Assembly: GCA_031414595.1 (NCBI GenBank)
Contig: JANNVX010000098.1
Coordinates: 96,001-160,000, forward strand
Length of the DNA: 64,000 nucleotides
Source of the DNA: Deinococcales bacterium
Lineage (GTDB): Bacteria > Deinococcota > Deinococci > Deinococcales > JAAFIG01
Direction of reading: 5' to 3'
Part shown: in pieces, positions 1-64,000 of the stretch
Position numbering within the stretch: the stretch's first letter is position 1
Layout: every line of letters begins with the position of its first letter
The notes under the pieces: generated by a model
Database searches by the model: none
The model's input: the letters and a program-made list of their open reading frames with translations, nothing else
What the model was told of the DNA's origin: nothing
Translations under genes and position numbers: made by a program

Positions 1-963
1 AATTTCGCCTAAGCGACTTGCCCCTTCGTCGGTCTCGAGCAGTTGGTGCAGAATATCCTCGCCTGTGGCTGCCCCCGCCACAATCGCTTTACCGTCCTTG
101 AAGGTCATGCGAATGCCATCTATGATTTGCCCATTAAACGATAATGGTTTGGTCGAACGCACTGAGCCGTTCACGCCATAACGGTGCGGCATGGTGAACA
201 CTTCTTCGGTGGGGATGTTCGGCACATACTGAATTGGCATGGGGTGCTTGGGGTTGCTGGTACGGCTCGAGCCTCCTTCCCACTTGTGCAGTTCGGGTAA
301 TTCAATGCTTAAGTCTGTGCCGGGGGCGTGTAACTCGAGACGGCGCAAATGTTGCTTGTTCAGGTAATCACGCCTGGCTTCAAGGTCGGTTAAATGGGTT
401 TGCCAAGCACTTACAGGGTCGGGTTGGTCAGCTCGAGAAACCATAAAAATGGCATCCCAGAGTTTTTCTAACCCCTCGGCTTGGGGGAGGTCTGGGAAAA
501 CCCGTTTAGACCAACTTGGCACGGCGTAAGCAATAATGCTCCAATTGACTTGTCCAGAACCAAATAATTCCATCACTTTTTTGCCACGCATCCCCATGGC
601 TCGCATCATCATCGAGACTCGGTTGGGGTCGGTGTGTTCAAAGGCGGCTGGGTCATTGGCAAGAATACTCAAGTAGGCATCGCCGCGCTCACAAGCGGAC
701 TCCATGGCTTGGTAACGAAGTTCTGAAACCTCGGATAAATTGGCTTCGGCACTGTGATTTAAGCGCTCTAAGGTGCTTAAATCATCCATCCAGATGGTAT
801 CCACCAAACTTGCCCCAGCTTTATAGGCAGCCCGAGCAATTAAACGCACAAGCGGCGCGGACTCGAGCGGTGCGCGAATGTACAAACGCTGATTGGGGTG
901 AATGTTATTGCCGATTCGTACTGCTAATGTCGCTAGGTTCTCGAGTTTTTGTTGGAAATCCAT
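1..963 (-). CDS. Aminopeptidase, M29 (AmpT/PepS-like) family; 3' end runs off the window
   Basis: Manual translation from ATG at 963: MDFQQKLENLATLAVRIGNNIHPNQRL...PNIPTEEVFTMP...LETDEGASRLGEI, with the typical M29 motifs NxPTEEVFT and DEGAxxLGE. Not in the ORF track because it is truncated. Confidence 0.9.
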   Translation of the reverse strand, partial: MDFQQKLENLATLAVRIGNNIHPNQRLYIRAPLESAPLVRLIARAAYKAGASLVDTIWMDDLSTLERLNHSAEANLSEVSELRYQAMESACERGDAYLSILANDPAAFEHTDPNRVSMMMRAMGMRGKKVMELFGSGQVNWSIIAYAVPSWSKRVFPDLPQAEGLEKLWDAIFMVSRADQPDPVSAWQTHLTDLEARRDYLNKQHLRRLELHAPGTDLSIELPELHKWEGGSSRTSNPKHPMPIQYVPNIPTEEVFTMPHRYGVNGSVRSTKPLSFNGQIIDGIRMTFKDGKAIVAGAATGEDILHQLLETDEGASRLGEI

Positions 964-1030
964 GAGACAGTCTAATCCCTGACAGATTGCGAAAACGTAG
1001 CCTAGGAGAAGTTCTCGAGTAGACTAAGCC

Positions 1031-1456
1031 ATGAACCCAGTACAGAGTATGCAAAATGCAATTGCAGCTGGTTGGCAAAAAGTCTTAGATGGCGTGTTGT
1101 CCTTAAATCCTGTACCAGAGGCACTTCGTCCGATACTTGGCTCGAGGTATTTTTGGTTTTTAATTTGGGTGGCGATTTTCTCGAGCCTAGGACGGAATTT
1201 ACTTGGAGAACGGTTTGGGGCGTGGCTGGGCGCAATTTTAGGCGGTTTAGTCTGGGCAAGTTTTATGCCTAAGCCAGAACTGGAATTAAGCGGTTTAGTG
1301 CTGGTGATGATTATTTTTCCTGTGCTGCTTGGTTGGTTCTCGAGAACCAAAATGGGGCAACGCACCCGAGGCGCAAAAACCTGTCCCGATTGCGCTGAGG
1401 AAATTAAAACCCAAGCCAAAGTTTGTAAGCACTGCGGTTTTCGTTTTGGTTCGTAA
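1031..1456 (+). CDS. Membrane protein with C-terminal zinc ribbon
   Basis: Three hydrophobic segments followed by KTCPDCAEEIKTQAKVCKHCG (CxxC..CxxC). Confidence 0.7.
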   Translation: MNPVQSMQNAIAAGWQKVLDGVLSLNPVPEALRPILGSRYFWFLIWVAIFSSLGRNLLGERFGAWLGAILGGLVWASFMPKPELELSGLVLVMIIFPVLLGWFSRTKMGQRTRGAKTCPDCAEEIKTQAKVCKHCGFRFGS

Positions 1457-1545
1457 ATGTTGCGTTCCACACATCACAGCCTAGCTGTTTGATGGTTGTG
1501 ATGATAACCCAAAAGCTGCATACTCGAGAACGGAGGAAAGTGTAC

Positions 1546-2088
1546 ATGCGTTTATACAATTTTTTATTTGTGTTGGTGCTGGTCTTGGTAATTATTTTTG
1601 CTTTTGCCAACATTGATTCCTTGCGTACCACAACCCAAGTTGTGATTCCTTTTTTTGGCAAACAAACCCTGCCAATGCGCTTATATGGTTGTGTCTCCCT
1701 GATTGTGTTAGCTGCTGTGTACAGCCTTCTTTGGTATCTCTCGAGTACCCGCCAAAAAGCCAAGAGCGCCGATTACCTGACCAAGCTCGAGGAAACCCGC
1801 CGCACCTTAGACGAAAAAGAAGCTGGGCGTTTTGCCCAATTGCAAGCCCAATTAGAAACAGCAACCCAAGACATTCTGGCTCGAGTTGGTGGGGTTGCGC
1901 CAGTCAAGAAAGGCTTATTCGCTGGGCTAACGCAAAAAGACGCACCCGTGCCGCTCCCCAGCACGGTGCAGAGTTTAGAAGGTTTGGTCGGACGCATCGA
2001 AAAAGTCCGCGATGAACTGGCAGCCGACATTGCCAGTTCAGAACACGAAATTCTGCAAGCCATCGAGACACTAAAAGACCGGCGTTAA
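1546..2088 (+). CDS. LapA/DUF1049-like membrane protein with coiled coil
   Basis: GGAGG RBS at 1532-1536 before ATG 1546; two TM helices with an 'FAFAN' motif, then coiled coil. Confidence 0.6.
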   Translation: MRLYNFLFVLVLVLVIIFAFANIDSLRTTTQVVIPFFGKQTLPMRLYGCVSLIVLAAVYSLLWYLSSTRQKAKSADYLTKLEETRRTLDEKEAGRFAQLQAQLETATQDILARVGGVAPVKKGLFAGLTQKDAPVPLPSTVQSLEGLVGRIEKVRDELAADIASSEHEILQAIETLKDRR

Positions 2089-3536
2089 AACACACTTCTC
2101 GAGATAAACCCTGCCATATCACTTGCCATTTGTACAAGGCTGGGCTGGTGAACGTACATCATATGTCCAGCTTGGTAATAGGTGGTCTCGAGGTTGCTTC
2201 TGAGGTGCGTGGGAATTGCTAAATGGTCAAACACATAGTCGGAAGCCCAGTACGGCGTAGCGAGGTCGTAGTAGCCATTTAAGACCATCACCCGCAGATT
2301 TGGATTCATGTTCATGGCTTTACGCAGGGTTTCGGCAACATTGACATATTTATTCTCGAATTCTTTGTATGACCACGGTTGCCAGACTTTCCAGCTTAGG
2401 ATTTCGTAGCTTGTATCGGTTTCAAAACCAAGTTCGGTGCGGACATACTGGTTAAAAGCAGCCGTATATGCGCCATAAATTGCGGCGTAACTCGGGTCGA
2501 ATTCAAAATGCTGTCCAGCAGAATCGCGGTCTGAAGCCTTAAATCTCGAGTCTAAGCGCCCAACGGTATTGCCTTGGTCACGCATCAGTTCTTTACAAAA
2601 GCGCATAATCTCGAGGCGTAAATCGGATCGCTCAACAAATTCACGGCTGACCCCTGTTAAACGCGAAACTTCACGCACCACTTTGTTCTTGGTTGTTTCA
2701 TCCAAACGATGTCCCTTAAAAAGTGCGGTTTGGTAGGTGTTTTGGGCAAAATTCTCGGCTTGGCGTAAGTGCGTCTCGAGCGATGTGCCTTTGGTTTTCC
2801 CATGATAATAGGCAGTCGCCGCAAAAGCCGGTAAGTAGAGGGTATGCGGTAAGTCGTTACCGAGTTCAAATTTGATGGTCGAAAAATCCAGCACCGTAGA
2901 AACCAGAATAATTCCGTTCAAATACATCCCGTGACGTTCTTGCAAGTAGCCTGCTAAACCACTCGCCCTTGTTGTGCCGTAGCTTTCACCAGCCAAGAAT
3001 TTAGGCGATAACCAACGGTTTTCTCTGGTGACAAACAAACGGATAAAATCACCAACCGACTCAATATCCCTACTAAAGCCATAAAAATCCTTGGCTTTTT
3101 CGCCTTTAATCACCCTCGAGAAACCCGTGCCAACTGGGTCAATAAAGACCAAATCGGAATGTTCTAAAAGCGTTTGGGCATTGTCCTCGAGACCAAACGG
3201 CGGCGGGGTGAGCGCATCAACATCACCCATGACGACTTTACGCGGACCAAACGCCCCCATGTGCAGCCAGACACTCGAGCTTCCGGGTCCGCCATTAAAA
3301 CAAAAAGTAATCGGACGGGCTTTATCTGCGCCGTTCAAGGTGTAGGCAATAAAAAACAGTTGGGCTTGGTCTTTGTCGCCCTCCGAAACCCCGTCTTTTT
3401 CGGATTCGGAACGCAAGATAATTGTTCCAGTTTTAGCGGTGTACTCGAGTTTTTTGCCGTTCAGCATCAAACTATGCTGAGTGACAACAATTTTATCCTC
3501 GAGCGGCGGGATAACCACTTTGGTTTCTTCGGGCAT
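2085..3536 (-). CDS. Serine carboxypeptidase, peptidase S10 family
   Basis: FNGGPGSSS, DPVGTGFS, GESYG (catalytic Ser), GYYDLATP and AGHMMY motifs. Confidence 0.92.
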   Translation of the reverse strand: MPEETKVVIPPLEDKIVVTQHSLMLNGKKLEYTAKTGTIILRSESEKDGVSEGDKDQAQLFFIAYTLNGADKARPITFCFNGGPGSSSVWLHMGAFGPRKVVMGDVDALTPPPFGLEDNAQTLLEHSDLVFIDPVGTGFSRVIKGEKAKDFYGFSRDIESVGDFIRLFVTRENRWLSPKFLAGESYGTTRASGLAGYLQERHGMYLNGIILVSTVLDFSTIKFELGNDLPHTLYLPAFAATAYYHGKTKGTSLETHLRQAENFAQNTYQTALFKGHRLDETTKNKVVREVSRLTGVSREFVERSDLRLEIMRFCKELMRDQGNTVGRLDSRFKASDRDSAGQHFEFDPSYAAIYGAYTAAFNQYVRTELGFETDTSYEILSWKVWQPWSYKEFENKYVNVAETLRKAMNMNPNLRVMVLNGYYDLATPYWASDYVFDHLAIPTHLRSNLETTYYQAGHMMYVHQPSLVQMASDMAGFISRSVF

Positions 3537-3547
3537 GAGGTATTCTA

Positions 3548-4003
3548 CTACGGTTTACCACGGTCACTCGAGTCAATAATAATCGTCACAGGACCGTCGT
3601 TCAGTAAACTAATTTTCATATCGGCTTGAAAAATCCCTTCTTGTACCTCGAGTTGCTGGTTACGTAGGGCTTCACAGAATTCTTTGTACAAACGCCGTCC
3701 ATCGTCGCTGCTGGCAGCTTCAATAAAACTTGGACGATTTCCGCCGCGAGTCTCGGCGTAGAGCGTAAATTGAGAGACTGCCAAAATCGCCCCACCAATC
3801 TGCTCGAGACTGAGGTTCATTTTACCAGCTTCGTCGTTGAAAACCCGTAACTTAGCGATTTTACGCGCTAAGTAATTGGCATCTTCCCTAGAATCGCTTT
3901 TTTTTACGCCAATCAGTACCAAAAAACCTTGTTCGATACTCGAGATGAGCTTATTGTCTACAGTCACACTGGCGCTAGTGACGCGCTGAATCACGGCTTT
4001 CAT
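3548..4003 (-). CDS. dtd: D-aminoacyl-tRNA deacylase
   Basis: MKAVIQRV start (ATG 4003), SQFTL and NDGPVT motifs. Confidence 0.96.
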   Translation of the reverse strand: MKAVIQRVTSASVTVDNKLISSIEQGFLVLIGVKKSDSREDANYLARKIAKLRVFNDEAGKMNLSLEQIGGAILAVSQFTLYAETRGGNRPSFIEAASSDDGRRLYKEFCEALRNQQLEVQEGIFQADMKISLLNDGPVTIIIDSSDRGKP

Positions 4004-4004
4004 C

Positions 4005-4277
4005 TCATGCCTCGGCTTTCTCGAGTGGTGAGTTAGCAAGCAGTGTACTGACGCTGCTGACCGCTTCGGTTAAGGTCTTGGCTTCTTCGGCGTTTAAGTT
4101 GCCTCGGGTTTTAATTGCCAGCATCTCGAGCAGGCGCAAACTGCGTTCGGCGGTTGTGCGGTTACGGCTGACACCATCGCGGTTCATACGGGCGGTCAGG
4201 GCATTGAATTGTCCTAAACTGGTTTCGGCGGCGGCTGTCAAACTATGGATTAAACCCAGAAAATCGGTGTTGGTCAT
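4005..4277 (-). CDS. DUF1844 family protein
   Basis: FLGLIHSL...LLEMLAIKTRGNLNAEEAK pattern; directly upstream of dtd. Confidence 0.75.
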   Translation of the reverse strand: MTNTDFLGLIHSLTAAAETSLGQFNALTARMNRDGVSRNRTTAERSLRLLEMLAIKTRGNLNAEEAKTLTEAVSSVSTLLANSPLEKAEA

Positions 4278-4367
4278 GAAAGGAGATTATCAAATTTTAC
4301 TGCCTCAAGTGCAAAACGAAACTTAAAGCACATCTTAACGTGTGCTTGCTTACGAAAATACGCTGGT

Positions 4368-5120
4368 TTGACCAGTACAGTGCTGGATGTGATTGCCCAA
4401 ACGCCTCTGAAGCCAAAATTTCAAATTCCTTTTCTGGTCTGGATGTACCTTGGGGTGATTGTTTTCTTGGGTGGATTGTACTTATTTGTCCCCAGTGTCC
4501 GTGTTTTTGTGACCCAATGCTTTGAAATTCTGGTCAGCAATGACCGTGGGCGTATCGAAACTTTTGTGGCGGGTTTTGGCTGGTGGGGACCGGTTTTAAT
4601 CATTGGCATGATGATTGCCCAAACGCTCTTAAGTGCCGTACCAATGATTCTGGTGTTGGTGGTGTCGGTACTGGCGTATGGTCCGATTTGGGGCGGCTTA
4701 CTCGGGTGGTGCGGCGCAATGATTGCAGCGATGGTTGGCTACGGGATTGCTCGAGTCTTTGGGGATACTTTACAAGATAAATTTGTGACCCCTAAAATTA
4801 GGGATATTATAGCCCGTAATGTTGCCAGATACGGCGCATTGGCAATTCTGGCGCTGCGTTTATCGCCACTGATTCCATCAGATGGTGTAAGTTTTGTGGC
4901 GGGTTTACTGCGAATGAACTTTGTGACTTTTCTGCTGGGAACGCTTAGCGGTGTTACCCCTTTGGTGATGGTCGTGGCGTATTTTGGCAGTGATTTTGAA
5001 CGCTTGACTGGTTTTGTTATTGGTGTGACGATTTTTAGTTTAACTGCTCTGATTTCATGGGTGATTTACGATGGGTTCATCAAACGCAAGAAGAATATCC
5101 AGCCTGTTGAATACAAATAA
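4368..5120 (+). CDS. TVP38/TMEM64 (VTT/DedA-like) membrane protein
   Basis: YGPIWGGLLGWCGA and LRLSPLIPSDGVSFVAGL motifs; highly hydrophobic. Confidence 0.85.
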   Translation: MTSTVLDVIAQTPLKPKFQIPFLVWMYLGVIVFLGGLYLFVPSVRVFVTQCFEILVSNDRGRIETFVAGFGWWGPVLIIGMMIAQTLLSAVPMILVLVVSVLAYGPIWGGLLGWCGAMIAAMVGYGIARVFGDTLQDKFVTPKIRDIIARNVARYGALAILALRLSPLIPSDGVSFVAGLLRMNFVTFLLGTLSGVTPLVMVVAYFGSDFERLTGFVIGVTIFSLTALISWVIYDGFIKRKKNIQPVEYK

Positions 5121-5136
5121 CGCTAAGTTTTTATGT

Positions 5137-8100
5137 TCATTCGCTCGAGAGTTGTGCCAATAATTTTGCTTGTTCTAAAACAGTATTTGTCGCTGCTTCT
5201 TGTTGCTCTGGTGGATAGCCATACTTACGCAGTACCCGTTTAACCAAACGTCGTAAATTTGCTTGGACTTGTTCACGTACCGCCCAATCAATCGTGGTGT
5301 TATTACGAACAGTTTGTGCTACTTCTAAGGCAATGGTTCGCAGCACATCATCTGCCATGATTTGGTTAGAATCACCGTCTTGCAAGGCATCATAAAAGGC
5401 AATTTCATCCTCGGCAAGCCCCAATGTCTCACTTCGGCTCTGCACATCACGGTAGGCTCGAGCCAAGGCAATTAATTCCTCAATCACTTGGGCGGTTTCT
5501 ATCGCCCGATTCTGATACTTTAACAACGCAGCCTCGAGTTTTTGCGAAAAAGCCTTGGATTGAACCAAATTGCGTTTAGACCCTGTTTTAACTTCATCTT
5601 TCATTAAACGCTCGAGCAGTTCCACGGCTAAATTACGTTGCGGCATATTCTGAACTTCTGCTAGAAATGATTCAGATAAAATACTGATGTCGGGTTTTTT
5701 TAAGCCAGCCGCCGCGAAAATATCAATCACGCCTTCGGGAGCAACCGCACGTTCAACCAAGCGCTGAATTGCATCGTGCAAATCTGAACTGGCAGCTTGA
5801 CTACTTGTTCCGACACGTTTCTCGAAGGTCGCACGCACGGTTTGAAAAAATACAATTTCTTGACGCAATACAAGAGCTTCCTCGAGCGGCACAGATAACG
5901 CAAAGGCTTTCGCCAGTTCAAGCGAGGCTTTAATCAGGCGCTCCTTACCTTTTACTCGGTCTTGAGCCAAAATAAAATCCTGAGCTTCGGGCAGAATTGC
6001 CACGCGGTCAGACGGTGAACCGCTCATAAAATCCGAGTAATCAAAACCATGAAATAAACCACGGCAAATCGAAAGTTTTTCTTGTAAAACCGCAAAAGCT
6101 GCTTCTTGGTCAAGGGTTGGTGCGCCCTGACCGCCGCTACTGGTGTACGTGACCAGTGCCTCACGCAAATTATTGGCTAAACCAAGGTAATCCACCACCA
6201 AACCACCGGGCTTATTACTAAAAACCCGATTGACTCGAGCGATTGCCTGCATTAACCCATGACCACGCATTGGTTTATCCAAGTACATCGTGTGCAAACA
6301 AGGCACATCAAAACCTGTCAGCCACATATCACGCACAATCACCAATTTAAGATTTGAACGATCATCCCGAAAATGCTCGGCAATCGCACGCTGTCGCGCT
6401 TTAGAACGAATATGCGGCTGCCAATTGTCAGGGTCAGAAGCTGCGCCTGTCATCACCACTTTAAGCACACCATCGGTATCGGTTGCGCCAAACCACGCAG
6501 GACGAAGTTTAATCAGTTCATTGTACAAATCCACACAAATACGGCGACTCATACAGACAATCATGCCTTTACCAAGCAGCACTTCTTGCCGAGCTTCAAA
6601 ATGCTGAACTAAATCGGCGGCAATTTGCTCGAGCCGTTTTTTCGTACCAATCAGCGCCTCGAGTTGCGCCCATTTGGATTTTAGTTTTTCTTTACTAAAA
6701 GCCTCTTCTCCTTCGGTTACTTCTTCAAAACCATCATCTAAACGCGGTTTTTCCGACTCGAGCAAATCGAGTTTGGCTAACCTGGACTCATAATAAATCG
6801 GCACAGTTGCGCCATCATCCACTGCCCGTTGCACATCATAAATGTCTATGTACTCACCAAAAATACCACGGGTATTCTTATCGGTACTTTCGACTGGTGT
6901 ACCCGTAAAACCAAGAAACGTGGCATTTGGTAAGGCATCGCGCACATTTTGGGCAAATCCATAACGCAAATCGCCTGTTTGCAAATCCACTTTGGCTTCA
7001 AACCCATACTGGCTACGATGCGCTTCATCGGCAATCACCACGATATTGCGCCGAGGCGACAATTGCGGGAATTTATCACCGCGTTCTTCGGGTAAAAATT
7101 TTTGAATCGTGGTAAAAACCACACCGCCCGCTTCACGCTCGAGCAACAGCCGTAAGTCTGCCCTGTTACCCGCTTGCACAGGGGTTTGACGCAGTAAATC
7201 CTTGCACCTCGAGAAAGTCCCAAACAGTTGGTCGTCTAAATCGTTACGGTCGGTTAAAATGACAATGGTTGGGCTTGCCAGTGCTGCGCTCTGCACCAAG
7301 CCACCCGCAAAGAACACCATCGTTAAACTCTTACCACTTCCTTGGGTATGCCAAACCACACCGCCCTTACCATCACCAATTGCGCTCGAAGCTGCCACGG
7401 TACTTTGCAAGGCTTTTTGCACCGCAAAAAACTGATGATACGCTGCAATTTTCTTATTAATACTCGAGCCGAAATCCTCGAACACAATAAAACCACGCAA
7501 AAACGCCAGTAAGCGCGAGCGTTCAAACACACCCTTAATCAAAGTCTCGAGCGATTCAGACAGCAACTCCGTACCAGACACGGTTTTCCACGGCACAAAA
7601 CGCTCCATTTCTGCGCCAACACAACCAAGCCGTGCCTGCACCCCATCGGAAATGACCAGCAGGGCATTAAAAATAAACAACCGACTAATCTGGTTCTGAT
7701 AGGTTCTAAGCTGCTGATAGGCATTTTCGATGGTGGCTTTACTGTCCGCCGCGTTTTTAAGTTCAATTACGGCAATTGGTAAACCGTTCAGGTAAACCAC
7801 AACATCTGGGCGGCGGTTAATCTGCCCATCTATCACCGTTAATTGATTGACCACCAACCAATTGTTGGCATCTGGATTTTGCCAATCTACCAGCCGCACC
7901 AAAAAACCACGCAGCCCACCATCTTGCAGCACCTCGGTTTCGACACCCTCGGCAAGCAACTTATGAAACGCCCGATTGTTTTGCATTAATGCCGGAAATT
8001 CAGGCGTAGACACACGCCGCACGGCTTCCTCGAGCGCCAAATCTGGGGCAGTTGGATTCAAACGCCGCAACGCATCCCGCAAACGCCCAAGCAGTAATAC

Positions 8101-8232
8101 TTCACGAAAAGATCCGCGTTCGGCACATTTTTCTTCTGGCGCAATACTCGGACCAAATTCGTACTCGTAACCAAGACCGCGCAACCACTCGAGCGAGGCT
8201 TGTTCAACAGTATTTTCGTTAAAAGAAGGCAT
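5137..8232 (-). CDS. hsdR: Type I restriction enzyme, R subunit
   Basis: [20 protein letters not shown] nuclease motif, [34 protein letters not shown]. Confidence 0.97.
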
Positions 8233-8252
8233 TAAAAAAGATTATCGCACAT

Positions 8253-8281
8253 TTGCAGCACAAGACAGATTTTGCTATAAT
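8253..8281 (+). promoter_or_regulatory. Putative sigma70 promoter pointing toward the higA 3' end, divergent from hsdR
   Basis: TTGCAG (8253-8258), 17-bp spacer, TGcTATAAT extended -10 (TATAAT at 8276-8281). Confidence 0.55.
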
Positions 8282-8320
8282 TTTTGTAGTCTCATCTACC
8301 AAGCTGTAGAAAGAGCGTTC

Positions 8321-8351
8321 GGGGTCGTCCAAAAGGGCGACCCTAGTTTTT
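8321..8351 (+). terminator. Hairpin/terminator at the higA stop
   Basis: GGGTCGTCC-AAAA-GGGCGACCC stem followed by TAGTTTTT. Confidence 0.55.
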
Positions 8352-8609
8352 AGAATTCTCGAGTTGATGTGCCTTCGTGAGCGCAAACTGACTCTCGAGA
8401 TTAAGCCAAAAGACGGCTGGCACACGCAAAGCCACCTCTAATTGCAAAGCGGTTTCTGGTGTAATGGACTTTGTACCCTGAATAATTTCGTTAATTGCTG
8501 TGGCAGGTCTGCCCATGCGCCGTGCCAAATCAGCTTGGGTCATACCAAAGCCCTCTAAAATCTCAGCAATGTACTTACCTGGAGCAATAGCCAAATCCGA
8601 GTACAACAC
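8343..8609 (-). CDS. higA: HigA-family (XRE HTH) addiction-module antidote; no cognate toxin adjacent
   Basis: GGAGGTGA RBS then GTG at 8609; AIAPGKYIAEIL..GMTQADLARRMGRP..INEII.G.KSITPETALQLE..FWLNLE is the HigA signature. Confidence 0.85.
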   Translation of the reverse strand: MLYSDLAIAPGKYIAEILEGFGMTQADLARRMGRPATAINEIIQGTKSITPETALQLEVALRVPAVFWLNLESQFALTKAHQLENSKN

Positions 8610-8613
8610 GTTA

Positions 8614-8745
8614 TCACCTCCTCGAGTCAAACCAAACGATGAACATCCAATTCCCCAGAAAGCAATTTGGGAAGCAAAAAATCTCGAGCGTAGCTTGTTC
8701 AACAGTATTTTCGTCAAAAGAAGGCATTGCAAAGATTATCGCACA
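8614..8745 (-). pseudogene. Chimeric remnant: duplicated hsdR 5' end fused at CTCGAG to a duplicated hsdS 3' end
   Basis: 8683-8745 matches 8188-8251 (hsdR start; MPSFDENTVEQATLE vs [15 protein letters not shown]). 8614-8688 matches 9506-9580 at 65/75 nt (hsdS end; RDFLLPKLLSGELDVHRLV* vs RDSLLPKLLSGELDVGNLV*). The two overlap at CTCGAG 8683-8688. Confidence 0.9.
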
Positions 8746-8754
8746 AAAGAAAAA

Positions 8755-9372
8755 TCACCATGTTGTTGGCTTCAGAATTAGAGTACCTAAACCACCCACA
8801 ACAGAATTCGGCAATTGAGCCTTAGATAACTTATCAAGGGGTAACGTAGCGTTCTTATCAGCAGCACTTCGTAATTCTCGAGCCGCCCCACGCATTTTAT
8901 CTCGAGCAGGAACGTAGACCGTTATTTTTATACTCGGAAAACGCTGTTTAATCAACCGTATTGTTGGCACAAGATCAGAATCACCACTGACCAAAACCAT
9001 ACGATCACACAAACCCCTGTACGCATCATCTAACATTCGCAAAGCAATGTTGACATCCGTACCTTTTTCCTCTGGCATCTGAAATTCTTTAAGCCCACCA
9101 AAAGAACAACCTGAAACACGACACTTCACTTTTTTAGTTTTGAATAAACCATATTCAATTTGCAACTTCTGAGAAGCAGCTTCAAGCGCTTGCAAGTAAG
9201 TTGTTTGGTCAGGAGTACCTGTTCGAGCCGTAAAATACCAAACTTGCTGAATGATGTCATCTTGTCGAATCAAACTAAATAATTTCTCGAGGTCAAGCCA
9301 TTTTTCAGACGAACCTTTTAACGCTCCGTAGTACAAGTTGAAACCATCAATATAAATAATACTTCGATTCAT
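8755..9372 (-). CDS. NYN domain (LabA/DUF88, PIN-like) putative ribonuclease
   Basis: IYIDGFNLYYG, EEKGTDVNIA and LVSGDSDLVP motifs with the acidic catalytic residues intact. Confidence 0.9.
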   Translation of the reverse strand: MNRSIIYIDGFNLYYGALKGSSEKWLDLEKLFSLIRQDDIIQQVWYFTARTGTPDQTTYLQALEAASQKLQIEYGLFKTKKVKCRVSGCSFGGLKEFQMPEEKGTDVNIALRMLDDAYRGLCDRMVLVSGDSDLVPTIRLIKQRFPSIKITVYVPARDKMRGAARELRSAADKNATLPLDKLSKAQLPNSVVGGLGTLILKPTTW

Positions 9373-9397
9373 TCTGTTATGTCCTAAATCAACTTAT

Positions 9398-9448
9398 AAA
9401 AAAAAGGCAGCCACTGGAGCTGCCCAACCGGTTGCCCGGGGAGTTGTG
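9398..9448 (-). ncRNA. Candidate ~50-nt structured RNA with intrinsic terminator upstream of the NYN gene
   Basis: Minus strand: ACAACUCC-CCGG-GCAA-CCGG-UUG-GGCAGC-UCCAGUG-GCUGCC-U8. A GNRA-capped hairpin plus a terminator hairpin, lying between the promoter and the NYN RBS. Confidence 0.55.
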
Positions 9449-9453
9449 ACAAG

Positions 9454-9482
9454 AATCTACAAGAAGCATCTTGATTTGTCAA
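9454..9482 (-). promoter_or_regulatory. Sigma70-type promoter of the RNA/NYN unit
   Basis: TTGACA (9482-9477), 17-bp spacer, TAGATT (9459-9454). Confidence 0.7.
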
Positions 9483-9518
9483 CTAACCAAGATGCTCACA
9501 AATGCTCACCTCCTCGAG

Positions 9519-10730
9519 TTAAACCAAATTGCCAACATCCAATTCCCCAGAAAGCAACTTAGGAAGCAATGAATCTCGAGTCGTAGAAAGTCGTACAGAC
9601 TCCAAGCGATTTTCAAGGGACTTCTCATATAAAGGCTGAACAGCTTCTGAAAACCTAAATGCTATCTCTGGTGACGGAACAATGATTTCTGCTTGTAGTA
9701 CATCGTTAGGTCTTGCACGTTGATGACTTTTGGATGTTCCTGTAACTTTTGACGCAAAGATACCTGTGAAAAAATCAGAATTTAAGATGCCATGGACAAA
9801 GAATTTTACCTGCAAATCTCGAGGCATCACAACTAAAAATTCTGTTGAGGCAATAGCGCGACGTTCAGGGTGAATAACAGTCAACCAAACTCGAGGGGTT
9901 TCTGGATTTAATTTCGATACAAGAATAGAATCTGACTGAACCATAAATTTATTACTAAGAATAGACACGCCTAAGTCTTGCATTGGTATTTGTCCAGCAT
10001 CAAAAGCAGGTAAACTAAAATGATCAAAAAGCTCATCTGGAAAAGCCTGCGGGGTCAGTGTTGCTTTTGACAATGTAATAAACTTCTCAAGTGTTCCAAC
10101 CTCCCAGCCTTCTGGAATTTCGCCCATGCTCGAGCTAACAAAAGCACTTGGAAATAACGCTGCCGTAGCCGCATCCACACCCTTTGGCTCGAGACCAAGC
10201 GCTTTGGCTCTGACCACATCAAAATTCACAAACCAAGATTTGAAAAGCGTTTGTGCCATTGCCTCGAGTGTTGCGTTGGTACGGCGGTTCAGTTCGATTT
10301 TATCATCTAAAGCCCCGAGGATGAAAGCGATTTTCTTTTGGGTCTCGAGGGGTGGGAGGTAAACTTTATAAAGATGGACATGATTCCGATTGATTCCAGG
10401 AACGCTGCTTTTGTCATTGAATTGTTGGAAGTCCAATGTTTTCAAAAGATAGTAAACAAAGTGTGGTTCGTTACCATGAAAATCTTTCACCCATAAAGTT
10501 GTGTTCAAAGGAAAGAAATCTTCTTCAATAAAAAATACTTGACCAATTGTTCCGTATCGTCCTGTAACAACACCAGGAGCAGTAACTCGAGCTTCATTAT
10601 GTGTATCTGTTTTACCAGAAGAAGAAATTATCGGAATATTCCCCAACTTTCGATTCTGCTGTGGTAAATCAAAACCTCTTTGTAAAGTCGCAACTTCACC
10701 AAGTGTTATCTCGAGCCAATCCGCATTCAT
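9519..10730 (-). CDS. hsdS: Type I R-M specificity subunit
   Basis: Two TRDs; conserved LPPLETQKKIAFILGALDDKIELNRRTNATLEAMAQTLFKSWFV, GEIPEGW and RDSLLPKLLSGEL. Confidence 0.95.
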   Translation of the reverse strand: MNADWLEITLGEVATLQRGFDLPQQNRKLGNIPIISSSGKTDTHNEARVTAPGVVTGRYGTIGQVFFIEEDFFPLNTTLWVKDFHGNEPHFVYYLLKTLDFQQFNDKSSVPGINRNHVHLYKVYLPPLETQKKIAFILGALDDKIELNRRTNATLEAMAQTLFKSWFVNFDVVRAKALGLEPKGVDAATAALFPSAFVSSSMGEIPEGWEVGTLEKFITLSKATLTPQAFPDELFDHFSLPAFDAGQIPMQDLGVSILSNKFMVQSDSILVSKLNPETPRVWLTVIHPERRAIASTEFLVVMPRDLQVKFFVHGILNSDFFTGIFASKVTGTSKSHQRARPNDVLQAEIIVPSPEIAFRFSEAVQPLYEKSLENRLESVRLSTTRDSLLPKLLSGELDVGNLV

Positions 10731-10763
10731 GTCTTCGCCTTGTCTCGAGCAGGTAAAAAATAA

Positions 10764-11468
10764 TTACCGCACATGAAAATCCACTCCCAATTTTACCAAT
10801 GCTGCTTCAACACCAATTACACCCCGCGTCTCGAGCCATTTTGTGGGGTTGTTGCGGATGTACCGCGCAATATTCCCAAACATCAGGTCATCACGCACAA
10901 TGACCTCATAATAATTACGTTGCCAAAAACGAACCCCAGAACGCCCCAAATGTTTATTTACCCCGATTGCCGAAATGGATTTGAACGCCCGTATAATTTC
11001 CGATAACGATGCGTGTTTTGTTTTGGTTGTCGTACTGGTTGGGGCGCTGGTTGGGGCGCTGCTTGCCGCGCCCTGCCCTTGACCCTGCCCTTTTAATCCC
11101 GCGTTAATGGGCGCAGCGAGCAGCGCCCCTACTACGGGATTTTGGTCATGGTCACGAACGGGATTTTGGTCATGGTCGTGTATGGGATTTTTGGGATTTG
11201 CCGGGTTGATGATAATAATGCCGTGTACATGGTCGGGCATGATCATAAATTCGTCGGTTTGGATATTAAATCGGTTTGGTAATTCGTTCCATGTGTTTTG
11301 GATAATTTGTCCTATTTCGGTTGGGTTTGCTGTGTTGTTTTGTATGATACTCAAAGTATCGTCGCGGTGTTCGGTACAAATCGTAATGAAGTACGCGCCA
11401 CTCGAGGTGTAGTCGTAGTTTTTTAGTCGAATACTTTGTCGGTGGCGCTTATTTGGGTTGTAGGGCAT
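10764..11468 (-). mobile_element. REP-associated tyrosine transposase (RAYT, Y1 HUH family)
   Basis: RQSIRLKNYDY..GAYFITICT, MPDHVHGII (HUH) and FWQRNYYEVIVR..IARYIRNNP. Overlaps the hsdM stop. Confidence 0.9.
11053..11132. repeat. Inverted pair of GTAG-type REP sequences inside the RAYT ORF
   Basis: Minus strand GTAGGGGCGCTGCTCGCTGCGCCC ... GGGCGCGGCAAGCAGCGCCCC, translated in frame as VGALLAAP...GAASSAPT. Confidence 0.75.
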
Positions 11469-13023
11469 AGCCTAGTTTCTCCAAGTTGGTTTTTATTTGT
11501 TGCTCGAGTATTGCGCTTTGTGCAAATTGGCTGTGTAAGTCTTGGGTTAGTCGTTGCATTTTCTGCTCGAAAGGTTCGCTGTCTGGTTCTTGGGCTTCGA
11601 TGCCAACGTACCGTCCGGGGGTTAGGACGTATCCGTGGGTTTTGATTTCTTCTAGGTTGGCACTTTTGCAGTATCCGGCTTGGTCGGTGTATTGCCCGTG
11701 TCCGTCGCCGCGCCAGTTGTGGTAGGTGCTGGCGATTTGGGCAATGTCTGTGTCGGTAAAGTTGCGGTTGACCCTTGTTTCCATAAACCCAAGTTTTCGG
11801 GCATCTATAAAAAGGGTATGACCGCTTCGGTCACGCAAGGAGCGCCCCTCGAGTCCTCGTCCGTTTTTCTTGTTACGGGCGATAAACCATAAAGCTACGG
11901 GGATTTGAGTGGTGTAAAAAAGCTGTCCGGGCATGGAAACAATGCAGTCCACAAGGTCGGCTTCAATAATTCTCTGGCGGATGTCACCTTCGCCGCTCGA
12001 GTTACTGCTGAGCGAACCGTTAGCAAGCACAAATCCTGCAATCCCATTTGGAGCAAGGTGATAAATCATATGCTGCATCCATGCGTAATTGGCGTTGCTG
12101 TTAGGAGGTGTACCGTGTTGCCAGCGTCCGTCTTCTCGCAAGTTTTCGCCGCCCCAATCAGAAATGTTAAAGGGTGGGTTCGCCAGAATATAATCGGCGC
12201 GTAAATCTGGGTGCTGGTTGTTGTGGAAAGTATCGGCGTTTTGTGTGCCTAGATTTGCCTCGAGTCCGCGAATGGCAAGGTTCATTTTGGCAAGTTTCCA
12301 AGTGGTGGGGTTGCTTTCTTGTCCGTAAATACTGACATCGCCAATTTTTCCACCGTGGGCTTCGACGAACTTTTCGCTACTGACAAACATTCCGCCCGAG
12401 CCACAAGCAGGGTCATAGATTCGTCCTTTGTAGGGTGCAAGCATTTCAACAATCACCCGTACTACGCTGGTGGGGGTGTAGAATTCTCCACCGAGTTTAC
12501 CTTCGGCACTGGCAAATTTGGATAGAAAGTATTCGTAGACTCGCCCAAGCATATCTTTGCTCGAGTTTTTCTGATTTTGCCCAGCTTCGGCACTTGCCAT
12601 TTTCAGGTCACTAAATTTGTCTATCAGTTCACCGAGTTTGGTTTTGTCTAGGGTTGGTCGGGCAAAATCTTTGGGTAGTACACCTTTTAACTGCTTGGGA
12701 TTTTCGTTCTCGAGCAATTCCATGGCTTGGTCTATCAGTGTTCCAATTTTAGAATCCTTAGCGTTTTCTTGTAAGTAAATCCATCGTGCTTTGGGCGGAA
12801 CCCAAAAAATGCCTTCGGCGGCGTATTCGTCTCGGTCTTCGGCGGCTTCTATGCCAAATTCTTGTTTGATGCGCTCAAACTGTCCTGTGAAGGCATCTGA
12901 AATGTATTTTAGGAAAATGAGTCCGAGTACGATGTGTTTGTATTCGGCTGCGTCCATATGACCGCGTAGTTTATCGGCGGCTGCCCAAAGAATACTTTCA
13001 AACTGCCTGTTGGTGGTTTCCAT
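11449..13023 (-). CDS. hsdM: Type I R-M methyltransferase subunit
   Basis: [25 protein letters not shown] and ANPPFN (N6-adenine MTase). Confidence 0.97.
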
Positions 13024-13042
13024 GTGTAGGCATTATGACAGA

Positions 13043-13666
13043 TTAAAACAGCTTGGTTTGCTCAATCTCGAGCGAGACTTCTTTTTTATCGGGCAGTTGC
13101 TCTAATTTCTCTTTGACTGCCTTTATATCTTGCCATGTCAGCCATTTAGGTCCACCAGTAGTTCGTACTGCGTTGCGTAATAAATAGGCTGGGTGAAACA
13201 TCGGCATTAGGGGTATCGGGATGCTGAGTCTCTTAAACTCCGTCCAAATCCCTCGGGTTTTGGTGATGCCTAGGGTTGTCCCTAGCGCCCATTGGGTCGG
13301 AACATTGCCAAGCGTGATGATGATTTTCGGCTGAATAAGCCGAATCTGCTCGAGTAACCAATCTTCACAAGCAATGATTTCGTCTGGTTCTGGGTTACGG
13401 TTGTTTGGTGGTCGGCATTTGACTACATTGGCGATGTACACTTCTTCTCGAGCAATGCCGACTGCTGCTAATATCTGGTCTAAGAGTTGCCCAGCTTGTC
13501 CAACAAATGGCTTTCCTATGCGGTCTTCTTCTTGTCCAGGTCCTTCGCCAATCAGAATAAGCCGCGCATTTAGATTACCGACACCAAAAACAACTTGTGT
13601 GCGGGTGTTTGCTAGTTTACAAGCGGTGCAAGTGCTGCAAGTATTCTTTAACTCCTCGAGATTCAT
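13043..13666 (-). CDS. Uracil-DNA glycosylase, family 4 (4Fe-4S)
   Basis: CTAC, GEGPG..ED..G.PFVG.AG, VKCRPP.NR and HPAYLLR. Confidence 0.93.
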   Translation of the reverse strand: MNLEELKNTCSTCTACKLANTRTQVVFGVGNLNARLILIGEGPGQEEDRIGKPFVGQAGQLLDQILAAVGIAREEVYIANVVKCRPPNNRNPEPDEIIACEDWLLEQIRLIQPKIIITLGNVPTQWALGTTLGITKTRGIWTEFKRLSIPIPLMPMFHPAYLLRNAVRTTGGPKWLTWQDIKAVKEKLEQLPDKKEVSLEIEQTKLF

Positions 13667-14406
13667 CGGTTAATCTCCTCGATTTGCACAATTTCCAAAT
13701 GCCAAAGTTTAAGTTGCTTGGCTCGAGCAATGGCTTTTTTGGTTTCTCTGGCACGAATTGCCTTCATAAAATTTGGGTCATGGGCAAGGCTGGTTAAGAC
13801 CCAGTAATCGCCCCAGATTTCTAAGCCCCATTCTTGGCGCATGACTTGACTGGCGGTTTGCCAAATATGTTCGCCCATTTCCTCGAGCGGCGCGATATAG
13901 TGGCTTGTGCCGTCGGTGACAGAATTGGCTTTAATTTGGCGCTGAAATGCTTGAGTTTCTGGTTTGCTCATCTGCTCGAGTGTACCAACTTTACAATAAT
14001 GCGAATCAAAGGCACTGTAGGTGTCGCGGCATCGGGCTGGACGGGCTTCATAGGCAGTACAGTTACCCGTGGTTTGGTCTAGGAGCGGACAAAAACCGAC
14101 CTGTGTGCGGTGCTGCCAAAAATAGGTATCCCAACTCGAGGCATTCTGGGCATTTTTAATCACTCGGGTTGCGTGTGACTGCATGGCTACCAGTTGTGCT
14201 GGACTGAGTAAATGAGCCGTATACACAGCTTCGGCAAGACTGATTTGAATCGGGAAATTACAGCAATTGGCGCATCCAGCCCGGCAAAAGACTTGCCCGC
14301 CTTGGCTGGTAAACCCTTTTATCCACTTGTTAGATTGGGTTTCGTAACTTGCATAAGCCTTGGCGAGGCTCGAGATGATAGGTTGGTCAGAAGCGCTGAG
14401 TGACAT
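13663..14406 (-). CDS. YkgJ family cysteine-cluster protein
   Basis: CRAGCANCC ... CPLLD...CTAYEARPARCR. Confidence 0.85.
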   Translation of the reverse strand: MSLSASDQPIISSLAKAYASYETQSNKWIKGFTSQGGQVFCRAGCANCCNFPIQISLAEAVYTAHLLSPAQLVAMQSHATRVIKNAQNASSWDTYFWQHRTQVGFCPLLDQTTGNCTAYEARPARCRDTYSAFDSHYCKVGTLEQMSKPETQAFQRQIKANSVTDGTSHYIAPLEEMGEHIWQTASQVMRQEWGLEIWGDYWVLTSLAHDPNFMKAIRARETKKAIARAKQLKLWHLEIVQIEEINR

Positions 14407-14509
14407 CTACCGATTAGCATAACGCCTACAACGCTCAAAAGAGGGCAGTCTAAATTTTTTACCGCTCGAGACTTGAACATCATCACACACAAGCAGTTAC
14501 AATAGACCC

Positions 14510-15034
14510 GTGAATAAGAATTTAATCGGAATCCTTGTCGGTATTGGCATTTTGTTACTCGGCGCAATTTGGGTCAGCCGTAATCCAGTCGCAAGCTCGA
14601 GTAACCCCTCTAGCCCCACAGAAACACCCACACCAGCCTCAACCCCTGCTGCCAGTGCCATGTGTACCAATAAGCCAGCCGCCAACACCAGCTTAAAAGA
14701 CGCGGATGTCAAAGAACTTAAAAAAGAAGATGTCAAAATCGGTACGGGCGCAGAAGCTGTAGCTGGTAAAACCGTGGTGGTCAATTACATTGGGCGCTTA
14801 GTGAGCGGTAAACAATTTGACGCTTCATGTGACCGTGGACAACCCTTTGACTTTGTACTTGGCACAGGTGGTGTAATCCAAGGCTGGGATCAAGGTGTAG
14901 CCGGCATGAAAATTGGTGGTCAACGCCGCCTGATTATCCCCTCGAGCCTAGGTTACGGTGAAAATGGGGCTGGCGCAGATATTCTACCAAATGCGGCTTT
15001 GATTTTTGATGTTGAACTGCTCGAGGTACGCTAA
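14510..15034 (+). CDS. FKBP-type peptidyl-prolyl cis-trans isomerase
   Basis: N-terminal anchor; VIQGWDQGVAGMKIGGQRRLIIPSSLGYG and LIFDVELL. Confidence 0.95.
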   Translation: MNKNLIGILVGIGILLLGAIWVSRNPVASSSNPSSPTETPTPASTPAASAMCTNKPAANTSLKDADVKELKKEDVKIGTGAEAVAGKTVVVNYIGRLVSGKQFDASCDRGQPFDFVLGTGGVIQGWDQGVAGMKIGGQRRLIIPSSLGYGENGAGADILPNAALIFDVELLEVR

Positions 15035-15065
15035 ACTCATCCTGCTCGAGGTACGCTAAAACCTA

Positions 15066-15710
15066 CTATTTTATTCCCAGTTTCTCTTCGTATGCTTTGC
15101 GCCAACGCTCGGCAATTGGACTCGAGAGGGCGCGTTTCATATCCCGCTCGGAGGGTTTGGAGTAATGCCAGCGCATCAGTTCCATTAGGGTGACACTGCC
15201 ATTCATCCACGGTTGTAATGACACAGACTGCCCAACTTTTAAGATACCAGTCTCGAGGACACGGCAGTATGCACCGGGGCGTTCTGCTACGGCAAAATGC
15301 TTGACAAACGCGGTGTTTTCCATGCGTTGGGCTAACACATGACAGGGTATACGCGGGGCGGTGACTTCGAGAATAATCGGGTCATTTTCTGGATCGCCAA
15401 TAAAAATTCTGTCGCCAACGTGCAAATTGGCACTCTCAAAACCCGAAATGGTCAGGTTCTCACCAAACGTCCCCGGCTCGAGTTCACGACCAAGGGTGTC
15501 TATCCACCAATCATAATCTTGGGTGGTGTAAACATAGACAGCTTGGTCTGCACCGCCGTGATTTTTGCTGTCGGCAATGCAGTCTCCCTCGAGTCCCAAT
15601 TCGGTCAGAACAGCACTGTCTTTAGGGGTTTTATAAATTCCGGTGGTTAAACGCCGCTCCCCAATTTGCATTTCTTGGGCTAAGCCCACGTTGATACTGA
15701 CAATCTTCAC
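15066..15710 (-). CDS. MOSC domain protein (YiiM-like)
   Basis: HGGADQAV, FGENLT and PRIPC (catalytic Cys); C-terminal three-helix tail. Confidence 0.9.
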   Translation of the reverse strand: MKIVSINVGLAQEMQIGERRLTTGIYKTPKDSAVLTELGLEGDCIADSKNHGGADQAVYVYTTQDYDWWIDTLGRELEPGTFGENLTISGFESANLHVGDRIFIGDPENDPIILEVTAPRIPCHVLAQRMENTAFVKHFAVAERPGAYCRVLETGILKVGQSVSLQPWMNGSVTLMELMRWHYSKPSERDMKRALSSPIAERWRKAYEEKLGIK

Positions 15711-15768
15711 ATCTGGAGCATACAGAATTACAGGTGAGAAAAGATACGCTTAAATAGGGGATACACTT

Positions 15769-18150
15769 TTAGAGCCGAATCTCGAGCCGTTTCCAAGTGG
15801 CAGCCATTTCTAGGCTTAAAACCCCGTTTTCCAAATGATAATTTTTTGCCCCAGCCACACTTTGTAAATTGTCTATTTGATATAAAACAATGGTCTCGAT
15901 GGTGCGCTCTAAACTCAATAAACCAGTCACATGTTTCTCGAGAACCAAGACATTATTTAGAAGCTCCCCATCTAAAAAACTGTGCCGCGAAGCTCCGTAA
16001 CCGTCGCCAGCGTCTTCAAATAATTCGCCAAACATGGTCTCGGCAGGCAACAAATGCCAAGTTAAACTTGTCCAATTGGCGGTGGTGGTGTGCTTAGCTG
16101 CTTTCGTGACCGCCAAGGCTAGACCTTCACGTAAATAAAGCGGTATTTGCTCGAGTGGCGCATCTGAAATGGTGTAACCCGCTTCGAAAACTCTGCCTGC
16201 TTTCAAATCTGTAAACTCGAGCCAACGCCCTTTTGGAAGATAGGTCAGTTTTTTGCTGGTACTCGGTGTGACCACAGGCGAAACCAACAACCCATCGCCA
16301 AACATAAATTGGTGATTGGCTCGCAAACAGTCTGGGTCGCTTGGACTGAGCATGATTAACGGACGCATGACTGGTAAGCCGTTCTGACTGGCGGTGTGCA
16401 TCAAGGTGTACAGTGTTGGTAGTAGGCGATAACGCATCTCGAGGGCAGCCCGTGCCAGACTTAAAAACGGTTCGCCAAAACGCCACGGTTCTTGCATGGT
16501 TGTGCCTTTGGCGCTGTGGTTACGCATTAAAGGATAAAACGCGCCTAGCTGATACCAACGGGCTAATAATTCGCCGTTAGCATTGGCGGCAAAGCCCGGA
16601 ATATCTGCGCCCGTAAACGCCACGCCACTTAAACCCAGCCCAAGCAACATCGGGATACTAAACGCCAAATGTTCCCAATACGAAGAATTATCACCCGTCC
16701 AAACTGCGCTGTAGCGTTGAATCCCAGCAAAACCGGCTCGGGTTAGCACAAAACCACGTTTGCCATCGCCAAAACGCTCTAAGGCATCTCGAGTGGCGGC
16801 GCACATCGTCAGCCCGTAGACATTGTGTACCTCGAGATGTCGCCGTGTGCCGTGGCGGGCATTGTACGGTAGGGTTTTGCCTTCGACCCTGCCAATCCCG
16901 TCAGATAAACTGCCATCATCGGTAAAGTTACTGGTGCGTTGCAAAGAAAAGCTGCTTGGTTCGTTCATGTCATTCCAAAAACCCGCAATTCCCGTCTCGA
17001 GCATATCTTGGTGCAAATCCGCCCACCAGTTCTGAACTTCACTTCGAGTAAAATCTGGAAAGACAGCCGGCTTGGGCCAGACTTCACCAATTAAAGTTTC
17101 GCCGCGTTCAAAACGCACCAAGTAATCGCTTGCTAGTGCCTCTTCAAAAACTTTGTAACCTGCCTCGAGTTTAATCCCGGGGTCTATAATAGGCACGAGT
17201 TTAACGCCTTCAAGCGCAGCCTCCTGACACAGTTGTTTGGGATTTGGATAACGGCTTTTATCCCATGTAAAGACCTTAAATCCGTCTTGGTAATCAATGT
17301 CGGTACTGACCACATCAAGCGGTAAATTGTGGTGCTTGTAGGCTGCAATCACTGCCCGAACATCGTTTTCGTTTTCGTAACCCCAACGCGACTGCTGTGC
17401 GCCCAATGCCCAAAGCGGTGCGAGTGGTTGCCGCCCTGTCAGGGCTGTGTAACGCTCGAGAACAGTTTTTATGCTTGAACCAGCAATCAGATAACAATCG
17501 AGTTCTGCACCACTGCTCGACCAGATTAAGCGCTCAGGGTTTGATGATGCGACATCACATTCAGTGCGCCACGATTCATCTAAGAAAAAACCCCATGCCA
17601 GACCATCTCGTAAACCAATAAAAAACGGAATACTCTGATACATCGGGTCGGTGTCTGGATGGTGCGGCACAACATCGGTATTCCAAAAGGTCAGGTGCAT
17701 GCCGCGTTTATCCAGCCCGCCAACCTTTTCGCCAAAACCAAGGTAGGCTTCGCCGCTAGGCGCACGCAACTCGAGACTGCTCGAGAATGAATCATTGGGA
17801 AAAGCCTGAGTTGCACTGCCTCGAGCCTCAAAACCACGGCACAGCAACCTTGAATCGGCATCAAAGAACTTCCATTCACCACTTGGCATGTCCAACTCAA
17901 AATGCACCCCACCAGCCTCGAGTGACAAAATTCCATCCTCGAGCATTGTATCTATTGGCAGGCTACTTTTATGGATGACGGCGAACGAATCTTTATTGGG
18001 CAAATACGGAAAAACCAGACTCGAGACCCGAGCAACCGAGGCAAAACGCGCTCGAATTACGCCTTCTAGTGGGGCGGATAACTCGAGGGTGGCGTTGTGC
18101 GACCAGAGTCTAGCAAGATGTGCCGTAAAATCATGATTTGAAAAGGACAT
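15769..18150 (-). CDS. Alpha-glucosidase, glycoside hydrolase family 31
   Basis: WNDMNEPS nucleophile motif, WTGDN, GADIPGF and RNHS; start set at ATG 18150. Confidence 0.93.
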   Translation of the reverse strand: MSFSNHDFTAHLARLWSHNATLELSAPLEGVIRARFASVARVSSLVFPYLPNKDSFAVIHKSSLPIDTMLEDGILSLEAGGVHFELDMPSGEWKFFDADSRLLCRGFEARGSATQAFPNDSFSSSLELRAPSGEAYLGFGEKVGGLDKRGMHLTFWNTDVVPHHPDTDPMYQSIPFFIGLRDGLAWGFFLDESWRTECDVASSNPERLIWSSSGAELDCYLIAGSSIKTVLERYTALTGRQPLAPLWALGAQQSRWGYENENDVRAVIAAYKHHNLPLDVVSTDIDYQDGFKVFTWDKSRYPNPKQLCQEAALEGVKLVPIIDPGIKLEAGYKVFEEALASDYLVRFERGETLIGEVWPKPAVFPDFTRSEVQNWWADLHQDMLETGIAGFWNDMNEPSSFSLQRTSNFTDDGSLSDGIGRVEGKTLPYNARHGTRRHLEVHNVYGLTMCAATRDALERFGDGKRGFVLTRAGFAGIQRYSAVWTGDNSSYWEHLAFSIPMLLGLGLSGVAFTGADIPGFAANANGELLARWYQLGAFYPLMRNHSAKGTTMQEPWRFGEPFLSLARAALEMRYRLLPTLYTLMHTASQNGLPVMRPLIMLSPSDPDCLRANHQFMFGDGLLVSPVVTPSTSKKLTYLPKGRWLEFTDLKAGRVFEAGYTISDAPLEQIPLYLREGLALAVTKAAKHTTTANWTSLTWHLLPAETMFGELFEDAGDGYGASRHSFLDGELLNNVLVLEKHVTGLLSLERTIETIVLYQIDNLQSVAGAKNYHLENGVLSLEMAATWKRLEIRL

Positions 18151-18212
18151 AAAGCAGTCTAACAAATTAGGACTTGGCAACCTTCCAATCGGCAGTATTT
18201 TTAGGCTTAAAA

Positions 18213-19469
18213 TCAAATACCATCTTGTGCAGATGTCGCTGCTCTCATAACACAACGATAATCATTGACATTTGTTCCGGTTGGACCAACTACTACCAAA
18301 TCACCTAATGCCGAAAAAAACGAATAAGCATCATTATTCTCGAGCATCGCCTCTGGGTTTAAGCCAAGTCGGGCGGCACGCTCGAGTGAATCTGGTGTAA
18401 GGATTGCTCCGGCTGCTTGGGTCACACCGTCAAGACCATCGGTATCACAGGCAATCGCATAAAGGTTTGGCGCACCTTGAAGCTCGAGTGCCAGAGCCAG
18501 CAGGAATTCGCAATTTCGCCCACCTCGTCCTGTGCCACGCACCGTCACCGTCGTTTCTCCACCAGACAAAAAAGCCGTGCCAGACTCGAGGGTACGGGCT
18601 TTTTTGGCATGTAATTGGGCAGCGATTCTGGCTTCGCCAGTGATTGCGTCAGACCAGATTTGGGTTTCTATCTTGTGTTCTTGCAACACATTTTTTGCGG
18701 CTTCTAAGGCAGTTAAATTGGTGACAATCAAATGATTTTGGACTCGAGATGGATGATTGGCTTTTGGCGTTTCGTAGTCGGTCTGTTCTAAATACCGAAG
18801 GGCGGCTGGAGAACTGATTTTGAAACGTTTCAGGACGTTGATGGCATCTTGGATGGTACTGGGGTCTGGTACAGTTGGACCACTGGCAATGGTGGAGAGG
18901 TCATCACCAACCACATCGGAGACAATCAGCGAAACCACCCTTGCAGGGGCAGCCGCCAGCGCTAAGCGTCCACCTTTAAGTTGCGAAAGGTGCTTACGGA
19001 CAATGTTCATCTCGCCAATCTCTGCGCCTGAATCGAGGAGTTGTTGGTTGATTCGCCGTTTTTCTTCTAAGGTCACACCATTTGGCGCAACCATTAAAGC
19101 CGAACCACCACCAGAAAGTAAAACAATCACCAAATCATCGCTCGAGAGATGGCTGACTGTTTTAAGGATTCGCTTTCCAGCTTGTTGGCTGGCTGCATCT
19201 GGCACAGGATGGCTTGCCTCGAGCAGCACAATTTGTCTGGGTTGGACAATCGCGTGACCATAACGGGTCACGACCACACCACTTAAATCAGTTTCCCAAG
19301 ACTCCTCGAGTGCCTTTGCCATACTTGCGGCAGCTTTACCGCCACCAACCACGATGGTTCGACCTTTGGGGACAAGAATGGTTTGGGCTGCGTCACGCAC
19401 AGCTTGGTCTGGCAAAGCCGCCTTGACTGCCACCGCAAAGGAACTGAGTAATTGGTCTCGAGGGGTCAT
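18213..19469 (-). CDS. Glycerate kinase type 2 (TtuD/MOFRL family)
   Basis: GGGKAA, SGGGSAL, SDVVGDD..IASGPT, GGETTV, GRGGRN and PTGTNVND; start approximate. Confidence 0.92.
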   Translation of the reverse strand: MTPRDQLLSSFAVAVKAALPDQAVRDAAQTILVPKGRTIVVGGGKAAASMAKALEESWETDLSGVVVTRYGHAIVQPRQIVLLEASHPVPDAASQQAGKRILKTVSHLSSDDLVIVLLSGGGSALMVAPNGVTLEEKRRINQQLLDSGAEIGEMNIVRKHLSQLKGGRLALAAAPARVVSLIVSDVVGDDLSTIASGPTVPDPSTIQDAINVLKRFKISSPAALRYLEQTDYETPKANHPSRVQNHLIVTNLTALEAAKNVLQEHKIETQIWSDAITGEARIAAQLHAKKARTLESGTAFLSGGETTVTVRGTGRGGRNCEFLLALALELQGAPNLYAIACDTDGLDGVTQAAGAILTPDSLERAARLGLNPEAMLENNDAYSFFSALGDLVVVGPTGTNVNDYRCVMRAATSAQDGI

Positions 19470-19542
19470 GCCATCACCCATTATGCCACGCCCTAGGTAC
19501 TGGCTCGAGCCAATCGTCAATTTCAAAACGGACTTATTTTAA

Positions 19543-20361
19543 TTATGGTGCAATAGCAATTCCTGTAATCATTAAGCCGCCCACCAAGCGAATTAGTTTG
19601 GCTTTGCCTGTTTTTAAGTCAATCGTGTATAACTTTGAGCTTCCATTAACCGTTAAGGTCGCATACGCTGTGCCATCACTTGCACCGCTAATGTCAAATC
19701 CAACCGCTTGGCTGGTATCCACACCAAGTTTTCCCACCACGGTCAGTTTGCCTTCGTTGGGTGGCGCTACCGTCACAAGCACATCACGACTCGAGTCTAT
19801 GGCGTACAGCACGGTACTGGTGGCGGTGGCGGTGCTGTTGGTGTAGGCAGTGCCGGCAATCATTGGGGCTGTTCCGCCATCGGTGTAGTTCAGGTTTAAG
19901 TCTGGTTGAGTCCCTGCGGTGTTGGGGTCAAAATCCACCATTGCGCCTGTTTCTTGGTTGAATCTGGCATTAAAGCCAGTATTGCCATGAATCCGAATAC
20001 GGTTGACCGTCGGGTTAAAATCCATGCCAAAAGCTGCTCCGACCAGACTTGGGCTAAAGGCATTCGCGCCAATCGCACTGGCTTTGGCGGTGCTAGGGTC
20101 TATGGTGTAAATGCGGTTTTGGCTGCTGATGCCGTAGAGCTTCCCGTCCCTTGGTCCAAAGTCAATGCCAATCATTGTTTCGCCGATGTTTAAGCCACCA
20201 AAGGCTTTGGTGCGGCTGCTCGAGGTGGCAATGTCTATGGTGGCAAGACGATTATCTTGGGTTGTGGCGTACAAGGTGCGTTTGGTTTGTCCTGATGCAC
20301 TACCAGCAATCAGTGCGACAAAAACAGCGATTCCTAAGCCAATTTTAAGTTGTGTTTTCAT
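19543..20361 (-). CDS. Secreted DUF4394 domain protein
   Basis: Signal peptide; GIDF.P.DG.LYG, DFNPTVNRIR, AYTNS...TVLYAIDS, PPNEG.L..VG.LG and GFDI. Confidence 0.8.
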   Translation of the reverse strand: MKTQLKIGLGIAVFVALIAGSASGQTKRTLYATTQDNRLATIDIATSSSRTKAFGGLNIGETMIGIDFGPRDGKLYGISSQNRIYTIDPSTAKASAIGANAFSPSLVGAAFGMDFNPTVNRIRIHGNTGFNARFNQETGAMVDFDPNTAGTQPDLNLNYTDGGTAPMIAGTAYTNSTATATSTVLYAIDSSRDVLVTVAPPNEGKLTVVGKLGVDTSQAVGFDISGASDGTAYATLTVNGSSKLYTIDLKTGKAKLIRLVGGLMITGIAIAP

Positions 20362-20461
20362 GATTCTCCTTGTGGGGTTTGAAGAACTTACCCTTATTTA
20401 GATTTACGAAGCGAACAGCCCTTTTGGATGTCAGACCTAAACCTTGGGTTAGAATGGAGAC

Positions 20462-21076
20462 ATGAAAGACACGCCTTGGTGGATGTACGTTTTAGTAATT
20501 GCAATTGGTGTCGGTGCTGGACTGCTTTTACGCCCTTTGATTCAAAATAGTAATTTGCTTGGTCCCAGTACCCCCAAAGCCGATGTGCGTTGTGCAGGTC
20601 CTGAGGGTAGCGAACTGGCTTTGTCCGAAACACTGTCCTCGAGTTTTGCTGGGCAAACCCAAACTGTGAGCCGTTCGTACTTACTCGAGCGTCCCGGGCA
20701 AGTGCCTTTGGCTTTTGATGGCGGTTCAGATTCGGAAGCTGCACCAATTTCGTGCAGTGCTGTGGCGTTTGGTCCTGGCGCAAGAATTTCTTTTGCCAGA
20801 GCTTTAGAAGTTCAGATCGTAGAATTCCTTGGTCCGAGTGTCAAACGCTACGCTCTGTCCAACGACAAGGTATTCTCGAGTTTTGCGTTAGAACCAAAAT
20901 TTAAGTTAGGGCTAAAACTGATTGATTACACGCCGCGAGGTGTGCCGAACATCGAAGAAGCTGGCAAACGCGGACGGCTCGAGTTACGGCGCGTTAAATC
21001 AGACCCGAATTTCCCCACCTCTTTGGTCTTTACGACACAAAATGGTGGCTCGAGTTGGGTTTTTCAAAAGCAGTAA
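20462..21076 (+). CDS. Hypothetical membrane-anchored protein
   Basis: GGAG RBS; N-terminal TM helix; no recognised domain. Confidence 0.6.
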   Translation: MKDTPWWMYVLVIAIGVGAGLLLRPLIQNSNLLGPSTPKADVRCAGPEGSELALSETLSSSFAGQTQTVSRSYLLERPGQVPLAFDGGSDSEAAPISCSAVAFGPGARISFARALEVQIVEFLGPSVKRYALSNDKVFSSFALEPKFKLGLKLIDYTPRGVPNIEEAGKRGRLELRRVKSDPNFPTSLVFTTQNGGSSWVFQKQ

Positions 21077-21158
21077 TTGTATTGTCTAGGATGAATAGAA
21101 TGACCTTGTTGCGGTGCTGTCACGGTTTTCTTGTACACTGGCTTTGTAAAGGAGCAAC

Positions 21159-22928
21159 ATGAAACAATTTTGGGGAGCTTTATTGTTGGCTGGGTCGGTT
21201 CTGGGTGGGTTTGAAGCCAAAGCCCAAAATCCGTACCCACCGTCTGGGTTTATACGGATCGGTTCTCAAGTCAGTCTCGAGTTACGGCAAAGTTGGACAA
21301 GTACCGTTTCAGGTAAAGATGTAGATGGTGATTGGACAGGCGATGTTCGAGGGGCGAACGGCACTGTTGGTAAGTTTTTTGCCTTGGCATTGAATGGCGG
21401 TGCGTTTCGTTTTCAAGTGGCTTATTCGGGTGCAAGTGAATTCTGTGATTTAACTGGCACAAACAGTGTTATTAACTCGAGTGCTAACAGTGTTACTTAT
21501 TCAGGTAATCGAGCTTTCAAACAAGGCGCTGGTGTAATTACTTCGGATAATACGACGTGCCGAGTGGTTGTTAGTAATGCCGCAAGCCCAGTTATTCAAC
21601 AACCTGTGCAGCCAGTACAACCGATTCAACCACCTACACTACCCAGCACCCAAGCTCAGCTTCCAGCCCTGACTTTCCCGCCACGTCTCGAGGTTGGGCA
21701 GCGCTGGGAAATTAGACTTGGAAACCGTGCCATTGTCTACCGTGGGGTCTTAAATAGCCTAGATTCGGCTCGCAATGTGTACATCGGCACACTGACCACG
21801 GATGGCATTGGCGACCCTATAGCACAACGTAAATTCGAGGTTTTCTTTGCCCAGAATACTTTAGCGATGTATGCCACCGACCCGCAAGGTGGGACGACGG
21901 TGTGCAGTTTTGCTGGGGCTGGAACGCTACAAAATAATGTTTTAACTGGAACAGTTTTTTTTAAGACCGCAACCGAGACGCAATTTCGCTCCCTGACGGC
22001 TGTTCAGGACGCGCCTTGTAAAGCCAATCTCGAGCCAGTCCAACAAGCGGTTCAACCTGTTTCGCCCATACAACCTGTACAGCCTGTACAGCCCGTCCAG
22101 CCACCTGCACAGAACCTCACGCCCTCATTGCCTGCTCGAGTTGGCGATACTTGGCGCATTGTCGCCAATGGCAACCTTGGGCTTGACCCTTGGGTGCTTA
22201 CATTTAGCCGTACAGATACCGACGGTACTTTGGTTGGTACTGCCAGCCAAGGCAATGGGCGAGGTGAAGCCAATGGTCTGAAAACCACAGATGGTGGTTA
22301 CGCTTTTGTGATGGAAGTCAATAACCGCGTGATTGCCTGTTTGACTGTTGCTAATACACCCGTGGTGAATGGTGGATTTTTGGGTCAACTGGTTGAAATC
22401 GCACAAAATCAAGCCAAGAGCCTGAATACTTCTTGTACCCTGACCCTGACATCTCGAGGCGGAACAACTTCCACCGTTGTCACCCCACCTGTACAGAGTC
22501 TAGCTGCCGCTTTTCCGCCCAAAGTTGGGCAAACTTGGACAATCACCATCGAAGGGCTGTCCCCGTGGGTTGTTCTTTTTCAAGACCTGAATAAGGACAA
22601 CGAACTGAGTGGTACAGGGCTGCAAAATGGTCTGGCACGACGGGTTCTGGCTTATCTCAATAATGGCTTGAAAATCTTTGCGATGGCTGGCGAAAACGAT
22701 GTGATTTATTACTGTGCTTTTGCCGCCAATATCCAAGCTGTCGGAGCAACCTTAAGCGGTGGAGTGGCGTACCAAGAACCAAAAGGCGCTCAGCAACCAA
22801 CGGCGATGAACCGCTCTTGCAGCGCAACCTTAACGGCTCAGCAATTGCTTTTAGGTGCTGGGCAACAGCTTGAAACTCGAGGTGCTAGTTGGCTGCCAAG
22901 TTTCTTAAAATTATCGCCTCTTTTCTAA
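21159..22928 (+). CDS. Secreted hypothetical protein with four internal repeats and PVQ linkers
   Basis: AGGAG RBS and signal peptide; four ~110-120 aa segments, each with two Cys. Confidence 0.75.
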   Translation: MKQFWGALLLAGSVLGGFEAKAQNPYPPSGFIRIGSQVSLELRQSWTSTVSGKDVDGDWTGDVRGANGTVGKFFALALNGGAFRFQVAYSGASEFCDLTGTNSVINSSANSVTYSGNRAFKQGAGVITSDNTTCRVVVSNAASPVIQQPVQPVQPIQPPTLPSTQAQLPALTFPPRLEVGQRWEIRLGNRAIVYRGVLNSLDSARNVYIGTLTTDGIGDPIAQRKFEVFFAQNTLAMYATDPQGGTTVCSFAGAGTLQNNVLTGTVFFKTATETQFRSLTAVQDAPCKANLEPVQQAVQPVSPIQPVQPVQPVQPPAQNLTPSLPARVGDTWRIVANGNLGLDPWVLTFSRTDTDGTLVGTASQGNGRGEANGLKTTDGGYAFVMEVNNRVIACLTVANTPVVNGGFLGQLVEIAQNQAKSLNTSCTLTLTSRGGTTSTVVTPPVQSLAAAFPPKVGQTWTITIEGLSPWVVLFQDLNKDNELSGTGLQNGLARRVLAYLNNGLKIFAMAGENDVIYYCAFAANIQAVGATLSGGVAYQEPKGAQQPTAMNRSCSATLTAQQLLLGAGQQLETRGASWLPSFLKLSPLF

Positions 22929-23035
22929 ATTAGCGCTTTAAGTTACAATACGCCGTTTTGCAAGTCTCGAGCGCCCAAACACTGGGCGCTCATTTGCGAC
23001 CCAATGCTCGGGCGCTTATTGCAACAAGGAGAACT

Positions 23036-23599
23036 ATGATTAGTGTCACAGATTTAAGAAGCAACACCAAAGTTGAAATGGAAAATGGCTTATGGGAAAC
23101 CATTGATTATATGCACCAAAAAATTGGTCGCGGCGGCGCAAAAGTCGTGGCAAAATTTCGCAATCTCGAGACCGGCAGTATTGTAGACCGCACCTTTAGT
23201 GCCACCGAAAAACTCCAAGATATTTTTATTGAAGGTCGCACCATGCAGTTTTTATACAAAGACGGCGAAGATTTTGTGTTTATGGACATGGAAACATTTG
23301 ACCAACAAACCCTGCCAATGATTCTGGCAGGTGATTCGGCACGTTTCTTAAAGGAAAACACCGAAGTCGAAGTTCAGTTCTACAAAGAAAAACCCCTTAA
23401 AATTAGCTTGCCAAACATGATTGTGCTAAAAATCATTGAAGCCACGCCGGGCTTAAAAGGCGACACTGCCAGTGGTGGTGGCACAAAAGCCGCCAAGCTC
23501 GAGACGGGAACGACCATTCAAGTACCACTCTTTATTGAACAAGATGAATCGGTGCGCGTAGACACCCGCACTGGTGAATACCTTGGGCGCTCGAATTAA
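23036..23599 (+). CDS. efp: Translation elongation factor P
   Basis: AGGAGA RBS, MISVTDLR, HQKIGRGGA and PGLKGDTA..VPLF..VDTRTGEY. Confidence 0.97.
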   Translation: MISVTDLRSNTKVEMENGLWETIDYMHQKIGRGGAKVVAKFRNLETGSIVDRTFSATEKLQDIFIEGRTMQFLYKDGEDFVFMDMETFDQQTLPMILAGDSARFLKENTEVEVQFYKEKPLKISLPNMIVLKIIEATPGLKGDTASGGGTKAAKLETGTTIQVPLFIEQDESVRVDTRTGEYLGRSN

Positions 23600-23671
23600 A
23601 GTTAAAAGCCGAAAGGTAGGCATCAAGCCAAAAGAAAAAGCCTCCCAGTACGCATAAAATTACAATTAGTC

Positions 23672-23962
23672 AGCCCCTCTCCCGACTCGCTTAGGCTCGC
23701 CACCTGTTGGAATGCCTGTAATTCTCTTCCTGCATTTCCACGAGCTTCGCTCGAACTGTTGTAGTCCCAAATCGCTTCGCTGGGGGAGGGTCTAGGGTAT
23801 AGGTTTTGACTTTATTTGTCCTTAAAAAATTTCTCTGGAACAATGTTTTTTGGTTTTCTAGGATAAAAAACCAAAGCAAAAAGCACCCTGAACAACCCTC
23901 TCCCGCGCTTTTTGGCGGGACGAGGGTAACGAGCCTAAGCGAGTTGGGTGAGGGTTGGGGCG
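23672..23962. repeat. Two degenerate, oppositely oriented CCCTCTCCC...GGGAGGG-type palindromic repeats
   Basis: CCCCTCTCCCGACTCGCTTAGGCTCG (~23674-23699) is near-complementary to CGAGCCTAAGCGAGTTGGGTGAGGG (~23929-23954); internal CCCTCTCCCGC..GCGGGACGAGGG hairpin. Confidence 0.6.
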
Positions 23963-24072
23963 CGGTATGGGCTACTCCATTTTGAGCAATGGGTTTTTGT
24001 TGTTCTGAACTATAAACTTCCTTGAATTGATGCCTATGGGACATCCTTTTAACCTTTTTCCCCTTTGACCTT

Positions 24073-26661
24073 TTAACCTGTATTCCTTAGTCCTGCGGCA
24101 ATACCTTGGATACTCAGCAACAAAGCTCGCTCGAGTGTGGCGCGTTCGGCATTTTCGGGCGGCATCGAACGGTAACGCGCTAATAGTTCGACTTGTACCA
24201 TATGAATTGGGTCTACATAGGGATTGCGGACTTCGATACTGCGTTTTAAGCGTGGTTCGGACTCGAGAAGTTCTGTACCAATTGCATTTTTAACGTGCTG
24301 AACAGCTTTGGCGTATTCCTCGAGAATAGCATCTTTAAGGTTTGTGTGTTCAGAAAGCGCCGCGTATTGCTTAAAGATACCCATGTCGGACTTGGCAAGG
24401 CTCATTTGGGCATTGTCCAGTAAACTGCGAAAAAATGCCCATTCTCGGTAAAGTTTGGCACTCAGTCCAGATTGCTGTTGCTCGAGGGCTGCCAGACCCG
24501 TCCCTAAGCCGTACCATCCAGGGACAGTGGCTCGGTTTTGCGTCCAACTCATCACCCACGGGATAGCCCGCAGGTTATCAAGCGTTGGTTTACCGGGGCG
24601 GCGTACTGGACGGCTGGCAATTCGCAGACTGGCGATTTCGTTAATCGGTGTGGCAGCCTCAAAGAACTCGAGAAAATCTGGGTCAAAAACCAAGGCTTGG
24701 TAGGCTTGGCTCGAGGCTGTAGCGGCAGTATTGAGGGCTTCACGCCACTCGAGCGGTACAGCTTGGGGTGATTGGGCAGCCGCCACGATAATGGCATAGA
24801 GCAACTGCTCGAGGTTGCGTTTTGCCAGTTCTGGGCTGGCGTAACGGTCGGCAAGGGCTTCGCCTTGTTCGGTCAGGCGCAGTCCCGCCCCGATTGTGCC
24901 GGGCGGTTGTGCCATGATACCGCGTGCCGCAGGTCCGCCGCCGCGTCCGATGCTTGTGCCGCGACCATGAAAAAAACGGTAGGGTACACCCGCTTTGGCT
25001 AGAATTTCGGACAAGCGTTCTTGGGCTTGGTACAACGCCCAGTTCGCAGCTAAGAAACCAGCTTCTTTGTTGCTATCCGAGTAACCAAGCATCACTTCTT
25101 GCACCCTTGAGCCGAGATGAGTGCGGTACACTGGGCTGTCCAATAAGGCTTGCATCACACTTGGACAATTTTCTAAGTCATGCGGCGTTTCAAAAAGCGG
25201 CGAAACATCAAGGGCGCTAAAACCAGCTTCACGCCCAAGAATCAGCGCCTCGAGAACATCCGAAGCCGTTTCGCCGTGCGAAATCACATAGCGTCCAAAG
25301 GCTTGCGGGTTGGTTTGCAAGTGCTTGAACATCACTTGTAATGGCTCGAGAACGGCACGTAATTCTTCGGTGATGTTTGCACCAATAGGCAAGAGTGGGC
25401 GGCGTGTCTCGAGTTCGTGTTCGAGCAGCGCCATACGTTCTGGTTCGCTTAAGTTGGCGTAATTCGAGCTAACCCCACCAAGGGTTAGGAGTTCTGCCAC
25501 CGCCATCTCGAGTTTGCCAGAAAATTCCCTTATATCCAAAGCCACCAAATGTGTACCGAACATCCTAGCGCGTACAAGCACAGGTTCAACAAAAACCCGT
25601 GCCGCCCGTTCTTGCCCTGCGGCAACCAAGGAATCCCTGACCCGCTCCAATATCGGCACAGCATCCACCGATTCAGTTTTTAAGCGTAAATGCAGCGCCT
25701 CGAGTTCTGCCCGCCACGGTTCTGGGGCAGTTGAATCCAAATGGACATGAACACGTTCACGGTGCTGCGAAAGCACTGCAAAAAGCTGTTTAACATCTTC
25801 ACGCAGACGCTCACGGGCTTGGGTCTGATGATAACTCAGGGTTTCGGCAGTCACTTCGGGGGTCACAAACGGATTGCCGTCGCGGTCTCCACCAATCCAC
25901 GAATAGAACTTAAGCGGTAAATTTACTTCTGGTGTACCATCGCCAAATTCAAGGCGCATTGCCTCGAGTAAATCGGCTTGCAAGGCTGGCAGCGACTGGG
26001 CAATAAAGTTGAGGTAATGCAAACCATTAACCACTTCGTCGTGAACAGTTGGATTACGTGCCTGAAGTTCTAAAGTCCCCCACAAGACTTCAACTCGAGC
26101 CGTGATTTGCTCCAAGGCGGTCTGGCGTTCGGAATCGGACTCGAGAAAGGTCATTTCGTGCGAAATATGTTCTAAGTGCGCCCGAACAGTGCGCCGCCGC
26201 AACTCGGTTGGATGCGCCGTAAAAGTGCTGCCCAACTCGACTCGAGCCAGTAAATCGGCGACCGTTTGGGCTGTAAAACCCAATTGTTTGAGTTGCCGAA
26301 TGGCATCGTGCAAGCTCTGTTTACGCGGTTCTAAATTGGAAGCTCGGGTATCACGCCAACGCACCCGGTGACGTTCTTCTGCCAAATTAGTCAAATGAAA
26401 ATACTGAGTAAAAGCCCGAATCAGGGCTTCGGCATTCTGTACCCCAAGTTTTTTAGCAATCGCTTCGAGTTCGCTTGGGGCGCTGGTGTCGCCGCTTCTG
26501 GCTCGTTTGGTCAGTTCCCGCACCTCTTCTTCGAGGTCAAAAAATTCTTGTCCTTCTTGTTCGATTAAAACAGCACCTAAGCAGCGCCCAAGTAAATCCA
26601 CATCCCTTGAGAGTGAATCGCGTGGAGCGCCGATTGACGCAAATAATTCGGCTGATGTCAT
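24073..26661 (-). CDS. ppc: Phosphoenolpyruvate carboxylase
   Basis: FTAHPTE, SWIGGDRDGNP, QEVMLGYSDSNK, FHGRGTSIGRGG, LRAIPWV and GLRNTG. Confidence 0.97.
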   Translation of the reverse strand: MTSAELFASIGAPRDSLSRDVDLLGRCLGAVLIEQEGQEFFDLEEEVRELTKRARSGDTSAPSELEAIAKKLGVQNAEALIRAFTQYFHLTNLAEERHRVRWRDTRASNLEPRKQSLHDAIRQLKQLGFTAQTVADLLARVELGSTFTAHPTELRRRTVRAHLEHISHEMTFLESDSERQTALEQITARVEVLWGTLELQARNPTVHDEVVNGLHYLNFIAQSLPALQADLLEAMRLEFGDGTPEVNLPLKFYSWIGGDRDGNPFVTPEVTAETLSYHQTQARERLREDVKQLFAVLSQHRERVHVHLDSTAPEPWRAELEALHLRLKTESVDAVPILERVRDSLVAAGQERAARVFVEPVLVRARMFGTHLVALDIREFSGKLEMAVAELLTLGGVSSNYANLSEPERMALLEHELETRRPLLPIGANITEELRAVLEPLQVMFKHLQTNPQAFGRYVISHGETASDVLEALILGREAGFSALDVSPLFETPHDLENCPSVMQALLDSPVYRTHLGSRVQEVMLGYSDSNKEAGFLAANWALYQAQERLSEILAKAGVPYRFFHGRGTSIGRGGGPAARGIMAQPPGTIGAGLRLTEQGEALADRYASPELAKRNLEQLLYAIIVAAAQSPQAVPLEWREALNTAATASSQAYQALVFDPDFLEFFEAATPINEIASLRIASRPVRRPGKPTLDNLRAIPWVMSWTQNRATVPGWYGLGTGLAALEQQQSGLSAKLYREWAFFRSLLDNAQMSLAKSDMGIFKQYAALSEHTNLKDAILEEYAKAVQHVKNAIGTELLESEPRLKRSIEVRNPYVDPIHMVQVELLARYRSMPPENAERATLERALLLSIQGIAAGLRNTG

Positions 26662-27449
26662 GCTAAAACCTCTCCTTCATATATACCAATTTCGTCGGTC
26701 TCGAGAAATTTATAACGCACAGCTTTGGTTACTTTTCCATGCTCTAAGGTAAACGCCACGGCACTAAGTTGCACCGCGCCTAGAGCAACTTCGACTTTCA
26801 TCGGTAAACCCGTGCGGAGTTTATAGGTACTGGCTTCTAAACCCATGCCAATACTCGAGTCAAGCACACCAGTCATGCCAACATCACACTGAAACAACGT
26901 ACCATTGGGTAAAATTCGGGTGTCCGCTGTTGCCACATGGGTATGCGTGCCAATACAGGCGGCGATACGACCATCAAAATGATAAGCAAAACAGGTTTTT
27001 TCCGAAGTTGCCTCGGCATGAAAATCCACAAAGACCGGCGAATCGGCAGTCTCTAGGACAGTCTCGAGCGCATCATAAGGGTTATCGGTTGGCTGCATAA
27101 AAACCCGTCCGAGTAAATTCACCACCGTGATTTTTTCTGTCCCGACCGTAAATGTGCCGTAGCCACGCCCGGGTGCTTCCTTGTGGGCATTCAGAGGACG
27201 GATTAAACGGGGGTCGTCTATCAGTTGCAGGACTTCACGGTTATCCCAGGCATGATTGCCCAAGGTCACACAATGCGCCCCAGCTTTTAAGAGTGCCTCA
27301 AATGAATCCTTGTTGATGCCATGACCACCCGCCGCATTCTCGCCGTTGGCAATAATAAAATCAAAATTAGATTTGATACGCGGTAAATGGCTCGAGACCA
27401 AGTTTCGCCCAGGTTTACCAAAAACATCACCAATGAAAAGAACACGCAC
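26658..27449 (-). CDS. YmdB/TIGR00282 metallophosphoesterase
   Basis: GDVFGKPG, NGENAAGG, TLGNH, DFHAEATSEK, GTHTHV and DVGMTG. Confidence 0.92.
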   Translation of the reverse strand: MRVLFIGDVFGKPGRNLVSSHLPRIKSNFDFIIANGENAAGGHGINKDSFEALLKAGAHCVTLGNHAWDNREVLQLIDDPRLIRPLNAHKEAPGRGYGTFTVGTEKITVVNLLGRVFMQPTDNPYDALETVLETADSPVFVDFHAEATSEKTCFAYHFDGRIAACIGTHTHVATADTRILPNGTLFQCDVGMTGVLDSSIGMGLEASTYKLRTGLPMKVEVALGAVQLSAVAFTLEHGKVTKAVRYKFLETDEIGIYEGEVLA

Positions 27450-27536
27450 GGGCTAGGCTAACAAGAATTGGTACAAAGTGTGCGAACAACCGTTCAGTTG
27501 TATAGTTTACATAAATAATCAAGTATAGTCTGGGCT

Positions 27537-28430
27537 GTGAAACGAATTGCCCTGCTGATAAGCCTAATCACCTCGAGCCTCTTAATTGCCCAAGCTGCTA
27601 ACCCGATTGTCACCATCACTGACATGACCGGCGCACGCATCGAAATCAGCGATACCGCCCGAGTGGTGACATTAGGCAGCAGCTTAACCGAAATTGTCTA
27701 TGCTCTCAAAGCCGAAACCCGTTTAATTGCCGTGGATGCCACCAGCAATTACCCAAGTGTGGCAAAAAACCTAATCCAATTGCCTTCTACCCGCAGTGTT
27801 GGCATCGAAGGAATTTTAAGCACCAAACCCAGTCTAGTCCTGACCCTCGACACTGCCTTGCCAGAAACGATTGCTGCCTTGCGAAAATTTAATATCCCCA
27901 CCGTGGTCATCAGTGCCAAAGAAAACTTGGAAAATGCCGAAAATAAAATTAGGTTTGTCGCCCAAGCCTTATCGCTCGAAAGCCAAGGACAAGACCTGAT
28001 TCGCAGCTACAAAAAAGATTTAGCCCTTGCCAAAGCCAAATACTCGAGCATCCGCACCCGCCCAAAAGTGATGTTTTTGTACAGTGGCTCAAACGGCAGA
28101 ATTACGGTATCGGGACGTGACACCGCCGCCGCCGCGATTATCAAGTTGGCTGGCGGAATCAACCCATTCCAGAGTTATACCGGGTACGCCCCACTCTCCC
28201 AAGAAGCCACTTTACTGGCTAATCCAGATGCAATTTTAATGACCAACCTCGGATTCTCGAGTGTTGGCGCAGAAGGAATTCTTAAACTGCCCGGGCTTGC
28301 CAATACCACGGCGGGGCGCAACCAACGCTTTTTGGGGTTTGAAGGCAATTATTTACTTGGTTTTGGACCTAGAGTCGGAAAAGCGGTGCTGGAACTGATG
28401 TACACGCTGCACCCAGAGTTAAAAAGGTGA
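27537..28430 (+). CDS. Heme/hemin ABC transporter substrate-binding protein (HmuT-like); no permease adjacent
   Basis: RVVTLGSSLTEIVYAL, VDATS.YP, EGILS.KP and LLGFGPR. Confidence 0.8.
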   Translation: MKRIALLISLITSSLLIAQAANPIVTITDMTGARIEISDTARVVTLGSSLTEIVYALKAETRLIAVDATSNYPSVAKNLIQLPSTRSVGIEGILSTKPSLVLTLDTALPETIAALRKFNIPTVVISAKENLENAENKIRFVAQALSLESQGQDLIRSYKKDLALAKAKYSSIRTRPKVMFLYSGSNGRITVSGRDTAAAAIIKLAGGINPFQSYTGYAPLSQEATLLANPDAILMTNLGFSSVGAEGILKLPGLANTTAGRNQRFLGFEGNYLLGFGPRVGKAVLELMYTLHPELKR

Positions 28431-28619
28431 ATTCAAAAGTTTGAGATCCACTTTCTAGATGGTACTCAATAAAGGCTCGTATGGCTTTAGGGGCAATCAC
28501 ATTCAAGAATTTCACCAAACCTAATTGTTCTGACGCAAGCACAACCAAAAGTTTATCGAGGTTGAGGCTTTGAGTCTTGAGAACCCGCAACACAGGTTGC
28601 TGCAAACCCACCGAGCTAC

Positions 28620-30542
28620 TTATGCGTAAGCCCGCACTTCGCCATCTAGCGTGACCAAATATAAAGCCCCATTGATGATTAATGGTGTGGCTTGAATACT
28701 CGAGCCGCATTGATCCGACCAAAGAATTTTGCCATCCTCGAGCCGCAGTCCTAAAATCTCACCAGCCTCGCTGCAAACATAGACAATGCCTCTGGAAATA
28801 ATTGGGCTGGCAGTGATTCGCCCCAAAGTTTGCACCGTCCACAAGTCATCGCCGTTTCCCAGTTGGACTGCCCTGACCACACCTGTTTCGGCTTGCCAGT
28901 TACAGAGAATCACGATATTGCCAAAAATAGCTGGACAAGCCCAAACTTCGCCTTCAAGGTCATATTCCCAACGGGCTTCGGATTCGGGTAGCCAACCACG
29001 TTCGGAGCGTTTTAACTCGAGGGCAGCCACTTCGCCTTGCCATGATGGAACAATTAAAAGTGCGGTTTCTTGATTTTTAGGGTCACGGACAATACTTGGC
29101 GTGGCTTGGACACCTTCAAGTCCCAATTGCCAAATTTTTTTACCATTTTGCAAATTGATTCCTGTAACACTGCCGTTTTCATCAGCGAGAATCGCACTAC
29201 CCGCCCAGATGACTGGGCTGGCAGCAAAACCAGCACTGCTCGAGAAACCCCAATCGGTTTTTCCATTTTTGAGGCTCGAGCCGCCGCCGTCTCTGCCCAC
29301 CACCAGCCATGTGTTTTTATAAGGCGTTGGGGCAGTTGCAATTTCGGCTTGTCCTTTGTGCGCCCAGAGGACTTTTTTAGATTGCCATTCGATGGCTCGA
29401 GTGATTCCGTCCCAGCCGCTAAAAATCAGTTGAGAACCATCAAAAGCGGCTGGGGCGGTCAGTTCATCTTGGGTTTGAAAATCGGCGAATACTGTACCGC
29501 TCGAGGCACTGAGCAGATTCATTTTGCCGTCCCGAGTGCCAATCGCTAGGGTGTCACCTGAGCCAGTGATGGCTGCCCCCCAACTGACTTCGCCAGACAA
29601 CTGGGTTTGCCAAATTAAACGCAAACGACTTGGTTTGGCAAGACCACCGGGATGTACCCCAGTCCGACAACGCCCACCTCGGTAATGACTGGGGAAATGT
29701 GAAGTTTTGAGCCGATCAAAAGCCTCTTCAAAGCGCTCGGCGGGATTGTTCGGGCGCTCGATAGGGTCTTTATCTAAAAACTCGAGAATCGTTTCTGAAA
29801 TGGCAACTGGCAAACTTGGGTTGTGTTCCTCGAGTGGCTTGGGCGTTTCGTAGACGTGTTGGTACAAAACCCCTTGGTCGTTATCGGCTTCAAATGGGGC
29901 AACCCCAGTGGCGCTACGGTACAGCACTGCCCCAAACGAATAAATATCAGATTTCGCCGAGATACTTGTGCCTTTGGCTTGTTCGGGTGCCATGTACTGC
30001 GGTGTGCCGAGGGTGTAGCCCGTGCGGGTTAAGTCCCGCGTGGCATCGGACACATAGACCAAACCAAAATCCATGATTCGTGGATGTCCTTGTGCATCAA
30101 TTAAAATGTTGCGTGGGGTTAAATCGCGGTGAACCAATTTAGAATCATGCAAATAAGCTAATCCTCTGGAGGCTTCTTTGGCAATCCGTAAGAACCGCTC
30201 GAGTTCTTCAGGGTTGTCTTCTAAAGGACCTAAACTCGAGATATGCCCACCAGTTAAAAGCTCCATCGTAAAAAAAGCCCGACCATCTTCTTCGCCTAGG
30301 TCGTAGATGCCAATAATATTCGGGTGCGCCAGTCTCGAGAGGGTGCGGATTTCACGCCGAAAACGCTGTCGGTCAGTCGGTGGGACATATTCGTGCAGCA
30401 CTTTTAAGGCAACATCGCGCTTGAGAATCGTGTCGTATGCCCGCCAGACCACCGCCATACCGCCTTCACCAACAGGTTCACGCAGTTGGTAACGCCCAGC
30501 CAGCAGCGTGGGTTTAGGGGACTCAGGCTCAGACACGCCCAA
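28620..30542 (-). CDS. rqkA: Ser/Thr protein kinase with C-terminal PQQ-type beta-propeller (RqkA-like)
   Basis: GEGGMAVV, VALK, HRDLTPRN, DFG and GTPQYMAPE, followed by PQQ-like repeats; same architecture as Deinococcus RqkA. Confidence 0.8.
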   Translation of the reverse strand: MGVSEPESPKPTLLAGRYQLREPVGEGGMAVVWRAYDTILKRDVALKVLHEYVPPTDRQRFRREIRTLSRLAHPNIIGIYDLGEEDGRAFFTMELLTGGHISSLGPLEDNPEELERFLRIAKEASRGLAYLHDSKLVHRDLTPRNILIDAQGHPRIMDFGLVYVSDATRDLTRTGYTLGTPQYMAPEQAKGTSISAKSDIYSFGAVLYRSATGVAPFEADNDQGVLYQHVYETPKPLEEHNPSLPVAISETILEFLDKDPIERPNNPAERFEEAFDRLKTSHFPSHYRGGRCRTGVHPGGLAKPSRLRLIWQTQLSGEVSWGAAITGSGDTLAIGTRDGKMNLLSASSGTVFADFQTQDELTAPAAFDGSQLIFSGWDGITRAIEWQSKKVLWAHKGQAEIATAPTPYKNTWLVVGRDGGGSSLKNGKTDWGFSSSAGFAASPVIWAGSAILADENGSVTGINLQNGKKIWQLGLEGVQATPSIVRDPKNQETALLIVPSWQGEVAALELKRSERGWLPESEARWEYDLEGEVWACPAIFGNIVILCNWQAETGVVRAVQLGNGDDLWTVQTLGRITASPIISRGIVYVCSEAGEILGLRLEDGKILWSDQCGSSIQATPLIINGALYLVTLDGEVRAYA

Positions 30543-30571
30543 CAGTCTAACGCAACTACCTTAAGTTTTTC

Positions 30572-30623
30572 CCTTTCGCCCTTCGCCCTTCACCTTTCGC
30601 CTTTCGCCCTTTGCCTTTCGCCT
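30572..30623 (+). repeat. Tandem heptamer repeat (CCYTTCG x7)
   Basis: cctttcg cccttcg cccttca cctttcg cctttcg ccctttg cctttcg. Confidence 0.85.
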
Positions 30624-30645
30624 ATTTTTGTCTTAAACTAAATCC

Positions 30646-31149
30646 ATGCACCTTTACTTACTTCGTCATGCTCACACCGAAGACCTCGAGCTTGGACATT
30701 TAGACCAAAACCGCAAACTGACCCTCAAGGGACACGACCAAGCCAAAAGCCTACGCCGTACCCTGCAAACGCTCGAGATACACTTTGATACGGTCATCTC
30801 GAGTCCTTGGCGACGCGCTAGGCAAACCGCCAGTGCTTTAGAAAGTATCTCTGAAAATCTCGAGGTTTCGGATTTATTGGCAGCCTCACCTAGCCAAGCC
30901 CTACTGCATTTAATTGCCAAACAAAGCCAGACCAACCAGTGTCTACTTTTGATTGGACATCAACCATGGATGAGCCAACTGACCAGCCAACTCTTGACCA
31001 ACAACTCAAGTTTTGAAATGGCGTTTGAATACAAAAAATGCAGCCTGTACGCGCTCGAGTACAACGCACCTCCGTCGAACGAGTACAACCCCGAACACAC
31101 TTATTTACGTTTTATTTTGCCGCCTGGAGTGCTGAGGCGATTATTCTGA
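30646..31149 (+). CDS. sixA: Phosphohistidine phosphatase SixA family
   Basis: LYLLRHA, R.LT.KG, SSP.RRA.QTA and IGHQP. Confidence 0.85.
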   Translation: MHLYLLRHAHTEDLELGHLDQNRKLTLKGHDQAKSLRRTLQTLEIHFDTVISSPWRRARQTASALESISENLEVSDLLAASPSQALLHLIAKQSQTNQCLLLIGHQPWMSQLTSQLLTNNSSFEMAFEYKKCSLYALEYNAPPSNEYNPEHTYLRFILPPGVLRRLF

Positions 31150-32669
31150 GTACCACCGCGTTGCAATTCGTTAGCTTCTAAGAACAATGCTCGTCCGAAG
31201 GCTTTGCGAAATAAATCACCATGTTTGGAAGCCTCCCAGAGTTCGACTCGAGGGGTTTGAGCCGCAATTAAGCCAATCGTAATCCGTTCTTTTTCGATTT
31301 TTAGGCTTAAGTCCTGTACCCGTCCAGAACGCGAACGCTCGAGGTATTCGGCTAAACGCAAGCATGCGGCTAATCGCAGCAAACGTATTTCGTCATCTGG
31401 CTCGAGAATACGTTTGAACTGACCAAGTTTTGGGTCGCCCTTACGGTGATACTGCACCAACAATGCCAGTAAAATCTGCTCACGATGGGTAAAACCCGGC
31501 ATTTGGGTGTTCAGCACCAAGTACGCGCCATGCTTATGATGGTCATGGTAGGACACCGCCATGCCAATGTCGTGCAAAGAAGCCGCCGCATCGAGCAGCC
31601 GCGCCTCTGAAGCCCCATACCGATGAATTGGCTCGAGTGCCATAAACAACTTTCTGGAGAGTTTTCGCACATGCTGGGTATGATTTTCGTCTTGAGGATA
31701 ATGGGCAAATAAGTTCTGAACACTAAAAACCCGAACCTCTGGCAGTAAATGCGGTACTCGAGGCACAAATTCTTTGTAAAACGCCCCTTCACGCACCCCC
31801 TGCCCAGAAATAATCAGACTTTTAGCCCCGATTTCACGCAAAACCGTGCGGTAGACCAATGCCCCAGCCAAAATTGCATCGGCACGGTCAGCATGAATTC
31901 CAGAAATAATGGCGCGCTCATTAGTCGGTAAATCGAGTAAGCGCTGAATTAAACTTTCCAAAGCATCGCGTTTTAATTCGTAGCCATGCAGGGCATCAAG
32001 CGGATAATCCTCGAGTTTCTGCACCGCCCTCGCCAAATTACGAATTGTGCCACCCATAGCGATTAAAGGTGCAAGGTCTTTTTTCATCCGTGCCAGTGTT
32101 GGCTCGAGTTGCTTAAGAACAAACTTCTCGAGTTGCTTCACTTCTTGCTCCGAGGTGCGTGCGCCTTGCAAGAACTGCTCGGTCAAACGCACATAACCAA
32201 GTGGAAATGCCTGTCCGCCCATAAAAAGTCGGTTCTCGAGCCGAGAAATCTGGGCGCTGCCGCCACCTAAATCCATCACCCAAGCACTTGAGACCTGAAA
32301 AGAATTGGCGACGGCTAATGCTCCGTACTGGGCTTCTTCTTCGCCGCTTAGAATGCGAAAATCTAAGTTAAAACCTTTTAGTTGACTTAGAAAATCTTGG
32401 CTGTTGGCAGCTTCGCGCACCGCACTGGTGGCAATCACGGTTAATTTCCCGAGGTTGGTAGCGACAGCATAATCGGCATACAATTTTATGGCATCTATTG
32501 CCCGTGTGGTGGCGGCTTTTGACAATTTACCTGTGGCTGCAAAACCCTCGCCGAGCCGCACACTTTCACGAATTTCATCAGTCAAACGAAACCATTGACC
32601 CGCTTCAAAGTCATAAACCACCAAACGGGCTGTACCACTGCCCATATCCACAATGCCAATGCGCTTCAT
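31101..32669 (-). CDS. ppx: Exopolyphosphatase Ppx/GppA with HD domain
   Basis: VDMGSGT.RL, ATSAVREAAN, DLGGGS, GVREG and LHDIG; ATG at 32669. Confidence 0.92.
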   Translation of the reverse strand: MKRIGIVDMGSGTARLVVYDFEAGQWFRLTDEIRESVRLGEGFAATGKLSKAATTRAIDAIKLYADYAVATNLGKLTVIATSAVREAANSQDFLSQLKGFNLDFRILSGEEEAQYGALAVANSFQVSSAWVMDLGGGSAQISRLENRLFMGGQAFPLGYVRLTEQFLQGARTSEQEVKQLEKFVLKQLEPTLARMKKDLAPLIAMGGTIRNLARAVQKLEDYPLDALHGYELKRDALESLIQRLLDLPTNERAIISGIHADRADAILAGALVYRTVLREIGAKSLIISGQGVREGAFYKEFVPRVPHLLPEVRVFSVQNLFAHYPQDENHTQHVRKLSRKLFMALEPIHRYGASEARLLDAAASLHDIGMAVSYHDHHKHGAYLVLNTQMPGFTHREQILLALLVQYHRKGDPKLGQFKRILEPDDEIRLLRLAACLRLAEYLERSRSGRVQDLSLKIEKERITIGLIAAQTPRVELWEASKHGDLFRKAFGRALFLEANELQRGGTQNNRLSTPGGKIKRK

Positions 32670-32708
32670 CTTGGATAGCTTAACAGGCAATAGGCTCGAG
32701 AACCTATT

Positions 32709-33122
32709 TTAACGGGTGAACAATTCGTCTGTACCACCCGCGTGACAATCTTTGCACAGGGCTTGCCCATTAACTCCGCCAGCCCCAATGCTGTACTTGC
32801 CATTTCTTGGAAAATATTCTTCGTAATACCAACCGGTAGAGCGTTTATACATTACTGCCACAAAACTTGGACTCGAGATTTTGCCACCTGTTTTAATAAC
32901 AATGCTACCAATCGGCAACTTGCCCGATTTTTTCCATGCCGTAGCTGCGATTTTATTGGCAAAAACTTGTTTGGTTTGCCCACTGTGCGGTCCACCAGTA
33001 TCTAAGTTCTTGGCGACCACTGTCCATTTTTCAAACCCCGTTAAGGTTTTGGGTAAACCCACCAGCCCAGTTGCGAGTGCCACGCCGCCCAATACCAAGA
33101 CTGCCAGAATGTATTTGGTCAT
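32709..33122 (-). CDS. Cytochrome P460/c'-beta-like c-type cytochrome
   Basis: Signal peptide; LPIGSIVIK, VM.K..GW.Y..Y and a C-terminal CKDCH heme motif. Confidence 0.7.
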   Translation of the reverse strand: MTKYILAVLVLGGVALATGLVGLPKTLTGFEKWTVVAKNLDTGGPHSGQTKQVFANKIAATAWKKSGKLPIGSIVIKTGGKISSPSFVAVMYKRSTGWYYEEYFPRNGKYSIGAGGVNGQALCKDCHAGGTDELFTR

Positions 33123-33154
33123 GCCCTATTGTACGTTACGGATTGAGCGAAAGT

Positions 33155-34339
33155 TCAAAAGCGCGTAAAAATAAGCGGCACAAGCATTTCTTCTTTAGAT
33201 AAAGCCCCGTGTGAACCTCGGTGTGGGCGGCTTGGATGCTTACCCGAAAAGGTATAACACAATTGTGCGCCGTCTCTGGGCATAGCAATTAAATCCCCGA
33301 CACGATTGTAAAACGTCTCTTGGGCTGGCAAGCCACCAAAAAGACCGGCTTCCCATGCCTCGGTTGCCAAAACGGTATGCGAAGTCACCTCGAGCATATC
33401 GCGCACCTCCTCGAGCATATTTGGTTTAACCCGAAAAGTACGACAAACCCGATCTCCGGCTGGCGCACTGAGCAGTAGCGGCATCAGGTCACGCTGCTGC
33501 TCTAAGTAAACTGTGTTCTTCTCGAGTAAATCGGTCTGTCCGTGGTCGGCAGTTAAAACAAAGGCGGTTTTCCCATTTTTTGGAATGCGTTTGAGTAATC
33601 TTGCCACCGCGTTATCAAGAGCGTTAATTTCATCCGAGGCTTCTTGGCTGCTGGGTCCGTGCTTATGGCAAACCGTGTCGTAATCTGCCCAATACACAAC
33701 AACCATTTTTTGGTCTGGACTTTGCAAAGCTGGCATGGCAACACTGGCGCAGGTATTGGCACTTAAGTAGCCGTACTGCATGGCTCTTGCCCAATACCAT
33801 TCATTTAACCAAGTAAAACGGTACTCGGTAGGTGCAACCGAAAAAGCACTGATGCCCTGACGCTCGAGTTTGGCGTAAATACTCTGAAAAGTCTTTAAGA
33901 AATCTGGTTCTTCTAGTTTTTTTTGCTTGACCAAATCGAGTTGCCCAATCATTTCTGTGACTGCATTCACTTCCTCGAGCCAAAGCGTGTAGCCAAGCCA
34001 GCCTGTTTGGGCGGGTGTAGCAGCCATGTGCATTCCTGTAATCGCCGCCATCGTGGTACTGGGAAAAACACTGGTCAGGCTGCTTTGCAGACTATCGCCT
34101 AATAATGCCTTGACATTGGGCATATCACCATCAGCGATGTGTTTCTCGAGTTGCCACTGCCCAAGTCCATCGGCAATAAAAAGCACAATCGTTTCGACAC
34201 CCTCGAGCGCTAAAGACTGACGCAAGACTGGCGCAGAGGTAATCACCCCAAAATGCCGAGCGAGACTCGAGGTCAAATTAACAATACTGCCACCAGCGTA
34301 ATCTGGGCTAATCATTGAACTGGGTAATTGAAGTGCCAC
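33155..34339 (-). CDS. Alkaline phosphatase superfamily (nucleotide pyrophosphatase-like) protein
   Basis: ADGLG, SVFPSTT, D..CH..GP, TADHG and HGALS..EM.VP. Confidence 0.85.
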   Translation of the reverse strand: MALQLPSSMISPDYAGGSIVNLTSSLARHFGVITSAPVLRQSLALEGVETIVLFIADGLGQWQLEKHIADGDMPNVKALLGDSLQSSLTSVFPSTTMAAITGMHMAATPAQTGWLGYTLWLEEVNAVTEMIGQLDLVKQKKLEEPDFLKTFQSIYAKLERQGISAFSVAPTEYRFTWLNEWYWARAMQYGYLSANTCASVAMPALQSPDQKMVVVYWADYDTVCHKHGPSSQEASDEINALDNAVARLLKRIPKNGKTAFVLTADHGQTDLLEKNTVYLEQQRDLMPLLLSAPAGDRVCRTFRVKPNMLEEVRDMLEVTSHTVLATEAWEAGLFGGLPAQETFYNRVGDLIAMPRDGAQLCYTFSGKHPSRPHRGSHGALSKEEMLVPLIFTRF

Positions 34340-34370
34340 GGCTACAGACTATCATTCAAAAGGAGGTTTA

Positions 34371-35426
34371 TTAAACCATTGGCAACATAATTTGCAGACT
34401 CTGTACCGAAATACGCCCAGCGATGGCTCGAGCCACATCGGTTAGTGCAAGGGCTTCTTTGGTTTCGGGGTTAGAGACCACCACAGGCGCACCATTATCG
34501 CCAGAGATACGCACCTCGAGACCGATTGGAATTTCACCCAGCACTGGAATACCGAGTTTATCGGCTTGGGTTTTCGCACCACCATGACCAAAAATATCGT
34601 AACGAGTCCCCGTGTCTGGGGCAATAAAGTAACTCATGTTCTCGACAATTCCCAAAATCGGCACATTGGCTTTGCGGAACATATCCACGGCTCTGGTTGC
34701 ATCTATCCACGCCACATCTTGCGGTGTAGAAACAATCACTGCCCCGGTAATCGTGACGCTCTGGGTTAGGGATAACTGCACATCGCCAGTCCCCGGCGGC
34801 AAGTCAATCACCAAGTAATCTAAGTCGCCCCAAGCAGCATCGTGCAGGGTCTGACGCACAAAACTATGGAGCATTGGTCCGCGCCAAACGGTGGCTTGAC
34901 CGGGTGCAACCAAGTTGCCCATGCTAATAAATTTTAGTCCGTGTTTCTCGAGCGGCAGCATTTTTTTGTTCTCATCGGCAAACATCCGTTCATCGGTCAT
35001 GCCAAACATATGGGCGATGCTTGGTCCGTAGACATCCGAATCGAGCAGTCCGACTTTAGCCCCGTCTTTTGCCAGCGAACAAGCAATATTGGCTGCCACC
35101 GTACTTTTTCCCACGCCGCCTTTACCGCTTCCCACCACAATCACATGTTTGACCCCCGGAATTGGGTTCTCAGTTGGCGGACGAACCTGAGCGCCAAAAC
35201 TGACATTAACATGCTTGACTTCTGGGACTTTCAGCACGGCTGCCACCACATCCGATTCAATTTTGCCTTTGAGCGGACAGGCTGGGGTGGTCAGTTCAAC
35301 TTTGACATGAACGATGTTGCCTTCGATACTCATTTTTTCAATCATCCCGAGTGACACAAGGTCTTTGTGCAGTTCGGGGTCATCCACAGTTCGCAGGGCA
35401 TTCATCACAGCAGCTTCTGAAATCAT
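34371..35426 (-). CDS. mrp: Mrp/ApbC (NBP35) Fe-S cluster carrier ATPase
   Basis: DUF59 N-terminus (VDDPEL, LTTPACP), SGKGGVGKST, DLPPGTGD and VENMSYF; start set at ATG 35426. Confidence 0.93.
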   Translation of the reverse strand: MISEAAVMNALRTVDDPELHKDLVSLGMIEKMSIEGNIVHVKVELTTPACPLKGKIESDVVAAVLKVPEVKHVNVSFGAQVRPPTENPIPGVKHVIVVGSGKGGVGKSTVAANIACSLAKDGAKVGLLDSDVYGPSIAHMFGMTDERMFADENKKMLPLEKHGLKFISMGNLVAPGQATVWRGPMLHSFVRQTLHDAAWGDLDYLVIDLPPGTGDVQLSLTQSVTITGAVIVSTPQDVAWIDATRAVDMFRKANVPILGIVENMSYFIAPDTGTRYDIFGHGGAKTQADKLGIPVLGEIPIGLEVRISGDNGAPVVVSNPETKEALALTDVARAIAGRISVQSLQIMLPMV

Positions 35427-35461
35427 GAAGGCAGGATAACGTCTTTGGGTTAAAACTTGCG

Positions 35462-35591
35462 GGACTCGAGTCACACAACCGATGCAGGACTCGTTCACAC
35501 AACCGATGCAAGGCTCGTTCACACAACCGATGCAAGGCTCGTTCACACAACCGATGCAGGACTCGTTCACATAGCCGATGCAGGACTCGAG
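35462..35591. repeat. 24-bp tandem repeat (about 5 units) bounded by CTCGAG at both ends
   Basis: Unit CACACAACCGATGCA(G/A)G(A/G)CTCGTT; GGACTCGAGT at both ends; no unique spacers. Confidence 0.9.
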
Positions 35592-35620
35592 TTGGTGAAT
35601 GGTTTATACTTTGGCGCACG

Positions 35621-36631
35621 ATGCAAAAGAAATTTAATCTGGTTCTGGTCGGTTGTGGCAATATGGCGCACACTTGGGTTGAATATGCCAAAACACGCGA
35701 CGACACCGACATTGTTGCCGTGGTGGATATTCAGCCCAGCACGGCGACTGCCCTGCTCGAGCGGCATGGTCTGACCTGTCCTGCTTTTACCAACCTCAGC
35801 CAAGCCTTAAATGCCACCAATGCCAATCTGGTCTTTGATGTGACTATTCCCGAGGCACACGAGGAAGTGGTGCTAACGGCATTAAAATTTGGCTGTGATG
35901 TCTTTGGTGAAAAACCCTTAGCGGCTTCTTTAGCAGCAGCCCAAGGGATGGTCAAGACCGCCATCAAAACTGGGCGGACTTTTGCGATCATGCAGAACCG
36001 GCGTTATAACAATCAGATTCGGGCATACCAAGATTTGATAAAAGTTATTGGCGAAGTTGGTTTTTTAAGTGCCAATTTTTTTATTGCGCCACATTTTGGG
36101 GGTTTTCGGGAAGCCATGCAGAGTCCGTTGTTACTCGATATGGCAATTCATACCTTTGATGCAGCCCGTTTTTTATCGGGGGCGGATGCGGTATCAGTTT
36201 ATTGTCATGAATTTAATCCCAAGGGTTCTTGGTACGCAGGTCATGCCAATGCCATCTGTATTTTTGAAATGTCGGATGGTTCAGTTTTTTCGTATAACGG
36301 GTCATGGGCTGCCGAAGGTGCTTTTACGGCTTGGGAAGCCGAATGGCGGGTGCTTGGTTCTCGAGGTACAGCCATTTGGAATGGCAAAGACGCGCCGTTT
36401 GCCGAAATCGTTAAAACCCCAGAGCAGCAAAGTTTTATTCGAGACTTCACAAAAATAGAAGCGGTTGTACCAAACTTACCAGAAGGACACCATGCTTGTT
36501 TAGAGGAGATGTTCGCGGCGGTGCTGAATAACCAAGCCCCACAAACCATCTGTACCGATAACATCAAAAGCCTAGGCATGGTTTTTGCTGCCCTCGAGAG
36601 TTCGCGGCTTGGGCAAAAAGTGATGCTTTAA
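35621..36631 (+). CDS. Gfo/Idh/MocA family oxidoreductase
   Basis: LVGCGNMA, GEKPLA, QNRRY and LLDMAIHTFD. Confidence 0.92.
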   Translation: MQKKFNLVLVGCGNMAHTWVEYAKTRDDTDIVAVVDIQPSTATALLERHGLTCPAFTNLSQALNATNANLVFDVTIPEAHEEVVLTALKFGCDVFGEKPLAASLAAAQGMVKTAIKTGRTFAIMQNRRYNNQIRAYQDLIKVIGEVGFLSANFFIAPHFGGFREAMQSPLLLDMAIHTFDAARFLSGADAVSVYCHEFNPKGSWYAGHANAICIFEMSDGSVFSYNGSWAAEGAFTAWEAEWRVLGSRGTAIWNGKDAPFAEIVKTPEQQSFIRDFTKIEAVVPNLPEGHHACLEEMFAAVLNNQAPQTICTDNIKSLGMVFAALESSRLGQKVML

Positions 36632-36690
36632 CCCAAGCAGACTCGAGCTTCAGCAATTGAAACAAAAGTCATCAGCCCGTATGCTGGGCT

Positions 36691-38292
36691 ATGTTAAATC
36701 CAACTCGAGCCTTGGCAGTCCAAATGGTCGAGGCTGCCAGCATCACCAACACGCAAAGCGAACGGGATTTCCCAGATGTACTGATGCGCTTGATTGGGCA
36801 AGAAAGCTACTTTCAGACCCATCCAGAATTGCTGTGGTTGCCAAGCATTGCTCACGACCCACATGAGCGGCGCAATGTTTGTGCCTTGGTACGCGGTTCG
36901 GGACGCAAAACTGTGGTCTTGACTGGACATTACGATGTGGTCAGCACCGATAATTACGGTCCTTTGCAGCCTTGGGCGTTTTCTCCCGAGCTACTACAGC
37001 AAAAAATAATCGAGGATTTGCGCCAAAACGCCCGCAGTCAAGCCGAACACCGCGCCCTGCACGATTTAGAAAGTGGTTTGTATCTACCCGGGCGGGGCTT
37101 GTTGGATATGAAAGCTGGTTTAGCGGCTGGCTTAACCGCTTTGTACGGCTTTGCTGCCCTGAATAATCGGGTTGGCAATGTTCTATTTTTGGCTGTCGCC
37201 GACGAAGAAGACCGCTCCCATGGCGCTCGAGTTGCCTCGAGTATCCTTGGCGGACTTGATTTAGAGGTGGTGGGCGTAATCAACCTTGATGCCACATCGG
37301 ACACAGGGGACGGCTCGACTGGACAAGCCTTGTACTTAGGCAGTGTTGGTAAACTCTTGGTTTCGGCATTGGTGATTGGTGTGGATACCCACGCGGGTTA
37401 TGCACTGGACGGCATCAACGCCAATTTCTTAGCCAGTGCTTTAAGTATGAATTTTGAAGTCAATCCGCGCCTGACTGACCAGAGCTTTGGTGAAATTGGC
37501 ACACCGCCGACTTCCTTAAAACAAAGCGATCAAAAACAACAATACGATGTCACTACACCGGCTCGAGCATGGTTGTGTATGAATGTACTGACCCATGGTT
37601 TAAGTGCTACAGAAGTTCTCAAAGGGTTTACTCGAGAAGCAAAACATGCTATTGATGGCGCTTTACAGTTTTTGCGTAACCGAGCCGAAAAATTAGGCGA
37701 GAAATCTGCGGCACATGGGGCAAGTCCATTGGTGTTGACTTACCAAGACTTGTTGCAGCACTGCCAAAAACAAACTGGCTTTGACAGCCAACTCGAGCAG
37801 TTCTGCAAGCAACTCGAGCCAAAATTAGATTTACCCAGTCAGAGCCAACTGGTTCTTAATTGGCTTTGGGATAAGAGCGGCTTACTTGGACCAGCCGTGG
37901 TGCTTAGTTTTGCTTCGCTGCATTATCCAAGTACCTTTTTGCCGCAAACCGACCCATTTGTGCAAATTATTCAAAAAACCCTCGAGCAAGTTCAAACAGA
38001 CTTGGGTGTGGCGGTGACTGAGCGCCGTTTCTTTCGGGGCATCAGCGACATGAGTTGGTTTGGTCACGCCGACCCTGAAGATATTGCTTTTGTCAATGCC
38101 AACACTGCCGCGCCACTTGCTCGAATTCTGACCATGCCAGCCCAGTTACCTGTGGTTAATCTTGGACCGTGGGGACGTGATTATCATCAGTGGCTTGAGC
38201 GGGTCTATATGCCATATGCGTTTGAACATCTGCCTGAAATTCTTTACCGCATTCTTGTGGATACCTTGGAATCTAGCTTGAGCGGCGTTTGA
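36691..38292 (+). CDS. RocB-like M20/M25/M40 metallopeptidase
   Basis: GHYDVV, GRGLLDMKAG, DEEDRSHG, GSVGK, GISDMS and GPWGRDYHQ..ER. Confidence 0.85.
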   Translation: MLNPTRALAVQMVEAASITNTQSERDFPDVLMRLIGQESYFQTHPELLWLPSIAHDPHERRNVCALVRGSGRKTVVLTGHYDVVSTDNYGPLQPWAFSPELLQQKIIEDLRQNARSQAEHRALHDLESGLYLPGRGLLDMKAGLAAGLTALYGFAALNNRVGNVLFLAVADEEDRSHGARVASSILGGLDLEVVGVINLDATSDTGDGSTGQALYLGSVGKLLVSALVIGVDTHAGYALDGINANFLASALSMNFEVNPRLTDQSFGEIGTPPTSLKQSDQKQQYDVTTPARAWLCMNVLTHGLSATEVLKGFTREAKHAIDGALQFLRNRAEKLGEKSAAHGASPLVLTYQDLLQHCQKQTGFDSQLEQFCKQLEPKLDLPSQSQLVLNWLWDKSGLLGPAVVLSFASLHYPSTFLPQTDPFVQIIQKTLEQVQTDLGVAVTERRFFRGISDMSWFGHADPEDIAFVNANTAAPLARILTMPAQLPVVNLGPWGRDYHQWLERVYMPYAFEHLPEILYRILVDTLESSLSGV

Positions 38293-40729
38293 CTGCCCCG
38301 CGCACAGCCGTGGCAGTGTATGGGTCTTCTGCCCATGAATGCTTTGGATATTTGATTTTCAGTTCACGCCGCACACTGGGATAAGTGTTTTTCCAAAAAC
38401 TACCTAAATCTTGGGTCACTTGCACAGGGCGGTAGGCTGGACTTAATAGATGCAGCAGCACGGCGGTGCGTCCATCATTGACTTTTGGAGTCTCGAGCAA
38501 ACCAAAAACCTCTTGCAAGCGCACCGCTAAGACTGGCGCAGCACCATCTAAATAATACTCGAGACGAATTTGACTGCCACTTGGCACTTGCATTTTGGCT
38601 GGCGCAAGTGTGTCTATTTGGCGCTGTGTTTCCCAAGGCAAGCTCGCTTCGAGAATGCCACGCAAGTCTAGCCGAGCAAAATCAGCTTGACGACGCACAG
38701 CCTCGAAATGCGGAACAAGCCAAGTCTCTAAGGTCTCGAGCAGTGCCAAATCCGAAAAATCTGGAAAAGCAGCCCCACGCCAAACATGCAGGCTTTGAAC
38801 TCGGGCTTGGTAAGCTCGTGCCTGTTCTGACCACTCGAGCAGATTGGGATTAGCACGAATAGCACTGCATAAAACACGATTCTTTTGGTCAGTTGGGATG
38901 TTTTGAAGCGGTTTAGATTCTAGGATGATTTCACCAATTCGGGTTTCGCTTCGGGCAATCAGTGTACCTTCTCGAGTATCCCAACGCAGCACATCCAAAC
39001 TGGTGCAAAACGGCTCAAGGTCTTGGACTTCAAGTGGAGCGCACAAAAAAACCTTGCCTTCTTCGCTACCCGCATCCAATTGGGCAATCGCAAGGTACGG
39101 CGTGCCTTGTAAAATATCGGCTGGCGGGAGTTGGACACCGCGCCCAAGGGCAAGTTTGTACTTACGGCTCTCCCCTGTTCGGATTTGGGCAATTCGGTCT
39201 GGGTAAGCCAAAGCAATCAGTTTACCAACATCGGCATGGTTAAAAGCACTGGTCTCGAGTTTGGTTCTTAAAAGTTTCGCCCATTGTGCAGCCACCCGTT
39301 CGACTCGAGCCAGACGTGATTGGTCAGCTTCAAAAATCCGTTTGCCTGTTCGAGCAGTTCTTAGGACTTCGACGCGGATGCCAAGGTCGGTGCTGTCAGA
39401 TTCCAAAAAATCGCGTTCCTCGAGAATCGCGGCAACATCGGCAGCCAGTGGTGCGAGTCCTAAATCTTGGGCTTCAAGTGCCAAATGTGCCAAACGCGGA
39501 TGGGCTGGAAAACGCAGCATTGTCTGTCCTCGAGACGTGATTCGGTTGTTCTCGAGTGCGCCCAAACGGGTTAAGAGGTCGCGGGCTTTTTCCAGTGCCA
39601 CAGGGTTTGGTGGTGTGACCCATTCAAGCGAGGATGCACCCCATGCTGCTAGTTCTAAACAAAGTGGCGCGAGGTCGGATTCAAGAATTTCTGGTTTGCG
39701 TTGGCGCTCGAGACTGGCTTGCCCGCTTTGTGTCCAGAGGCGGTAAACAATTCCAGCTTGGGTTCGCCCAGCCCGCCCAGCCCGTTGTGTGGCTGCATCC
39801 ACAGTCACCCGTACAGTCTCGAGCCGTGTCAGACTGCTTTGTGGGTCAAAGCGTGGCACTCGCGCCACACCGCTATCAATCACAATGCTGACCCCTTCGA
39901 TGGTCAAGCTGGTTTCGGCAATACTTGTGGCAAGTACAATTTTGCGTCTGCCATTTGGGTCTGGCAGAATTGCTTGGGTCTGGGCATCTAAACTTAATTC
40001 ACCATAAAGCGGCAGCACCACTGCCTCACAACCATCCAGTAAATCCAGACAGCGCAAAATTTCGCCAGCCCCCGGCAAAAACACCAGAATATCGCCAGTC
40101 TCGGACTCGAGGGCGCGAAAAACACTCATGGCAACTCGGTTTGGAATCGGAGTCTCTAGTTCACGGGCAGCATAGCGAATTTCAATTGGAAACGAACGCC
40201 CTTCGGCTTTTATCACTGGGGCATTCAGGACACTCGAAAGATTTTGGCTGTCGAGTGTGGCACTCATGATGATAATTTTTAAGTCTGGACGGATTTCGCG
40301 CTGAATCTCGCGGCACAGTGCCAGCGCAAGGTCAGCATGAATACTGCGTTCGTGGAATTCATCAAAAATAATACAAGCAATTCCGTCTAAGGTTGGGTCA
40401 TCCTGCAAACGGCGGGTTAAAAGCCCTTCAGTTAGCACCTCGAGTTGGGTCTGGCTCGAGATGACTTTTTCAAAACGCACCCAATAGCCAATCCGTTGCC
40501 CGACAGCTTGACCAATTAAACTTGCCATGCGGCTTGCTACACTTCGGGCGGCCAAACGCCGAGGCTCGAGCATGATAATTTTTTGCATTTTCTCGAGTAA
40601 AAAAAGTGGTAGGAGCGTAGATTTTCCTGCACCAGGAGGGGCTTCTACAATAATTATAGCGCTTGTTTCGAGATGCAAAGTAAGCTCGGAGAAAATTTCT
40701 TTGATCGGGAGTTGAAACTTATCAGACAC
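38273..40729 (-). CDS. hrpB: ATP-dependent helicase HrpB
   Basis: APPGAGKST, DEFHER, MSAT, ATSIAETSLTI, QRAGRAGR and LLSPA.RPVQVT.DL..FW..YPKH. Confidence 0.95.
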   Translation of the reverse strand: MSDKFQLPIKEIFSELTLHLETSAIIIVEAPPGAGKSTLLPLFLLEKMQKIIMLEPRRLAARSVASRMASLIGQAVGQRIGYWVRFEKVISSQTQLEVLTEGLLTRRLQDDPTLDGIACIIFDEFHERSIHADLALALCREIQREIRPDLKIIIMSATLDSQNLSSVLNAPVIKAEGRSFPIEIRYAARELETPIPNRVAMSVFRALESETGDILVFLPGAGEILRCLDLLDGCEAVVLPLYGELSLDAQTQAILPDPNGRRKIVLATSIAETSLTIEGVSIVIDSGVARVPRFDPQSSLTRLETVRVTVDAATQRAGRAGRTQAGIVYRLWTQSGQASLERQRKPEILESDLAPLCLELAAWGASSLEWVTPPNPVALEKARDLLTRLGALENNRITSRGQTMLRFPAHPRLAHLALEAQDLGLAPLAADVAAILEERDFLESDSTDLGIRVEVLRTARTGKRIFEADQSRLARVERVAAQWAKLLRTKLETSAFNHADVGKLIALAYPDRIAQIRTGESRKYKLALGRGVQLPPADILQGTPYLAIAQLDAGSEEGKVFLCAPLEVQDLEPFCTSLDVLRWDTREGTLIARSETRIGEIILESKPLQNIPTDQKNRVLCSAIRANPNLLEWSEQARAYQARVQSLHVWRGAAFPDFSDLALLETLETWLVPHFEAVRRQADFARLDLRGILEASLPWETQRQIDTLAPAKMQVPSGSQIRLEYYLDGAAPVLAVRLQEVFGLLETPKVNDGRTAVLLHLLSPAYRPVQVTQDLGSFWKNTYPSVRRELKIKYPKHSWAEDPYTATAVRGAVKRRSS

Positions 40730-40834
40730 AGAACGCGTAGAATACCTCGGGTTGAACGAAAATAATAATCTGAAACTTATCAGACAATTAACGCGTACAA
40801 TAAGCGCGGGTTTACCCTAAGAAGGAGAAATACT

Positions 40835-41236
40835 ATGGAAGAAGTCAAGAATGTGGTTGCAGACGTAACTGACCAAGCAAAAGCGGCTGCTGGAACAGCC
40901 CAGAATGTAGCAGCCGATGTGGCTGGTCAAGCCCAAGCTGGTTTAGAAGGGGCTAGTAAAGCCGCCGAGGACATCGGTGCAAAAGCCGCCGATATGGCTG
41001 GCGATGCGCTCGAGCAGGGCAAAGATATGGCAGCCGATGCCGCCGCAAAAGCCAAGGAACTCTTAGGCGATGCGCCAGAACAAGCCAAAGAATTTGCCGA
41101 AAATGCCTTTGAAACGGTTAAAGACGTAGCCGAAGATGTTGCCAAAGGTGTCTCGGATGCTGTAGGCGGCGCACTCGAGGGCGCAAAGAACCTCTTGGGT
41201 GGTTTATTTGGTGGCGGCAAAGACAAAGACGCATAA
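40835..41236 (+). CDS. Ala/Asp/Lys-rich LEA-like or CsbD-like protein
   Basis: AGGAGA RBS; 11-mer-like amphipathic repeats. Confidence 0.65.
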   Translation: MEEVKNVVADVTDQAKAAAGTAQNVAADVAGQAQAGLEGASKAAEDIGAKAADMAGDALEQGKDMAADAAAKAKELLGDAPEQAKEFAENAFETVKDVAEDVAKGVSDAVGGALEGAKNLLGGLFGGGKDKDA

Positions 41237-41245
41237 AGAACCAAT

Positions 41246-41276
41246 AAAAAAGCGCAGCCAATGGCTGCGCTTTTTT
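41246..41276. terminator. Bidirectional intrinsic terminator
   Basis: AAAAAAGCGCAGCC-AAT-GGCTGCGCTTTTTT between convergent genes. Confidence 0.9.
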
Positions 41277-41288
41277 ACAGATTACAAC

Positions 41289-41927
41289 TTATAGTTTCTC
41301 GAGCAGCCTGTACTTATAGGCTAAGTGAATCGCTTCCGAACGACTTTTTGCCCCGAGTTTGGAAAAAATATTATTGGCATGGAATTTAACGGTCGGCAGT
41401 GCCACTTTAATCTCGTCAGCAATATCTTGATTACTTTTGCCTAGTGCCATATGTTGTAGTACCTCGCGTTCTCGAGCCGTTAAGTCCTCGCCAATGCCAT
41501 CGTTTTGTACGGCCTGAATCAGGGCTTCGGTGGCTTCAGGAGCAAGTGTGCGCCGACGTAAGACTGCATTGCGAATTGCCTCAAGAATTTCAGCAGCCCC
41601 AGAGGTTTTAAGTAAATAACCAATCGCCCCTGCTTGCATCGCGTTCTGTACCAGATTAGGGTCATAAAAAGCAGTCAGCATGATAATTTGCACATCGCGG
41701 TTGGTACTGCGAATCGCGGCAGCCGCCGTTGCGCCGTCCATGCCTGGCATTTTTAAGTCCATCAGAATAACTTGTGGTTTTAAGGACTCAGTTTGTTCAA
41801 TCGCCTGTTTACCACTGCTGGCTTCGCCAACACATTCTATTCCCGAAGCGTTCTTAAGCATCGTGGTTAAACCCGCCCTGACCATTGGGTGGTCATCTAC
41901 AACCAGCACTCGAATTGGGGAGTTCAT
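41289..41927 (-). CDS. NarL/LuxR family response regulator; no kinase adjacent
   Basis: VVDDHPMVR, LMDLKMP, GYLLK, LTAREREVL..G.SN and TVK.H..NIFSKL. Confidence 0.93.
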   Translation of the reverse strand: MNSPIRVLVVDDHPMVRAGLTTMLKNASGIECVGEASSGKQAIEQTESLKPQVILMDLKMPGMDGATAAAAIRSTNRDVQIIMLTAFYDPNLVQNAMQAGAIGYLLKTSGAAEILEAIRNAVLRRRTLAPEATEALIQAVQNDGIGEDLTAREREVLQHMALGKSNQDIADEIKVALPTVKFHANNIFSKLGAKSRSEAIHLAYKYRLLEKL

Positions 41928-42201
41928 GCTCTAACCCCTAAAAATGGCAGGAGGTTCATCGCTGCCTCCCGTGTCTCCCACGAACAGCCATGAACCTGCC
42001 ACTCCCATGCGCGGTTGCTTGTTTCAACCGTGACAACAGAATACAAATTAGTACCCGAACCTGAAATCATCATAGGATTAGCATACAATTAAAACCAATG
42101 GCTAGGTAAAGCCTAACTAAAGTAATGGTTAATAAGTTGTTTAAGAGCTTGGCGCTTGCTTAGATTTGAAAACTCTGGATACTCGAGAATAAAGTCCTGC
42201 A

Positions 42202-43179
42202 TTACTCGAGCAGCATGTCTTGCGGAATGCTGTAGCCCATGTGGTCATAAGCAAGTGGGGTTAGTACCCGCCCCCTCGAAGTGCGCTTCATAAAACCAAG
42301 TTGAATCAGATACGGCTCGTATAAATCTTCGATTGTTAGCGCATCCTCGGAAATTGCCGTGGCAAGTGTGTCTAAACCAACCGGACCACCCGCGAACTTT
42401 AGAATCATCGTCTCGAGTAATTTTTTATCGCGGTCGGTTAAACCGACCGTATCTAAACCAAGTTTGTCTAAGGCATTTTGGGTTCTGGAAGCACTGATAT
42501 GGTACTCGCCCTCGACTTGGGCATAGTCGCGCACACGGTTCAGTAAGTTCTTGGCAATTCGCATTGTGCCTCGAGACCGCGCCCCAAGTTCAAGGGCGGC
42601 ATCTGGCGCAAGTTCTAAGCCCTGCAAAATTGCTTCTTTCTCGAGGCTCTGAGCCAATTCTTCGGGAGTGTAATACTCGAGGTGTTCGATAATCCCAAAA
42701 CGGCTTCGCATCGGTTGGGTGATTAAACCCGGGCGGGTGGTCGCGCCAATTAAGGTAAAACGCGGAATTGGCAATTGAATACTGCGTGCCGCCGGACCTT
42801 GCCCAATCACAATGTCCAATCTAAAATCTTCCATCGCAGGGTACAAGTGTTCTTCGGCAACCCGCCCTAAACGGTGAATCTCATCTATGAAAAGCACATC
42901 GCCTTCCTCGAGCGAATTGGTCAGAATTGCCGCCAAATCACCGGGTTTTTCTATTGCCGGACCCGAAGTCGGACGAATCCCAACCCCCATTTCGTAGGCA
43001 ATAATGTGTGCCAAGGTGGTCTTACCCAGTCCGGGCGGACCAAACACCAACACATGGTCAAGTGCTTGATTGCGCCCTTTAGCGGCTTGGATATAGACCC
43101 CAAGTTTTTGTTTAAGTTTATCCTGACCAACATAATCTTTAAGGGTCTTCGGACGATTTGCACCAGCAGCTTGAGTCAT
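42202..43179 (-). CDS. ruvB: Holliday junction branch migration helicase RuvB
   Basis: [27 protein letters not shown] and GGPVG. Confidence 0.97.
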
Positions 43180-43308
43180 GGGATTCCTAGGAGAGAGGCG
43201 AAAGGCAAAAGGCAAAAGGTTTTAAGTTCGCCCTGTTAAGCGATGATTCTATTCTATTCGGTTTTGGGCGTAATTTCCAGCACCAAATTGGGCGTAATTT
43301 CTCGGCAC

Positions 43309-43341
43309 TAAAAAAGCCGAAAGGGTTGAACCTTTTCGGCT
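43309..43341 (-). terminator. rpmF terminator
   Basis: AGCCGAAAAGG-TTCAA-CCCTTTCGGCT followed by a T tract on the minus strand. Confidence 0.8.
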
Positions 43342-43358
43342 ATACGGGACGAATTACT

Positions 43359-43550
43359 TTAGGCTGCGGCTATCGCTAAAACCTGACGACCATCGTAGTA
43401 ACCGCATTCAGCACAAACTACGTGCTGTGGTTTCTTAGAGCCACAATTCTTGCAAGTGGTCAAATTAGGGGCAACCAAGGCATGGTGCGAACGACGCATA
43501 TCGCGCTTGGACTTGCTGGTCTTCTTTTTTGGAACGGGGTGCTTTGCCAT
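43359..43550 (-). CDS. rpmF: 50S ribosomal protein L32
   Basis: [42 protein letters not shown]. Confidence 0.97.
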
Positions 43551-43721
43551 TTTTATTTCCTCCGAGCGTGTGGGATAAGCCCAGTCAGCCACTTTTTTTA
43601 CTGTTGTTAGCGTGAGTAGCCTCACGGCAGCCCAAGGAGTATAGCAAAAGCTAAGCAGATTGCAAGGGGGCAAAAGGATAGCACGAGGTGTCTCTCTCAT
43701 TTTTCACGGTAGACTGCAAGC

Positions 43722-44750
43722 GTGTTAAAGGGTTTTTTTGATGCGGTTTTTAACTTAACCGACCCTCGTCCAAATTATATTGGAGAGCGTTGTTTGCTCG
43801 AGAAGAACGCCGTCGGTGGCTGCGATAAGTGTATGCAGGCATGTCCGCACGAAGCAATTTCTTTGGGTTTTAAGCCAGAAATCTCGGAAAGCTGCACTGG
43901 TTGTGGTTTGTGTGTCCAAGTTTGCCCAAGCGCTGCCCTCGAGTACGATATTCTTAAACCTTTGGGGCAATTAAAAGCCCAAGGCACAACCCATGCCAGA
44001 GCTACCGAGTCCGAGCGCCTACCAAGCAGCCTAAAGTGCAGCAAAGTAGCGGGCGATTCTGCGACCATCGAATGCCTTGGGCGGGTCACACCAGCCATGA
44101 TTCTGGCTTCGAGTGCATGGGGGCAAGAACTAACCTTGCTACGCTCAGACTGTGCCACTTGCAAACTGGGTGGGGAGACCGTACCAGAATCTTTAGAAAA
44201 TGTGATTGCCATAGCCCGTGAGTACAAAAAGCACCTCGAGCAACCCGAAATTGCAGTGCAGGTGATAGTTGGCACTGCCGAATCTAGCCCTCGAGCCGAT
44301 GTTGCCGCTTCGGTCTCGAGACGCGGCGCATTGCAAGCCTTGGGACGCAACACTCGAGACAGCACCGCACGGCTAATTCCCGAGAAACTGATTCCGGGCG
44401 TGGATACCAAGATAGATGCACCGCGTATCCCCGAAGAATGGGCTTGGCGCAAAAAAGCCTTGCGTCCGATTCCCGAACCCGAAGCGCTGCAATACTGGGT
44501 GATTCCAAGTATCAATGAGGATTGTATTTTTTGTCCAGTCTGCCAGAATGTCTGCCCCACCGAAGCGATTATCAGAAACCGTGAAATAGACGGCACATGG
44601 AAAATCACCCTCGAGACTGCCGCTTGTACGGGCTGTAATGCCTGTGTTCTAAGCTGCCCACCAAGTGCCATGAAACTCGAGCCAGAGATACTGTTCTCGC
44701 AACTCGAGCAGGTTTTGTTATTGCGCGAAGGCGATGGGTATACTTCTTGA
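43722..44750 (+). CDS. 4Fe-4S dicluster / polyferredoxin protein
   Basis: Multiple CxxCxxCxxxCP motifs at both termini. Confidence 0.88.
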   Translation: MLKGFFDAVFNLTDPRPNYIGERCLLEKNAVGGCDKCMQACPHEAISLGFKPEISESCTGCGLCVQVCPSAALEYDILKPLGQLKAQGTTHARATESERLPSSLKCSKVAGDSATIECLGRVTPAMILASSAWGQELTLLRSDCATCKLGGETVPESLENVIAIAREYKKHLEQPEIAVQVIVGTAESSPRADVAASVSRRGALQALGRNTRDSTARLIPEKLIPGVDTKIDAPRIPEEWAWRKKALRPIPEPEALQYWVIPSINEDCIFCPVCQNVCPTEAIIRNREIDGTWKITLETAACTGCNACVLSCPPSAMKLEPEILFSQLEQVLLLREGDGYTS

Positions 44751-44857
44751 CTTCTTGACCCGCCCTTGTGCTAATTGACTGTATATGCTACCCTTCTTCG
44801 GCTGCCTCGAGATGGGGCTTGAAAGTGCCTCGAGATGGGGCTTAAGGGGTTTTAATC

Positions 44858-45142
44858 ATGTTTGCAATTGTTAAATCTGGTGGTAAACAACACCGCGTTG
44901 AAGCTGGTAGTGTTATCCGAGTCGAAAAACTGAACGCCGAAGCTGGCGCAAGTGTTGAGTTGCCTGTGCTGATGTTGGGTGGCGACAGCGTTACTTTTAA
45001 TACCGGTAATGTCAAGGCAGAAGTTCTGCGTCACGTCAAGGGCGAGAAAATCTTTATTGACAAGTACAAAAGCGGTATTCAGTACCGTCGTCGTAATGGT
45101 CATCGTCAAGCCTACACCGATGTCAAAATCACCAGCTTATAA
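44858..45142 (+). CDS. rplU: 50S ribosomal protein L21
   Basis: [14 protein letters not shown] ... GHRQ.YT. Confidence 0.97.
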
Positions 45143-45170
45143 AGCTGATTGCTCGAGGAGTTGAAAAAAT

Positions 45171-45443
45171 ATGGCACATAAAAAGGGCGTGGGTAGTACC
45201 CGCAACGGACGCGACAGCAATCCAAAGTACCTTGGTGTAAAACGCTTTGGTGGCGAACTGGTCAAGGCTGGGAATATCTTGGTTCGTCAACGTGGCACAA
45301 AGTTCAATGCTGGCAAGAATGTTGGCATGGGACGCGACCACACGTTGTTTGCGCTCGAGACCGGCTTAGTCAAATTCCAAGACAAAGGCGCTTTTGGGCG
45401 TTTTATTCACATCGAACAACTGGCTGCTGCGGCAGACGATTAA
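45171..45443 (+). CDS. rpmA: 50S ribosomal protein L27
   Basis: [32 protein letters not shown]. Confidence 0.98.
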
Positions 45444-45471
45444 GTAGCGACTGGCTGTTAGCAACTAGCTC

Positions 45472-45512
45472 AACCCTCACACCTGAGCGCGACTCGAGTG
45501 TGAGGGTTTTTT
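45472..45512 (+). terminator. Terminator after rpmA
   Basis: AACCCTCACAC ... GTGTGAGGGTTTTTT. Confidence 0.8.
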
Positions 45513-45570
45513 ATGGTGTAGGCTGTTTAAGCTAGAGACTAAAAGCTAGAAGCTAAAAATGAGGAGCTTT

Positions 45571-46881
45571 ATGACCAAGTTTCGTGATGTTCTCGAGGTC
45601 GAAATAACGGCGGGTAAAGGCGGCGACGGCAGCATGTCGTTTCTGCGTGGTTCGCATCAACCCAAAGGTGGTCCTGATGGCGGACATGGCGGTAAGGGCG
45701 GCAGTGTTTTCCTGCGCTCTATTCAAGGGGTCGAAAGCCTAACCAACATCGTTGGTAAGCGCAAATTCAAAGCCGAGAATGGTGGTTACGGGGCTGGGCG
45801 TTTAATGCACGGGGCAGATGGTGCAGATTTTACGGTGGATGTTCCTGTCGGTACAGTCTGCATAGATTTAGCGACCAATAAAATCATTGCCGATTTACTC
45901 GAGGTTGGGCAAGTTCAATTGGTAGCCAAAGGCGGCTTAGGCGGTCGTGGGAATTCGGCATTCTCGAGCAGTACCCGCCGCAGTCCACGTTTTGCCGAGC
46001 TTGGCACGATGGGCGACGACCTAAAAGTTAGGCTCGAGTTGCGTTTAATTGCCGATATTGGTTTGGTCGGTTATCCAAACGCGGGTAAATCGAGTTTACT
46101 CCGAGCCATGTCCAATGCTAATCCCGAAGTGGCAGCCTATCCGTTTACGACCCTCAATCCGATTCTTGGAATCATCGAACGTGGTGATGACGAGTTAAAC
46201 CGTCTGACCCTCGCCGATATTCCGGGGATTATCGAAGGGGCGCATGAAGGTAAAGGCTTAGGTCTAGAGTTTTTGCGGCATATTTCGAGAACGCGCCTTC
46301 TGGCTTTTGTGCTTGACGGCAACGAAGCGCCGCGTGAGCATCTCGAGGCGTTGCGATTTGAATTGCAAAGTTATGACCCGACACTGCTCGAGTTACCCGC
46401 GATTATTATTGTTAATAAGCTCGATTTAATAGACGAAGAAATCAGAACCATGATTGAAGCCGAACTCTTTGATTTTGGTTTGCCTGTGCTTTGTGTCAGT
46501 GCCTTAGAGGGTATTGGTTTAGATACCCTGCGTGAAACCTTATTTCAAGTGTTGCCCGCTAAGATGCAGCGAGCCAGCCTTGTGGTGCGCGACACGATTT
46601 CTGGACCTGAACCAGTACGTGTAACAGCCGACACCGATTTTTATGCCGATGGGACACGCCTGTGGAATGTGACGGGTGGAACGTTTGGCGCTCGGATTGA
46701 ACGTTTCTCGAGACATTTAGAAGATGCTGCCGATTACTTAGAAAAACTCTTTAAGCGCGAAGGGCTAAACGCCCAGTTGCGCCGCGCAGGGGTTAAACCG
46801 GGCGATACGGTTAAAATTGGTGAATTTGCCTTTGAGTTTTTTGAAGATGAATTCTCGGATAGCGAACACAAACAAGTTTAA
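45571..46881 (+). CDS. obgE: GTPase ObgE/CgtA
   Basis: [29 protein letters not shown] and NKLD; follows rplU-rpmA. Confidence 0.97.
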
Positions 46882-46942
46882 GTATCTACCGCCAGTCTTG
46901 ACCAGACTTTTCCATGACCAAATCGGCGTAATTTTACGACAA

Positions 46943-47938
46943 ATGCTAAATTATGAATTGGTGATCAATGGTCTTGACCACGCTTGGCAAAAAGAATTTG
47001 GTTGTCACTGTGCGCGTTGTCAAGATAATGGGCGCACTGCCAATACCTCGGTTTCGATTTTGGGATGGCAACAACAGCAACTCGAGCAGCACATTTTGGT
47101 AGATGCGGGTGGTGGGGTCTGCGAGAGTTTAATTGCTAATCCAGATTTAGTGAAGCAACCGCGTTTAGATGCAGTGCTTCTGACCCACTGGCATCCAGAC
47201 CATGTAGCAGATTTGAACCGAATTTTGGTTGGTTTTGGGCGCTCGAGTTGGCGTGAACGGCAAATGGCAAACCGCCCGTATTTGTGGATGCGTGAAGGCA
47301 GCCACATGTGGTTAGAGCGGCAACAACCCAATGTCTTACGGCAAGTTAGCCTGATTTCTTCGCTTGAATACTTTCCACCCGGTCAACTGCTCGAGCCAAT
47401 AAGGATTTTAGGGCTGGATTTATTGGTCACACCCGTAACCATTGCCCACTCGAGCGCCGATTTATTTCCACCTTTTGGTGAGGAGCGCCTTGCCACCTGT
47501 GCTGGTTTTATTGTTCAGACAAATGACTTTAGAACTGCGCTGCTCTGGGATTTGGATGCCACCAATCTATGGTTGGAAAATCCTAACAGCACCCAACAAG
47601 CGGCATTTGATGCGATAGCGGGTTGTGATTTATTGCTGATTGATTGTAATACTTGGGCATACCATCAACATGCCAATGGCGAACCGACCAGTCATGTTTC
47701 GTTTTCTTTGGTACAGCGTTTTGCTAAAGCCTTAAAACCCAAGCGCACAGTCTTAATGCACATCAGTGGTCATGAGGATGCGATTGGTGATGGTTTTGGT
47801 TGGACAAACGAGATTTGGCAATTCGAGGCGACTAAGGCGTGGCAAACCGCAGGTCTAACGGGTGAAGTGATTGTGCCGCAGATTGGTCAGCGTTTTGCGC
47901 TCCAAGGTTCGGATGTCGCACTCGAGATGGTGCATTAA
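46943..47938 (+). CDS. MBL-fold metallohydrolase (PhnP-like)
   Basis: GC.C..C near the N-terminus, THWHPDH and a C-terminal MHISGH; start set at ATG 46943. Confidence 0.75.
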   Translation: MLNYELVINGLDHAWQKEFGCHCARCQDNGRTANTSVSILGWQQQQLEQHILVDAGGGVCESLIANPDLVKQPRLDAVLLTHWHPDHVADLNRILVGFGRSSWRERQMANRPYLWMREGSHMWLERQQPNVLRQVSLISSLEYFPPGQLLEPIRILGLDLLVTPVTIAHSSADLFPPFGEERLATCAGFIVQTNDFRTALLWDLDATNLWLENPNSTQQAAFDAIAGCDLLLIDCNTWAYHQHANGEPTSHVSFSLVQRFAKALKPKRTVLMHISGHEDAIGDGFGWTNEIWQFEATKAWQTAGLTGEVIVPQIGQRFALQGSDVALEMVH

Positions 47939-47997
47939 GTTTTGTCAGGGTTTTGTGATTGACAAACCCTTGATACTCGGTTCGTAGATTGCCCCTT

Positions 47998-48918
47998 ATG
48001 GAAAGCACCTTAGCCAGTTCAGTCAAGCAAAAACGTGGGCATTGGAAACCACGTCCAGATTGGCTCGAGATGCTGGTTTTGCTTGTTCCTGCGGTGCTGC
48101 TTTTAACAGCCTTTGTCATTTTACCAACCATCGAAGCCTTTGTGATGTCGTTTCAACGCGAAGGTCTATTAGGGCGCAACCGTGTTTTTGCTGGGTTTGA
48201 GAATTATCTCGAGGTCTTCTCGCGCCCCGAGAATCTACAAAGTGCTTGGCAGAGTATCTACTTTGCCCTGATTGTCGCGCCGCTCGAGATTGTGCTGGCG
48301 TTTGCAGCCGCCCTGTTAATCTCACGTCCATTTGTTGGTGTGGCAATCTACCGCACATTATTTTTTCTGACCACAGCCGTTCCCACTGGCGTTGCCGCGA
48401 TTGCTTGGAGTTGGTTCTTGAATCCGCAAACGGGTTGGGCAAATTGGATTCTCGTTTCGCTTGGTTTAGAGCCTAAGCAGTGGTTACTTGATACCAGTAC
48501 GGCGCTTCCGACCCTAGCAGTGATTACGGCATGGGCTGGGGTTGGTTTTGCGGCAATTTTACTGACCGCAGGTTTGCAACAAATCCCCGAAGATTTATAC
48601 GAAGCCTCACGGATTGATGGTGCAAATGGTATTCAGCAATTTTGGAATATTACCATTCCACTGATTTCACCTACGCTTTTTTTGGTCACACTGCTGGTTT
48701 TTTTGCGTTCCCTGACTACTTTTGGTCAGATTCATTTGCTGACCCAAGGTGGTCCAGCCGACTCAACGATGGTCTTTATTTACCGCATTTACCAAGATGC
48801 CTTTTTTAATTTTAGGCAGACGTATGCCGCCGCCCAAAGTGTAATTTTATTTTTGGTGTTACTGATTCTGGCATTGCTGCAATTTAGGTTTATTGGGCGC
48901 AAGGTACATTATGAATAA
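47998..48918 (+). CDS. ugpA: CUT1 ABC permease (UgpA-like)
   Basis: EASRIDGA EAA motif and LTQGGP; operon with a second permease and a binding protein. Confidence 0.8.
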   Translation: MESTLASSVKQKRGHWKPRPDWLEMLVLLVPAVLLLTAFVILPTIEAFVMSFQREGLLGRNRVFAGFENYLEVFSRPENLQSAWQSIYFALIVAPLEIVLAFAAALLISRPFVGVAIYRTLFFLTTAVPTGVAAIAWSWFLNPQTGWANWILVSLGLEPKQWLLDTSTALPTLAVITAWAGVGFAAILLTAGLQQIPEDLYEASRIDGANGIQQFWNITIPLISPTLFLVTLLVFLRSLTTFGQIHLLTQGGPADSTMVFIYRIYQDAFFNFRQTYAAAQSVILFLVLLILALLQFRFIGRKVHYE

Positions 48919-49726
48919 AACCCTTTCTCGAGTTTTGTTTTACGTGGGCATCAGCTTTTATGCGGCGCTCTTGGTCTTACCGCTTTTAACCATGCTTTCG
49001 GTCAGTTTTCGTTCAGACGGGGACGTTTACAACCCCAGTTTTTTCCCACCCAACCCAACTTTAGAGCCGTACCAGATTGCCCTCGAGAAATTCCCTGTGC
49101 TGCGTTTTTTAGGCAATAGTTTTTTGGTCTCGAGCCTTGTGACCCTTGGGGTGATGCTGATTTCAAGTTGTACAGGCTACGCACTGGCACGGATTTCTTC
49201 GCCAGTCAGTAATTTTATTTTTGCAGTGGTGATTGGTTTACTGCTCGTGCCGGGCGAAGTCACCTTTTTACCGCTCTACATCATGATTAACCGCCTTGGT
49301 TGGATAGATTCTTACCTTGCTCTGACTTTGCCATTTATTGCCAGTCCGATTGGAATTTTTTTGATGCGCCAATTTTTTAAGAGCCTACCCCAAGAACTTT
49401 TTGATGCCGCTCGGATGGATGGGGCTGGACACCTAAGGATGCTCTGGCACATTGCCATGCCGTTAGCAACTCCCGCCCTTGGCGCACTGGCTGCTTTAAC
49501 CTTTCTTGGCACTTGGAACATGTACTTATACCCACTTGTGGTCACAAATTCCGAGGAATTACGCACGGCTCAGATTGCCTTACGTTTTATTAGCGCCGAC
49601 GAAGCAGTGCGCTATAACATTGTGGCTGCCGCCGCCGTGATTATTTTACTACCCACGTTAATCGCTTTCTTATTTGCTCAACGCGCCTTTGTTCGCGGTA
49701 TTGCGATGGGCAGCTTAAAAGGGTGA
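48911..49726 (+). CDS. ugpE: CUT1 ABC permease (UgpE-like)
   Basis: FLMRQFF..LP.EL.DAARMDGA and WN.YLYPL. Confidence 0.8.
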   Translation: MNKTLSRVLFYVGISFYAALLVLPLLTMLSVSFRSDGDVYNPSFFPPNPTLEPYQIALEKFPVLRFLGNSFLVSSLVTLGVMLISSCTGYALARISSPVSNFIFAVVIGLLLVPGEVTFLPLYIMINRLGWIDSYLALTLPFIASPIGIFLMRQFFKSLPQELFDAARMDGAGHLRMLWHIAMPLATPALGALAALTFLGTWNMYLYPLVVTNSEELRTAQIALRFISADEAVRYNIVAAAAVIILLPTLIAFLFAQRAFVRGIAMGSLKG

Positions 49727-49830
49727 GTGGCTGCTGGTCTTAGCTTTACTTCTCGAGAATAAATTTTTTTACTTGAACAACCAACAACAATTAACTTATT
49801 TCGACCATGAATGGTTTCACGGAGGAACGT

Positions 49831-51144
49831 ATGAAAAAACGGTTTTTGGCTCTTGGTTTGGCAGTGTTAAGCGCAGCAACACTGACTCTGGCACAAGGTG
49901 GACGCACCACCGTCACCTTCTGGTACGCACTTGGCGGCAGCATCGGCGAACAAATCGAACTCTTGGTCAAAAACTACAACAGTAGCCAAGACAAAGTAAC
50001 CATCAAAGCCGAATTTAGCGGTAATTACGACGATACCCTCAACAAAATGCGTGCCGCCCTACAAGCTGGTAAGGGCTACCCCAACGTGGTACAGGTCTAC
50101 GACATTGGCACACGCTTTATGGTGGATTCTGGGGCAGTTGTGGCACTCGAGGACATGGCAAAAAAAGAAAACTTTGACATCTCTAAACTGGTTTCACAAC
50201 CACGCAATTACTACACCGTAGACGGCAAAATGTACAGCTTGCCGTTTAACTCGAGTAACCCACTTCTTTACTTTAATGCCAGCGTCCTCAACAGCAGCAA
50301 TATCGAACAACGCCCGTTTTATAACCTCGCGCAACTCGAGGACACGATTAAGCGCTTAACAGTTAAAGACGCAAGCGGTAAAACCAGCCGTTACGGCATT
50401 ACTTGGCATGCCGATTCTTGGTTTGTTGAACAATTTGGCTACAACAGTGGTCAAGCCTACTGTAACAACGAAAACGGACGCAAAGCCCGCGCCACCGAAA
50501 CCACCTTCAACAACCCAGCCGCCGTTGCCTTCTTAGAGATGATGGGACGTTTGGTGTCTGGTGGATTTGCTGCCCCAGTCGGACGTGACGGCACTGCCAG
50601 CTTAAACACTTTTGTCAACGGACAAGCCGCTATTTACGTTTCCTCTACCGCCAATTTGTTTGGTGCAACCCGGGCTGTTGGTGGAAAATTCCCAATCCGT
50701 ACATCTTTTTACCCGTTCCTCAAAGAACGCAATGGTGTCGCTATTGGCGGCGCAAGCCTCTGGATGCTCAAGGGTTTTACTGAGACCGAACAAGACGGCG
50801 CATTTAGCTTCATCAAATGGATGCTTGAGCCAACCACCCAAGGACGCTGGCACTTAAACACGGGTTACTTTCCAGTCATTCAAGGTGTGACCAAACGCCC
50901 AGAAGTACAAACTGGTCATACCAAAAATCCAAATTTTATCACCGCTATTCGTCAACTCGAGACCAGCAAAGTCAACACCACCAGCGCTGGTTGCTTGATG
51001 GGACAATTCACCGAGATTCGTACCTATGTGGTCAGTGCATGGGAAGAAGTCCTCAAAGGCAAACCCGCTAAACAAGCCTTGGATGAAGCGAAAGTTAAAT
51101 CCGATGCTGCACTGCAACGCTACAACGCGACTGTGGCTCGTTAA
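49831..51144 (+). CDS. ugpB: ABC substrate-binding protein, glycerol-3-phosphate (UgpB-like)
   Basis: GGAGG RBS; QVYDIGTRFM, SLPFNSS.PLLY.N, IGGASLW and W...TGYFP. Confidence 0.8.
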   Translation: MKKRFLALGLAVLSAATLTLAQGGRTTVTFWYALGGSIGEQIELLVKNYNSSQDKVTIKAEFSGNYDDTLNKMRAALQAGKGYPNVVQVYDIGTRFMVDSGAVVALEDMAKKENFDISKLVSQPRNYYTVDGKMYSLPFNSSNPLLYFNASVLNSSNIEQRPFYNLAQLEDTIKRLTVKDASGKTSRYGITWHADSWFVEQFGYNSGQAYCNNENGRKARATETTFNNPAAVAFLEMMGRLVSGGFAAPVGRDGTASLNTFVNGQAAIYVSSTANLFGATRAVGGKFPIRTSFYPFLKERNGVAIGGASLWMLKGFTETEQDGAFSFIKWMLEPTTQGRWHLNTGYFPVIQGVTKRPEVQTGHTKNPNFITAIRQLETSKVNTTSAGCLMGQFTEIRTYVVSAWEEVLKGKPAKQALDEAKVKSDAALQRYNATVAR

Positions 51145-51198
51145 GACACCATCATTCTTGGGTGGCTGATACCCCATCTCGAGATTGCAAAAATAATC

Positions 51199-51227
51199 AC
51201 CCCGCTCTGACTCGAGCGGGGTTCTTT
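51199..51227 (+). terminator. Terminator after the ugp-like operon
   Basis: ACCCCGCTC-TGACTC-GAGCGGGGT followed by TCTTT. Confidence 0.7.
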
Positions 51228-51356
51228 ATTGGGTCATTCAATTGCCAAAGCCACTTGGATATTCTCGAGAAGGCTGCACTGCCTGACAATTTACATGCAC
51301 CTTGTTTGCTTTATTTTGAGCATTTTTATTAACGGCTCAAGTGGTTCAAGACCAGC

Positions 51357-51382
51357 AAAAACCCCTCGAGTGTCTCGAGGGG
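51357..51382 (-). terminator. Terminator of the phytase-like gene, built from two CTCGAG
   Basis: Minus strand CCCCTCGAG-ACA-CTCGAGGGG-TTTTT. Confidence 0.75.
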
Positions 51383-51414
51383 CGTAGGAGGGAGGAAGTA
51401 CCCGAGTGGTTAAA

Positions 51415-52659
51415 TTAGCGTCCAACACCTGCGGCGACATTCAATGGTTTCTCGAGTTTCAACCAGATAAACTCGTTGGGGTCTTTGACATCTGCGCCGC
51501 GTCCACCTTTGGCATCAAAGTTATTATCGTTGGCAACCAAAATTGTGCTGCTGTTTAAGACAATTACATTTTCTATTGTTACAAATGGGAAGGCAAAGAC
51601 ACCATTAACGGTGCTTGGCGCAAGTCTATTGGCATCTGAGATGTTCATTAAATCTGCCACCAATTCTTTTTGGGCTGCGCCATTTGCATCTTTTTTGCTC
51701 AGGTCAATTTTATAGATGCGTTTGAATTTTGCAGTTGCGCCAGAGCCGTTGTCGCGCTCAATCACCAAGTATTCGTTGTCGTTAATCACCGTGAAATCAC
51801 CAATCGCATGATTGGTTTCTTCCATTTTGTAAAAGGCGGCAATGCCAACAAATTTCTTAGTTGCCATATCAAATTCGTTAATTCGTAACATCCCAGCCGT
51901 GTCGGTCGAAACACTGCCCTCGAGCAAGCCATAAATTTTTGATTTACTTGGATTGGTGGTCATGCCTTCGTAACCCCTCGAGCCGCCAAGGTTTGCACTG
52001 CTCATTTGTCCGGGGTTTGGCGAAGCTGCGAGGACAGCAGGATTGTTTGGGCTACGCACCAAGTCCTTGCTTGGGTCTTTGCCTGTTCCGTAATCTGGGG
52101 TTGGGATTGGGGCAGACAGCACTTTGCCTGTGGTGTCTACGTTAATTAAGTACGGTCCAAATTCTTCGCCAATCCAAATTGTGCCATCCGCTGCAAGCAC
52201 AAAGCTCTCTGGGTCAAAATCAAAACCAGTCAGGAAACGACTGGCGGAGTTTTCATTAACGATGATGAACGGGACTTTTTTATCTGGGTCACGCAATTGA
52301 ATAAAGCTGTTGACTTTTACCGTACCAGCGCCGCCAGTCATGGTTTTTGCAGCTAAACTGACATTGTACAAACGCAATAAGTAATCAACACTGTTGTACT
52401 TTGTACCAAAACCGTTGTCCGAAAGCATCCAATAATTGCCGTTCGCAGCAAACTGAATGCCACTAAAGCCCTGTACAGGTTGGCTGGCAAAACGTGGAGC
52501 CGCCGCTTTGCTTCCATTGGCATTAAATTGTCCACTGGCAGCCCCTCTCGAGAAGGTATCGGCAGGCAAAACCGCAAAACCAATCAGGTCGGTTTTAAGA
52601 CTTTGGGCGAGGACGGTAGCCGTGGCAAGAATGCCAAATGCAGATAAGATTTTTTTCAT
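51415..52659 (-). CDS. Secreted esterase-like activity of phytase family protein
   Basis: QGFSG, SDNGFG.K.NS.D, FDPES, EEFGP, S.GYEG, LVIERD and NDNNF. Confidence 0.85.
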   Translation of the reverse strand: MKKILSAFGILATATVLAQSLKTDLIGFAVLPADTFSRGAASGQFNANGSKAAAPRFASQPVQGFSGIQFAANGNYWMLSDNGFGTKYNSVDYLLRLYNVSLAAKTMTGGAGTVKVNSFIQLRDPDKKVPFIIVNENSASRFLTGFDFDPESFVLAADGTIWIGEEFGPYLINVDTTGKVLSAPIPTPDYGTGKDPSKDLVRSPNNPAVLAASPNPGQMSSANLGGSRGYEGMTTNPSKSKIYGLLEGSVSTDTAGMLRINEFDMATKKFVGIAAFYKMEETNHAIGDFTVINDNEYLVIERDNGSGATAKFKRIYKIDLSKKDANGAAQKELVADLMNISDANRLAPSTVNGVFAFPFVTIENVIVLNSSTILVANDNNFDAKGGRGADVKDPNEFIWLKLEKPLNVAAGVGR

Positions 52660-52730
52660 ACCTTAAGTATTCTTGTTTGGCTTAGTCAGGATTAGGTCAT
52701 TGACAAAAACTTGACATGTCAAAAGCAACT

Positions 52731-53744
52731 CTAGTATTCATCAAGTAATTTCTCGAGTTCACTTTGACCTTGTTTGACCGTAGCCACTTTATCTCGGAAT
52801 AAACTGACAATAATCTGGGCGGTTTTGTCTGGCTCGAGTCGCAATTCCTCGCCTATCGAGTAGACATCCCGAGAACCATCAAGCATTTTAATAAATAAAT
52901 TTGCCACCATTCCCGCCGGTGGGTGATAGGCGGCGCTTAAACTCCTGACTCGCTCGAGAATAATCGTGCGTAAACCCATAACAGCAGCAAGCTCGAGTAA
53001 ACCTTGCCGGTACAGCCGCAGCGCCGCTCGGTAGCCACGCAGCCATGAGCCTTGGCTATCAGTCGCATCAGCCGCAAAAAGTTTTAGAACAGCCTGTAAC
53101 GAACGCCGCCCATTGACTGCTGTCAAAATTTGCCACTCGTCACCCGAGAGCGAAACACCACTTAGACTCGAATTAGGACGGCTTTTCAGGACAGTGCTTA
53201 AACCAAGTTCTGAGACACCAATTTCGTCTGCCAATGTGACCGACTCGAGCAGCGCCCACTGCACCGAGACTCGGGTATAGACACTGGGCAGCTTGTCATC
53301 GCGGTAATAGGCAAAATAGCTTTGCTGCTTTAAGATTAACTGATTAACCGACAGTAAAATCTGGGTTTTCATGGCTTCAAACAAGGCTTCACGCGAGACC
53401 CGAAATTGAGGGTTATTCAGCAGCACTTCGCCCAACGGCAGATTGGCAGCAAGTTTCAGGGCTTGCGCCAACTGTGTTTCCGATAACTCGCCACGCCGCA
53501 ACAAAATTGTACCAAGTGGGTCTGAACCATTCGCCCCAATGATGTCACCGTCGAGTAACTGCAAACGAATCCCGCTCGGCTGAAATTCCATCCAACCAGT
53601 AGGATGCAAACCGGGAACGCCATTCAAAAAATCGGCGGTGGCAATATGATTTAAGCTCCCTTGTAAACTTGGGGAACGAGACACCTCATCTGTCTTGGCT
53701 GGACTTGGGATAAAAACAGGGGTTCTCGAGGAAGATAAGCTCAT
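52731..53744 (-). CDS. DUF4388 / PatA-like domain protein
   Basis: LQGSL, PLGTILLRRG.L...QL..AL and W.IL..VNG.RS motifs. Confidence 0.7.
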   Translation of the reverse strand: MSLSSSRTPVFIPSPAKTDEVSRSPSLQGSLNHIATADFLNGVPGLHPTGWMEFQPSGIRLQLLDGDIIGANGSDPLGTILLRRGELSETQLAQALKLAANLPLGEVLLNNPQFRVSREALFEAMKTQILLSVNQLILKQQSYFAYYRDDKLPSVYTRVSVQWALLESVTLADEIGVSELGLSTVLKSRPNSSLSGVSLSGDEWQILTAVNGRRSLQAVLKLFAADATDSQGSWLRGYRAALRLYRQGLLELAAVMGLRTIILERVRSLSAAYHPPAGMVANLFIKMLDGSRDVYSIGEELRLEPDKTAQIIVSLFRDKVATVKQGQSELEKLLDEY

Positions 53745-53766
53745 GCCTTATTCTCATAGCGCAAAG

Positions 53767-55125
53767 TCAAGGGCTTGTCAGTGATTGGCTTCGTCCAATT
53801 GCCAAATACAAGAATCCTGCTTCGAGCATGGAGTTTTTAACTAAAGCATTGCGTCCATCGAGGATAATTCTTTGCTTCATTGTCTGCCCAAGTACAGCCC
53901 AGTTTGCGGTTTTGTACTCCGACCATTCCGTAACCAAAATGGCAGCATCGGCATTAGTTAAGCACACTTCAAGACTAGGGTTATTTGGTACAGTTGTAAT
54001 TTTCATTTGTTCAAGCATTGGGTCATGTGCTATAACTTTTGCCCCTCGAGCCATCAATTCCAAAGCAATTTCTAAACCAATAGATTCACGTAAGTCATCG
54101 GTCTCTGGCTTAAAACTCAAGCCCAAGACTGCAATACGCCGCCCGCGAAAACCATTTAAGACCTGCTCGAGCCGTTCAAGCGCTCGAAAACGCTGTTGGT
54201 TGTTGACTTCAATCACGGCTCGCAACAAACGAAATTCATAACCGCTTCTCGATGCCAGTTGATTTAAGGCTCGGGTATCTTTGGGAAAACACGAACCACC
54301 ATACCCCAGTCCAGCTTGTAAGAAATCTTTGCCAATACGTTTATCCTCTGCCAACACCGAAACAATCTCATCAATATCAGCACTGGTGGCATCGCAGACG
54401 TTGGCTATTTCATTGATAAAACTAATTTTCATGGCGAGAAAAGCATTGGCGGCGTACTTGGCAAGCTCACTGCTGGCATTACTGATTTGAAGCACTGGAA
54501 TTGGTTGCATCGGACGAAAAGGCTCGAGTTCAGGCGGCACTGCCAAGGTAGAATGAATGATTGGTGCGTATAAAATTTCTAACTGCTCGAGCGCCCAAGT
54601 TTGGTTTGTGCCAAAGACAATTCGATCTGGAAAAACAGCATCGCGCAAAGCCCGACCTTGACGCAGAAATTCTGGGTTACTGGCAACTGAAAAAACTGAA
54701 TCGGGTGCAAGATTGACCAAAGTAGCCGTGATTTCCTCACTCGTTCCGACTGGCACAGTGGATTTTAGAACAATCACCCGAGGGATTTGGTTCAAAAATG
54801 GCGCGAGTTGCTGCACGGCATCAAAGACTTGGCTTAAATCCACACCTTGAGCGGGGGTGGGTGGCGTACCAACGGCAATCATCACGATACTCGAGGCTTG
54901 AACCGCCAAGCCCAAATCGGCGGTAAAAAAAATTCGGTCTTGCAAGCTGTGCAGAACTGTCTCGAGCAGAGGTTCGGCAAATGGAATCTGTTGACGCTGC
55001 AACGCTTCCAACCGTTCAAGGTTGCGCTCATAGACATGAACTCGGTGTCCAGCCATTGCCAGCGCCAAAGCGGTTGAAAGCCCGACATAACCAGCGCCAA
55101 TCACCGTAAGCTCAAGGGTCTGCAT
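53767..55125 (-). CDS. ugd: UDP-glucose/GDP-mannose dehydrogenase
   Basis: IGAGYVG, KSTVPVG, NPEFLR, KYAAN, GYGGSCFPKD and FKPETDDLRES. Confidence 0.93.
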   Translation of the reverse strand: MQTLELTVIGAGYVGLSTALALAMAGHRVHVYERNLERLEALQRQQIPFAEPLLETVLHSLQDRIFFTADLGLAVQASSIVMIAVGTPPTPAQGVDLSQVFDAVQQLAPFLNQIPRVIVLKSTVPVGTSEEITATLVNLAPDSVFSVASNPEFLRQGRALRDAVFPDRIVFGTNQTWALEQLEILYAPIIHSTLAVPPELEPFRPMQPIPVLQISNASSELAKYAANAFLAMKISFINEIANVCDATSADIDEIVSVLAEDKRIGKDFLQAGLGYGGSCFPKDTRALNQLASRSGYEFRLLRAVIEVNNQQRFRALERLEQVLNGFRGRRIAVLGLSFKPETDDLRESIGLEIALELMARGAKVIAHDPMLEQMKITTVPNNPSLEVCLTNADAAILVTEWSEYKTANWAVLGQTMKQRIILDGRNALVKNSMLEAGFLYLAIGRSQSLTSP

Positions 55126-55150
55126 AAACGACCAGTCAACTTGGATTTTG

Positions 55151-56002
55151 TCAGGGGAGTGTCTGCTCGAGAACACGACCTAGCTCCGAGTATTCATCCA
55201 TGCTAGGGTTGCGTCCAACACGGCGTAAATGCAGCGCAAAAGGTTGGTCTTGCCAAAAAAACTCTTCCCAAGCGTTATCATAGGCAAAATCCGAGATTGG
55301 TTTTAAGAAACTTTGCTGGGTAAAGTAGCCCTTTTTCTTGGGAATGACACTCCATCTATCGGGCAAAAATCGGATTGGGCTTGCCATAAAATGCGGTTTC
55401 AGGCATTCGTTTGGTTCGTTCCGATATTGCTGGTAGACCCGCCAAGCGGTGTCACGGAATTGTCCGACTTGTAAGGCTGTTCGCAGCCAAACAGGAATCG
55501 GTACTCGAGGATGGCTGATTAATTTGTCAAACCTATTGCCATCCATGTCTGGCAAAAAATTCAGCGCCCCAAGTGGTACTTTCTCGAGGTCAATCATCAT
55601 GCAATGCACCGATGGAAAATAGCGGTATTGGTACGACCACTTCGGATGCCAGACCGAACCAAAAAAATGCAGGTCTCGAGTTATCATCTGCTGCATAACA
55701 GCTTGCATCCAATTCTGGCGGATAATATAAAAATCATGGTCAAGAATCAATACAAACCTAGTTCTGACCAACGCTAAGGCGCTCATGATCGCTTGGGCGT
55801 GGTGCTGACTGCCTTTATCCGAGCTTGGTGGTTTGGCTACGGCGGGTAAAACTTCGGCATTGGCGGGTTGAAAATCGGGGTCGTTGTCGTTATTAACAAT
55901 CAGCCAGCGCACCGCCAGATTGGGATTCAGGGCAGCGCTTAATTGAAGATTTTTTTCTATCCATTGGCTCGAGCCAAATTTGACGCTGATGACGGTCAAC
56001 AC
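55151..56002 (-). CDS. Putative GT-A fold glycosyltransferase
   Basis: GSQHHA.A...AL...RTRFVLILDHDF (DxD); adjacent to ugd. Confidence 0.65.
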   Translation of the reverse strand: MLTVISVKFGSSQWIEKNLQLSAALNPNLAVRWLIVNNDNDPDFQPANAEVLPAVAKPPSSDKGSQHHAQAIMSALALVRTRFVLILDHDFYIIRQNWMQAVMQQMITRDLHFFGSVWHPKWSYQYRYFPSVHCMMIDLEKVPLGALNFLPDMDGNRFDKLISHPRVPIPVWLRTALQVGQFRDTAWRVYQQYRNEPNECLKPHFMASPIRFLPDRWSVIPKKKGYFTQQSFLKPISDFAYDNAWEEFFWQDQPFALHLRRVGRNPSMDEYSELGRVLEQTLP

Positions 56003-56113
56003 AACCTTTATCCTACACTTGAATTTCGCACCTGACCAAATGTGGTGTTTTCACCTGACCAATCATTGTGTTGTACCTGACCAAAAGCTGACATTTCTGC
56101 TCGAGTCTGGGGT

Positions 56114-56881
56114 ATGCAGCCAAAAATCAGTTTAATCACCCCAACCCGCAATCGCGTGGATTTATTGCTTCGCACGATTAACAATGTGCAACAACAGACC
56201 CTGCAAGACTGGGAAATGCTGGTTATAGACGATGGTGACGGCTCTGGTTTAGAAGCGGTACAGAACTTAACCGACTCTCGAGTCAAAGCCTATCCCAATG
56301 CTGGGACTGGACAAGTGGATGCCCGTAATACCGCCGTTCAATTGGCACAAGCCGAAGTGCTGCATTTACTCGACGATGATGATCGTTGGCTCGACGGGCA
56401 GCATTTTGAAAAGGTCTTGGCGCGACTTGGTACACAACCAGCCTTGTTACACCGCACCGGTTGGTTGGTGCTTGAAGCCGCCCAAAATGGCGTTTGGCTC
56501 GAGCAGCAACGCCTAGACTTTCAGCCAGTCACCACTGCCCTGAGTCTGCGTTCGGACAACACCGTTCTGACTTCGGGTGTGGCATACCACAAAGAACTAC
56601 ACAACCAACTCGGGCTATTTGATACAGAATTGGGCAATTATTGGGATTGGGATTGGTTTTTACGAGTCACCCAGCACCACCCACTGATTCAACTCGAGCC
56701 ACCAACCGTGCTGATGAGTTGGCGTGGTAACAACACTTCCAAAGACCCTTTTGAGCCTCAAAAAATGGATTATCTCGAGCGCTTATGCCAAAAGCATCAG
56801 CTTGGTCAAATCCCACCAAAAAACCACTTCACGGTTATTTCACCAGCAACAAACTCTGACATTAGCTTGAGAGATACTTAG
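56114..56881 (+). CDS. Glycosyltransferase family 2
   Basis: ISLITPTRNR, VIDDG, ARN, LDDDD and DWDW. Confidence 0.9.
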   Translation: MQPKISLITPTRNRVDLLLRTINNVQQQTLQDWEMLVIDDGDGSGLEAVQNLTDSRVKAYPNAGTGQVDARNTAVQLAQAEVLHLLDDDDRWLDGQHFEKVLARLGTQPALLHRTGWLVLEAAQNGVWLEQQRLDFQPVTTALSLRSDNTVLTSGVAYHKELHNQLGLFDTELGNYWDWDWFLRVTQHHPLIQLEPPTVLMSWRGNNTSKDPFEPQKMDYLERLCQKHQLGQIPPKNHFTVISPATNSDISLRDT

Positions 56882-58149
56882 AACGCCAGTTGCTTAACGC
56901 TCCAAGCACCCTGCTCGAGTCCGACCAACAGTATTTTGTTGTTTTTGGACTCGAGCAGCCTGTACCCCAAGCCAAACGGATTGGGGATTTCTTTTTCACC
57001 AAAAACTGTATTTAGTTCGCCTGTTGTAGTCAATTTTTGCATTTGAATGGTGGCTGAGGTTACTCCGTGCAAGACCAATCCACCATCGTTCCAAATGATC
57101 ACTTTTTTCAAGGTTTGGCTTAACCAAATCCCTCCATTAGCACTTCGCACTATAGGCATGGAAAAGGGTGGGAAAGTAGGCTCAGAAAGCGGTATTGACG
57201 CTCCAAATTCTTTTTGTACCGTATTTTTTGTATCCAATGACCAGATTCTTAAACCGCTACTGCAATCACCACTGTTGTGGTTCATGAATACAGCCGTGTT
57301 GTCTTGGCGTAACCCAAAATACTGAACCCCACCACCGTTGGTGCAAGTCAGGGATTCAAAACCCTCGGTTTGTTGTTGCGGCTCGAGTTGCCCTTTTTGA
57401 TTAAACCGATGAATCCAAATCGGAGGCTGATAGGTCGAAGCACCGGCTGGACTGTTTAAGTAAGCTGACGAAACCAGTGCTGCACCGCCAGTTGGGGTTG
57501 GTACTAGCGCATCAATTTGCACATTTGGATAGTCTATATCGGTGCTGGCAAAACCTGCTTTGCCAAGGCTCGAATCTAAGCGTCCTTGGTTGGTTATTTT
57601 TATCAGTAGCGGGTTTAGGTCATCATCATCAGAATTTTCGCTTTTTACTCGAGGGCGTTCTAAGAGGGCTGCCCAGACCGAACCATCGGCGTTGAGTGCC
57701 ACTTTTTGCATCGGGAACATTGTTTTTTGTCTGCCTGTCGGAAAGGTAAACACACCTTTTTGCCCATAACTCGAGTCTAGCGTGCCATTTATTGTAAAAC
57801 GCAGAATTTGCTTTGGCTGCACCACCAACACACGACTTTGCGAATCCACCAAAACTTGTCCTAATTGCTCTAATTGCAGTTTTCCAGCTTTGCCAAAACT
57901 CGAGTCGAGTTGTCCATTGGGAAGTAATCGAGCAATTGTCTGAATCTTATTTTGGGTTTCGCCACTTAAGACAATCCGACCTTGGGTGTCGGTGCTGGCT
58001 TTTGGCGTAAATTTTGCCGTTACAGACTCGAGTCGGACTGTACCGTTTTGACCAAAGCTCGGGTCAAATGTTTGATCCTGTGAAATTGCCAAGCCAGTCA
58101 ACCCTAAACCAGTCAGTGCAAGGCAGATAAACCTCAGTCGTGTTTGCAT
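56878..58149 (-). CDS. Secreted delta-60 repeat (beta-propeller) protein
   Basis: Signal peptide; repeated RL..NG.LD.SFG..G motifs. Confidence 0.75.
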   Translation of the reverse strand: MQTRLRFICLALTGLGLTGLAISQDQTFDPSFGQNGTVRLESVTAKFTPKASTDTQGRIVLSGETQNKIQTIARLLPNGQLDSSFGKAGKLQLEQLGQVLVDSQSRVLVVQPKQILRFTINGTLDSSYGQKGVFTFPTGRQKTMFPMQKVALNADGSVWAALLERPRVKSENSDDDDLNPLLIKITNQGRLDSSLGKAGFASTDIDYPNVQIDALVPTPTGGAALVSSAYLNSPAGASTYQPPIWIHRFNQKGQLEPQQQTEGFESLTCTNGGGVQYFGLRQDNTAVFMNHNSGDCSSGLRIWSLDTKNTVQKEFGASIPLSEPTFPPFSMPIVRSANGGIWLSQTLKKVIIWNDGGLVLHGVTSATIQMQKLTTTGELNTVFGEKEIPNPFGLGYRLLESKNNKILLVGLEQGAWSVKQLAF

Positions 58150-58320
58150 CTCTCGAGTCTAAAAAATTAAATGAATGATTGATGTGAACCTGGTTCTCAA
58201 GGTGAGATTTTGCAGCACATGATCTGAATTCAATCTCTTTGCAGAGAACCCGTCTCGAGACTAAAAAATGAGAATCAGATGAGCTTCTACAGCCATGGCA
58301 TTATATGCTTTCTTGAAGGT

Positions 58321-59391
58321 TTATGCCTTGAGGCTTTCTGCCTCGAGAACCACGGTTGAACGCACTTGGTCACGCCCAGAATTCTTGGCGCGGTATAAGG
58401 CAGCATCGGCTCGAGCCATGACTTGTTTTAGGGTTTCACCTTCCCCGCAAACTGCCACGCCAATACTGACAGTTATTCGCACCCCACCGAGGTTGGCATC
58501 AAAAATGGCTTGCCTTGAACGTTCGCCAAGTAATCTGGCTTGCTCAAGATTGAGGTTTTTACCCAGCATTAAGAATTCCTCGCCGCCCCAACGGGCTGTT
58601 TGGTCGCCTTGACGGGTTTGATTTTCTAAGGTAAATGCCAGTTCACGCAGCACAATATCGCCAAAAGCATGTCCGTACTGGTCGTTGATGTGCTTAAAGT
58701 GGTCAACATCTATGATTAAAAGCGCGTAGCCTATTTGACTGGCATGGGTTTGCTCGAGGTGCATTTGCATTGAACGGCGGTTCTGGATGCCTGTTAAAAC
58801 ATCGGTGTTGGCTTGGTGTTGTACAAATTTGTATTGTTGCTGCATTCGTCCAAAAACAGCAATTAAACCCGCTAAAATCAGATTTGCCACATGAAATTGC
58901 ACCAAGGCATTGATTTGCAGTGTATCAAAGCGATTTTGTGAAACGGTGACTAAGGAGATAAAAATAGCAACCGCGTTATAGCCACCACTAAACCATAAAG
59001 CTAAACCCGGACTAAGACTTAAATGGGCAACAACCACGGTGATTGGAAACCACGGAATACCAATTCCTAACGTTTTTTGAATTTTTAAGACTTCCAACGC
59101 CGAAGTTGCAAAATCAAGCAGCAGAAACGAGCCAGATGTACAAAAGGCGAAGATTTGCAGCAGTTCTACCCGTTGAGGTTGCAGAAAAAGCCAAATAGCA
59201 GCTAAGAAGAACGTAATTGTGATAAAAGGCAGTCCATAGAGGTCAGAAAAAACAATCACTTTGGAATCTTGTAAAAATAACCAAGAAACAAAAGTCGCCA
59301 ATGAACCCAGAAGCAAAGCTGCCAAAGTCAGCCAGACGCGGGTGCGTCCAACCAAATCAAGTGCCTCGAGTTTAGCGTAAAAGGCTTTCAT
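58321..59391 (-). CDS. Membrane-bound diguanylate cyclase (GGDEF)
   Basis: TM helices; D.LTG..NRR, DVDHFK.IND..GH..GD, RWGGEEF and AD.ALY.AK..GR. Confidence 0.93.
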   Translation of the reverse strand: MKAFYAKLEALDLVGRTRVWLTLAALLLGSLATFVSWLFLQDSKVIVFSDLYGLPFITITFFLAAIWLFLQPQRVELLQIFAFCTSGSFLLLDFATSALEVLKIQKTLGIGIPWFPITVVVAHLSLSPGLALWFSGGYNAVAIFISLVTVSQNRFDTLQINALVQFHVANLILAGLIAVFGRMQQQYKFVQHQANTDVLTGIQNRRSMQMHLEQTHASQIGYALLIIDVDHFKHINDQYGHAFGDIVLRELAFTLENQTRQGDQTARWGGEEFLMLGKNLNLEQARLLGERSRQAIFDANLGGVRITVSIGVAVCGEGETLKQVMARADAALYRAKNSGRDQVRSTVVLEAESLKA

Positions 59392-59439
59392 CAGCTTTAG
59401 GCGCAAGCATAGCCGAATTTAAGCCAAAAGAATACAAAT

Positions 59440-60045
59440 TTATAAATAACGACGAGCGCCAAGGTAACGGCTGCTGTAATAGCGTTCGGCAAGACTCGAG
59501 ACAATCACCCCTGTACTTGGGGTGCTGGCATGAACCATTCGGTTGTTGCCAATGTAGACACCAACGTGTCCGACCCCACCACGTCCATTAAATCCTTGAA
59601 AGAAAACCAAGTCACCGGGTAATAAACCGTTTCTCGAGACAACACGTCCGCCACTAAATTGAGCGCGGCTTGAACGCGGTAGGCTAACCCCCATTTGTTT
59701 CATCACATAGCTGGTAAAACCACTGCAATCAAAGCTGGATGGACCCATTGAACCCCAACGGTAATTTGCACCGACTTTGGAAAACGCCACCCGCACGACA
59801 TTGCTGCTCGAGCGGTTGGTGGCTGTTTTGACCGATGGTTTAGCGTTTGTACTATTGCCAAGGTTAATTTTTTGCCCCACGCCTAATGATTCACCAATGC
59901 CGGGGTTAAGTCTGAGAATCTGGGTGGTGCTGATGCCATTTTTCTGGGCAATGCGGTACAAGGTATCGCCAGACTGCACAGTGTAGGTTTTGGCAACTGC
60001 CAAACTCGAGCAGACCAAGGCAGCCACAATTAAACGTTTAAGCAT
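59440..60045 (-). CDS. LysM plus NlpC/P60 cell-wall endopeptidase
   Basis: Signal peptide, YTVQSGDTL LysM, FDCSG, PGDLVFF and HVGVYIG. Confidence 0.93.
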   Translation of the reverse strand: MLKRLIVAALVCSSLAVAKTYTVQSGDTLYRIAQKNGISTTQILRLNPGIGESLGVGQKINLGNSTNAKPSVKTATNRSSSNVVRVAFSKVGANYRWGSMGPSSFDCSGFTSYVMKQMGVSLPRSSRAQFSGGRVVSRNGLLPGDLVFFQGFNGRGGVGHVGVYIGNNRMVHASTPSTGVIVSSLAERYYSSRYLGARRYL

Positions 60046-60231
60046 CTTGAAGCTGACCCTAGCAAAGTCTCTAGCCAATTGCCTGTGTATTTTCTGAGTT
60101 ACCCATGTCACCAGCCCAGAAACAACCGAGCCAAAAAAGTGCGTTAAAGCTGTTTGGAAAAGTAAAAAACCAAGCAACTTAAACTCGAGACCACATAGAA
60201 AAAACCGATGTTTTGTACAGAACAAAATAAT

Positions 60232-61257
60232 TTAACGCGCCCTGCAAATCAGACCATTATGGGCTTTGATTGTTCCAGCCCGCAAAACCTCGAGACCATG
60301 TTCATAAGCGTACAAACCCATTTGCTTGGTGTCCATCAGTTCACGGTAGCCATAATTCATTAAGTCGCCCATGACTTTATAAAACAACTGGCTTTTGAAT
60401 TGCTTGCGTGGTGTGGTCATGACCACATAGCCACCGCGTTTTAAGAATTGCCGATGCCATTCGATACACTGTCCTTTCATTTCATCAGGAAAATGCTCGA
60501 GTAACCCGACTGAAAGCACAATGTCAAATTTTTCATCAAAATCCAAGTCCCGAATATCCGAGACCACAAAATCAAAACTCATCTGATCGACGTGCATCAC
60601 ATCCCAAGTGCCAGTGCTGGGGTTTTTACTTAAAAACGGGTACTCGAGTGGAAACTTACCAAAGCGCTCATCCCTACAAAAATCATCATAATCCACCAGC
60701 ACCGCATGACCGCCGGGATACTGGGCTAAAAGCTGCATCGCTTCGTAACCGTCGGCTGCGCCAAGGAACAAAATTCGTGGTTTATGCACTTCTAAACCAT
60801 CAAATAAAGCCCTTTTACCACGCGGGTCCCAAACCGCATCCTCGAGCCGGTGAACCTGATTCCAAACTCGCACCTCTAAGAGTTCTTGAAAGACCTCTGG
60901 GAGACTCGAGAAGTTAAAACTCAGTAGGGTCTGCAAGAATTTCTGAGTGGTTTCCGATTGGGCTTTGGGTAAATCCGTGACAAACAATTCATGGAAGTTC
61001 TTATTGAAATTCTGCCACTGCACCAAGACTGGCATCTCGGTTTGATGCTCGGTTTCCCATTTTTGCCGTGTTCTCGAGTTGGCAGGCACGGTATACGGCT
61101 TGCCAAGTTCTGCCCACGAAAGCCTAGACCAATCGGTATGACTTAAATCCTCAAACAGGTCTGGCGCACTGGTTCGCAAATCAGCACGGTACGAAGGCAT
61201 GAGAAACGAAGTTTCAAGCGGCATCCGCGACATCTCCAAAGTGGCTTGCATGGTCAA
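60232..61257 (-). CDS. Class I SAM-dependent methyltransferase
   Basis: LFLGAADG, FDIVLSVGLLEHF and LK.GG. Confidence 0.7.
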   Translation of the reverse strand: MTMQATLEMSRMPLETSFLMPSYRADLRTSAPDLFEDLSHTDWSRLSWAELGKPYTVPANSRTRQKWETEHQTEMPVLVQWQNFNKNFHELFVTDLPKAQSETTQKFLQTLLSFNFSSLPEVFQELLEVRVWNQVHRLEDAVWDPRGKRALFDGLEVHKPRILFLGAADGYEAMQLLAQYPGGHAVLVDYDDFCRDERFGKFPLEYPFLSKNPSTGTWDVMHVDQMSFDFVVSDIRDLDFDEKFDIVLSVGLLEHFPDEMKGQCIEWHRQFLKRGGYVVMTTPRKQFKSQLFYKVMGDLMNYGYRELMDTKQMGLYAYEHGLEVLRAGTIKAHNGLICRAR

Positions 61258-61281
61258 AGCAGTCTACGCTTTTATTGTTGT

Positions 61282-62250
61282 TTAGACCACTTCTAATGGC
61301 AGATGCGGCTCGAGTGGCAAAATGACTTTAATCGGGTCGCTCGGGTATACCTCGCCGCCTTCAAGCACAGTCGTCATGATTCCCGCTTTGCGAATCAAAT
61401 TGCCATTTTGGTCGGTCTCTAAAACCGCTTTCAAGAGTCCGTTTTGTAATCCATCTATTTGTAAACAGGGGTTACGCAAGCCAGTCACCTCGAGTTGCAC
61501 CGAGCCGATTTCGAGAATTGTGCCTTTGGGCAATTTGAGTAAATCAATGCCAGAAGTGGTGATGTTCTCACCCATTTGCCCCGGCAGCACCATAAAGCCC
61601 TGAGCCGCCACCTCTTCAAATAATTCGGCATGAATCAGGTGGACTTGGCGCAGATTGGCTTGGCTTGGGTCTCTGGCAACCCTCGAGCGGTGCTTGACAG
61701 TTATACCTTGGTGTGCGTCGTTTTCGACCCCTAAACCTTTGAGAATCTGCAAGCTCTCGACATTGGGTTTACTCATGGTGTGGGTGGCACTGCGACTGAC
61801 CGCCAAAACAGTGGCGGGGGCTGGGAAGGCTTGAGCAAAACCAAAGGCTTCTTGGGTACCGCCGTTAAGCCTTAGTAAATCGAGTTTTTCTTGGGCTTCG
61901 GCTAAGGTTGGAATATGACTGTCTTTAATCCACCACAGCACCGTGCCAGTCTGCTCGAGTGGAATAAACCATTCTTTACGGCGTTTTAAGTAATAACTGT
62001 GACCACTATTAAAAACATAATGCCGTAGGGCTTCTAAATTCTCCCAGGCGCTCATGTTTACAATCAGGCTAGGGTCATCGTAGATTCTAAAAGTGGTGGC
62101 GGTGTTGTTTTCGTCCTTTAAGAGCCAGACAAACCCGGGGCTGTTTTCGGCAAGTAAATTGATGGCGCTCAGTGCCAAGGTAAAATCCTGCATTTCTACT
62201 GACCCGAGCGGATAAGCAATTCGGGCGATGTTTAATTGAGCCAGTTTCAT
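61282..62250 (-). CDS. DUF3291 - MOSC domain fusion protein
   Basis: N-terminus LAQLNIA..LAE.SPGFVW..NMS.WE..L..YV..H...RR.EWF (DUF3291). C-terminus DAH.G.TV.HRSRV..NLRQVHL..GENITT..GLRNPC (MOSC). Confidence 0.8.
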   Translation of the reverse strand: MKLAQLNIARIAYPLGSVEMQDFTLALSAINLLAENSPGFVWLLKDENNTATTFRIYDDPSLIVNMSAWENLEALRHYVFNSGHSYYLKRRKEWFIPLEQTGTVLWWIKDSHIPTLAEAQEKLDLLRLNGGTQEAFGFAQAFPAPATVLAVSRSATHTMSKPNVESLQILKGLGVENDAHQGITVKHRSRVARDPSQANLRQVHLIHAELFEEVAAQGFMVLPGQMGENITTSGIDLLKLPKGTILEIGSVQLEVTGLRNPCLQIDGLQNGLLKAVLETDQNGNLIRKAGIMTTVLEGGEVYPSDPIKVILPLEPHLPLEVV

Positions 62251-62286
62251 GGGGTAATTCTATCATCCCTCGAGTACAATGGGGCT

Positions 62287-62775
62287 ATGGAAAATATTTT
62301 TGTCAGTGCTTTTTTAGGTGTACTACAAGAAGCCTTTGAGGGCGGTAAACCCAATCTGGGTACACATTTTTTGGACAACACCAAGCCAGATGGCTCGAGT
62401 AATCAAGGTTTTTTTGCAGCCCTTGATGGTTTAAGTGCCGTGCAAGCCTCTGCGCCAACTGCACTTGACTCGAGTATTGCGGCACACGCTGCCCATAGTG
62501 CTTTTCACATCGAAGCCACGCTTCGTTTTGCCAGTGGCAACCGTAGCCCTAACGATTGGCAGGCTAGTTTTGAACCTCGAGAAGTCAATGAGCTTGAATG
62601 GGCAGAACAACGTCAGCGCTTAAAGAATGCCTACTCGAGTATTGCCAATTTAGCCCAGAATACCCCTGTGTGGGATAACAACAGTGCCACAGGCATGATG
62701 GCAACCTTGGCGCATGTCACCTATCATCTTGGGGCAGTCAAACAAATTCTAAAATTGGCTCGAGGGTCGGTTTAG
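62287..62775 (+). CDS. DinB-like family protein
   Basis: L..LSA.QAS, SIAAH..H and LAH..YHLGA..Q. Confidence 0.75.
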   Translation: MENIFVSAFLGVLQEAFEGGKPNLGTHFLDNTKPDGSSNQGFFAALDGLSAVQASAPTALDSSIAAHAAHSAFHIEATLRFASGNRSPNDWQASFEPREVNELEWAEQRQRLKNAYSSIANLAQNTPVWDNNSATGMMATLAHVTYHLGAVKQILKLARGSV

Positions 62776-62829
62776 GGCTGCTACTTTGGTATGGCAACCA
62801 TTTGACAGTTGACCTCGTATACTTGGATT

Positions 62830-63462
62830 ATGAAACGATACTTGGTATTGATTTTGGCATTGGTTTTGGTTGGTTGTAATTTACCCGACCCACAAGAAGC
62901 GGCTCGACTGAAAACCGAGAATGAAACACTGCAAGCTCAGGTGACGACGCTGACTTCGGAGCGCGACGCGGCTGTCTTAGAGCGTGATGATTTGCGTGGG
63001 CGTTTAGAAAAAATTAAAACTGCTCTGGAAAATTTGCCAGCCATCTCAAGCATGACTGCACCAAGCCCTGCACCAACCGTACCGGAAACGACTGTGCCAA
63101 GCGTTCCAGAAACCACGACACCAGCCGCCCCAGAAACCACTGCACCAAACACTCCCGAAACTGTTCCAGAGACCACGCCAGACTCGAGTACCCCCGCCTT
63201 ACCGCCTGTCAGTGCTGGAACAGATGCCAGTCTGCTCGAAAAATTACAAGCCTATACCAATGAAGTCTTGACGGCAGCCCAGAATTTTAAGGCGCAAACC
63301 CGCCAAGAAGCGCCCTTAAATTGTACCAATGGCTATGCGGCTGGTGCATACAATGTACAGGACAGCTTAGACTTAAAAGAATGCAGTATTGTCACCGAAG
63401 CCAATGGCGATTACCGTGTTACGGCTCGAGATGCGGCGGGCAATAGCGTTAGCGTTCCCTGA
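62830..63462 (+). CDS. Lipoprotein with coiled coil, Pro/Thr-rich linker and small C-terminal domain
   Basis: Lipobox LVGC; PETT repeats; two C-terminal Cys. Confidence 0.75.
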   Translation: MKRYLVLILALVLVGCNLPDPQEAARLKTENETLQAQVTTLTSERDAAVLERDDLRGRLEKIKTALENLPAISSMTAPSPAPTVPETTVPSVPETTTPAAPETTAPNTPETVPETTPDSSTPALPPVSAGTDASLLEKLQAYTNEVLTAAQNFKAQTRQEAPLNCTNGYAAGAYNVQDSLDLKECSIVTEANGDYRVTARDAAGNSVSVP

Positions 63463-63482
63463 TGAACTAAAATCCGTGAATC

Positions 63483-63594
63483 GTTAGGCGAGGCTTCTTG
63501 ACCATAAACGCGCACCTGACGGGCATGGTCGCATGCCTCGCCCCTACGACAAAAATCTCGTGCTAAACCGTAGGGGTTAGGTATGCCTAACCCC
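63483..63594. repeat. Cluster of GTAG-type REP-like palindromes
   Basis: GCATGCCTCGCCCCTAC (63531-63547) with an upstream AGGCGAGGC partner, and GTAGGGGTTAGGTATGCCTAACCCC (63570-63594). Confidence 0.65.
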
Positions 63595-63746
63595 TTAAAG
63601 GTCAATGGTGATCCATTCTCAAATCGGGATGTTATTTCTGGACGATTCCTAAGAATATCCAAATACATTTGTTGTCCCCAAGGTAGTACCAAATCTACCC
63701 CTCGAGAATACCCTATGCTCGAGGGATGAATCATGATGCCCAAAAT

Positions 63747-64000
63747 ATGAATCATTTACCTGCCTCAAAACAATCATTTGAGCTTTTCAAAGCCTTTGCC
63801 CTGATTGGGGCAACCAACTTTGGCGGTGGTGGCAGCGCCCATGTTCAGCACCACATGGTCGAACGCCTTAAATGGCTAAGCATGGACGAATACCTCGAGT
63901 GTTACAGCATGGTTCAAACCCTGCCGGGTCCAGTTTTTTCTAATCTTTGTACCCATGTCGGCGCTCGTTTAGCGGGCTGGCGTGGCGGAATTCTAGCCAC
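63747..64000 (+). CDS. chrA: Chromate transporter (ChrA family), 5' part
   Basis: Manual translation: LFKAFALIGATNFGGG...VERLKWLS..EY...Q.LPGP...GWRGG. An alternative in-frame ATG lies at 63726. Confidence 0.85.
   Translation, partial: MNHLPASKQSFELFKAFALIGATNFGGGGSAHVQHHMVERLKWLSMDEYLECYSMVQTLPGPVFSNLCTHVGARLAGWRGGILA

Follow-up and report, generated by a model that had tools for sequence, protein, structure and literature searches.

A 64,000-nt stretch of a Deinococcales genome, hereafter the window, is crowded with a single six-base palindrome, CTCGAG. What kind of site is it, how is it distributed within and between genomes, and what might maintain it at such a density?

Abundance of CTCGAG

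The window carries 346 copies of CTCGAG (5.4/kb), spread over its entire length (1–64000) through housekeeping genes, a type I restriction-modification (R-M) locus and intergenic DNA. Dinucleotide-preserving shuffles of the window gave an expectation of 7.71 copies (sd 2.48, maximum 14). None of the 100 shuffles reached 346, and the observed/expected (O/E) ratio is 45. The excess extends to the source genome, G000, which is a metagenome-assembled genome of 4.49 Mb (120 contigs, GC 47.2%). G000 contains 23,235 copies, compared with 972 expected from base composition (O/E 23.9), which corresponds to 5.2/kb, or approximately one site per 190 bp. An earlier note on this DNA had counted 14 copies up to base 2000 and 15 in 2001–4100 (29 sites, 34–4025) and had put the enrichment at approximately 30-fold. 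The counts are exact.

Distances between sites vary. For instance, two copies start 10 bp apart, at 17770 and 17780 (17770–17785), and the neighbouring copies that lie farthest apart in the window are separated by 890 bp free of CTCGAG (42907–43802). Another gap, of 632 bp (23498–24135), hosts a dispersed intergenic repeat (23617–24040), the window copy of which lacks CTCGAG. This repeat was recovered as 32 BLAST pieces on approximately 20 G000 contigs, and related genomes also hold many copies of it.

Nearly all other six-base palindromes are extremely avoided in G000. GATC is also avoided (O/E 0.14), and CGATCG occurs only three times in 4.49 Mb. AATT and TTAA are among the few palindromes that are not avoided.

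An exact six-base site independent of genes

CTCGAG is an exact six-base site that is favoured at the DNA level, independently of genes. In G000, coding and non-coding DNA are equally dense in the site (5.15/kb and 5.37/kb, respectively); in the window, coding DNA (58,848 bases) contains 317 copies and non-coding DNA (5,152 bases) contains 29. For non-coding DNA of G000, order-0, order-1 and order-2 models predict 99, 75 and 196 sites, respectively, and 2,900 are present. The 20,326 coding sites are distributed over frames 0, 1 and 2 (12,065, 3,981 and 4,280, respectively), as are those within window ORFs (187/50/74), the latter being crude, greedy, non-overlapping calls of at least 100 aa. 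Sites are also found in hairpins 3′ of genes. Genome-wide, positions flanking CTCGAG carry no more than 0.026 bit, and no information resides outside the six bases.

Three other views of the site were rejected. An extended palindrome or hairpin does not explain it, as flank complementarity does not exceed chance. A mobile micro-element is not its carrier, as the flanks are not conserved. There is no gene-level signal, as the metagene profile is flat, with only a slight increase, to 7/kb, near stop codons.

Synonymous shuffling of G000 genes left 1,937–2,017 sites, a loss of 90%. A codon-pair null (first-order codon Markov), which itself already contains the CTCGAG signal, yielded 2,292 sites in frame 1 and 2,013 in frame 2, below the numbers observed in both frames. 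The signal is hence at the level of the motif and not of the codon. The earlier note had placed CTCGAG in all three frames, in intergenic DNA and in hairpins, and had argued that one codon pair could not account for it; the site is present in each of these settings, and the argument holds.

Effects on codons and proteins

CTC is overall a minor leucine codon in G000 (15.5%). Before GAG, however, it accounts for 85.5% of leucine codons, compared with approximately 16% before GAA, GAT or GAC. Similarly, the arginine codon CGA reaches 82% in CT_G contexts (13–18% elsewhere), and the serine codon TCG reaches 81% in C_AG contexts (9–14% elsewhere). Synonymous opportunities to form CTCGAG are used at rates of 60%, 47% and 37% in the three frames. 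New sites arise mostly via synonymous recoding (e.g., TTA-GAA or CTG-GAA to CTC-GAG) and sometimes involve an amino-acid change. Leu-Glu is the most over-represented dipeptide of the G000 proteome (O/E 2.23).

The excess might be viewed as a consequence of codon-pair or amino-acid preferences (CTC-GAG for Leu-Glu) that came down from GC-rich ancestors. Frame 0 is indeed the commonest, and GC-rich relatives reach 1–3/kb, largely in frame 0. Such usage is refuted as an explanation, and retains virtually no probability, given that non-coding density is the same, 8,261 sites lie in frames 1 and 2, CTC is minor except before GAG, and synonymous shuffles remove nearly all sites.

Spacing, islands and mobile DNA

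Use of opportunities depends on the distance to the nearest CTCGAG, being 0.27 at 7–12 bp and 0.66–0.69 at 76–300 bp. Gaps shorter than 20 bp number 728, compared with 1,814 under random use of opportunities, and gaps of 400–1000 bp number 2,255, compared with 2,624. Spacing is more even than random use would give, with a preferred range of 50–300 bp. A second site within approximately 50–75 bp is disfavoured, and density is held level at about one site per 190 bp. The flanks of dnaA feature no cluster, and contain the ordinary 0–4 sites per 500 bp.

Sites are sparse in horizontally acquired islands. The regions poor in CTCGAG are a cluster for polysaccharides, a defence island with GTPase and SIR2, a Tn7-like element and an island of copper/redox genes. 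Newly acquired DNA is poor in CTCGAG at first and is later ameliorated.

CTCGAG also lies within CRISPR repeats. One array features eight copies in its 26 spacers, and the other two arrays feature one copy in 32 spacers. No exact protospacers were found for two of the spacers, and spacers searched against G000 itself gave no match. A gene for an HK97-type capsid was not found in five genomes. Among the matches listed for viral contigs carrying three close CTCGAG copies, 80 loci with flanks were mostly GC-rich phage DNA. Among the 40 read variants listed, from a total of 1,082 places, none falls inside CTCGAG, approximately 1.3 being expected in this small sample.

Conservation and phylogenetic distribution

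All the other 18 genomes of family f1, one of which is a single contig, carry CTCGAG at 4.3–6.8/kb. In five congeners of G000, the site is kept at orthologous places in 168/190, 146/173, 107/131, 102/154 and 74/131 instances; the corresponding rates for other hexamers, in the same order, are 0.77, 0.62, 0.27, 0.28 and 0.21. Retention of 0.56–0.88, compared with 0.21–0.77, can be summarised as a two- to three-fold difference. Sites also turn over, as 20–88 sites in each congener have no counterpart in G000. The counterparts of sites present in a single genome often differ at several bases, and do so more often than those of control hexamers. Among one-off neighbours of CTCGAG, no single transition is depleted in a way that would suggest a repair enzyme dedicated to one mismatch.

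Beyond f1, the distribution across the phylum is patchy and ranges from avoided to hyper-abundant. Two separate lineages of Deinococcaceae, G253/L023 and G196, are also rich in CTCGAG. In contrast, the large genus g7 avoids it (approximately 0.01–0.3 sites per kb), and two genomes of the same genus differ widely, with about 7/kb in G253 and 0.3/kb in G197. A weaker motif-level excess was detected in families f4 and f2, and in the related genomes G025 and G019. Relationships were taken from a quick tree, in which G082 and L035 occupy very long branches, suggestive of mis-extracted sequences, and their placement was ignored.

That the sites are artefactual, arising from library construction, assembly or binning, is refuted and has negligible probability. 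The density is shared by every f1 genome, including the single-contig one, rpoB records from several projects carry the site, and copies fall at orthologous codons across genomes. In addition, Logan contigs from four runs of a different study contain related sequence that covers positions 1–20000 of the window. Neither of the outcomes that the earlier note had named against its own claim, loss of the signal under a dicodon-preserving null and an artefactual origin, was observed. Its assignment of the host to the Deinococcota was right, and the comparisons that it had suggested, orthologous positions and related Deinococcota, revealed conservation above that of other hexamers and a density common to f1.

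Methyltransferases, nucleases and repair enzymes

Members of six Pfam families (PF00145, PF01555, PF02086, PF02384, PF07669 and PF12950) were searched in 31 or 5 genomes. Many methyltransferases are encoded by G000, but none is conserved across f1, and no enzyme common to the whole family was found in the six families. Seven methyltransferase loci of G013, four of G011 and four of G010 were compared with the G000 proteome by BLAST. The best G000 match of each of the seven G013 ORFs is no more than 39% identical, compared with 65–89% for housekeeping genes in the flanks. In G013, which is the single-contig genome, PF01555 and TaqI_C proteins were not found.

Individual enzymes are patchily distributed. 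The TaqI-like enzyme G000:C4 (HTH-Eco57I-TaqI_C) is present only in G000, G001 and G003 (3/19 f1 genomes), TaqI_C domains occur in 5/18 other f1 genomes in addition to G000, and the 1,108-aa enzyme G000:C64 occurs in 8/18. An Eco57I + TaqI_C methyltransferase of the outgroup genome G025 has homologues in 30/30 g9 and 2/2 g18 genomes; a close homologue was found in none of five f1 genomes, G000 included. The G253 versus G197 contrast and G196 yielded no family-wide candidate, and G196 encodes only two large PglX-like proteins. XhoI-family nucleases (PF04555) were identified in 0/19 f1 genomes, G000 included, and in 1/12 outgroup genomes. Vsr was found in 0/5 genomes. The cause suggested in the earlier note, a process coupled to a methyltransferase, is weakened by these searches.

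Relationship to known systems

CTCGAG resembles HIP1 (GCGATCGC), the highly iterated palindrome (HIP) of cyanobacteria, in being a short, GC-containing palindrome that is over-represented at least 15-fold in all frames and in non-coding DNA. As with HIP1 and other HIPs, it is conserved between genomes above background, is lineage-wide with exceptions and occurs within CRISPR repeats, and the function of HIPs is disputed. HIPs occur at approximately 1/kb, and a cognate methyltransferase for the palindrome or its core is expected in the genome (Elhai 2015). Alternate cyanobacterial HIPs are GGCGCC, rCCGGy and GCsGC (Elhai 2015). Passages of Xu (2018) reason from conservation that selection, and not replenishment by repair, maintains HIP1, favour a nucleoid role, and describe a periodicity of 10–90 kb along the chromosome. 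In a passage of Rodriguez-Cruz (2026), an uptake-sequence role is suggested for HIP1, and a passage of PMC6604393 reports that the Synechocystis CRISPR1 repeat contains CGATCG, the motif within HIP1.

There are also differences. The phylum and the word are others, CTCGAG is a 6-mer and HIP1 an 8-mer, and the densities are approximately 5/kb and 1/kb; HIP1 proper is not what G000 carries, given the three copies of CGATCG. CTCGAG stands out against extreme avoidance of nearly all other six-base palindromes. HIP1 is accompanied by the conserved orphan methyltransferases DmtA and DmtC, and no conserved counterpart was found in f1. The analogy drawn in the earlier note holds with respect to abundance, frames and intergenic DNA, conservation, lineage spread and hairpins; a methyltransferase conserved across f1 was not found in the six families searched.

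The same recognition sequence is targeted by an orphan system in the same phylum. According to part 5 of supplementary file 4 of Blow (2016), CTCGm6AG is 94–99.5% methylated in the Thermaceae Marinithermus hydrothermalis, Meiothermus chliarophilus and M. ruber. No nuclease partner is listed there for the enzymes (M.Mru1279II, M.Mch9957IV and M.Mhy14884I), and AATT and TTAA are also methylated (Blow 2016). In contrast to this system, no orthologue of the G025 enzyme was found in the f1 genomes searched. The same source also covers a Nocardia orphan CTCGAG methyltransferase, the sites of which cluster at the origin; the f1 genome features no such cluster by dnaA. Genome-wide hyper-abundance of CTCGAG is unmentioned in the passages of Blow (2016) examined, and no earlier description of it was found in print.

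CTCGAG differs from an XhoI-type R-M target in that the host does not avoid it; it is enriched 24-fold, and XhoI-family PF04555 proteins were not found in the 19 f1 genomes. Its density suits a hemimethylation mark for strand discrimination, as with the GATC sites of Dam in E. coli, which occur approximately once per 240 bp. GATC, however, is a 4-mer present at roughly chance frequency, and the 6-mer CTCGAG is enriched to get to that density. The uptake sequences of Pasteurellaceae (USS) and Neisseriaceae (DUS) are asymmetric, measure 9–12 bases and occur approximately once per kb; uptake bias has been demonstrated, and the DUS receptor is known. CTCGAG is likewise family-wide, evenly spread, sparse in foreign DNA and able to affect peptide content, but it is an exact six-base palindrome with no flanking preference.

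Possible explanations

CTCGAG is a lineage-wide HIP, and we tentatively propose that it is read, and most likely methylated at adenine, by a cellular enzyme, the mark serving genome maintenance; this seems possible, although somewhat short of probable. A reader enzyme is suggested because an exact symmetric 6-mer without flanking information is an R-M-type target, and adenine methylation because CTCGm6AG is the product of orphan enzymes in three relatives among the Thermaceae. At Dam-like density, such a mark could serve to tell strands or self DNA apart during repair, recombination or DNA uptake. The density would then be kept at a set level either through selection for this role or through the repair bias it causes. 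In favour of the proposal are the motif-level signal, context-dependent codon choice, retention at orthologous places, level density, CTCGAG-poor foreign DNA, the family-wide spread and the failure to find an XhoI-family nuclease in 19 f1 genomes, as well as the Thermaceae methylation of AATT and TTAA, two of the few palindromes not avoided in G000. This proposal is weakened by the failure to find a methyltransferase shared across f1 in the six families, and by the lack of a dnaA-adjacent cluster, of Vsr (0/5) and of a single depleted transition among one-off neighbours. Moreover, orphan methylation alone does not render a site hyper-abundant, as E. coli GATC illustrates. In another reading, which we regard as doubtful, CTCGAG would be a switchable self-mark that arose at least three times in Deinococcales (f1, G253/L023 and G196), the site being rare in close relatives of these lineages; it would work without a conserved methyltransferase and guide uptake, recombination or repair via a putative reader.

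Three other explanations were weighed against methylation by a cellular enzyme. CTCGAG might be an uptake or recombination specificity signal that needs no methylation, a competence or recombination protein preferring DNA with the site, and sites being spread through the gene pool by biased uptake and homologous recombination, as has been proposed for USS and DUS. DNA uptake in Thermus is not known to depend on sequence, which counts against such a signal, and CTCGAG holds only 12 bits at 5/kb, unlike non-palindromic signals of 9–12 bases. The idea is compatible with a family-wide trait (18/18), even spacing, the use of all frames, an altered proteome, CTCGAG-poor acquired islands and the failure to find a conserved methyltransferase. 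The several-base differences often seen at counterparts of single-genome sites are of the kind expected from allele replacement. One CRISPR array (8 sites in 26 spacers) targets DNA of the host's own signature, but the other two arrays (1 in 32) do not follow suit. Considering also the uptake role now proposed for HIP1 in the passage of Rodriguez-Cruz (2026), we judge this signal unlikely.

CTCGAG might instead have no function and be left behind by biased mismatch or very-short-patch repair near a recognition site, the ratchet of Elhai, which saturates when each base has a site in reach (Elhai 2015, section 3.4). Equal coding and non-coding densities and short-range interference fit saturation, and one-off states look transient, multi-base differences being commoner than in control hexamers. 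Yet the ratchet needs a cognate methyltransferase, none of which is conserved in f1, Vsr was not found in the five genomes searched, and a by-product that doubles Leu-Glu would be costly. Passages of Xu (2018) take HIP1 conservation as an argument for selection, and CTCGAG shows conservation of the same kind; a ratchet appears quite unlikely. The nucleoid role favoured in the same source has a parallel in a fourth explanation, in which CTCGAG sites are regularly spaced anchors for an abundant chromosome-organising protein. Even spacing, the preferred 50–300 bp range and a flat, gene-blind density are what anchors would show. However, such proteins rarely read an exact 6-mer without flanking preference, and no candidate protein was found, making anchors improbable.

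Implications

Density homeostasis, proteome change and amelioration of foreign DNA are new beyond the earlier note, as are patchiness from avoided to hyper-abundant and the link to CTCGm6AG methylation by orphan enzymes, as documented for related Thermaceae. The role of HIP1 has been open for some thirty years, partly since nearly all cyanobacteria carry it and contrasts are few. CTCGAG offers a HIP-like phenomenon in another phylum, with a different word, a five-fold higher density and measurably changed proteins. The G253/G197 contrast pair, together with cultivable Meiothermus and Marinithermus carrying an active orphan methyltransferase, makes competing ideas testable, namely methylation-guided repair, an uptake signal and nucleoid structure. 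In practice, the motif gives a strong signature by which cryospheric Deinococcales, along with their mobile DNA, can be binned and assigned to hosts, and XhoI-type sites cannot serve as rare cutters in CTCGAG-rich members of the order. If the self-mark reading were true, HIPs would have their first counterpart outside cyanobacteria, and the natural on/off contrasts could expose the mechanism; a mark of this kind would be sufficiently strong to double Leu-Glu and to maintain a site every 190 bp.

Abundance and codon context of CTCGAG

The window contains 346 copies of the palindrome CTCGAG, whereas 7.71 (sd 2.48, largest 14) are expected from dinucleotide-preserving shuffles, 0 of 100 of which reach the observed number. 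The enrichment across the window reported in an earlier note is thereby borne out, and its partial counts of 14 and 15 copies are exact. The window corresponds to G000:C98:96001-160000. In the whole genome (G000; 4.49 Mb in 120 contigs, GC 47.2%), 23,235 sites (5.18/kb) are found against 972 expected by base composition, an observed/expected (O/E) ratio of 23.9. The best matches of the G000 rpoB gene are Deinococcales bacterium MAGs (80–100% identity); identity to Deinococcus, Truepera, Meiothermus and Thermus is 66–75%. The earlier note was thus correct in pointing to Deinococcota. CTCGAG is the top hexamer of the genome by number of places, followed by its own overlapping words (ACTCGA/TCGAGT, 14,786 places), and the most frequent pair unrelated to it is CAAAAA/TTTTTG (11,129 places). 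The motif is exactly six bases long, as its flanks hold at most 0.026 bit and their complementarity does not exceed the chance level. Genome-wide, one-base neighbours feature O/E ratios of 1.07–1.23 (transitions) and 0.17–0.69 (transversions), and no single neighbour is an outlier. An artefact was excluded as the explanation of the abundance.

Based on crude gene calls (3,832 greedy, non-overlapping ORFs of at least 100 aa), site density is 5.15/kb in coding and 5.37/kb in non-coding G000 DNA. Coding sites are distributed among the three frames as 12,065, 3,981 and 4,280, in agreement with the earlier claim that CTCGAG occurs in all frames and in intergenic DNA. Within-gene synonymous codon shuffling keeps 1,937–2,017 of the 20,326 coding sites, codon permutation keeps 900–980, and non-coding DNA carries 2,900 sites where order-0, order-1 and order-2 models predict 99, 75 and 196; one codon pair is indeed insufficient to account for the motif. 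Enrichment also persists against a codon-pair null, which itself already includes the CTCGAG signal and yields 2,292 (frame 1) and 2,013 (frame 2) sites, short of the observed numbers.

Codon choice depends on context. For instance, the Leu codon CTC has a share of 15.5% overall and 85.5% before GAG, the Arg codon CGA 82% between nCT and Gnn versus 13–18% in other contexts, and the Ser codon TCG 81% between nnC and AGn versus 9–14% elsewhere. Of the places at which the protein sequence permits CTCGAG, 60%, 47% and 37% carry it across the three frames. Codon usage is excluded as the explanation by these context-dependent codons, by the non-coding excess and by the loss of sites on synonymous shuffling. 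Protein sequences are themselves bent, as no other dipeptide is over-represented as strongly as Leu-Glu (O/E 2.23), and Glu-Leu has an O/E of 0.98. The CTCGAG profile over gene starts and ends is flat, with a slight rise around stops (to 7/kb), near which CTCGAG doublets are located in terminator-like hairpins.

Spacing and conservation of sites

Gaps between sites were compared with those expected if synonymous opportunities were filled at random in an unchanged proportion. Gaps shorter than 20 bp are depleted (728 versus 1,814, z -29), gaps of 50–300 bp are in excess (15,183 versus 13,360, z +19.5), and gaps of 400–1000 bp are again depleted (2,255 versus 2,624, z -11); the coefficient of variation is 0.99 versus 1.05 in the null. 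Opportunities are used at a rate of 0.27 when another CTCGAG lies 7–12 bp off and 0.66–0.69 when it lies at 76–300 bp, a dependence that is similar in every frame. CTCGAG density, equal in constrained and unconstrained DNA, therefore behaves as if it were regulated.

Between 23 and 37 kb of the window could be aligned to each of five congeners (75–95% DNA identity), in all of which CTCGAG is retained at orthologous positions above other hexamers: 168/190 sites versus 0.77 of other hexamers, 146/173 versus 0.62, 107/131 versus 0.27, 102/154 versus 0.28 and 74/131 versus 0.21 in congeners 1 to 5, respectively. Within the aligned parts, each congener also has 20–88 sites absent from G000. Where CTCGAG is present in one genome only, its counterpart in the other deviates by at least two bases more often than is the case for control hexamers (84% versus 51% in congener 3). 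Typical counterparts are TTAGAA or CTCTAA, which are synonymous Leu-Glu recodings. Since the counterparts so often differ at two or more bases, one-off states of CTCGAG look short-lived.

Distribution within the phylum

All 18 other genomes of the Deinococcales family that includes G000 (f1, five genera) are rich in CTCGAG (4.3–6.8/kb, from rounded genome sizes), and 12 outgroup genomes of the order have 0.03–2.9/kb. A sample of 251 Deinococcota genomes ranges from avoidance to richness. Five f1 genomes in the sample have 5.2–6.5/kb, the 92 genomes of genus g7 approximately 0.01–0.3/kb, which amounts to avoidance, genera g13–g15 approximately 1.4–3.5/kb, and genome G196 approximately 3.6/kb. 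In genus g36 of family f3, G253 reaches approximately 7.0/kb and G197 approximately 0.3/kb, a more than 20-fold difference inside one genus. In a quick rpoB tree, G253, G197 and L023, an rpoB locus rich in CTCGAG, cluster with a support of 99 but without internal resolution; this cluster belongs to the f3 clade, separate from f1, and G196 adjoins CTCGAG-poor Deinococcus. Given these patchy densities and tree positions, the trait has been gained or lost several times. Within rpoB, CTCGAG of G253 corresponds to TTGGAA, CTGGAA, CTCGAA or CTGGAG in G197, and 6 of the 10 G253 sites are at the same places as G000 sites.

In 100-kb samples, the excess over synonymous shuffles is 5.4-fold in G013 and 6.8-fold in G011, both of f1, 1.9-fold in G025 (family f4) and 1.8-fold in G019 (family f2). 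The latter two genomes feature context-dependent codon use as in f1, in a weaker form.

CTCGAG-poor regions, repeats and CRISPR arrays

The regions of G000 with the fewest CTCGAG, regarded as foreign DNA, are a low-GC polysaccharide/O-antigen cluster, in which several genes have 0 sites, a GTPase/SIR2 defence island (G000:C14:17001-27000) with Double-GTPase 1 and 2, GASH and SIR2-like genes, a Tn7-like element and a copper/redox island. A dispersed intergenic repeat of approximately 420 bp (window 23617-24040), the window copy of which lacks CTCGAG, lies inside a CTCGAG-free gap. It may be a MITE-like element; 32 BLAST pieces are found on approximately 20 G000 contigs, and congeners have many copies. 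CTCGAG density is ordinary (41 sites/7.9 kb) in the type I restriction-modification locus of the window (5137-13023). This locus encodes HsdR (5137-8232) and HsdM (11449-13023) and also contains genes for a HigA-like antitoxin (8343-8732) and for a protein like the REP-associated tyrosine transposases (10764-11468).

The repeats of all three G000 CRISPR arrays (C11:14152-16125, C82:70753-71701 and C101:43-1638) contain CTCGAG. They have a common half, one being read in the opposite sense, and one also carries CTGCAG, a palindrome nearly absent elsewhere (51 copies in G000). Over the 2,002 positions of the 58 spacers, CTCGAG occurs 9 times and GGCC is absent. Eight of the nine occur within the 26 spacers of the C11 array, and therefore some of the targeted DNA has the host signature.

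Palindrome avoidance and methyltransferases

In G000, 58 of the 64 six-base palindromes are under-represented, 34 of them with an O/E of 0.10 or less. The rarest are GGGCCC (0 copies), TGCGCA (2), CGATCG (3) and GAGCTC (6); among 4-mers, GGCC occurs 152 times versus 13,951 expected, and GATC has an O/E of 0.14. Avoidance spares CTCGAG as well as several AT-rich words, namely CAATTG, AAATTT, TTGCAA, AGCGCT and GAATTC. GGCC avoidance is not family-wide, as 100 kb of G013 contain 339 copies. Among non-palindromic words, ATCGAC/GTCGAT stands out as very rare in G000, with 63 and 59 copies versus 500–1,400 for other NTCGAN words, and an asymmetric restriction system may recognise it.

The genomes searched are rich in methyltransferases, which fits this background of avoidance. 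The earlier note proposed a search for a methyltransferase or nickase. In the six Pfam families covered, no methyltransferase is common to all of f1. Searches for an XhoI-family nuclease were negative in all 19 f1 genomes, and those for Vsr in all 5 genomes covered. The single-contig G013 lacks PF01555 and TaqI_C, and its seven methyltransferase ORFs are at most 39% identical to G000 proteins, while adjoining housekeeping genes are 65–89% identical. A TaqI-like enzyme (G000:C4:28798-30789), to which Pfam domains also assign an HTH at the N terminus, occurs only in G000, G001 and G003, and an enzyme of 1,108 aa in 8 of 18 genomes. In both G196 and G253 the large enzymes are PglX-like, but those of one genome are unrelated to those of the other. 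The CTCGAG-rich G253 carries many more methyltransferase genes than G197 (PF07669, 4 versus 0; PF01555, 2 versus 0). A methyltransferase of approximately 400–460 aa with Eco57I and TaqI_C domains, found in 30/30 g9 and 2/2 g18 genomes and 51–58% identical to the G025 enzyme, looks like a core, orphan-like gene in genus g9.

Possible roles of CTCGAG

Literature searches on the motif, Meiothermus, Thermus and Deinococc- retrieved no published description of CTCGAG hyper-abundance, and CTCGAG is absent from the text of Elhai 2015. For cyanobacterial HIP1 and for three alternate HIPs, that paper describes a cognate methyltransferase in each case, and it proposes a ratchet driven by repair that saturates near 1 site/kb; that CTCGAG is the product of such a ratchet and functionless seems improbable. 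An uptake or recombination signal, uptake being the role argued for HIP1 by Rodriguez-Cruz 2026, is unlikely, though less so than the ratchet. Nucleoid anchoring sites are the least likely of these three; for HIP1, Xu 2018 argues that selection is at work and that the role is in the nucleoid.

Both the motif's form and a Thermaceae precedent suggest instead that the reader of CTCGAG would be an enzyme of the restriction-modification type, probably one that methylates adenine; finding no conserved enzyme weakens this reading. According to the available part of Blow 2016, CTCGm6AG enzymes without a partner nuclease modify 94.6% of sites in Marinithermus hydrothermalis, 94.1% in Meiothermus chliarophilus and 99.5% in M. 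ruber, with no such activity in M. silvanus. The same source describes a Nocardia orphan CTCGAG enzyme, with site clusters at the origin, and methylation of AATT and TTAA in the CTCGm6AG Thermaceae strains; these two words are among the few palindromes that G000 does not avoid. According to a hot-spring epigenome preprint, the hosts and the phages belonging to one network group have CTCGAG methylation in common.

The earlier proposal that this lineage carries a motif analogous to HIP1 holds, as evidenced by the 23.9-fold excess in G000, occurrence in all frames and in non-coding DNA, conservation of sites and family-wide abundance. CTCGAG is a HIP-like element, and the force that maintains its set density acts on precisely these six bases.

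Follow-up and report, generated by a model that had tools for sequence, protein, structure and literature searches.

How does a restriction-modification operon that already holds one embedded accessory gene come to hold a second, and what kind of joint adds it? Embedded genes in restriction-modification operons serve immune-system discovery, and the route by which they arrive is so far unexplained. The classic embedded defence gene is that for PrrC in EcoprrI. A preprint by Payne et al. (2024; doi 10.1101/2024.01.29.577857) describes the embedding of defence genes in type I R-M, BREX, DISARM and Hma systems; its main text advances the idea of a "genomic sink", offers no mechanism of embedding and contains neither the word "recombination" nor the word "hotspot". 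The locus analyzed here lies in a 64,000-nucleotide stretch of DNA from an uncultured Deinococcales bacterium (the window, to which all coordinates refer; its genome is called G000). A preliminary description had proposed that two alleles, hsdS-NYN-hsdR and hsdS-higA-hsdR, were joined there at CTCGAG sites in an integrase-free, integron-like manner.

The operon and its assembled structure

The genes run on the minus strand in the order hsdM, a RAYT-like gene, hsdS, an NYN-domain gene, a 132-nt scar, a higA-like HTH gene and hsdR (Table 1). The operon is a type I restriction-modification system, with genes together for HsdR (nuclease plus SF2 motor), HsdM (N6-adenine methyltransferase) and HsdS (two target-recognition domains), and Pfam and NCBIfam matches well above cut-offs. 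hsdS and hsdR enclose both the NYN gene and higA, all on the minus strand, which is the arrangement that defines embedded genes in Payne et al. (2024); as in the systems presented in that preprint, the accessory genes interrupt a run of subunit genes of the same orientation. The NYN protein is moreover a full-length member of the HEC-09 family (E 1.5e-45; residues 1-205 align with profile positions 1-202 of 203), whose representative is reported in the preprint to protect against none of the phages tested (doi 10.1101/2024.01.29.577857). No integrase or transposase flanks the operon, the neighbours within about 5 kb being housekeeping genes, and the locus is thus free of a nearby integrase as first described.

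Table 1. Features of the hsd locus, by position in the window
Feature	Position	Strand	Evidence or remark
hsdR, restriction subunit, 1031 aa	5137..8232	-	HSDR_N, SWI2_SNF2, T1RH-like_C; TIGR00348 594 bits
Resident hsdR start: TGcGATAAT, ATG at 8232, 15 codons up to CTCGAG 8188-8193	8188..8251	-	
GC-rich hairpin 3' of higA	8321..8344	.	terminator-like call on + strand
higA-like HTH gene, 88 aa	8343..8609	-	HTH_3; TIGR02607
hsdS-tail copy including stop and Shine-Dalgarno-like GGAGGTGA	8614..8688	-	
Chimeric 37-codon ORF across scar	8614..8727	-	translation MPSFDENTVEQATLE + IFCFPNCFLGNWMFIVWFDSRR, then stop
Junction CTCGAG, common to both copies	8683..8688	.	
hsdR-start copy: TGcGATAAT promoter-like element, ATG at 8727, 15 codons up to CTCGAG	8683..8745	-	
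NYN-domain gene, 205 aa	8755..9372	-	NYN (PF01936) E 2e-14; PADLOC candidate family HEC-09
NYN cassette head: promoter-like site 9482-9454, terminator-like hairpin 9425-9405	9405..9482	-	consensus scan only
Resident hsdS tail: CTCGAG 9575-9580, last 19 codons, stop, then CTCGAGGAGGTGA	9506..9580	-	repeat D1; alignment
hsdS, specificity subunit	9519..10730	-	Methylase_S
Y1/REP-associated tyrosine-transposase-like (RAYT-like) gene, 234 aa, in hsdM-hsdS slot	10764..11468	-	Y1_Tnp E 1e-9
hsdM, type I methyltransferase subunit	11449..13023	-	N6_Mtase E 2e-108; HsdM_N

Several details of the individual genes deserve mention. The higA-like protein belongs to the HigA family (TIGR02607, 62.9 bits vs a cut-off of 47.7), and over its last 30 residues it shares 73% identity with the N-terminal part of an HTH-M78 peptidase from the relative G014. 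There is no gene for a HigB/RelE-like toxin as the upstream neighbour of this gene, where only the scar with its chimeric ORF is located; a genuine higB-higA pair is present elsewhere in the relative G017. The RAYT-like gene overlaps the end of hsdM by 20 nt and has one paralogue in the genome (43% identity), and its protein scores 62.9 bits against NF047646, under the cut-off of 80. Rfam gave no matches within 8100-9700, an interval that includes the head of the NYN cassette.

An assembly chimera of two strain alleles is the alternative that the preliminary description had itself raised, and it draws on the facts that all data are short-read metagenome assemblies and that contigs of one set (X5) end beside the junction, at 8660 and 8680. 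The arrangement hsdS-NYN-scar-higA-hsdR is nevertheless real. The same structure is present in a MAG of a different species of the same genus (G001, contig C284). The source study has a 16.7-kb contig that runs through the entire stretch without a single difference, and X6 record 8, a contig assembled in a separate study, matches 8579-9000 with 0 differences as well and therefore crosses the junction. A k-mer assembler would moreover be unlikely to mis-join two alleles here because the two sides have only 6 nt in common, and on this evidence we regard a chimera as extremely improbable. Among the contigs mapped to the locus there is no joint that removes NYN or higA, the sole joint listed being the differing hsdS region of a G001-like strain; contigs lose rare variants, and the mapped contigs are therefore uninformative on excision.

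A variable slot and its exchange among relatives

Alleles of the locus were surveyed in 19 genomes of the family and in one metagenome locus (L028), the single locus returned by a metagenome scan with the conserved hsdR-start pattern. The gap between hsdS and hsdR is occupied by SIR2_2 in G003, by SoFic in L028 and by a PD-Lambda-2_B-like HTH-M78 peptidase gene in G014. This gap of a chromosomal operon is thus a slot of variable content, filled by embedded accessory genes most of which are defence candidates, and the SIR2, SoFic and PD-Lambda-2_B-like genes share the slot in the manner of the embedded genes described in the preprint of Payne et al. (2024). The hsdM-hsdS slot holds a YhcG/DUF1016 gene in G003. 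Relatives of the NYN gene in other phyla (L030-L034) have no type I genes adjoining.

Single-cassette alleles, which the preliminary description expected among relatives, were not found: neither an NYN-only nor a higA-only allele occurs in the 19 family genomes or at the one locus from the metagenome scan, nor do arrays of more than two genes occur in the 19 family genomes or L028. Because no single-gene allele was found, the two parental alleles are ones that we infer and have not seen; one part of the earlier proposal that stands is that the scar has the form expected of a join between hsdS-NYN-hsdR and hsdS-higA-hsdR.

Comparison of G000 with G001 is informative about how the slot changes hands. 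The two genomes show 90.5% identity in 140 kb of aligned sequence. Identity is 99.6-100% across 8250-9500 and 91-95% in hsdR at 7000-8249, and no alignment with G001 hsdS is possible in the second target-recognition region of hsdS. The two-gene block is thus about 100% identical in two species whose genomes as a whole share about 90%, and it therefore moves by homologous recombination via conserved flanks. The conserved hsdS tail on one side and the hsdR promoter with its first codons on the other serve as homology arms, by which related lineages swap slot contents in ordinary homologous recombination. The locus displays two steps: slot contents are swapped via gene-end and gene-start arms, and an extra gene is most likely added by one illegitimate joint that leaves a datable scar.

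The scar and the origin of the two-gene state

In the scar, the hsdR promoter and the first 15 codons of the gene are present as a copy that is identical at 58/64 positions; at CTCGAG 8683-8688 this copy passes directly into a second one, of the hsdS tail (65/75). The hsdS pair (D1, 8614-8688 vs 9506-9580) is 75 nt long and 87% identical by both repeat search and BLAST; the hsdR pair (D2) is 90% identical over 8188-8238 vs 8683-8733 in the repeat search, and is longer by BLAST, 64 nt at 90.6% over 8188-8251 vs 8683-8745. In the alignments both homologies halt at the junction hexamer, the hsdR copy being unmatched beyond it and the hsdS copy unmatched before it, and CTCGAG sites of the parental type are found at 8188-8193 in hsdR and at 9575-9580 in hsdS. 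The coordinates, gene order, divergence, homology ends and natural CTCGAG sites that had been described beforehand all hold upon repeat search, alignment, BLAST and profile matching. The 4.49-Mb genome has no other copies of either flank, and with BLAST E values between 9e-14 and 7e-20 chance can be dismissed as the source of the repeats. Across the fusion the hsdR frame enters the hsdS tail out of frame, and it reaches a stop 4 nt ahead of the higA start.

The hsdR site is kept in G000, G001, G003, G014 and L028, and the hsdS site in G000, G001, G003 and G008. Both parental CTCGAG sites are thus old, being conserved at the equivalent places in related genes of both kinds. The copies are 9-13% diverged from the resident flanks and the scar sequence is the same in G000 and G001; together, these observations are more readily explained by two alleles than by a recent duplication in situ.

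We favour, at a probability of roughly 0.6, a single illegitimate join of two alleles at the 6-bp CTCGAG microhomology, of the homology-facilitated type, in an operon with a variable slot. The two-gene state would have arisen once, when hsdS-higA-hsdR DNA met an hsdS-NYN-hsdR allele. One end would have been resolved by homologous recombination, most simply within hsdR, while at the other end the CTCGAG of the resident hsdR (codons 14-15) would have been joined illegitimately to the CTCGAG that starts the incoming hsdS tail. Such homology-facilitated illegitimate recombination would plausibly follow DNA uptake, and its product would be a non-functional hsdR'-'hsdS scar with a copy of the hsdR promoter-like element retained ahead of higA. 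The two parts of the expected signature are both observed, namely the 6-bp CTCGAG at the joint and hsdR homology that resumes downstream. Donor and recipient are indistinguishable from each other, which, like the unplaced homologous crossover point, counts against this reading. Homologues of comEC and dprA are found in the genome; competence genes are widespread, and their presence is no demonstration of transformation.

Homology-facilitated illegitimate recombination is known from natural transformation in Acinetobacter, Streptococcus pneumoniae and Pseudomonas stutzeri. The hsd locus resembles those cases in pairing one homologous anchor with one illegitimate joint at a short G+C-rich microhomology, in the partial duplication of the anchor region and in that a recombinase gene is unnecessary. 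It differs in that the event is deduced from a natural footprint, that the partners are alleles of one locus, so that the scar fuses a gene start to a gene end, and that the microhomology is the commonest hexamer of the genome. A physical scar of second-gene addition also sets the locus apart from what is described in the main text of Payne et al. (2024), the supplements of which may list multi-gene cassettes.

An exactly identical scar would be left, likewise by one illegitimate event at a 6-bp microhomology, if a tandem of hsdM-hsdS-NYN-hsdR and hsdM-hsdS-higA-hsdR had been fused by a deletion of about 6 kb running from the CTCGAG of the first hsdR to that near the end of the second hsdS. 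The copies would then have been diverged from the outset. However, tandem operons of this family occur in no genome examined, the operon is single within contig reach in G003, G014 and L028, and an earlier insertion would be required to create the tandem state, and we therefore consider this route unlikely. A route in two steps within the resident locus accounts for the CTCGAG junction in the same way: unequal crossover between sister chromosomes at the two CTCGAG sites would duplicate in tandem everything from the hsdS tail to the hsdR start, NYN included, and a higA cassette would later replace the second NYN and its flanks homologously. The latter exchange is of the kind directly supported by the comparison with G001, but the route calls for two events where one is enough, and BLAST of the genome found no remnant of a second NYN copy, which makes it a rather more doubtful explanation.

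CTCGAG abundance and other breakpoints

The role of CTCGAG in the favoured join is most likely passive. The window contains 346 copies per 64 kb, or one per 185 bp, where shuffled sequences give an expectation of 7.7, and the genome contains 23,235 in 4.49 Mb, one per 193 bp and 7 times the next palindromic hexamer; the abundance noted in the preliminary description is therefore borne out at a density somewhat lower than its one per 150 bp. Sampled stretches of 8 further family genomes have a spacing of one per 140-275 bp, and loci of other phyla one of one per 1284 bp. By abundance CTCGAG is thus a highly iterated (HIP-like) palindrome across the lineage. Because it is by far the commonest hexamer of the genome, it would be the likeliest microhomology between any two segments. 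Among the hexamers common to both joined regions its share is 8-25%, and this share together with the 23,235 genome copies means that abundance alone could explain the joint. The join does fall on conserved CTCGAG sites, as had been claimed, but given that share a single joint there is weak evidence for the special role that was attached to the palindrome.

HIP1 (GCGATCGC) of cyanobacteria has been tied to recombination, both site-specific and illegitimate, and to the efficiency of transformation (Elhai 2015, PMC4390886; Kamoku and Nielsen 2024). Like HIP1 as there described, CTCGAG is a short palindrome that is tens of times over-represented lineage-wide, in and between genes (Elhai 2015, PMC4390886), and it differs in its sequence, in its length of 6 nt and in its phylum, Deinococcota (an uncultured family). 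We found no description in the literature of CTCGAG as a highly iterated or over-represented genome palindrome, and the CTCGAG palindrome of Deinococcota appears to be undescribed. The locus thus offers a tangible case in which the relation of a hyper-abundant palindrome to recombination breakpoints can be tested, and brings the three-decade HIP1 question to a second phylum.

At breakpoints elsewhere CTCGAG is about 2.5 times as frequent as in matched interior sequence, an excess that is modest and post hoc. Within the genome, 11/104 perfectly matched terminal 8-mers contain CTCGAG vs 122/2872 interior ones (p 0.005), and between G000 and both G001 and G005 it is found at 6/97 homology ends vs 2.4% (p 0.028), although breakpoint rows are non-independent and 2 of these 6 inter-species cases are one repeat-element insertion. 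The excess could partly reflect better conservation of CTCGAG than of its surroundings. The genome-wide enrichment proposed beforehand, to which this modest excess lends support, receives none from two other comparisons: none of 48 simple gaps of at least 8 nt between G000 and G001, many of them in poorly alignable stretches, is bounded by a CTCGAG pair, and CTCGAG lies within 4 nt of both copies at 22/214 boundaries vs 8.5% inside homology, which is no excess. Among 11 large events between G000 and G001, 5/22 boundaries are within about 10 nt of CTCGAG vs roughly 3 expected by our own estimate, a difference that is not significant. Most large G000/G001 indels are insertions of a repeat element of roughly 420 nt.

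These figures bear on whether CTCGAG takes an active part. That it is an actively preferred illegitimate joint in this Deinococcales family, for instance by a nick or break directed to CTCGAG or by a process that methylation guides, seems to us improbable. If it were, foreign genes could be spliced beside any homologous anchor without an integrase, and the hsd scar, an insertion at scpB and the roughly ten local repeats with sharp ends on CTCGAG would be its footprints.

A stronger proposal would make CTCGAG a dedicated recombination site, cut or paired by a site-specific enzyme or a methylation-directed process, at which defence cassettes are repeatedly stacked in integron-like fashion without an integrase. 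The excess at homology ends, those ten or so local repeats and the precedent of the cyanobacterial palindrome HIP1 (Elhai 2015; Kamoku and Nielsen 2024) speak for it. The locus also resembles an integron cassette array in that small genes, promoterless or self-contained, share one site and one orientation with a repeated element between them; it differs in having no IntI nearby (within about 5 kb), no attC-like hairpin and no attI, and in comprising only two genes from one event with a gene-fragment scar as separator. The stacked signature is present in 1 of 155 local repeat pairs and is unique in the genome. The cassette boundaries are off CTCGAG, the left being 7 nt past one and the right being the hsdR promoter-like element. 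Folding of the scar is no more stable than that of shuffled sequence, either as DNA (8614-8745; z +0.95 and +1.26 for the two strands, with no attC-like fold) or as RNA (8600-8760; z +0.56). The XhoI-family endonuclease profile (PF04555) has no match in G000, though the control was also unmatched in all 14 genomes and this result is therefore uninformative, and the CTCGAG excess is within what hexamer abundance predicts. We therefore regard such a system as very unlikely, and the claim of integron-like cassette accumulation is not sustained.

One further locus shares the topology of the hsd scar. At scpB, on contig C86, a 6.3-kb insert lies between diverged copies of the scpB 5' end; G001 and G003 have empty sites, and the homology of the upstream copy to the empty-site allele of G001 stops exactly after a CTCGAG. 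A kinase locus on contig C18, considered as a third example, is ambiguous and was set aside, the 85 nt repeated there being part of a small dispersed element that is missing from the orthologous G005 site and occurs at two G001 loci.

The hsd operon and its scar

The type I restriction-modification operon extends over 13023-5137 of the minus strand, with housekeeping genes on both sides (D-Tyr-tRNA deacylase, DUF1844, a VTT-domain protein, a uracil-DNA glycosylase family protein and FKBP) and no integrase or transposase among the flanking genes. The preliminary description of duplicated ends between hsdS and hsdR proved exact. A copy of the hsdS tail (9580-9506) stands at 8688-8614 and matches it at 65 of 75 bases, and a copy of the hsdR start (8251-8188) stands at 8745-8683 and matches at 58/64; in the alignments both homologies end at a common CTCGAG (8683-8688) that has natural counterparts at 8188-8193 in hsdR and 9575-9580 in hsdS. 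Neither flank has further copies in the 4.49-Mb genome.

[quoted passage not shown]
Feature	Position	Strand	Remark
hsdM	13023-11449	minus	
Y1/REP-associated-tyrosine-transposase-like gene, 234 aa	11468-10764	minus	between hsdM and hsdS; 20-nt overlap with hsdM
hsdS	10730-9519	minus	
NYN-domain gene	9372-8755	minus	
Non-coding scar, 132 nt	8745-8614	minus	
HigA-family HTH gene (higA), 88 aa	8609-8343	minus	
hsdR	8232-5137	minus	

In the hsdR block, a TGcGATAAT element is followed by a 7-8 nt spacer, an ATG and 15 codons. From our reading of the sequence, and in view of the leaderless transcripts of Deinococcus, we take it to be the hsdR promoter; a consensus promoter scan did not call the element. 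The hsdR frame enters the hsdS tail out of frame, giving a 37-codon chimeric ORF that stops 4 nt before the higA start, so we read the scar as a relic instead of a functional fusion.

The structure is present in other assemblies. One run, probably of the source study, has a 16.7-kb contig that covers the whole stretch with no mismatch, and a record of an independent study (X6 record 8) covers 8579-9000 with 0 differences, thus bridging the junction. The same structure with an identical scar is present in a different species-level MAG of the genus (G001:C284). Because its two sides share only six bases, we infer that a k-mer assembler could not have created the joint from two strain alleles.

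Gene content in relatives and origin of the two-gene state

The gap between hsdS and hsdR carries other genes elsewhere. The order in the related genome G003 is hsdM, a YhcG/DUF1016 gene, hsdS, a SIR2_2 gene and hsdR, with the SIR2 gene sharing an ATGA overlap with each neighbour, while a metagenome contig (L028) has hsdS, SoFic and hsdR. Since this YhcG/DUF1016 nuclease gene occupies the hsdM-hsdS gap in G003, the second gap of the operon is also variable; the transposase-like gene found there in the window has one paralogue, on contig C109 (43% identity). The NYN protein belongs, over its full length, to the PADLOC candidate family HEC-09. That family was described from genes nested in Hma systems, and the representative that was assayed did not protect against phage (Payne et al. 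2024 preprint, doi 10.1101/2024.01.29.577857). The same preprint documents genes embedded in type I systems, and its accessible text gives no mechanism for the embedding. In another genus of the family (G008:C929, L006) a NYN homologue adjoins the hsdS 3' end on the opposite strand and is followed by a MazF gene.

In genome G014, whose contig begins within the gene, hsdR is preceded by a PD-Lambda-2_B-like HTH-M78 peptidase gene, which we liken to PD-Lambda-2B, where a peptidase is fused to a HigA-like domain (Vassallo et al. 2022). Over its C-terminal 30 residues, the window HigA shares 73% identity with the beginning of the visible portion of this 303-aa peptidase. Homology between window 8355-8429 and positions 16-90 of locus L013 stops 3 nt past CTCGAG 8358-8363 and returns in the intergenic region before hsdR. 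The higA gene may be a truncated PD-Lambda-2B-like gene.

The CTCGAG of hsdR (codons 14-15, the LE of LEWL) is found in the window's genome (G000), G001, G003, G014 and L028, and that where the hsdS tail begins (TRD) in G000, G001, G003 and G008. Both sites are old features of their genes. The copies diverge by 9-13% from the resident flanks, which fits an origin from two alleles. An incoming hsdS-higA-hsdR allele would have undergone homologous recombination on one side and been joined at the 6-bp microhomology to a resident hsdS-NYN-hsdR allele on the other. A single such event would account for the scar, and this combination of a homologous side with a microhomology joint is the pattern of homology-facilitated illegitimate recombination. 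The proposed joining of two alleles at CTCGAG is well supported but not proven. Homologues of comEC and dprA in the genome permit DNA uptake without demonstrating it. An identical scar would be expected from a deletion between two tandem operons, which we consider unlikely, and also from a two-step route, an unequal crossover between sister chromosomes and then the exchange of one cassette for another, which we regard as slightly less probable again.

Joining of two alleles does not amount to the integron-like accumulation of cassettes that had been suggested. That term overstates a single event since, unlike an integron, the scar gave no attC-like fold on folding, the cassette boundaries proper lie off CTCGAG (after CTCGAGGAGGTGA on the hsdS side and at TGTGCGATAAT on the hsdR side), no array with more than two genes was seen, and stacking, with one repeat's second copy directly adjoining another repeat's first copy, occurred only at the hsd locus among 155 local repeat pairs.

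Exchange of the block between lineages

G000 and G001 are 90.5% identical over 140 kb aligned, and their identity at the operon is a mosaic, with 99.6-100% at 8250-9500, 91-95% in hsdR at 7000-8249 and 99-100% again in hsdR at 5000-5750. In G001-like contigs of metagenome runs X5, X6 and X8, differences from the window end at 8151, with a single one at 8281 and none to 9590. The mosaic and these contigs together indicate that the two-gene block recently crossed lineages by homologous recombination, through crossovers within the hsdS tail and within the start of hsdR.

The second recognition region of hsdS (window 9590-10102) is unalignable between G000 and G001; it measures 508-511 nt in G000 and 514-517 nt in the G001-like strain, is completely different and has sharp edges at conserved regions, a specificity swap. 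Contigs L036-L055 of G001 map on G000 as mosaics from different G000 contigs (five for L037), reflecting either frequent rearrangement or chimeric MAG contigs.

CTCGAG abundance, breakpoints and other repeat loci

The window contains 346 CTCGAG sites where 7.7 are expected, and the genome contains 23,235, 7 times the count of the next palindromic hexamer. Its density is one per 140-275 bp in sampled stretches of eight other family genomes (four genera) and one per 1284 bp in loci from other phyla. This uncultured Deinococcales family thus has a hyper-abundant, HIP-like palindrome, for which our literature searches turned up no description. In cyanobacteria, the HIP1 palindrome has been associated with both illegitimate and site-specific recombination (Elhai 2015, PMC4390886) and with transformation efficiency (Kamoku and Nielsen 2024). 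Of the hexamers common to the 5' zone of hsdR and the 3' zone of hsdS, CTCGAG makes up 8-25%, so a joint at this site is unsurprising under plain microhomology-mediated joining.

Breakpoints across the genome give a mixed picture. Pairs of CTCGAG bound 0/48 simple gaps between G000 and G001, and a loose proximity test found the site at 22 of 214 boundaries against 8.5%, no excess. A modest excess appeared in two tests that were chosen post hoc and use non-independent rows: among 107 non-redundant local direct repeats, perfectly matched terminal 8-mers had CTCGAG in both copies in 11/104 cases against 122/2872 in the interior (p 0.005), and homology ends of G000 against 344 kb of G001 and G005 fell on CTCGAG in 6/97 cases against 2.4% (p 0.028). 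Alignments of about ten repeats have homology stopping sharply on the site. CTCGAG could also just be conserved better than the sequence around it. The general mechanism that had been suggested is at most weakly supported.

Large indels between G000 and G001 are mostly insertions of a repeat element of about 420 nt. This MITE-like element lies at window 23617-24040 (C98:119617-120040) and is present in numerous diverged copies across G000, G001 and further genomes of the genus.

At scpB (G000:C86:90115-96631, L060) a 6.3-kb insert encoding a 1283-aa PKD/Endonuclease_NS_2 protein separates ahpC from scpB, and on each side of it is a diverged 87-nt copy of the scpB 5' end (92% identity). G001 and G003 have empty sites, and the upstream copy is homologous to the G001 allele exactly as far as the end of a CTCGAG. 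A kinase locus on C18 was dropped as a second insertion candidate as a small dispersed element is involved. This element of about 165 nt (G000:C18:73091-73260, L061 1092-1260) starts with CTCGAG, occurs at two G001 loci and is absent from the orthologous G005 site; downstream is a segment of 6.7 kb in which a DDE transposase, a sacsin/NOV_C protein of 1499 aa and a zeta-toxin-like gene are encoded. At G000:C44:11158-12982 (L057) a Gp49/HTH_37 toxin-antitoxin-like pair sits between 5'-truncated and complete copies of an HTH_3 gene, whose homology ends on CTCGAG. Large proteins on C99, C26, C54 and C88 of G000 (L058, L059, L062, L063), one of which has the pre-toxin domains PT-HINT and PT-TG, have blocks of 180-300 nt in common with short ORFs downstream; several blocks end on CTCGAG, and the arrangement resembles orphan modules of polymorphic toxin loci.

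Follow-up and report, generated by a model that had tools for sequence, protein, structure and literature searches.

Comparative sequence analysis points to a predicted RNA of about 50 nt as a conserved genetic partner of the NYN nuclease family across phyla. We propose, with a probability of roughly 45%, that the NYN protein and its dedicated RNA constitute a two-gene module in which the RNA restrains the nuclease, in the manner of type III toxin-antitoxin (TA) systems. In a wider sense, we put at slightly better than even odds that NYN/HEC-09 proteins together with RNAs of ~50 to 65 nt represent a large, unrecognized class of RNA-protein modules, in which the RNA either gates a PIN-like RNase, as a fourth and structurally unrelated branch of RNA antitoxins, or belongs to an RNA-dependent nuclease as a sensor that is removed by phage.

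A promoter, a predicted small RNA, and a terminator precede the NYN gene

The promoter-RNA-NYN unit is located between hsdS and hsdR in the window, i.e., the whole 64,000-nucleotide stretch of DNA analyzed here; hsdS, hsdR, and all elements of the unit are on the minus strand. The predicted small-RNA promoter is of the sigma-70 type, TTGACA-17-TAGATT (9482-9454), matches 10 of 12 consensus positions, and consists of the -35 hexamer TTGACA (9482-9477) and the -10 hexamer TAGATT (9459-9454) at a spacing of 17 nt. The RNA that it would produce is ~50 nt long (9447-9398), with a predicted transcription start near 9447, and is made up of two hairpins and a terminal run of eight U residues. It opens with the conserved 5′ block ACAACUCCCC (9447-9438); the 5′ single-stranded part, ACAACUCC, lies ahead of hairpin 1, CCGG-GCAA-CCGG (9439-9428), which has a GCAA loop, and a UU linker joins this hairpin to hairpin 2, GGGCAGCU-CCAGU-GGCUGCCU (9425-9405), the G+C-rich terminator of 8 bp, which ends in the U8 run (9405-9398). 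An AGGA ribosome-binding site, read from the sequence (9385-9382), is found 9 nt before the NYN gene (9372-8755), which starts with ATG at 9372 and encodes a 205-residue protein of Pfam family PF01936. Since the terminator (9425-9398) and its U-run are only ~25 nt from this ATG, there is no space for a separate NYN promoter between them. The RNA is predicted to form an independent transcription unit, in which a strong promoter is followed by a C-rich 5′ tail of 8 nt, a structural hairpin, a short linker, and the hairpin of an intrinsic terminator. A first-pass annotation of this DNA had claimed the same layout, and its promoter, GCAA hairpin, U8 terminator, AGGA site, and NYN gene were all confirmed as real.

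A 15-nt inverted repeat with 87% complementarity (9465-9496, strandless) is centered on the -35 hexamer, after the hsdS stop codon. It could serve as an operator or, alternatively, could form an RNA hairpin in transcripts that read through from hsdS. Comparable palindromes around the -35 hexamer were seen by eye in loci L024 and L034.

As a single sequence, the region did not rise above chance: a 3-kb scan gave 6 promoter-like sites versus 4.6 expected and 2 terminator-like sites versus 3.8 expected, and the fold of the 80-nt leader had a z-score of -1.36. That the feature exceeds chance follows instead from comparative evidence, i.e., from the recurrence of the RNA architecture beside NYN homologues with covariation. 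The covariance model R1, described below, matched the window at 9393-9449 with 58.3 bits and an E value of 3e-12, and the RNA was found as a single copy in the 4.49 Mb searched of the source genome. None of the Rfam 15 covariance models matched positions 8000-11000 of the window at an E value of 1 or below, and in 8 loci that together represent every RNA type, none matched at the RNA.

The NYN gene product is a predicted nuclease of the candidate family HEC-09

By profile and structure comparison, the NYN gene product is predicted to be a LabA-like, PIN-like nuclease and a member of the PADLOC candidate family HEC-09. It matched the Pfam NYN profile PF01936 with 54.5 bits, against a gathering cutoff of 24.2 (E value of 2.4e-14), and the PADLOC HEC-09 profile with an E value of 1.5e-45 over protein residues 1-205 and profile positions 1-202 of 203. 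When an AlphaFold model of the protein (pLDDT of 92) was searched with Foldseek, the best matches were the LabA-like protein 2qip and the NYN domain of MARF1. In an alignment of 26 diverse NYN homologues, residues D9, N12, E101, E102, D106, D131, and D133 were invariant, and many basic residues were likewise invariant or nearly so. This agrees with the earlier claim that the acidic residues are intact in a gene inside an R-M locus, here between hsdS and hsdR.

The family is large, with thousands of members in at least 10 phyla and with occurrences on plasmids and prophages; more than 5,600 NYN homologues were found in our searches. The gene is distributed as a sporadic accessory gene, being present in 11 of 151 genomes of the window's order, on 145 plasmids, and on 77 viral contigs. 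HEC-09 has been presented as an NYN single-gene candidate embedded in Hma defense systems (Payne et al., bioRxiv 10.1101/2024.01.29.577857). According to the accessible parts of the same preprint, which reports the sole published test of the protein family, HEC-09 provided no defense against any phage tested, and the construct carried a "putative native promoter region" (bioRxiv 10.1101/2024.01.29.577857). The bacterial group NYN.COG1432 is listed as "function unknown" in the accessible part of another study (PMC5499597).

The RNA recurs beside NYN genes of many phyla

We fetched 80 NYN loci from many phyla and inspected their upstream regions, in which a common architecture recurred. After a promoter and a short 5′ tail rich in C came a variable hairpin, a linker of 2 to 5 nt, a terminator hairpin, and a U-run. 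Three covariance models (R1, R2, and R3) were built and searched against the window and the 80 loci, a space of 685 kb. At least one of the three models matched adjoining NYN in 74 of the 80 loci at an E value of 0.01 or below, the weakest counted match, in L038, having an E value of exactly 0.01; among the non-seed loci, 21 of 27 were matched. No match at an E value below 0.05 was located away from NYN in the 685 kb. Of the six loci missed, two (L059 and L073) gave weak matches, with E values of 0.04 and 0.2, at the position that is matched in their relative L074, and two (L032 and L033) carried a Verrucomicrobial variant visible by eye and to a descriptor. In the other two, L028 and L043, NYN was intact, and neither the models nor inspection revealed a recognizable RNA. 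The model-free descriptor detected the motif in 61 of 79 and 39 of 73 upstream windows, compared to 4 of 231 and 3 of 219 controls.

A set of viral contigs was kept outside model building, and the models matched 31 of its 77 NYN loci, including a weak match just downstream of NYN in L169. Many of the misses keep the same architecture by eye, e.g., a Bacteroidota variant behind Bacteroidota-type promoters. Truncated NYN remnants that retain the RNA were also found on viral contigs, in L191, L192, L198, and L200.

Type I R-M genes were present within 4 kb in only 4 of the 80 NYN loci, and the RNA accompanied NYN in 74; the fallback allowed for in the first-pass annotation, that the hairpin is only an hsdS terminator, is ruled out by these counts. 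In a scan of neighbors that covered the first 100 of 154 open reading frames (ORFs), taken from 52 of the 80 loci (L010-L061), about half of the 100 were housekeeping genes, e.g., rpoD, lepA, and genes for tRNA synthetases and peptidases, and roughly a fifth were mobile, TA, or defense genes. Helicase and methylase neighbors of the Hma setting were found in L056, L061, and L067.

Covariation supports both helices of the RNA

In alignments that were fitted to the models, a procedure that favors structure, compensatory changes were found in 10 of 13 pairs for the R1 type, 13 of 14 pairs for the R2 type, and 13 of 15 pairs for the R3 type, and 0 of 500 shuffles reached the observed values in each case. 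Controls with slid partners scored far lower in all three alignments, and both helices were supported for each RNA type. In a plain MAFFT alignment, 6 of the 8 pairs of hairpin 2 were already covarying. The ratio of G·U to A·C pairs was 69:18, and this excess of G·U indicates that selection for pairing acts on the transcribed strand. The 5′ tail and the linker were conserved in sequence within each RNA type, and the consensus consisted of two nested hairpins, with no pseudoknot seen.

Judged from these alignments, the three models describe a clearly covarying RNA family that is absent from Rfam 15, and they provide a depositable family that can be used for annotation. No report of this RNA was found in our searches of the literature on NYN, HEC-09, and RNA antitoxins. 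A conserved, covarying RNA upstream of NYN homologues was the check proposed at the outset, and both the 74 of 80 loci and the compensatory pairs answer it positively.

Arrangement, copy number, and phylogeny argue for an autonomous RNA gene

Of the 76 loci with the RNA, 46 had it in tandem with NYN, 27 had it divergent to NYN, and 3 had it in convergent orientation just after the NYN stop codon. A promoter-like site (at least 8 of 12 positions) was present directly upstream of the RNA in 56 of the 76 loci versus 84 of 3,000 random positions (2.8%), and promoters and U-runs were conserved on one strand. The gap between the RNA and the NYN start in tandem loci had a median of 16 nt and was 3 to 36 nt in 43 of 46. 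With so short a gap, NYN in these loci would be transcribed only via read-through of the terminator, which would in turn force the RNA into excess over the NYN message. In the 27 divergent and 3 convergent loci, by comparison, the RNA cannot belong to the NYN message at all. Several loci carried more than one copy of the RNA, namely four in L079 and two each in L060, L067, L070, and L087; every copy in L079 had its own TTGACA-17-TAATAT promoter and its own terminator.

From 75 NYN proteins, we computed a quick maximum-likelihood tree with IQ-TREE, leaving out six rows truncated by a crude choice of start codon (L034, L043, L062, L064, L065, and L081). In this quick tree, three supported NYN clades corresponded to the three RNA types, with 7 label changes as the minimum possible. 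R2-type loci with a divergent or convergent RNA were nested within the tandem R2 clade of the same quick tree, indicating that the RNA was retained through the change of orientation. Altogether, the orientations, the RNA's own promoters, the extra copies, and the tracking of NYN clades by RNA type argue for a separate gene, beyond a leader or an hsdS terminator, and the RNA is predicted to be autonomous and trans-acting. The first-pass description of a "single-copy cis-encoded RNA" is corrected in that the element is not merely cis-encoded: the gene appears autonomous and occurs in divergent and convergent positions as well.

The window's own order contains NYN-linked and orphan RNAs

When the 151 genomes of the same order were searched, R1 matched exactly the 4 genomes with a close NYN, each time adjoining NYN, and one additional orphan copy. 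The more distant NYN genes of the order adjoined R2- or R3-type RNAs in G014, G023, and G001, and an RNA was seen by eye beside the distant NYN of G053 and G123. Two strong orphan cases adjoined hsdS rather than NYN. In G055:C444, an R2-type copy was located before hsdS and an R1-type copy after the same hsdS; in G025, an R2-type copy was located between a PIN/HicB-like pair and half of an hsdS gene; neither case had an adjacent NYN. In G075, NYN does lie after an RNA similar to the R1-type orphan, and this likeness makes loss of NYN a plausible origin. The orphans show that the RNA can be maintained, or can function, next to R-M genes where NYN is lacking, and since both strong cases adjoin hsdS, the RNA may be linked to R-M loci in the window's own lineage.

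Weak R2 and R3 matches, with E values of 1e-5 to 1e-3, were obtained in G018 (two places), G032, G074 (two places), G075:C199, G101, G109, G141, and G143. We took these as ordinary terminators or false positives because the neighbors, read at one of the two G074 places and at all of the others, were unrelated (thiolase, Rad52, GCV_T, histidine kinase, DDE transposase, TamB, and ORFs without a Pfam match).

The module occupies a variable cargo slot of a type I R-M locus

The R-M locus of the window is encoded on the minus strand and comprises the methylase gene hsdM (11449-13023; Pfam N6_Mtase and HsdM_N), a RAYT-like transposase gene (10764-11468), the specificity subunit gene hsdS (9519-10730; Pfam Methylase_S), and the restriction subunit gene hsdR (5137-8232; Pfam HSDR_N, SWI2_SNF2, and T1RH-like_C). 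A HigA-like helix-turn-helix (HTH) gene on the same strand (8343-8612; TIGR02607 HigA, E value of 5e-17; HTH_3) is a second cargo in the slot that holds NYN. Its likely start, read from the sequence, is a GTG codon (8612-8610) preceded by a GAGGAGG site, and no HigB-like partner of this gene was found.

The 3′ end of hsdS with its downstream ribosome-binding site (9506-9580, minus strand) forms the upstream boundary of the RNA-NYN cassette. This segment is duplicated at 8614-8688 as repeat D1 (75 nt, 87% identical), within a junction scar located 3′ of NYN (8614-8745, minus strand; repeats D1, D2, and D5), in which copies of the hsdR start and of the hsdS 3′ end are fused. The hsdR part of the scar, consisting of the upstream region and first codons (8683-8745), matches 8188-8251. 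Promoter, RNA, and NYN (9505-8746) are flanked in this way by intact and vestigial copies of the hsdS/hsdR junction, and the duplicated junctions suggest that R-M loci bearing different cargo recombined and that the cassette came in by this route. The same arrangement was found in G055 at 99% identity. In G015, a genome of the same genus, a 348-residue SIR2-like ORF occupies the same slot and the RNA is lacking, suggesting that the RNA comes and goes together with NYN. Altogether, these comparisons indicate that the module moves as a cassette, of which the window provides an illustration: the module appears to have moved here into the variable hsdS-hsdR cargo slot, and the duplicated junctions keep the trace of the recombination.

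Proposed mechanism and alternative explanations

According to our proposed mechanism, a single promoter would drive both genes in the window and in the other tandem loci. Most transcripts would end at the terminator, yielding the RNA in large excess, and the rare read-through transcripts would be the NYN message; the terminator or, in other loci, additional copies of the RNA gene would secure the excess of RNA. The RNA would bind NYN directly and check its nuclease activity, as in a type III TA pair. If transcription collapsed or the RNA was degraded, e.g., upon phage infection or loss of the element, NYN would be set free to cleave cellular or phage RNA.

An RNA-antitoxin role of this kind is probably the best reading of the data. 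We count in its favor the association with NYN, the covariation, the RNA's own promoter, the trans arrangement, the dosage, the shared transcription in tandem loci, the co-divergence, the orphan RNAs, the sporadic occurrence of NYN, and the invariance of its catalytic acidic and many basic residues; orphan antitoxins are known to persist without a toxin gene. Counted against it are the lack of defense by HEC-09, the lack of tandem repeats and of a ToxN-like toxin, the orphans beside hsdS, the housekeeping neighbors, and the two loci with no recognizable RNA (L028 and L043).

Much of the same evidence bears on a different role, in which NYN strictly depends on the RNA as a cofactor, guide, or scaffold within a ribonucleoprotein enzyme and is positioned by it, for example, on a target or on the ribosome. 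We consider this role unlikely, even though co-occurrence, co-divergence, and trans arrangement apply to it equally, the type-wise conservation of the 5′ tail and linker is as expected for a specific contact with protein or target, and the lack of defense by HEC-09 would fit if the tested construct missed or did not express the RNA. The single-stranded parts are at most 8 nt long and nearly invariant, so that variable targets could not be encoded in them; the extra RNA copies and the orphan RNAs without NYN fit an antidote better; and a promoter-terminator-gene layout that forces the RNA into excess follows the logic of type III systems. Less probable again is a mainly cis-acting leader, i.e., an attenuator or insulator that keeps NYN low and perhaps includes an autoregulatory site that NYN binds or cleaves. 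Such a leader would account for the tandem arrangement of 46 of the 76 loci, the window included, with the terminator 3 to 36 nt before the start in 43 of 46 and NYN expressible there only by read-through, but it would leave unexplained the 27 divergent and 3 convergent loci with the RNA outside the NYN message, as well as the multicopy arrays with their own promoters and the orphan copies. No alternative antiterminator fold was evident, and conservation extends to hairpin 1, the tail, and the linker, none of which a plain terminator needs.

Antisense control of the type I kind, with the C-rich tail CUCCCC pairing with the Shine-Dalgarno region of NYN and blocking translation, is very improbable. 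The tail is indeed complementary to ribosome-binding sites of the GGGGAG type, and in the minimum-free-energy fold of the window leader, the 5′ region is base paired with the AGGA region; however, that fold has the z-score of -1.36 given above, and part of the pairing lies upstream of the predicted transcription start. Duplex energies were -8.83 kcal/mol for cognate pairs versus -8.84 for noncognate and -9.01 for shuffled pairs (n = 76), and the idea was rejected because the 5′ tail was no more complementary to the NYN initiation region than to noncognate or shuffled regions. We give the least credence, next to none, to an element that does not act as RNA, be it an hsdS terminator with a chance promoter or a hairpin acting at the DNA level, such as a REP element or a recombination site of the RAYT-like transposase. 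The position directly after hsdS, the presence of the RAYT-like gene at 10764-11468, the single-sequence statistics, and the two orphans that adjoin hsdS are in line with this explanation. Set against it, the element tracks NYN (74 of 80 loci), with R-M genes near only 4 of 80, and a single genome copy is not what a dispersed repeat would leave. This single copy, the G·U to A·C ratio of 69:18, and the promoters, which like the U-runs are conserved on one strand, led us to reject a DNA-level hairpin or RAYT substrate.

Comparison with known systems

Among small RNAs of type I TA systems, IstR of the IstR/TisB pair is encoded divergently from its toxin gene, and TisB is a small membrane peptide. 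The loci described here are alike in that a small RNA, promoted and terminated independently, adjoins a putative toxin gene, sometimes divergently; they differ in that no long stretch of the RNA is complementary to the NYN message, and in having a nuclease as the putative toxin. The PrrC anticodon nuclease of EcoprrI is silenced by the R-M protein complex rather than by an RNA. Like PrrC, the NYN gene of the window is a latent RNase gene in the hsdS-hsdR slot of a type I R-M locus; the folds, however, are unrelated, and the NYN module has its own RNA and is mostly found away from R-M loci. MARF1 is a eukaryotic multidomain mRNA-decay factor. The NYN domains of MARF1 and of LabA-like proteins have the fold and the acidic active-site residues in common with our protein, and the accessible description of the NYN.COG1432 group gives no RNA partner (PMC5499597), in contrast to the partner identified here.

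HEC-09 is of the same protein family by full-length profile match and is likewise embedded inside a multigene defense system. In the accessible parts of its description, HEC-09 is treated as a single gene and an RNA is not mentioned (bioRxiv 10.1101/2024.01.29.577857), whereas NYN has an RNA partner here; the host system is Hma in that case and a type I R-M locus in ours. Our analysis therefore adds an RNA component to a family catalogued as a single-gene defense candidate of unknown function, and this missing component may explain why no phenotype was obtained when the protein was tested.

Type III TA systems are defined by a promoter, a noncoding RNA, and a Rho-independent terminator directly before the toxin gene (PMC12283969). 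The likeness to ToxIN, CptIN, and TenpIN consists in a shared promoter, RNA, and terminator before an endoribonuclease-type gene, an arrangement found here in 46 of 76 loci, in an RNA excess that is in our case predicted from the layout, and in carriage on plasmids, prophages, and defense loci. The differences concern both components. In type III systems, the RNA is a tandem-repeat array that is cut by the toxin and forms a pseudoknot, whereas the RNA described here is a single 50-nt promoter-terminator unit with two simple hairpins, and Tandem Repeats Finder returned 0 rows for window positions 9300-9600. The toxins there have the ToxN/AbiQ fold, while the protein here has an NYN/PIN-like fold, with NYN as its only Pfam match and in agreement with Foldseek. 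Furthermore, divergent and convergent orientations of the RNA gene relative to the protein gene occur here, and to our knowledge, type III loci are never arranged in this way. Of the "type III-like" label in the first-pass annotation, the layout of terminator and shared promoter holds, and the tandem repeats and the ToxN-like toxin fall away; its suggestion that the pairing is outside the three families is borne out by the same two absences. Lacking both of these features, the module would at most work like a type III system without being a member of the class. If the RNA is indeed the inhibitor, RNA-antitoxin systems extend beyond ToxN-like toxins and repeat arrays, and searches that demand tandem repeats have overlooked a widespread class.

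Surroundings of the RNA and NYN genes in the type I R-M locus

Within the type I R-M locus of the window, a RAYT-like ORF of 234 aa (10764-11468, minus strand) is placed between hsdM and hsdS, overlapping the hsdM end; it carries a partial IS200/RAYT-type Y1 transposase domain, with an NCBIfam score of 62.9, under the cut-off of 80. An orphan HigA-like HTH gene (8343-8612, minus strand) is preceded by a copy of the hsdS-end RBS and overlapped by a 68-aa ORF with no family match (8219-8425, minus strand), and no HigB-like partner was found for it. The HigA-like protein might be the binder of the 15-nt inverted repeat over the -35 hexamer of the RNA promoter. In G015, a genome of the same genus, the equivalent hsdS-hsdR slot holds a 348-aa ORF (locus L123, 1584-2630), whose start overlaps the hsdS stop and whose end overlaps the hsdR start. 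Judged by eye, this ORF looks SIR2-like, and the cargo of the slot is therefore variable.

RNA copies without NYN and a repeat-flanked cassette

Orphan RNA copies, i.e., without NYN, adjoin hsdS genes at L104/L107 (genome G055, contig C444) and L106 (genome G025), the copy in G025 also adjoining a PIN_3 plus HicB/RHH pair. In another genome of the same order (L092; G060, contig C929), direct copies of a ~60-nt element flank the RNA and NYN genes, two upstream and one downstream, which suggests a repeat-bounded cassette. This element includes CTCGAG, a hexamer present in 346 copies in the window (1-64000) versus 36 for the second commonest palindromic hexamer. At a density of ~1 per 185 bp, both intragenic and intergenic, CTCGAG behaves like a highly iterated palindrome in the window.

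Naming and RNA arrangements of NYN homologues

When NYN homologues were searched, many matches were named "6-hydroxy-3-succinoylpyridine 3-monooxygenase" by one source. One paper (PMC5499597) traces this name to a LabA homologue of Pseudomonas putida S16 and suggests that a different domain of that protein is responsible; applied to the NYN homologues matched here, the name probably misleads.

Four RNA genes lie head-to-tail at a spacing of ~105 nt in a Dehalococcoidia genome (L079, 4655-5033, minus strand). Every one of them has a promoter and a terminator of its own, and this array is convergent to NYN and located just downstream of it. The NYN locus of G053 (L095) carries an R2-type RNA upstream and, just 3' of the NYN stop, a second unit composed of a TTGACA-17-TACAAT promoter, one hairpin, and a U-run. 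A distant NYN (~35% identity) is encoded on a 4.6-kb ColE1-type plasmid of Klebsiella pneumoniae (L201), preceded by a different and longer structured region (1490-1722; fold z-score of -4.07). In this region, a 53-nt sequence is directly repeated in two imperfect copies, and a terminator lies 10 nt ahead of the NYN start codon, an arrangement of repeats, terminator, and NYN that comes closer to the classical type III layout.
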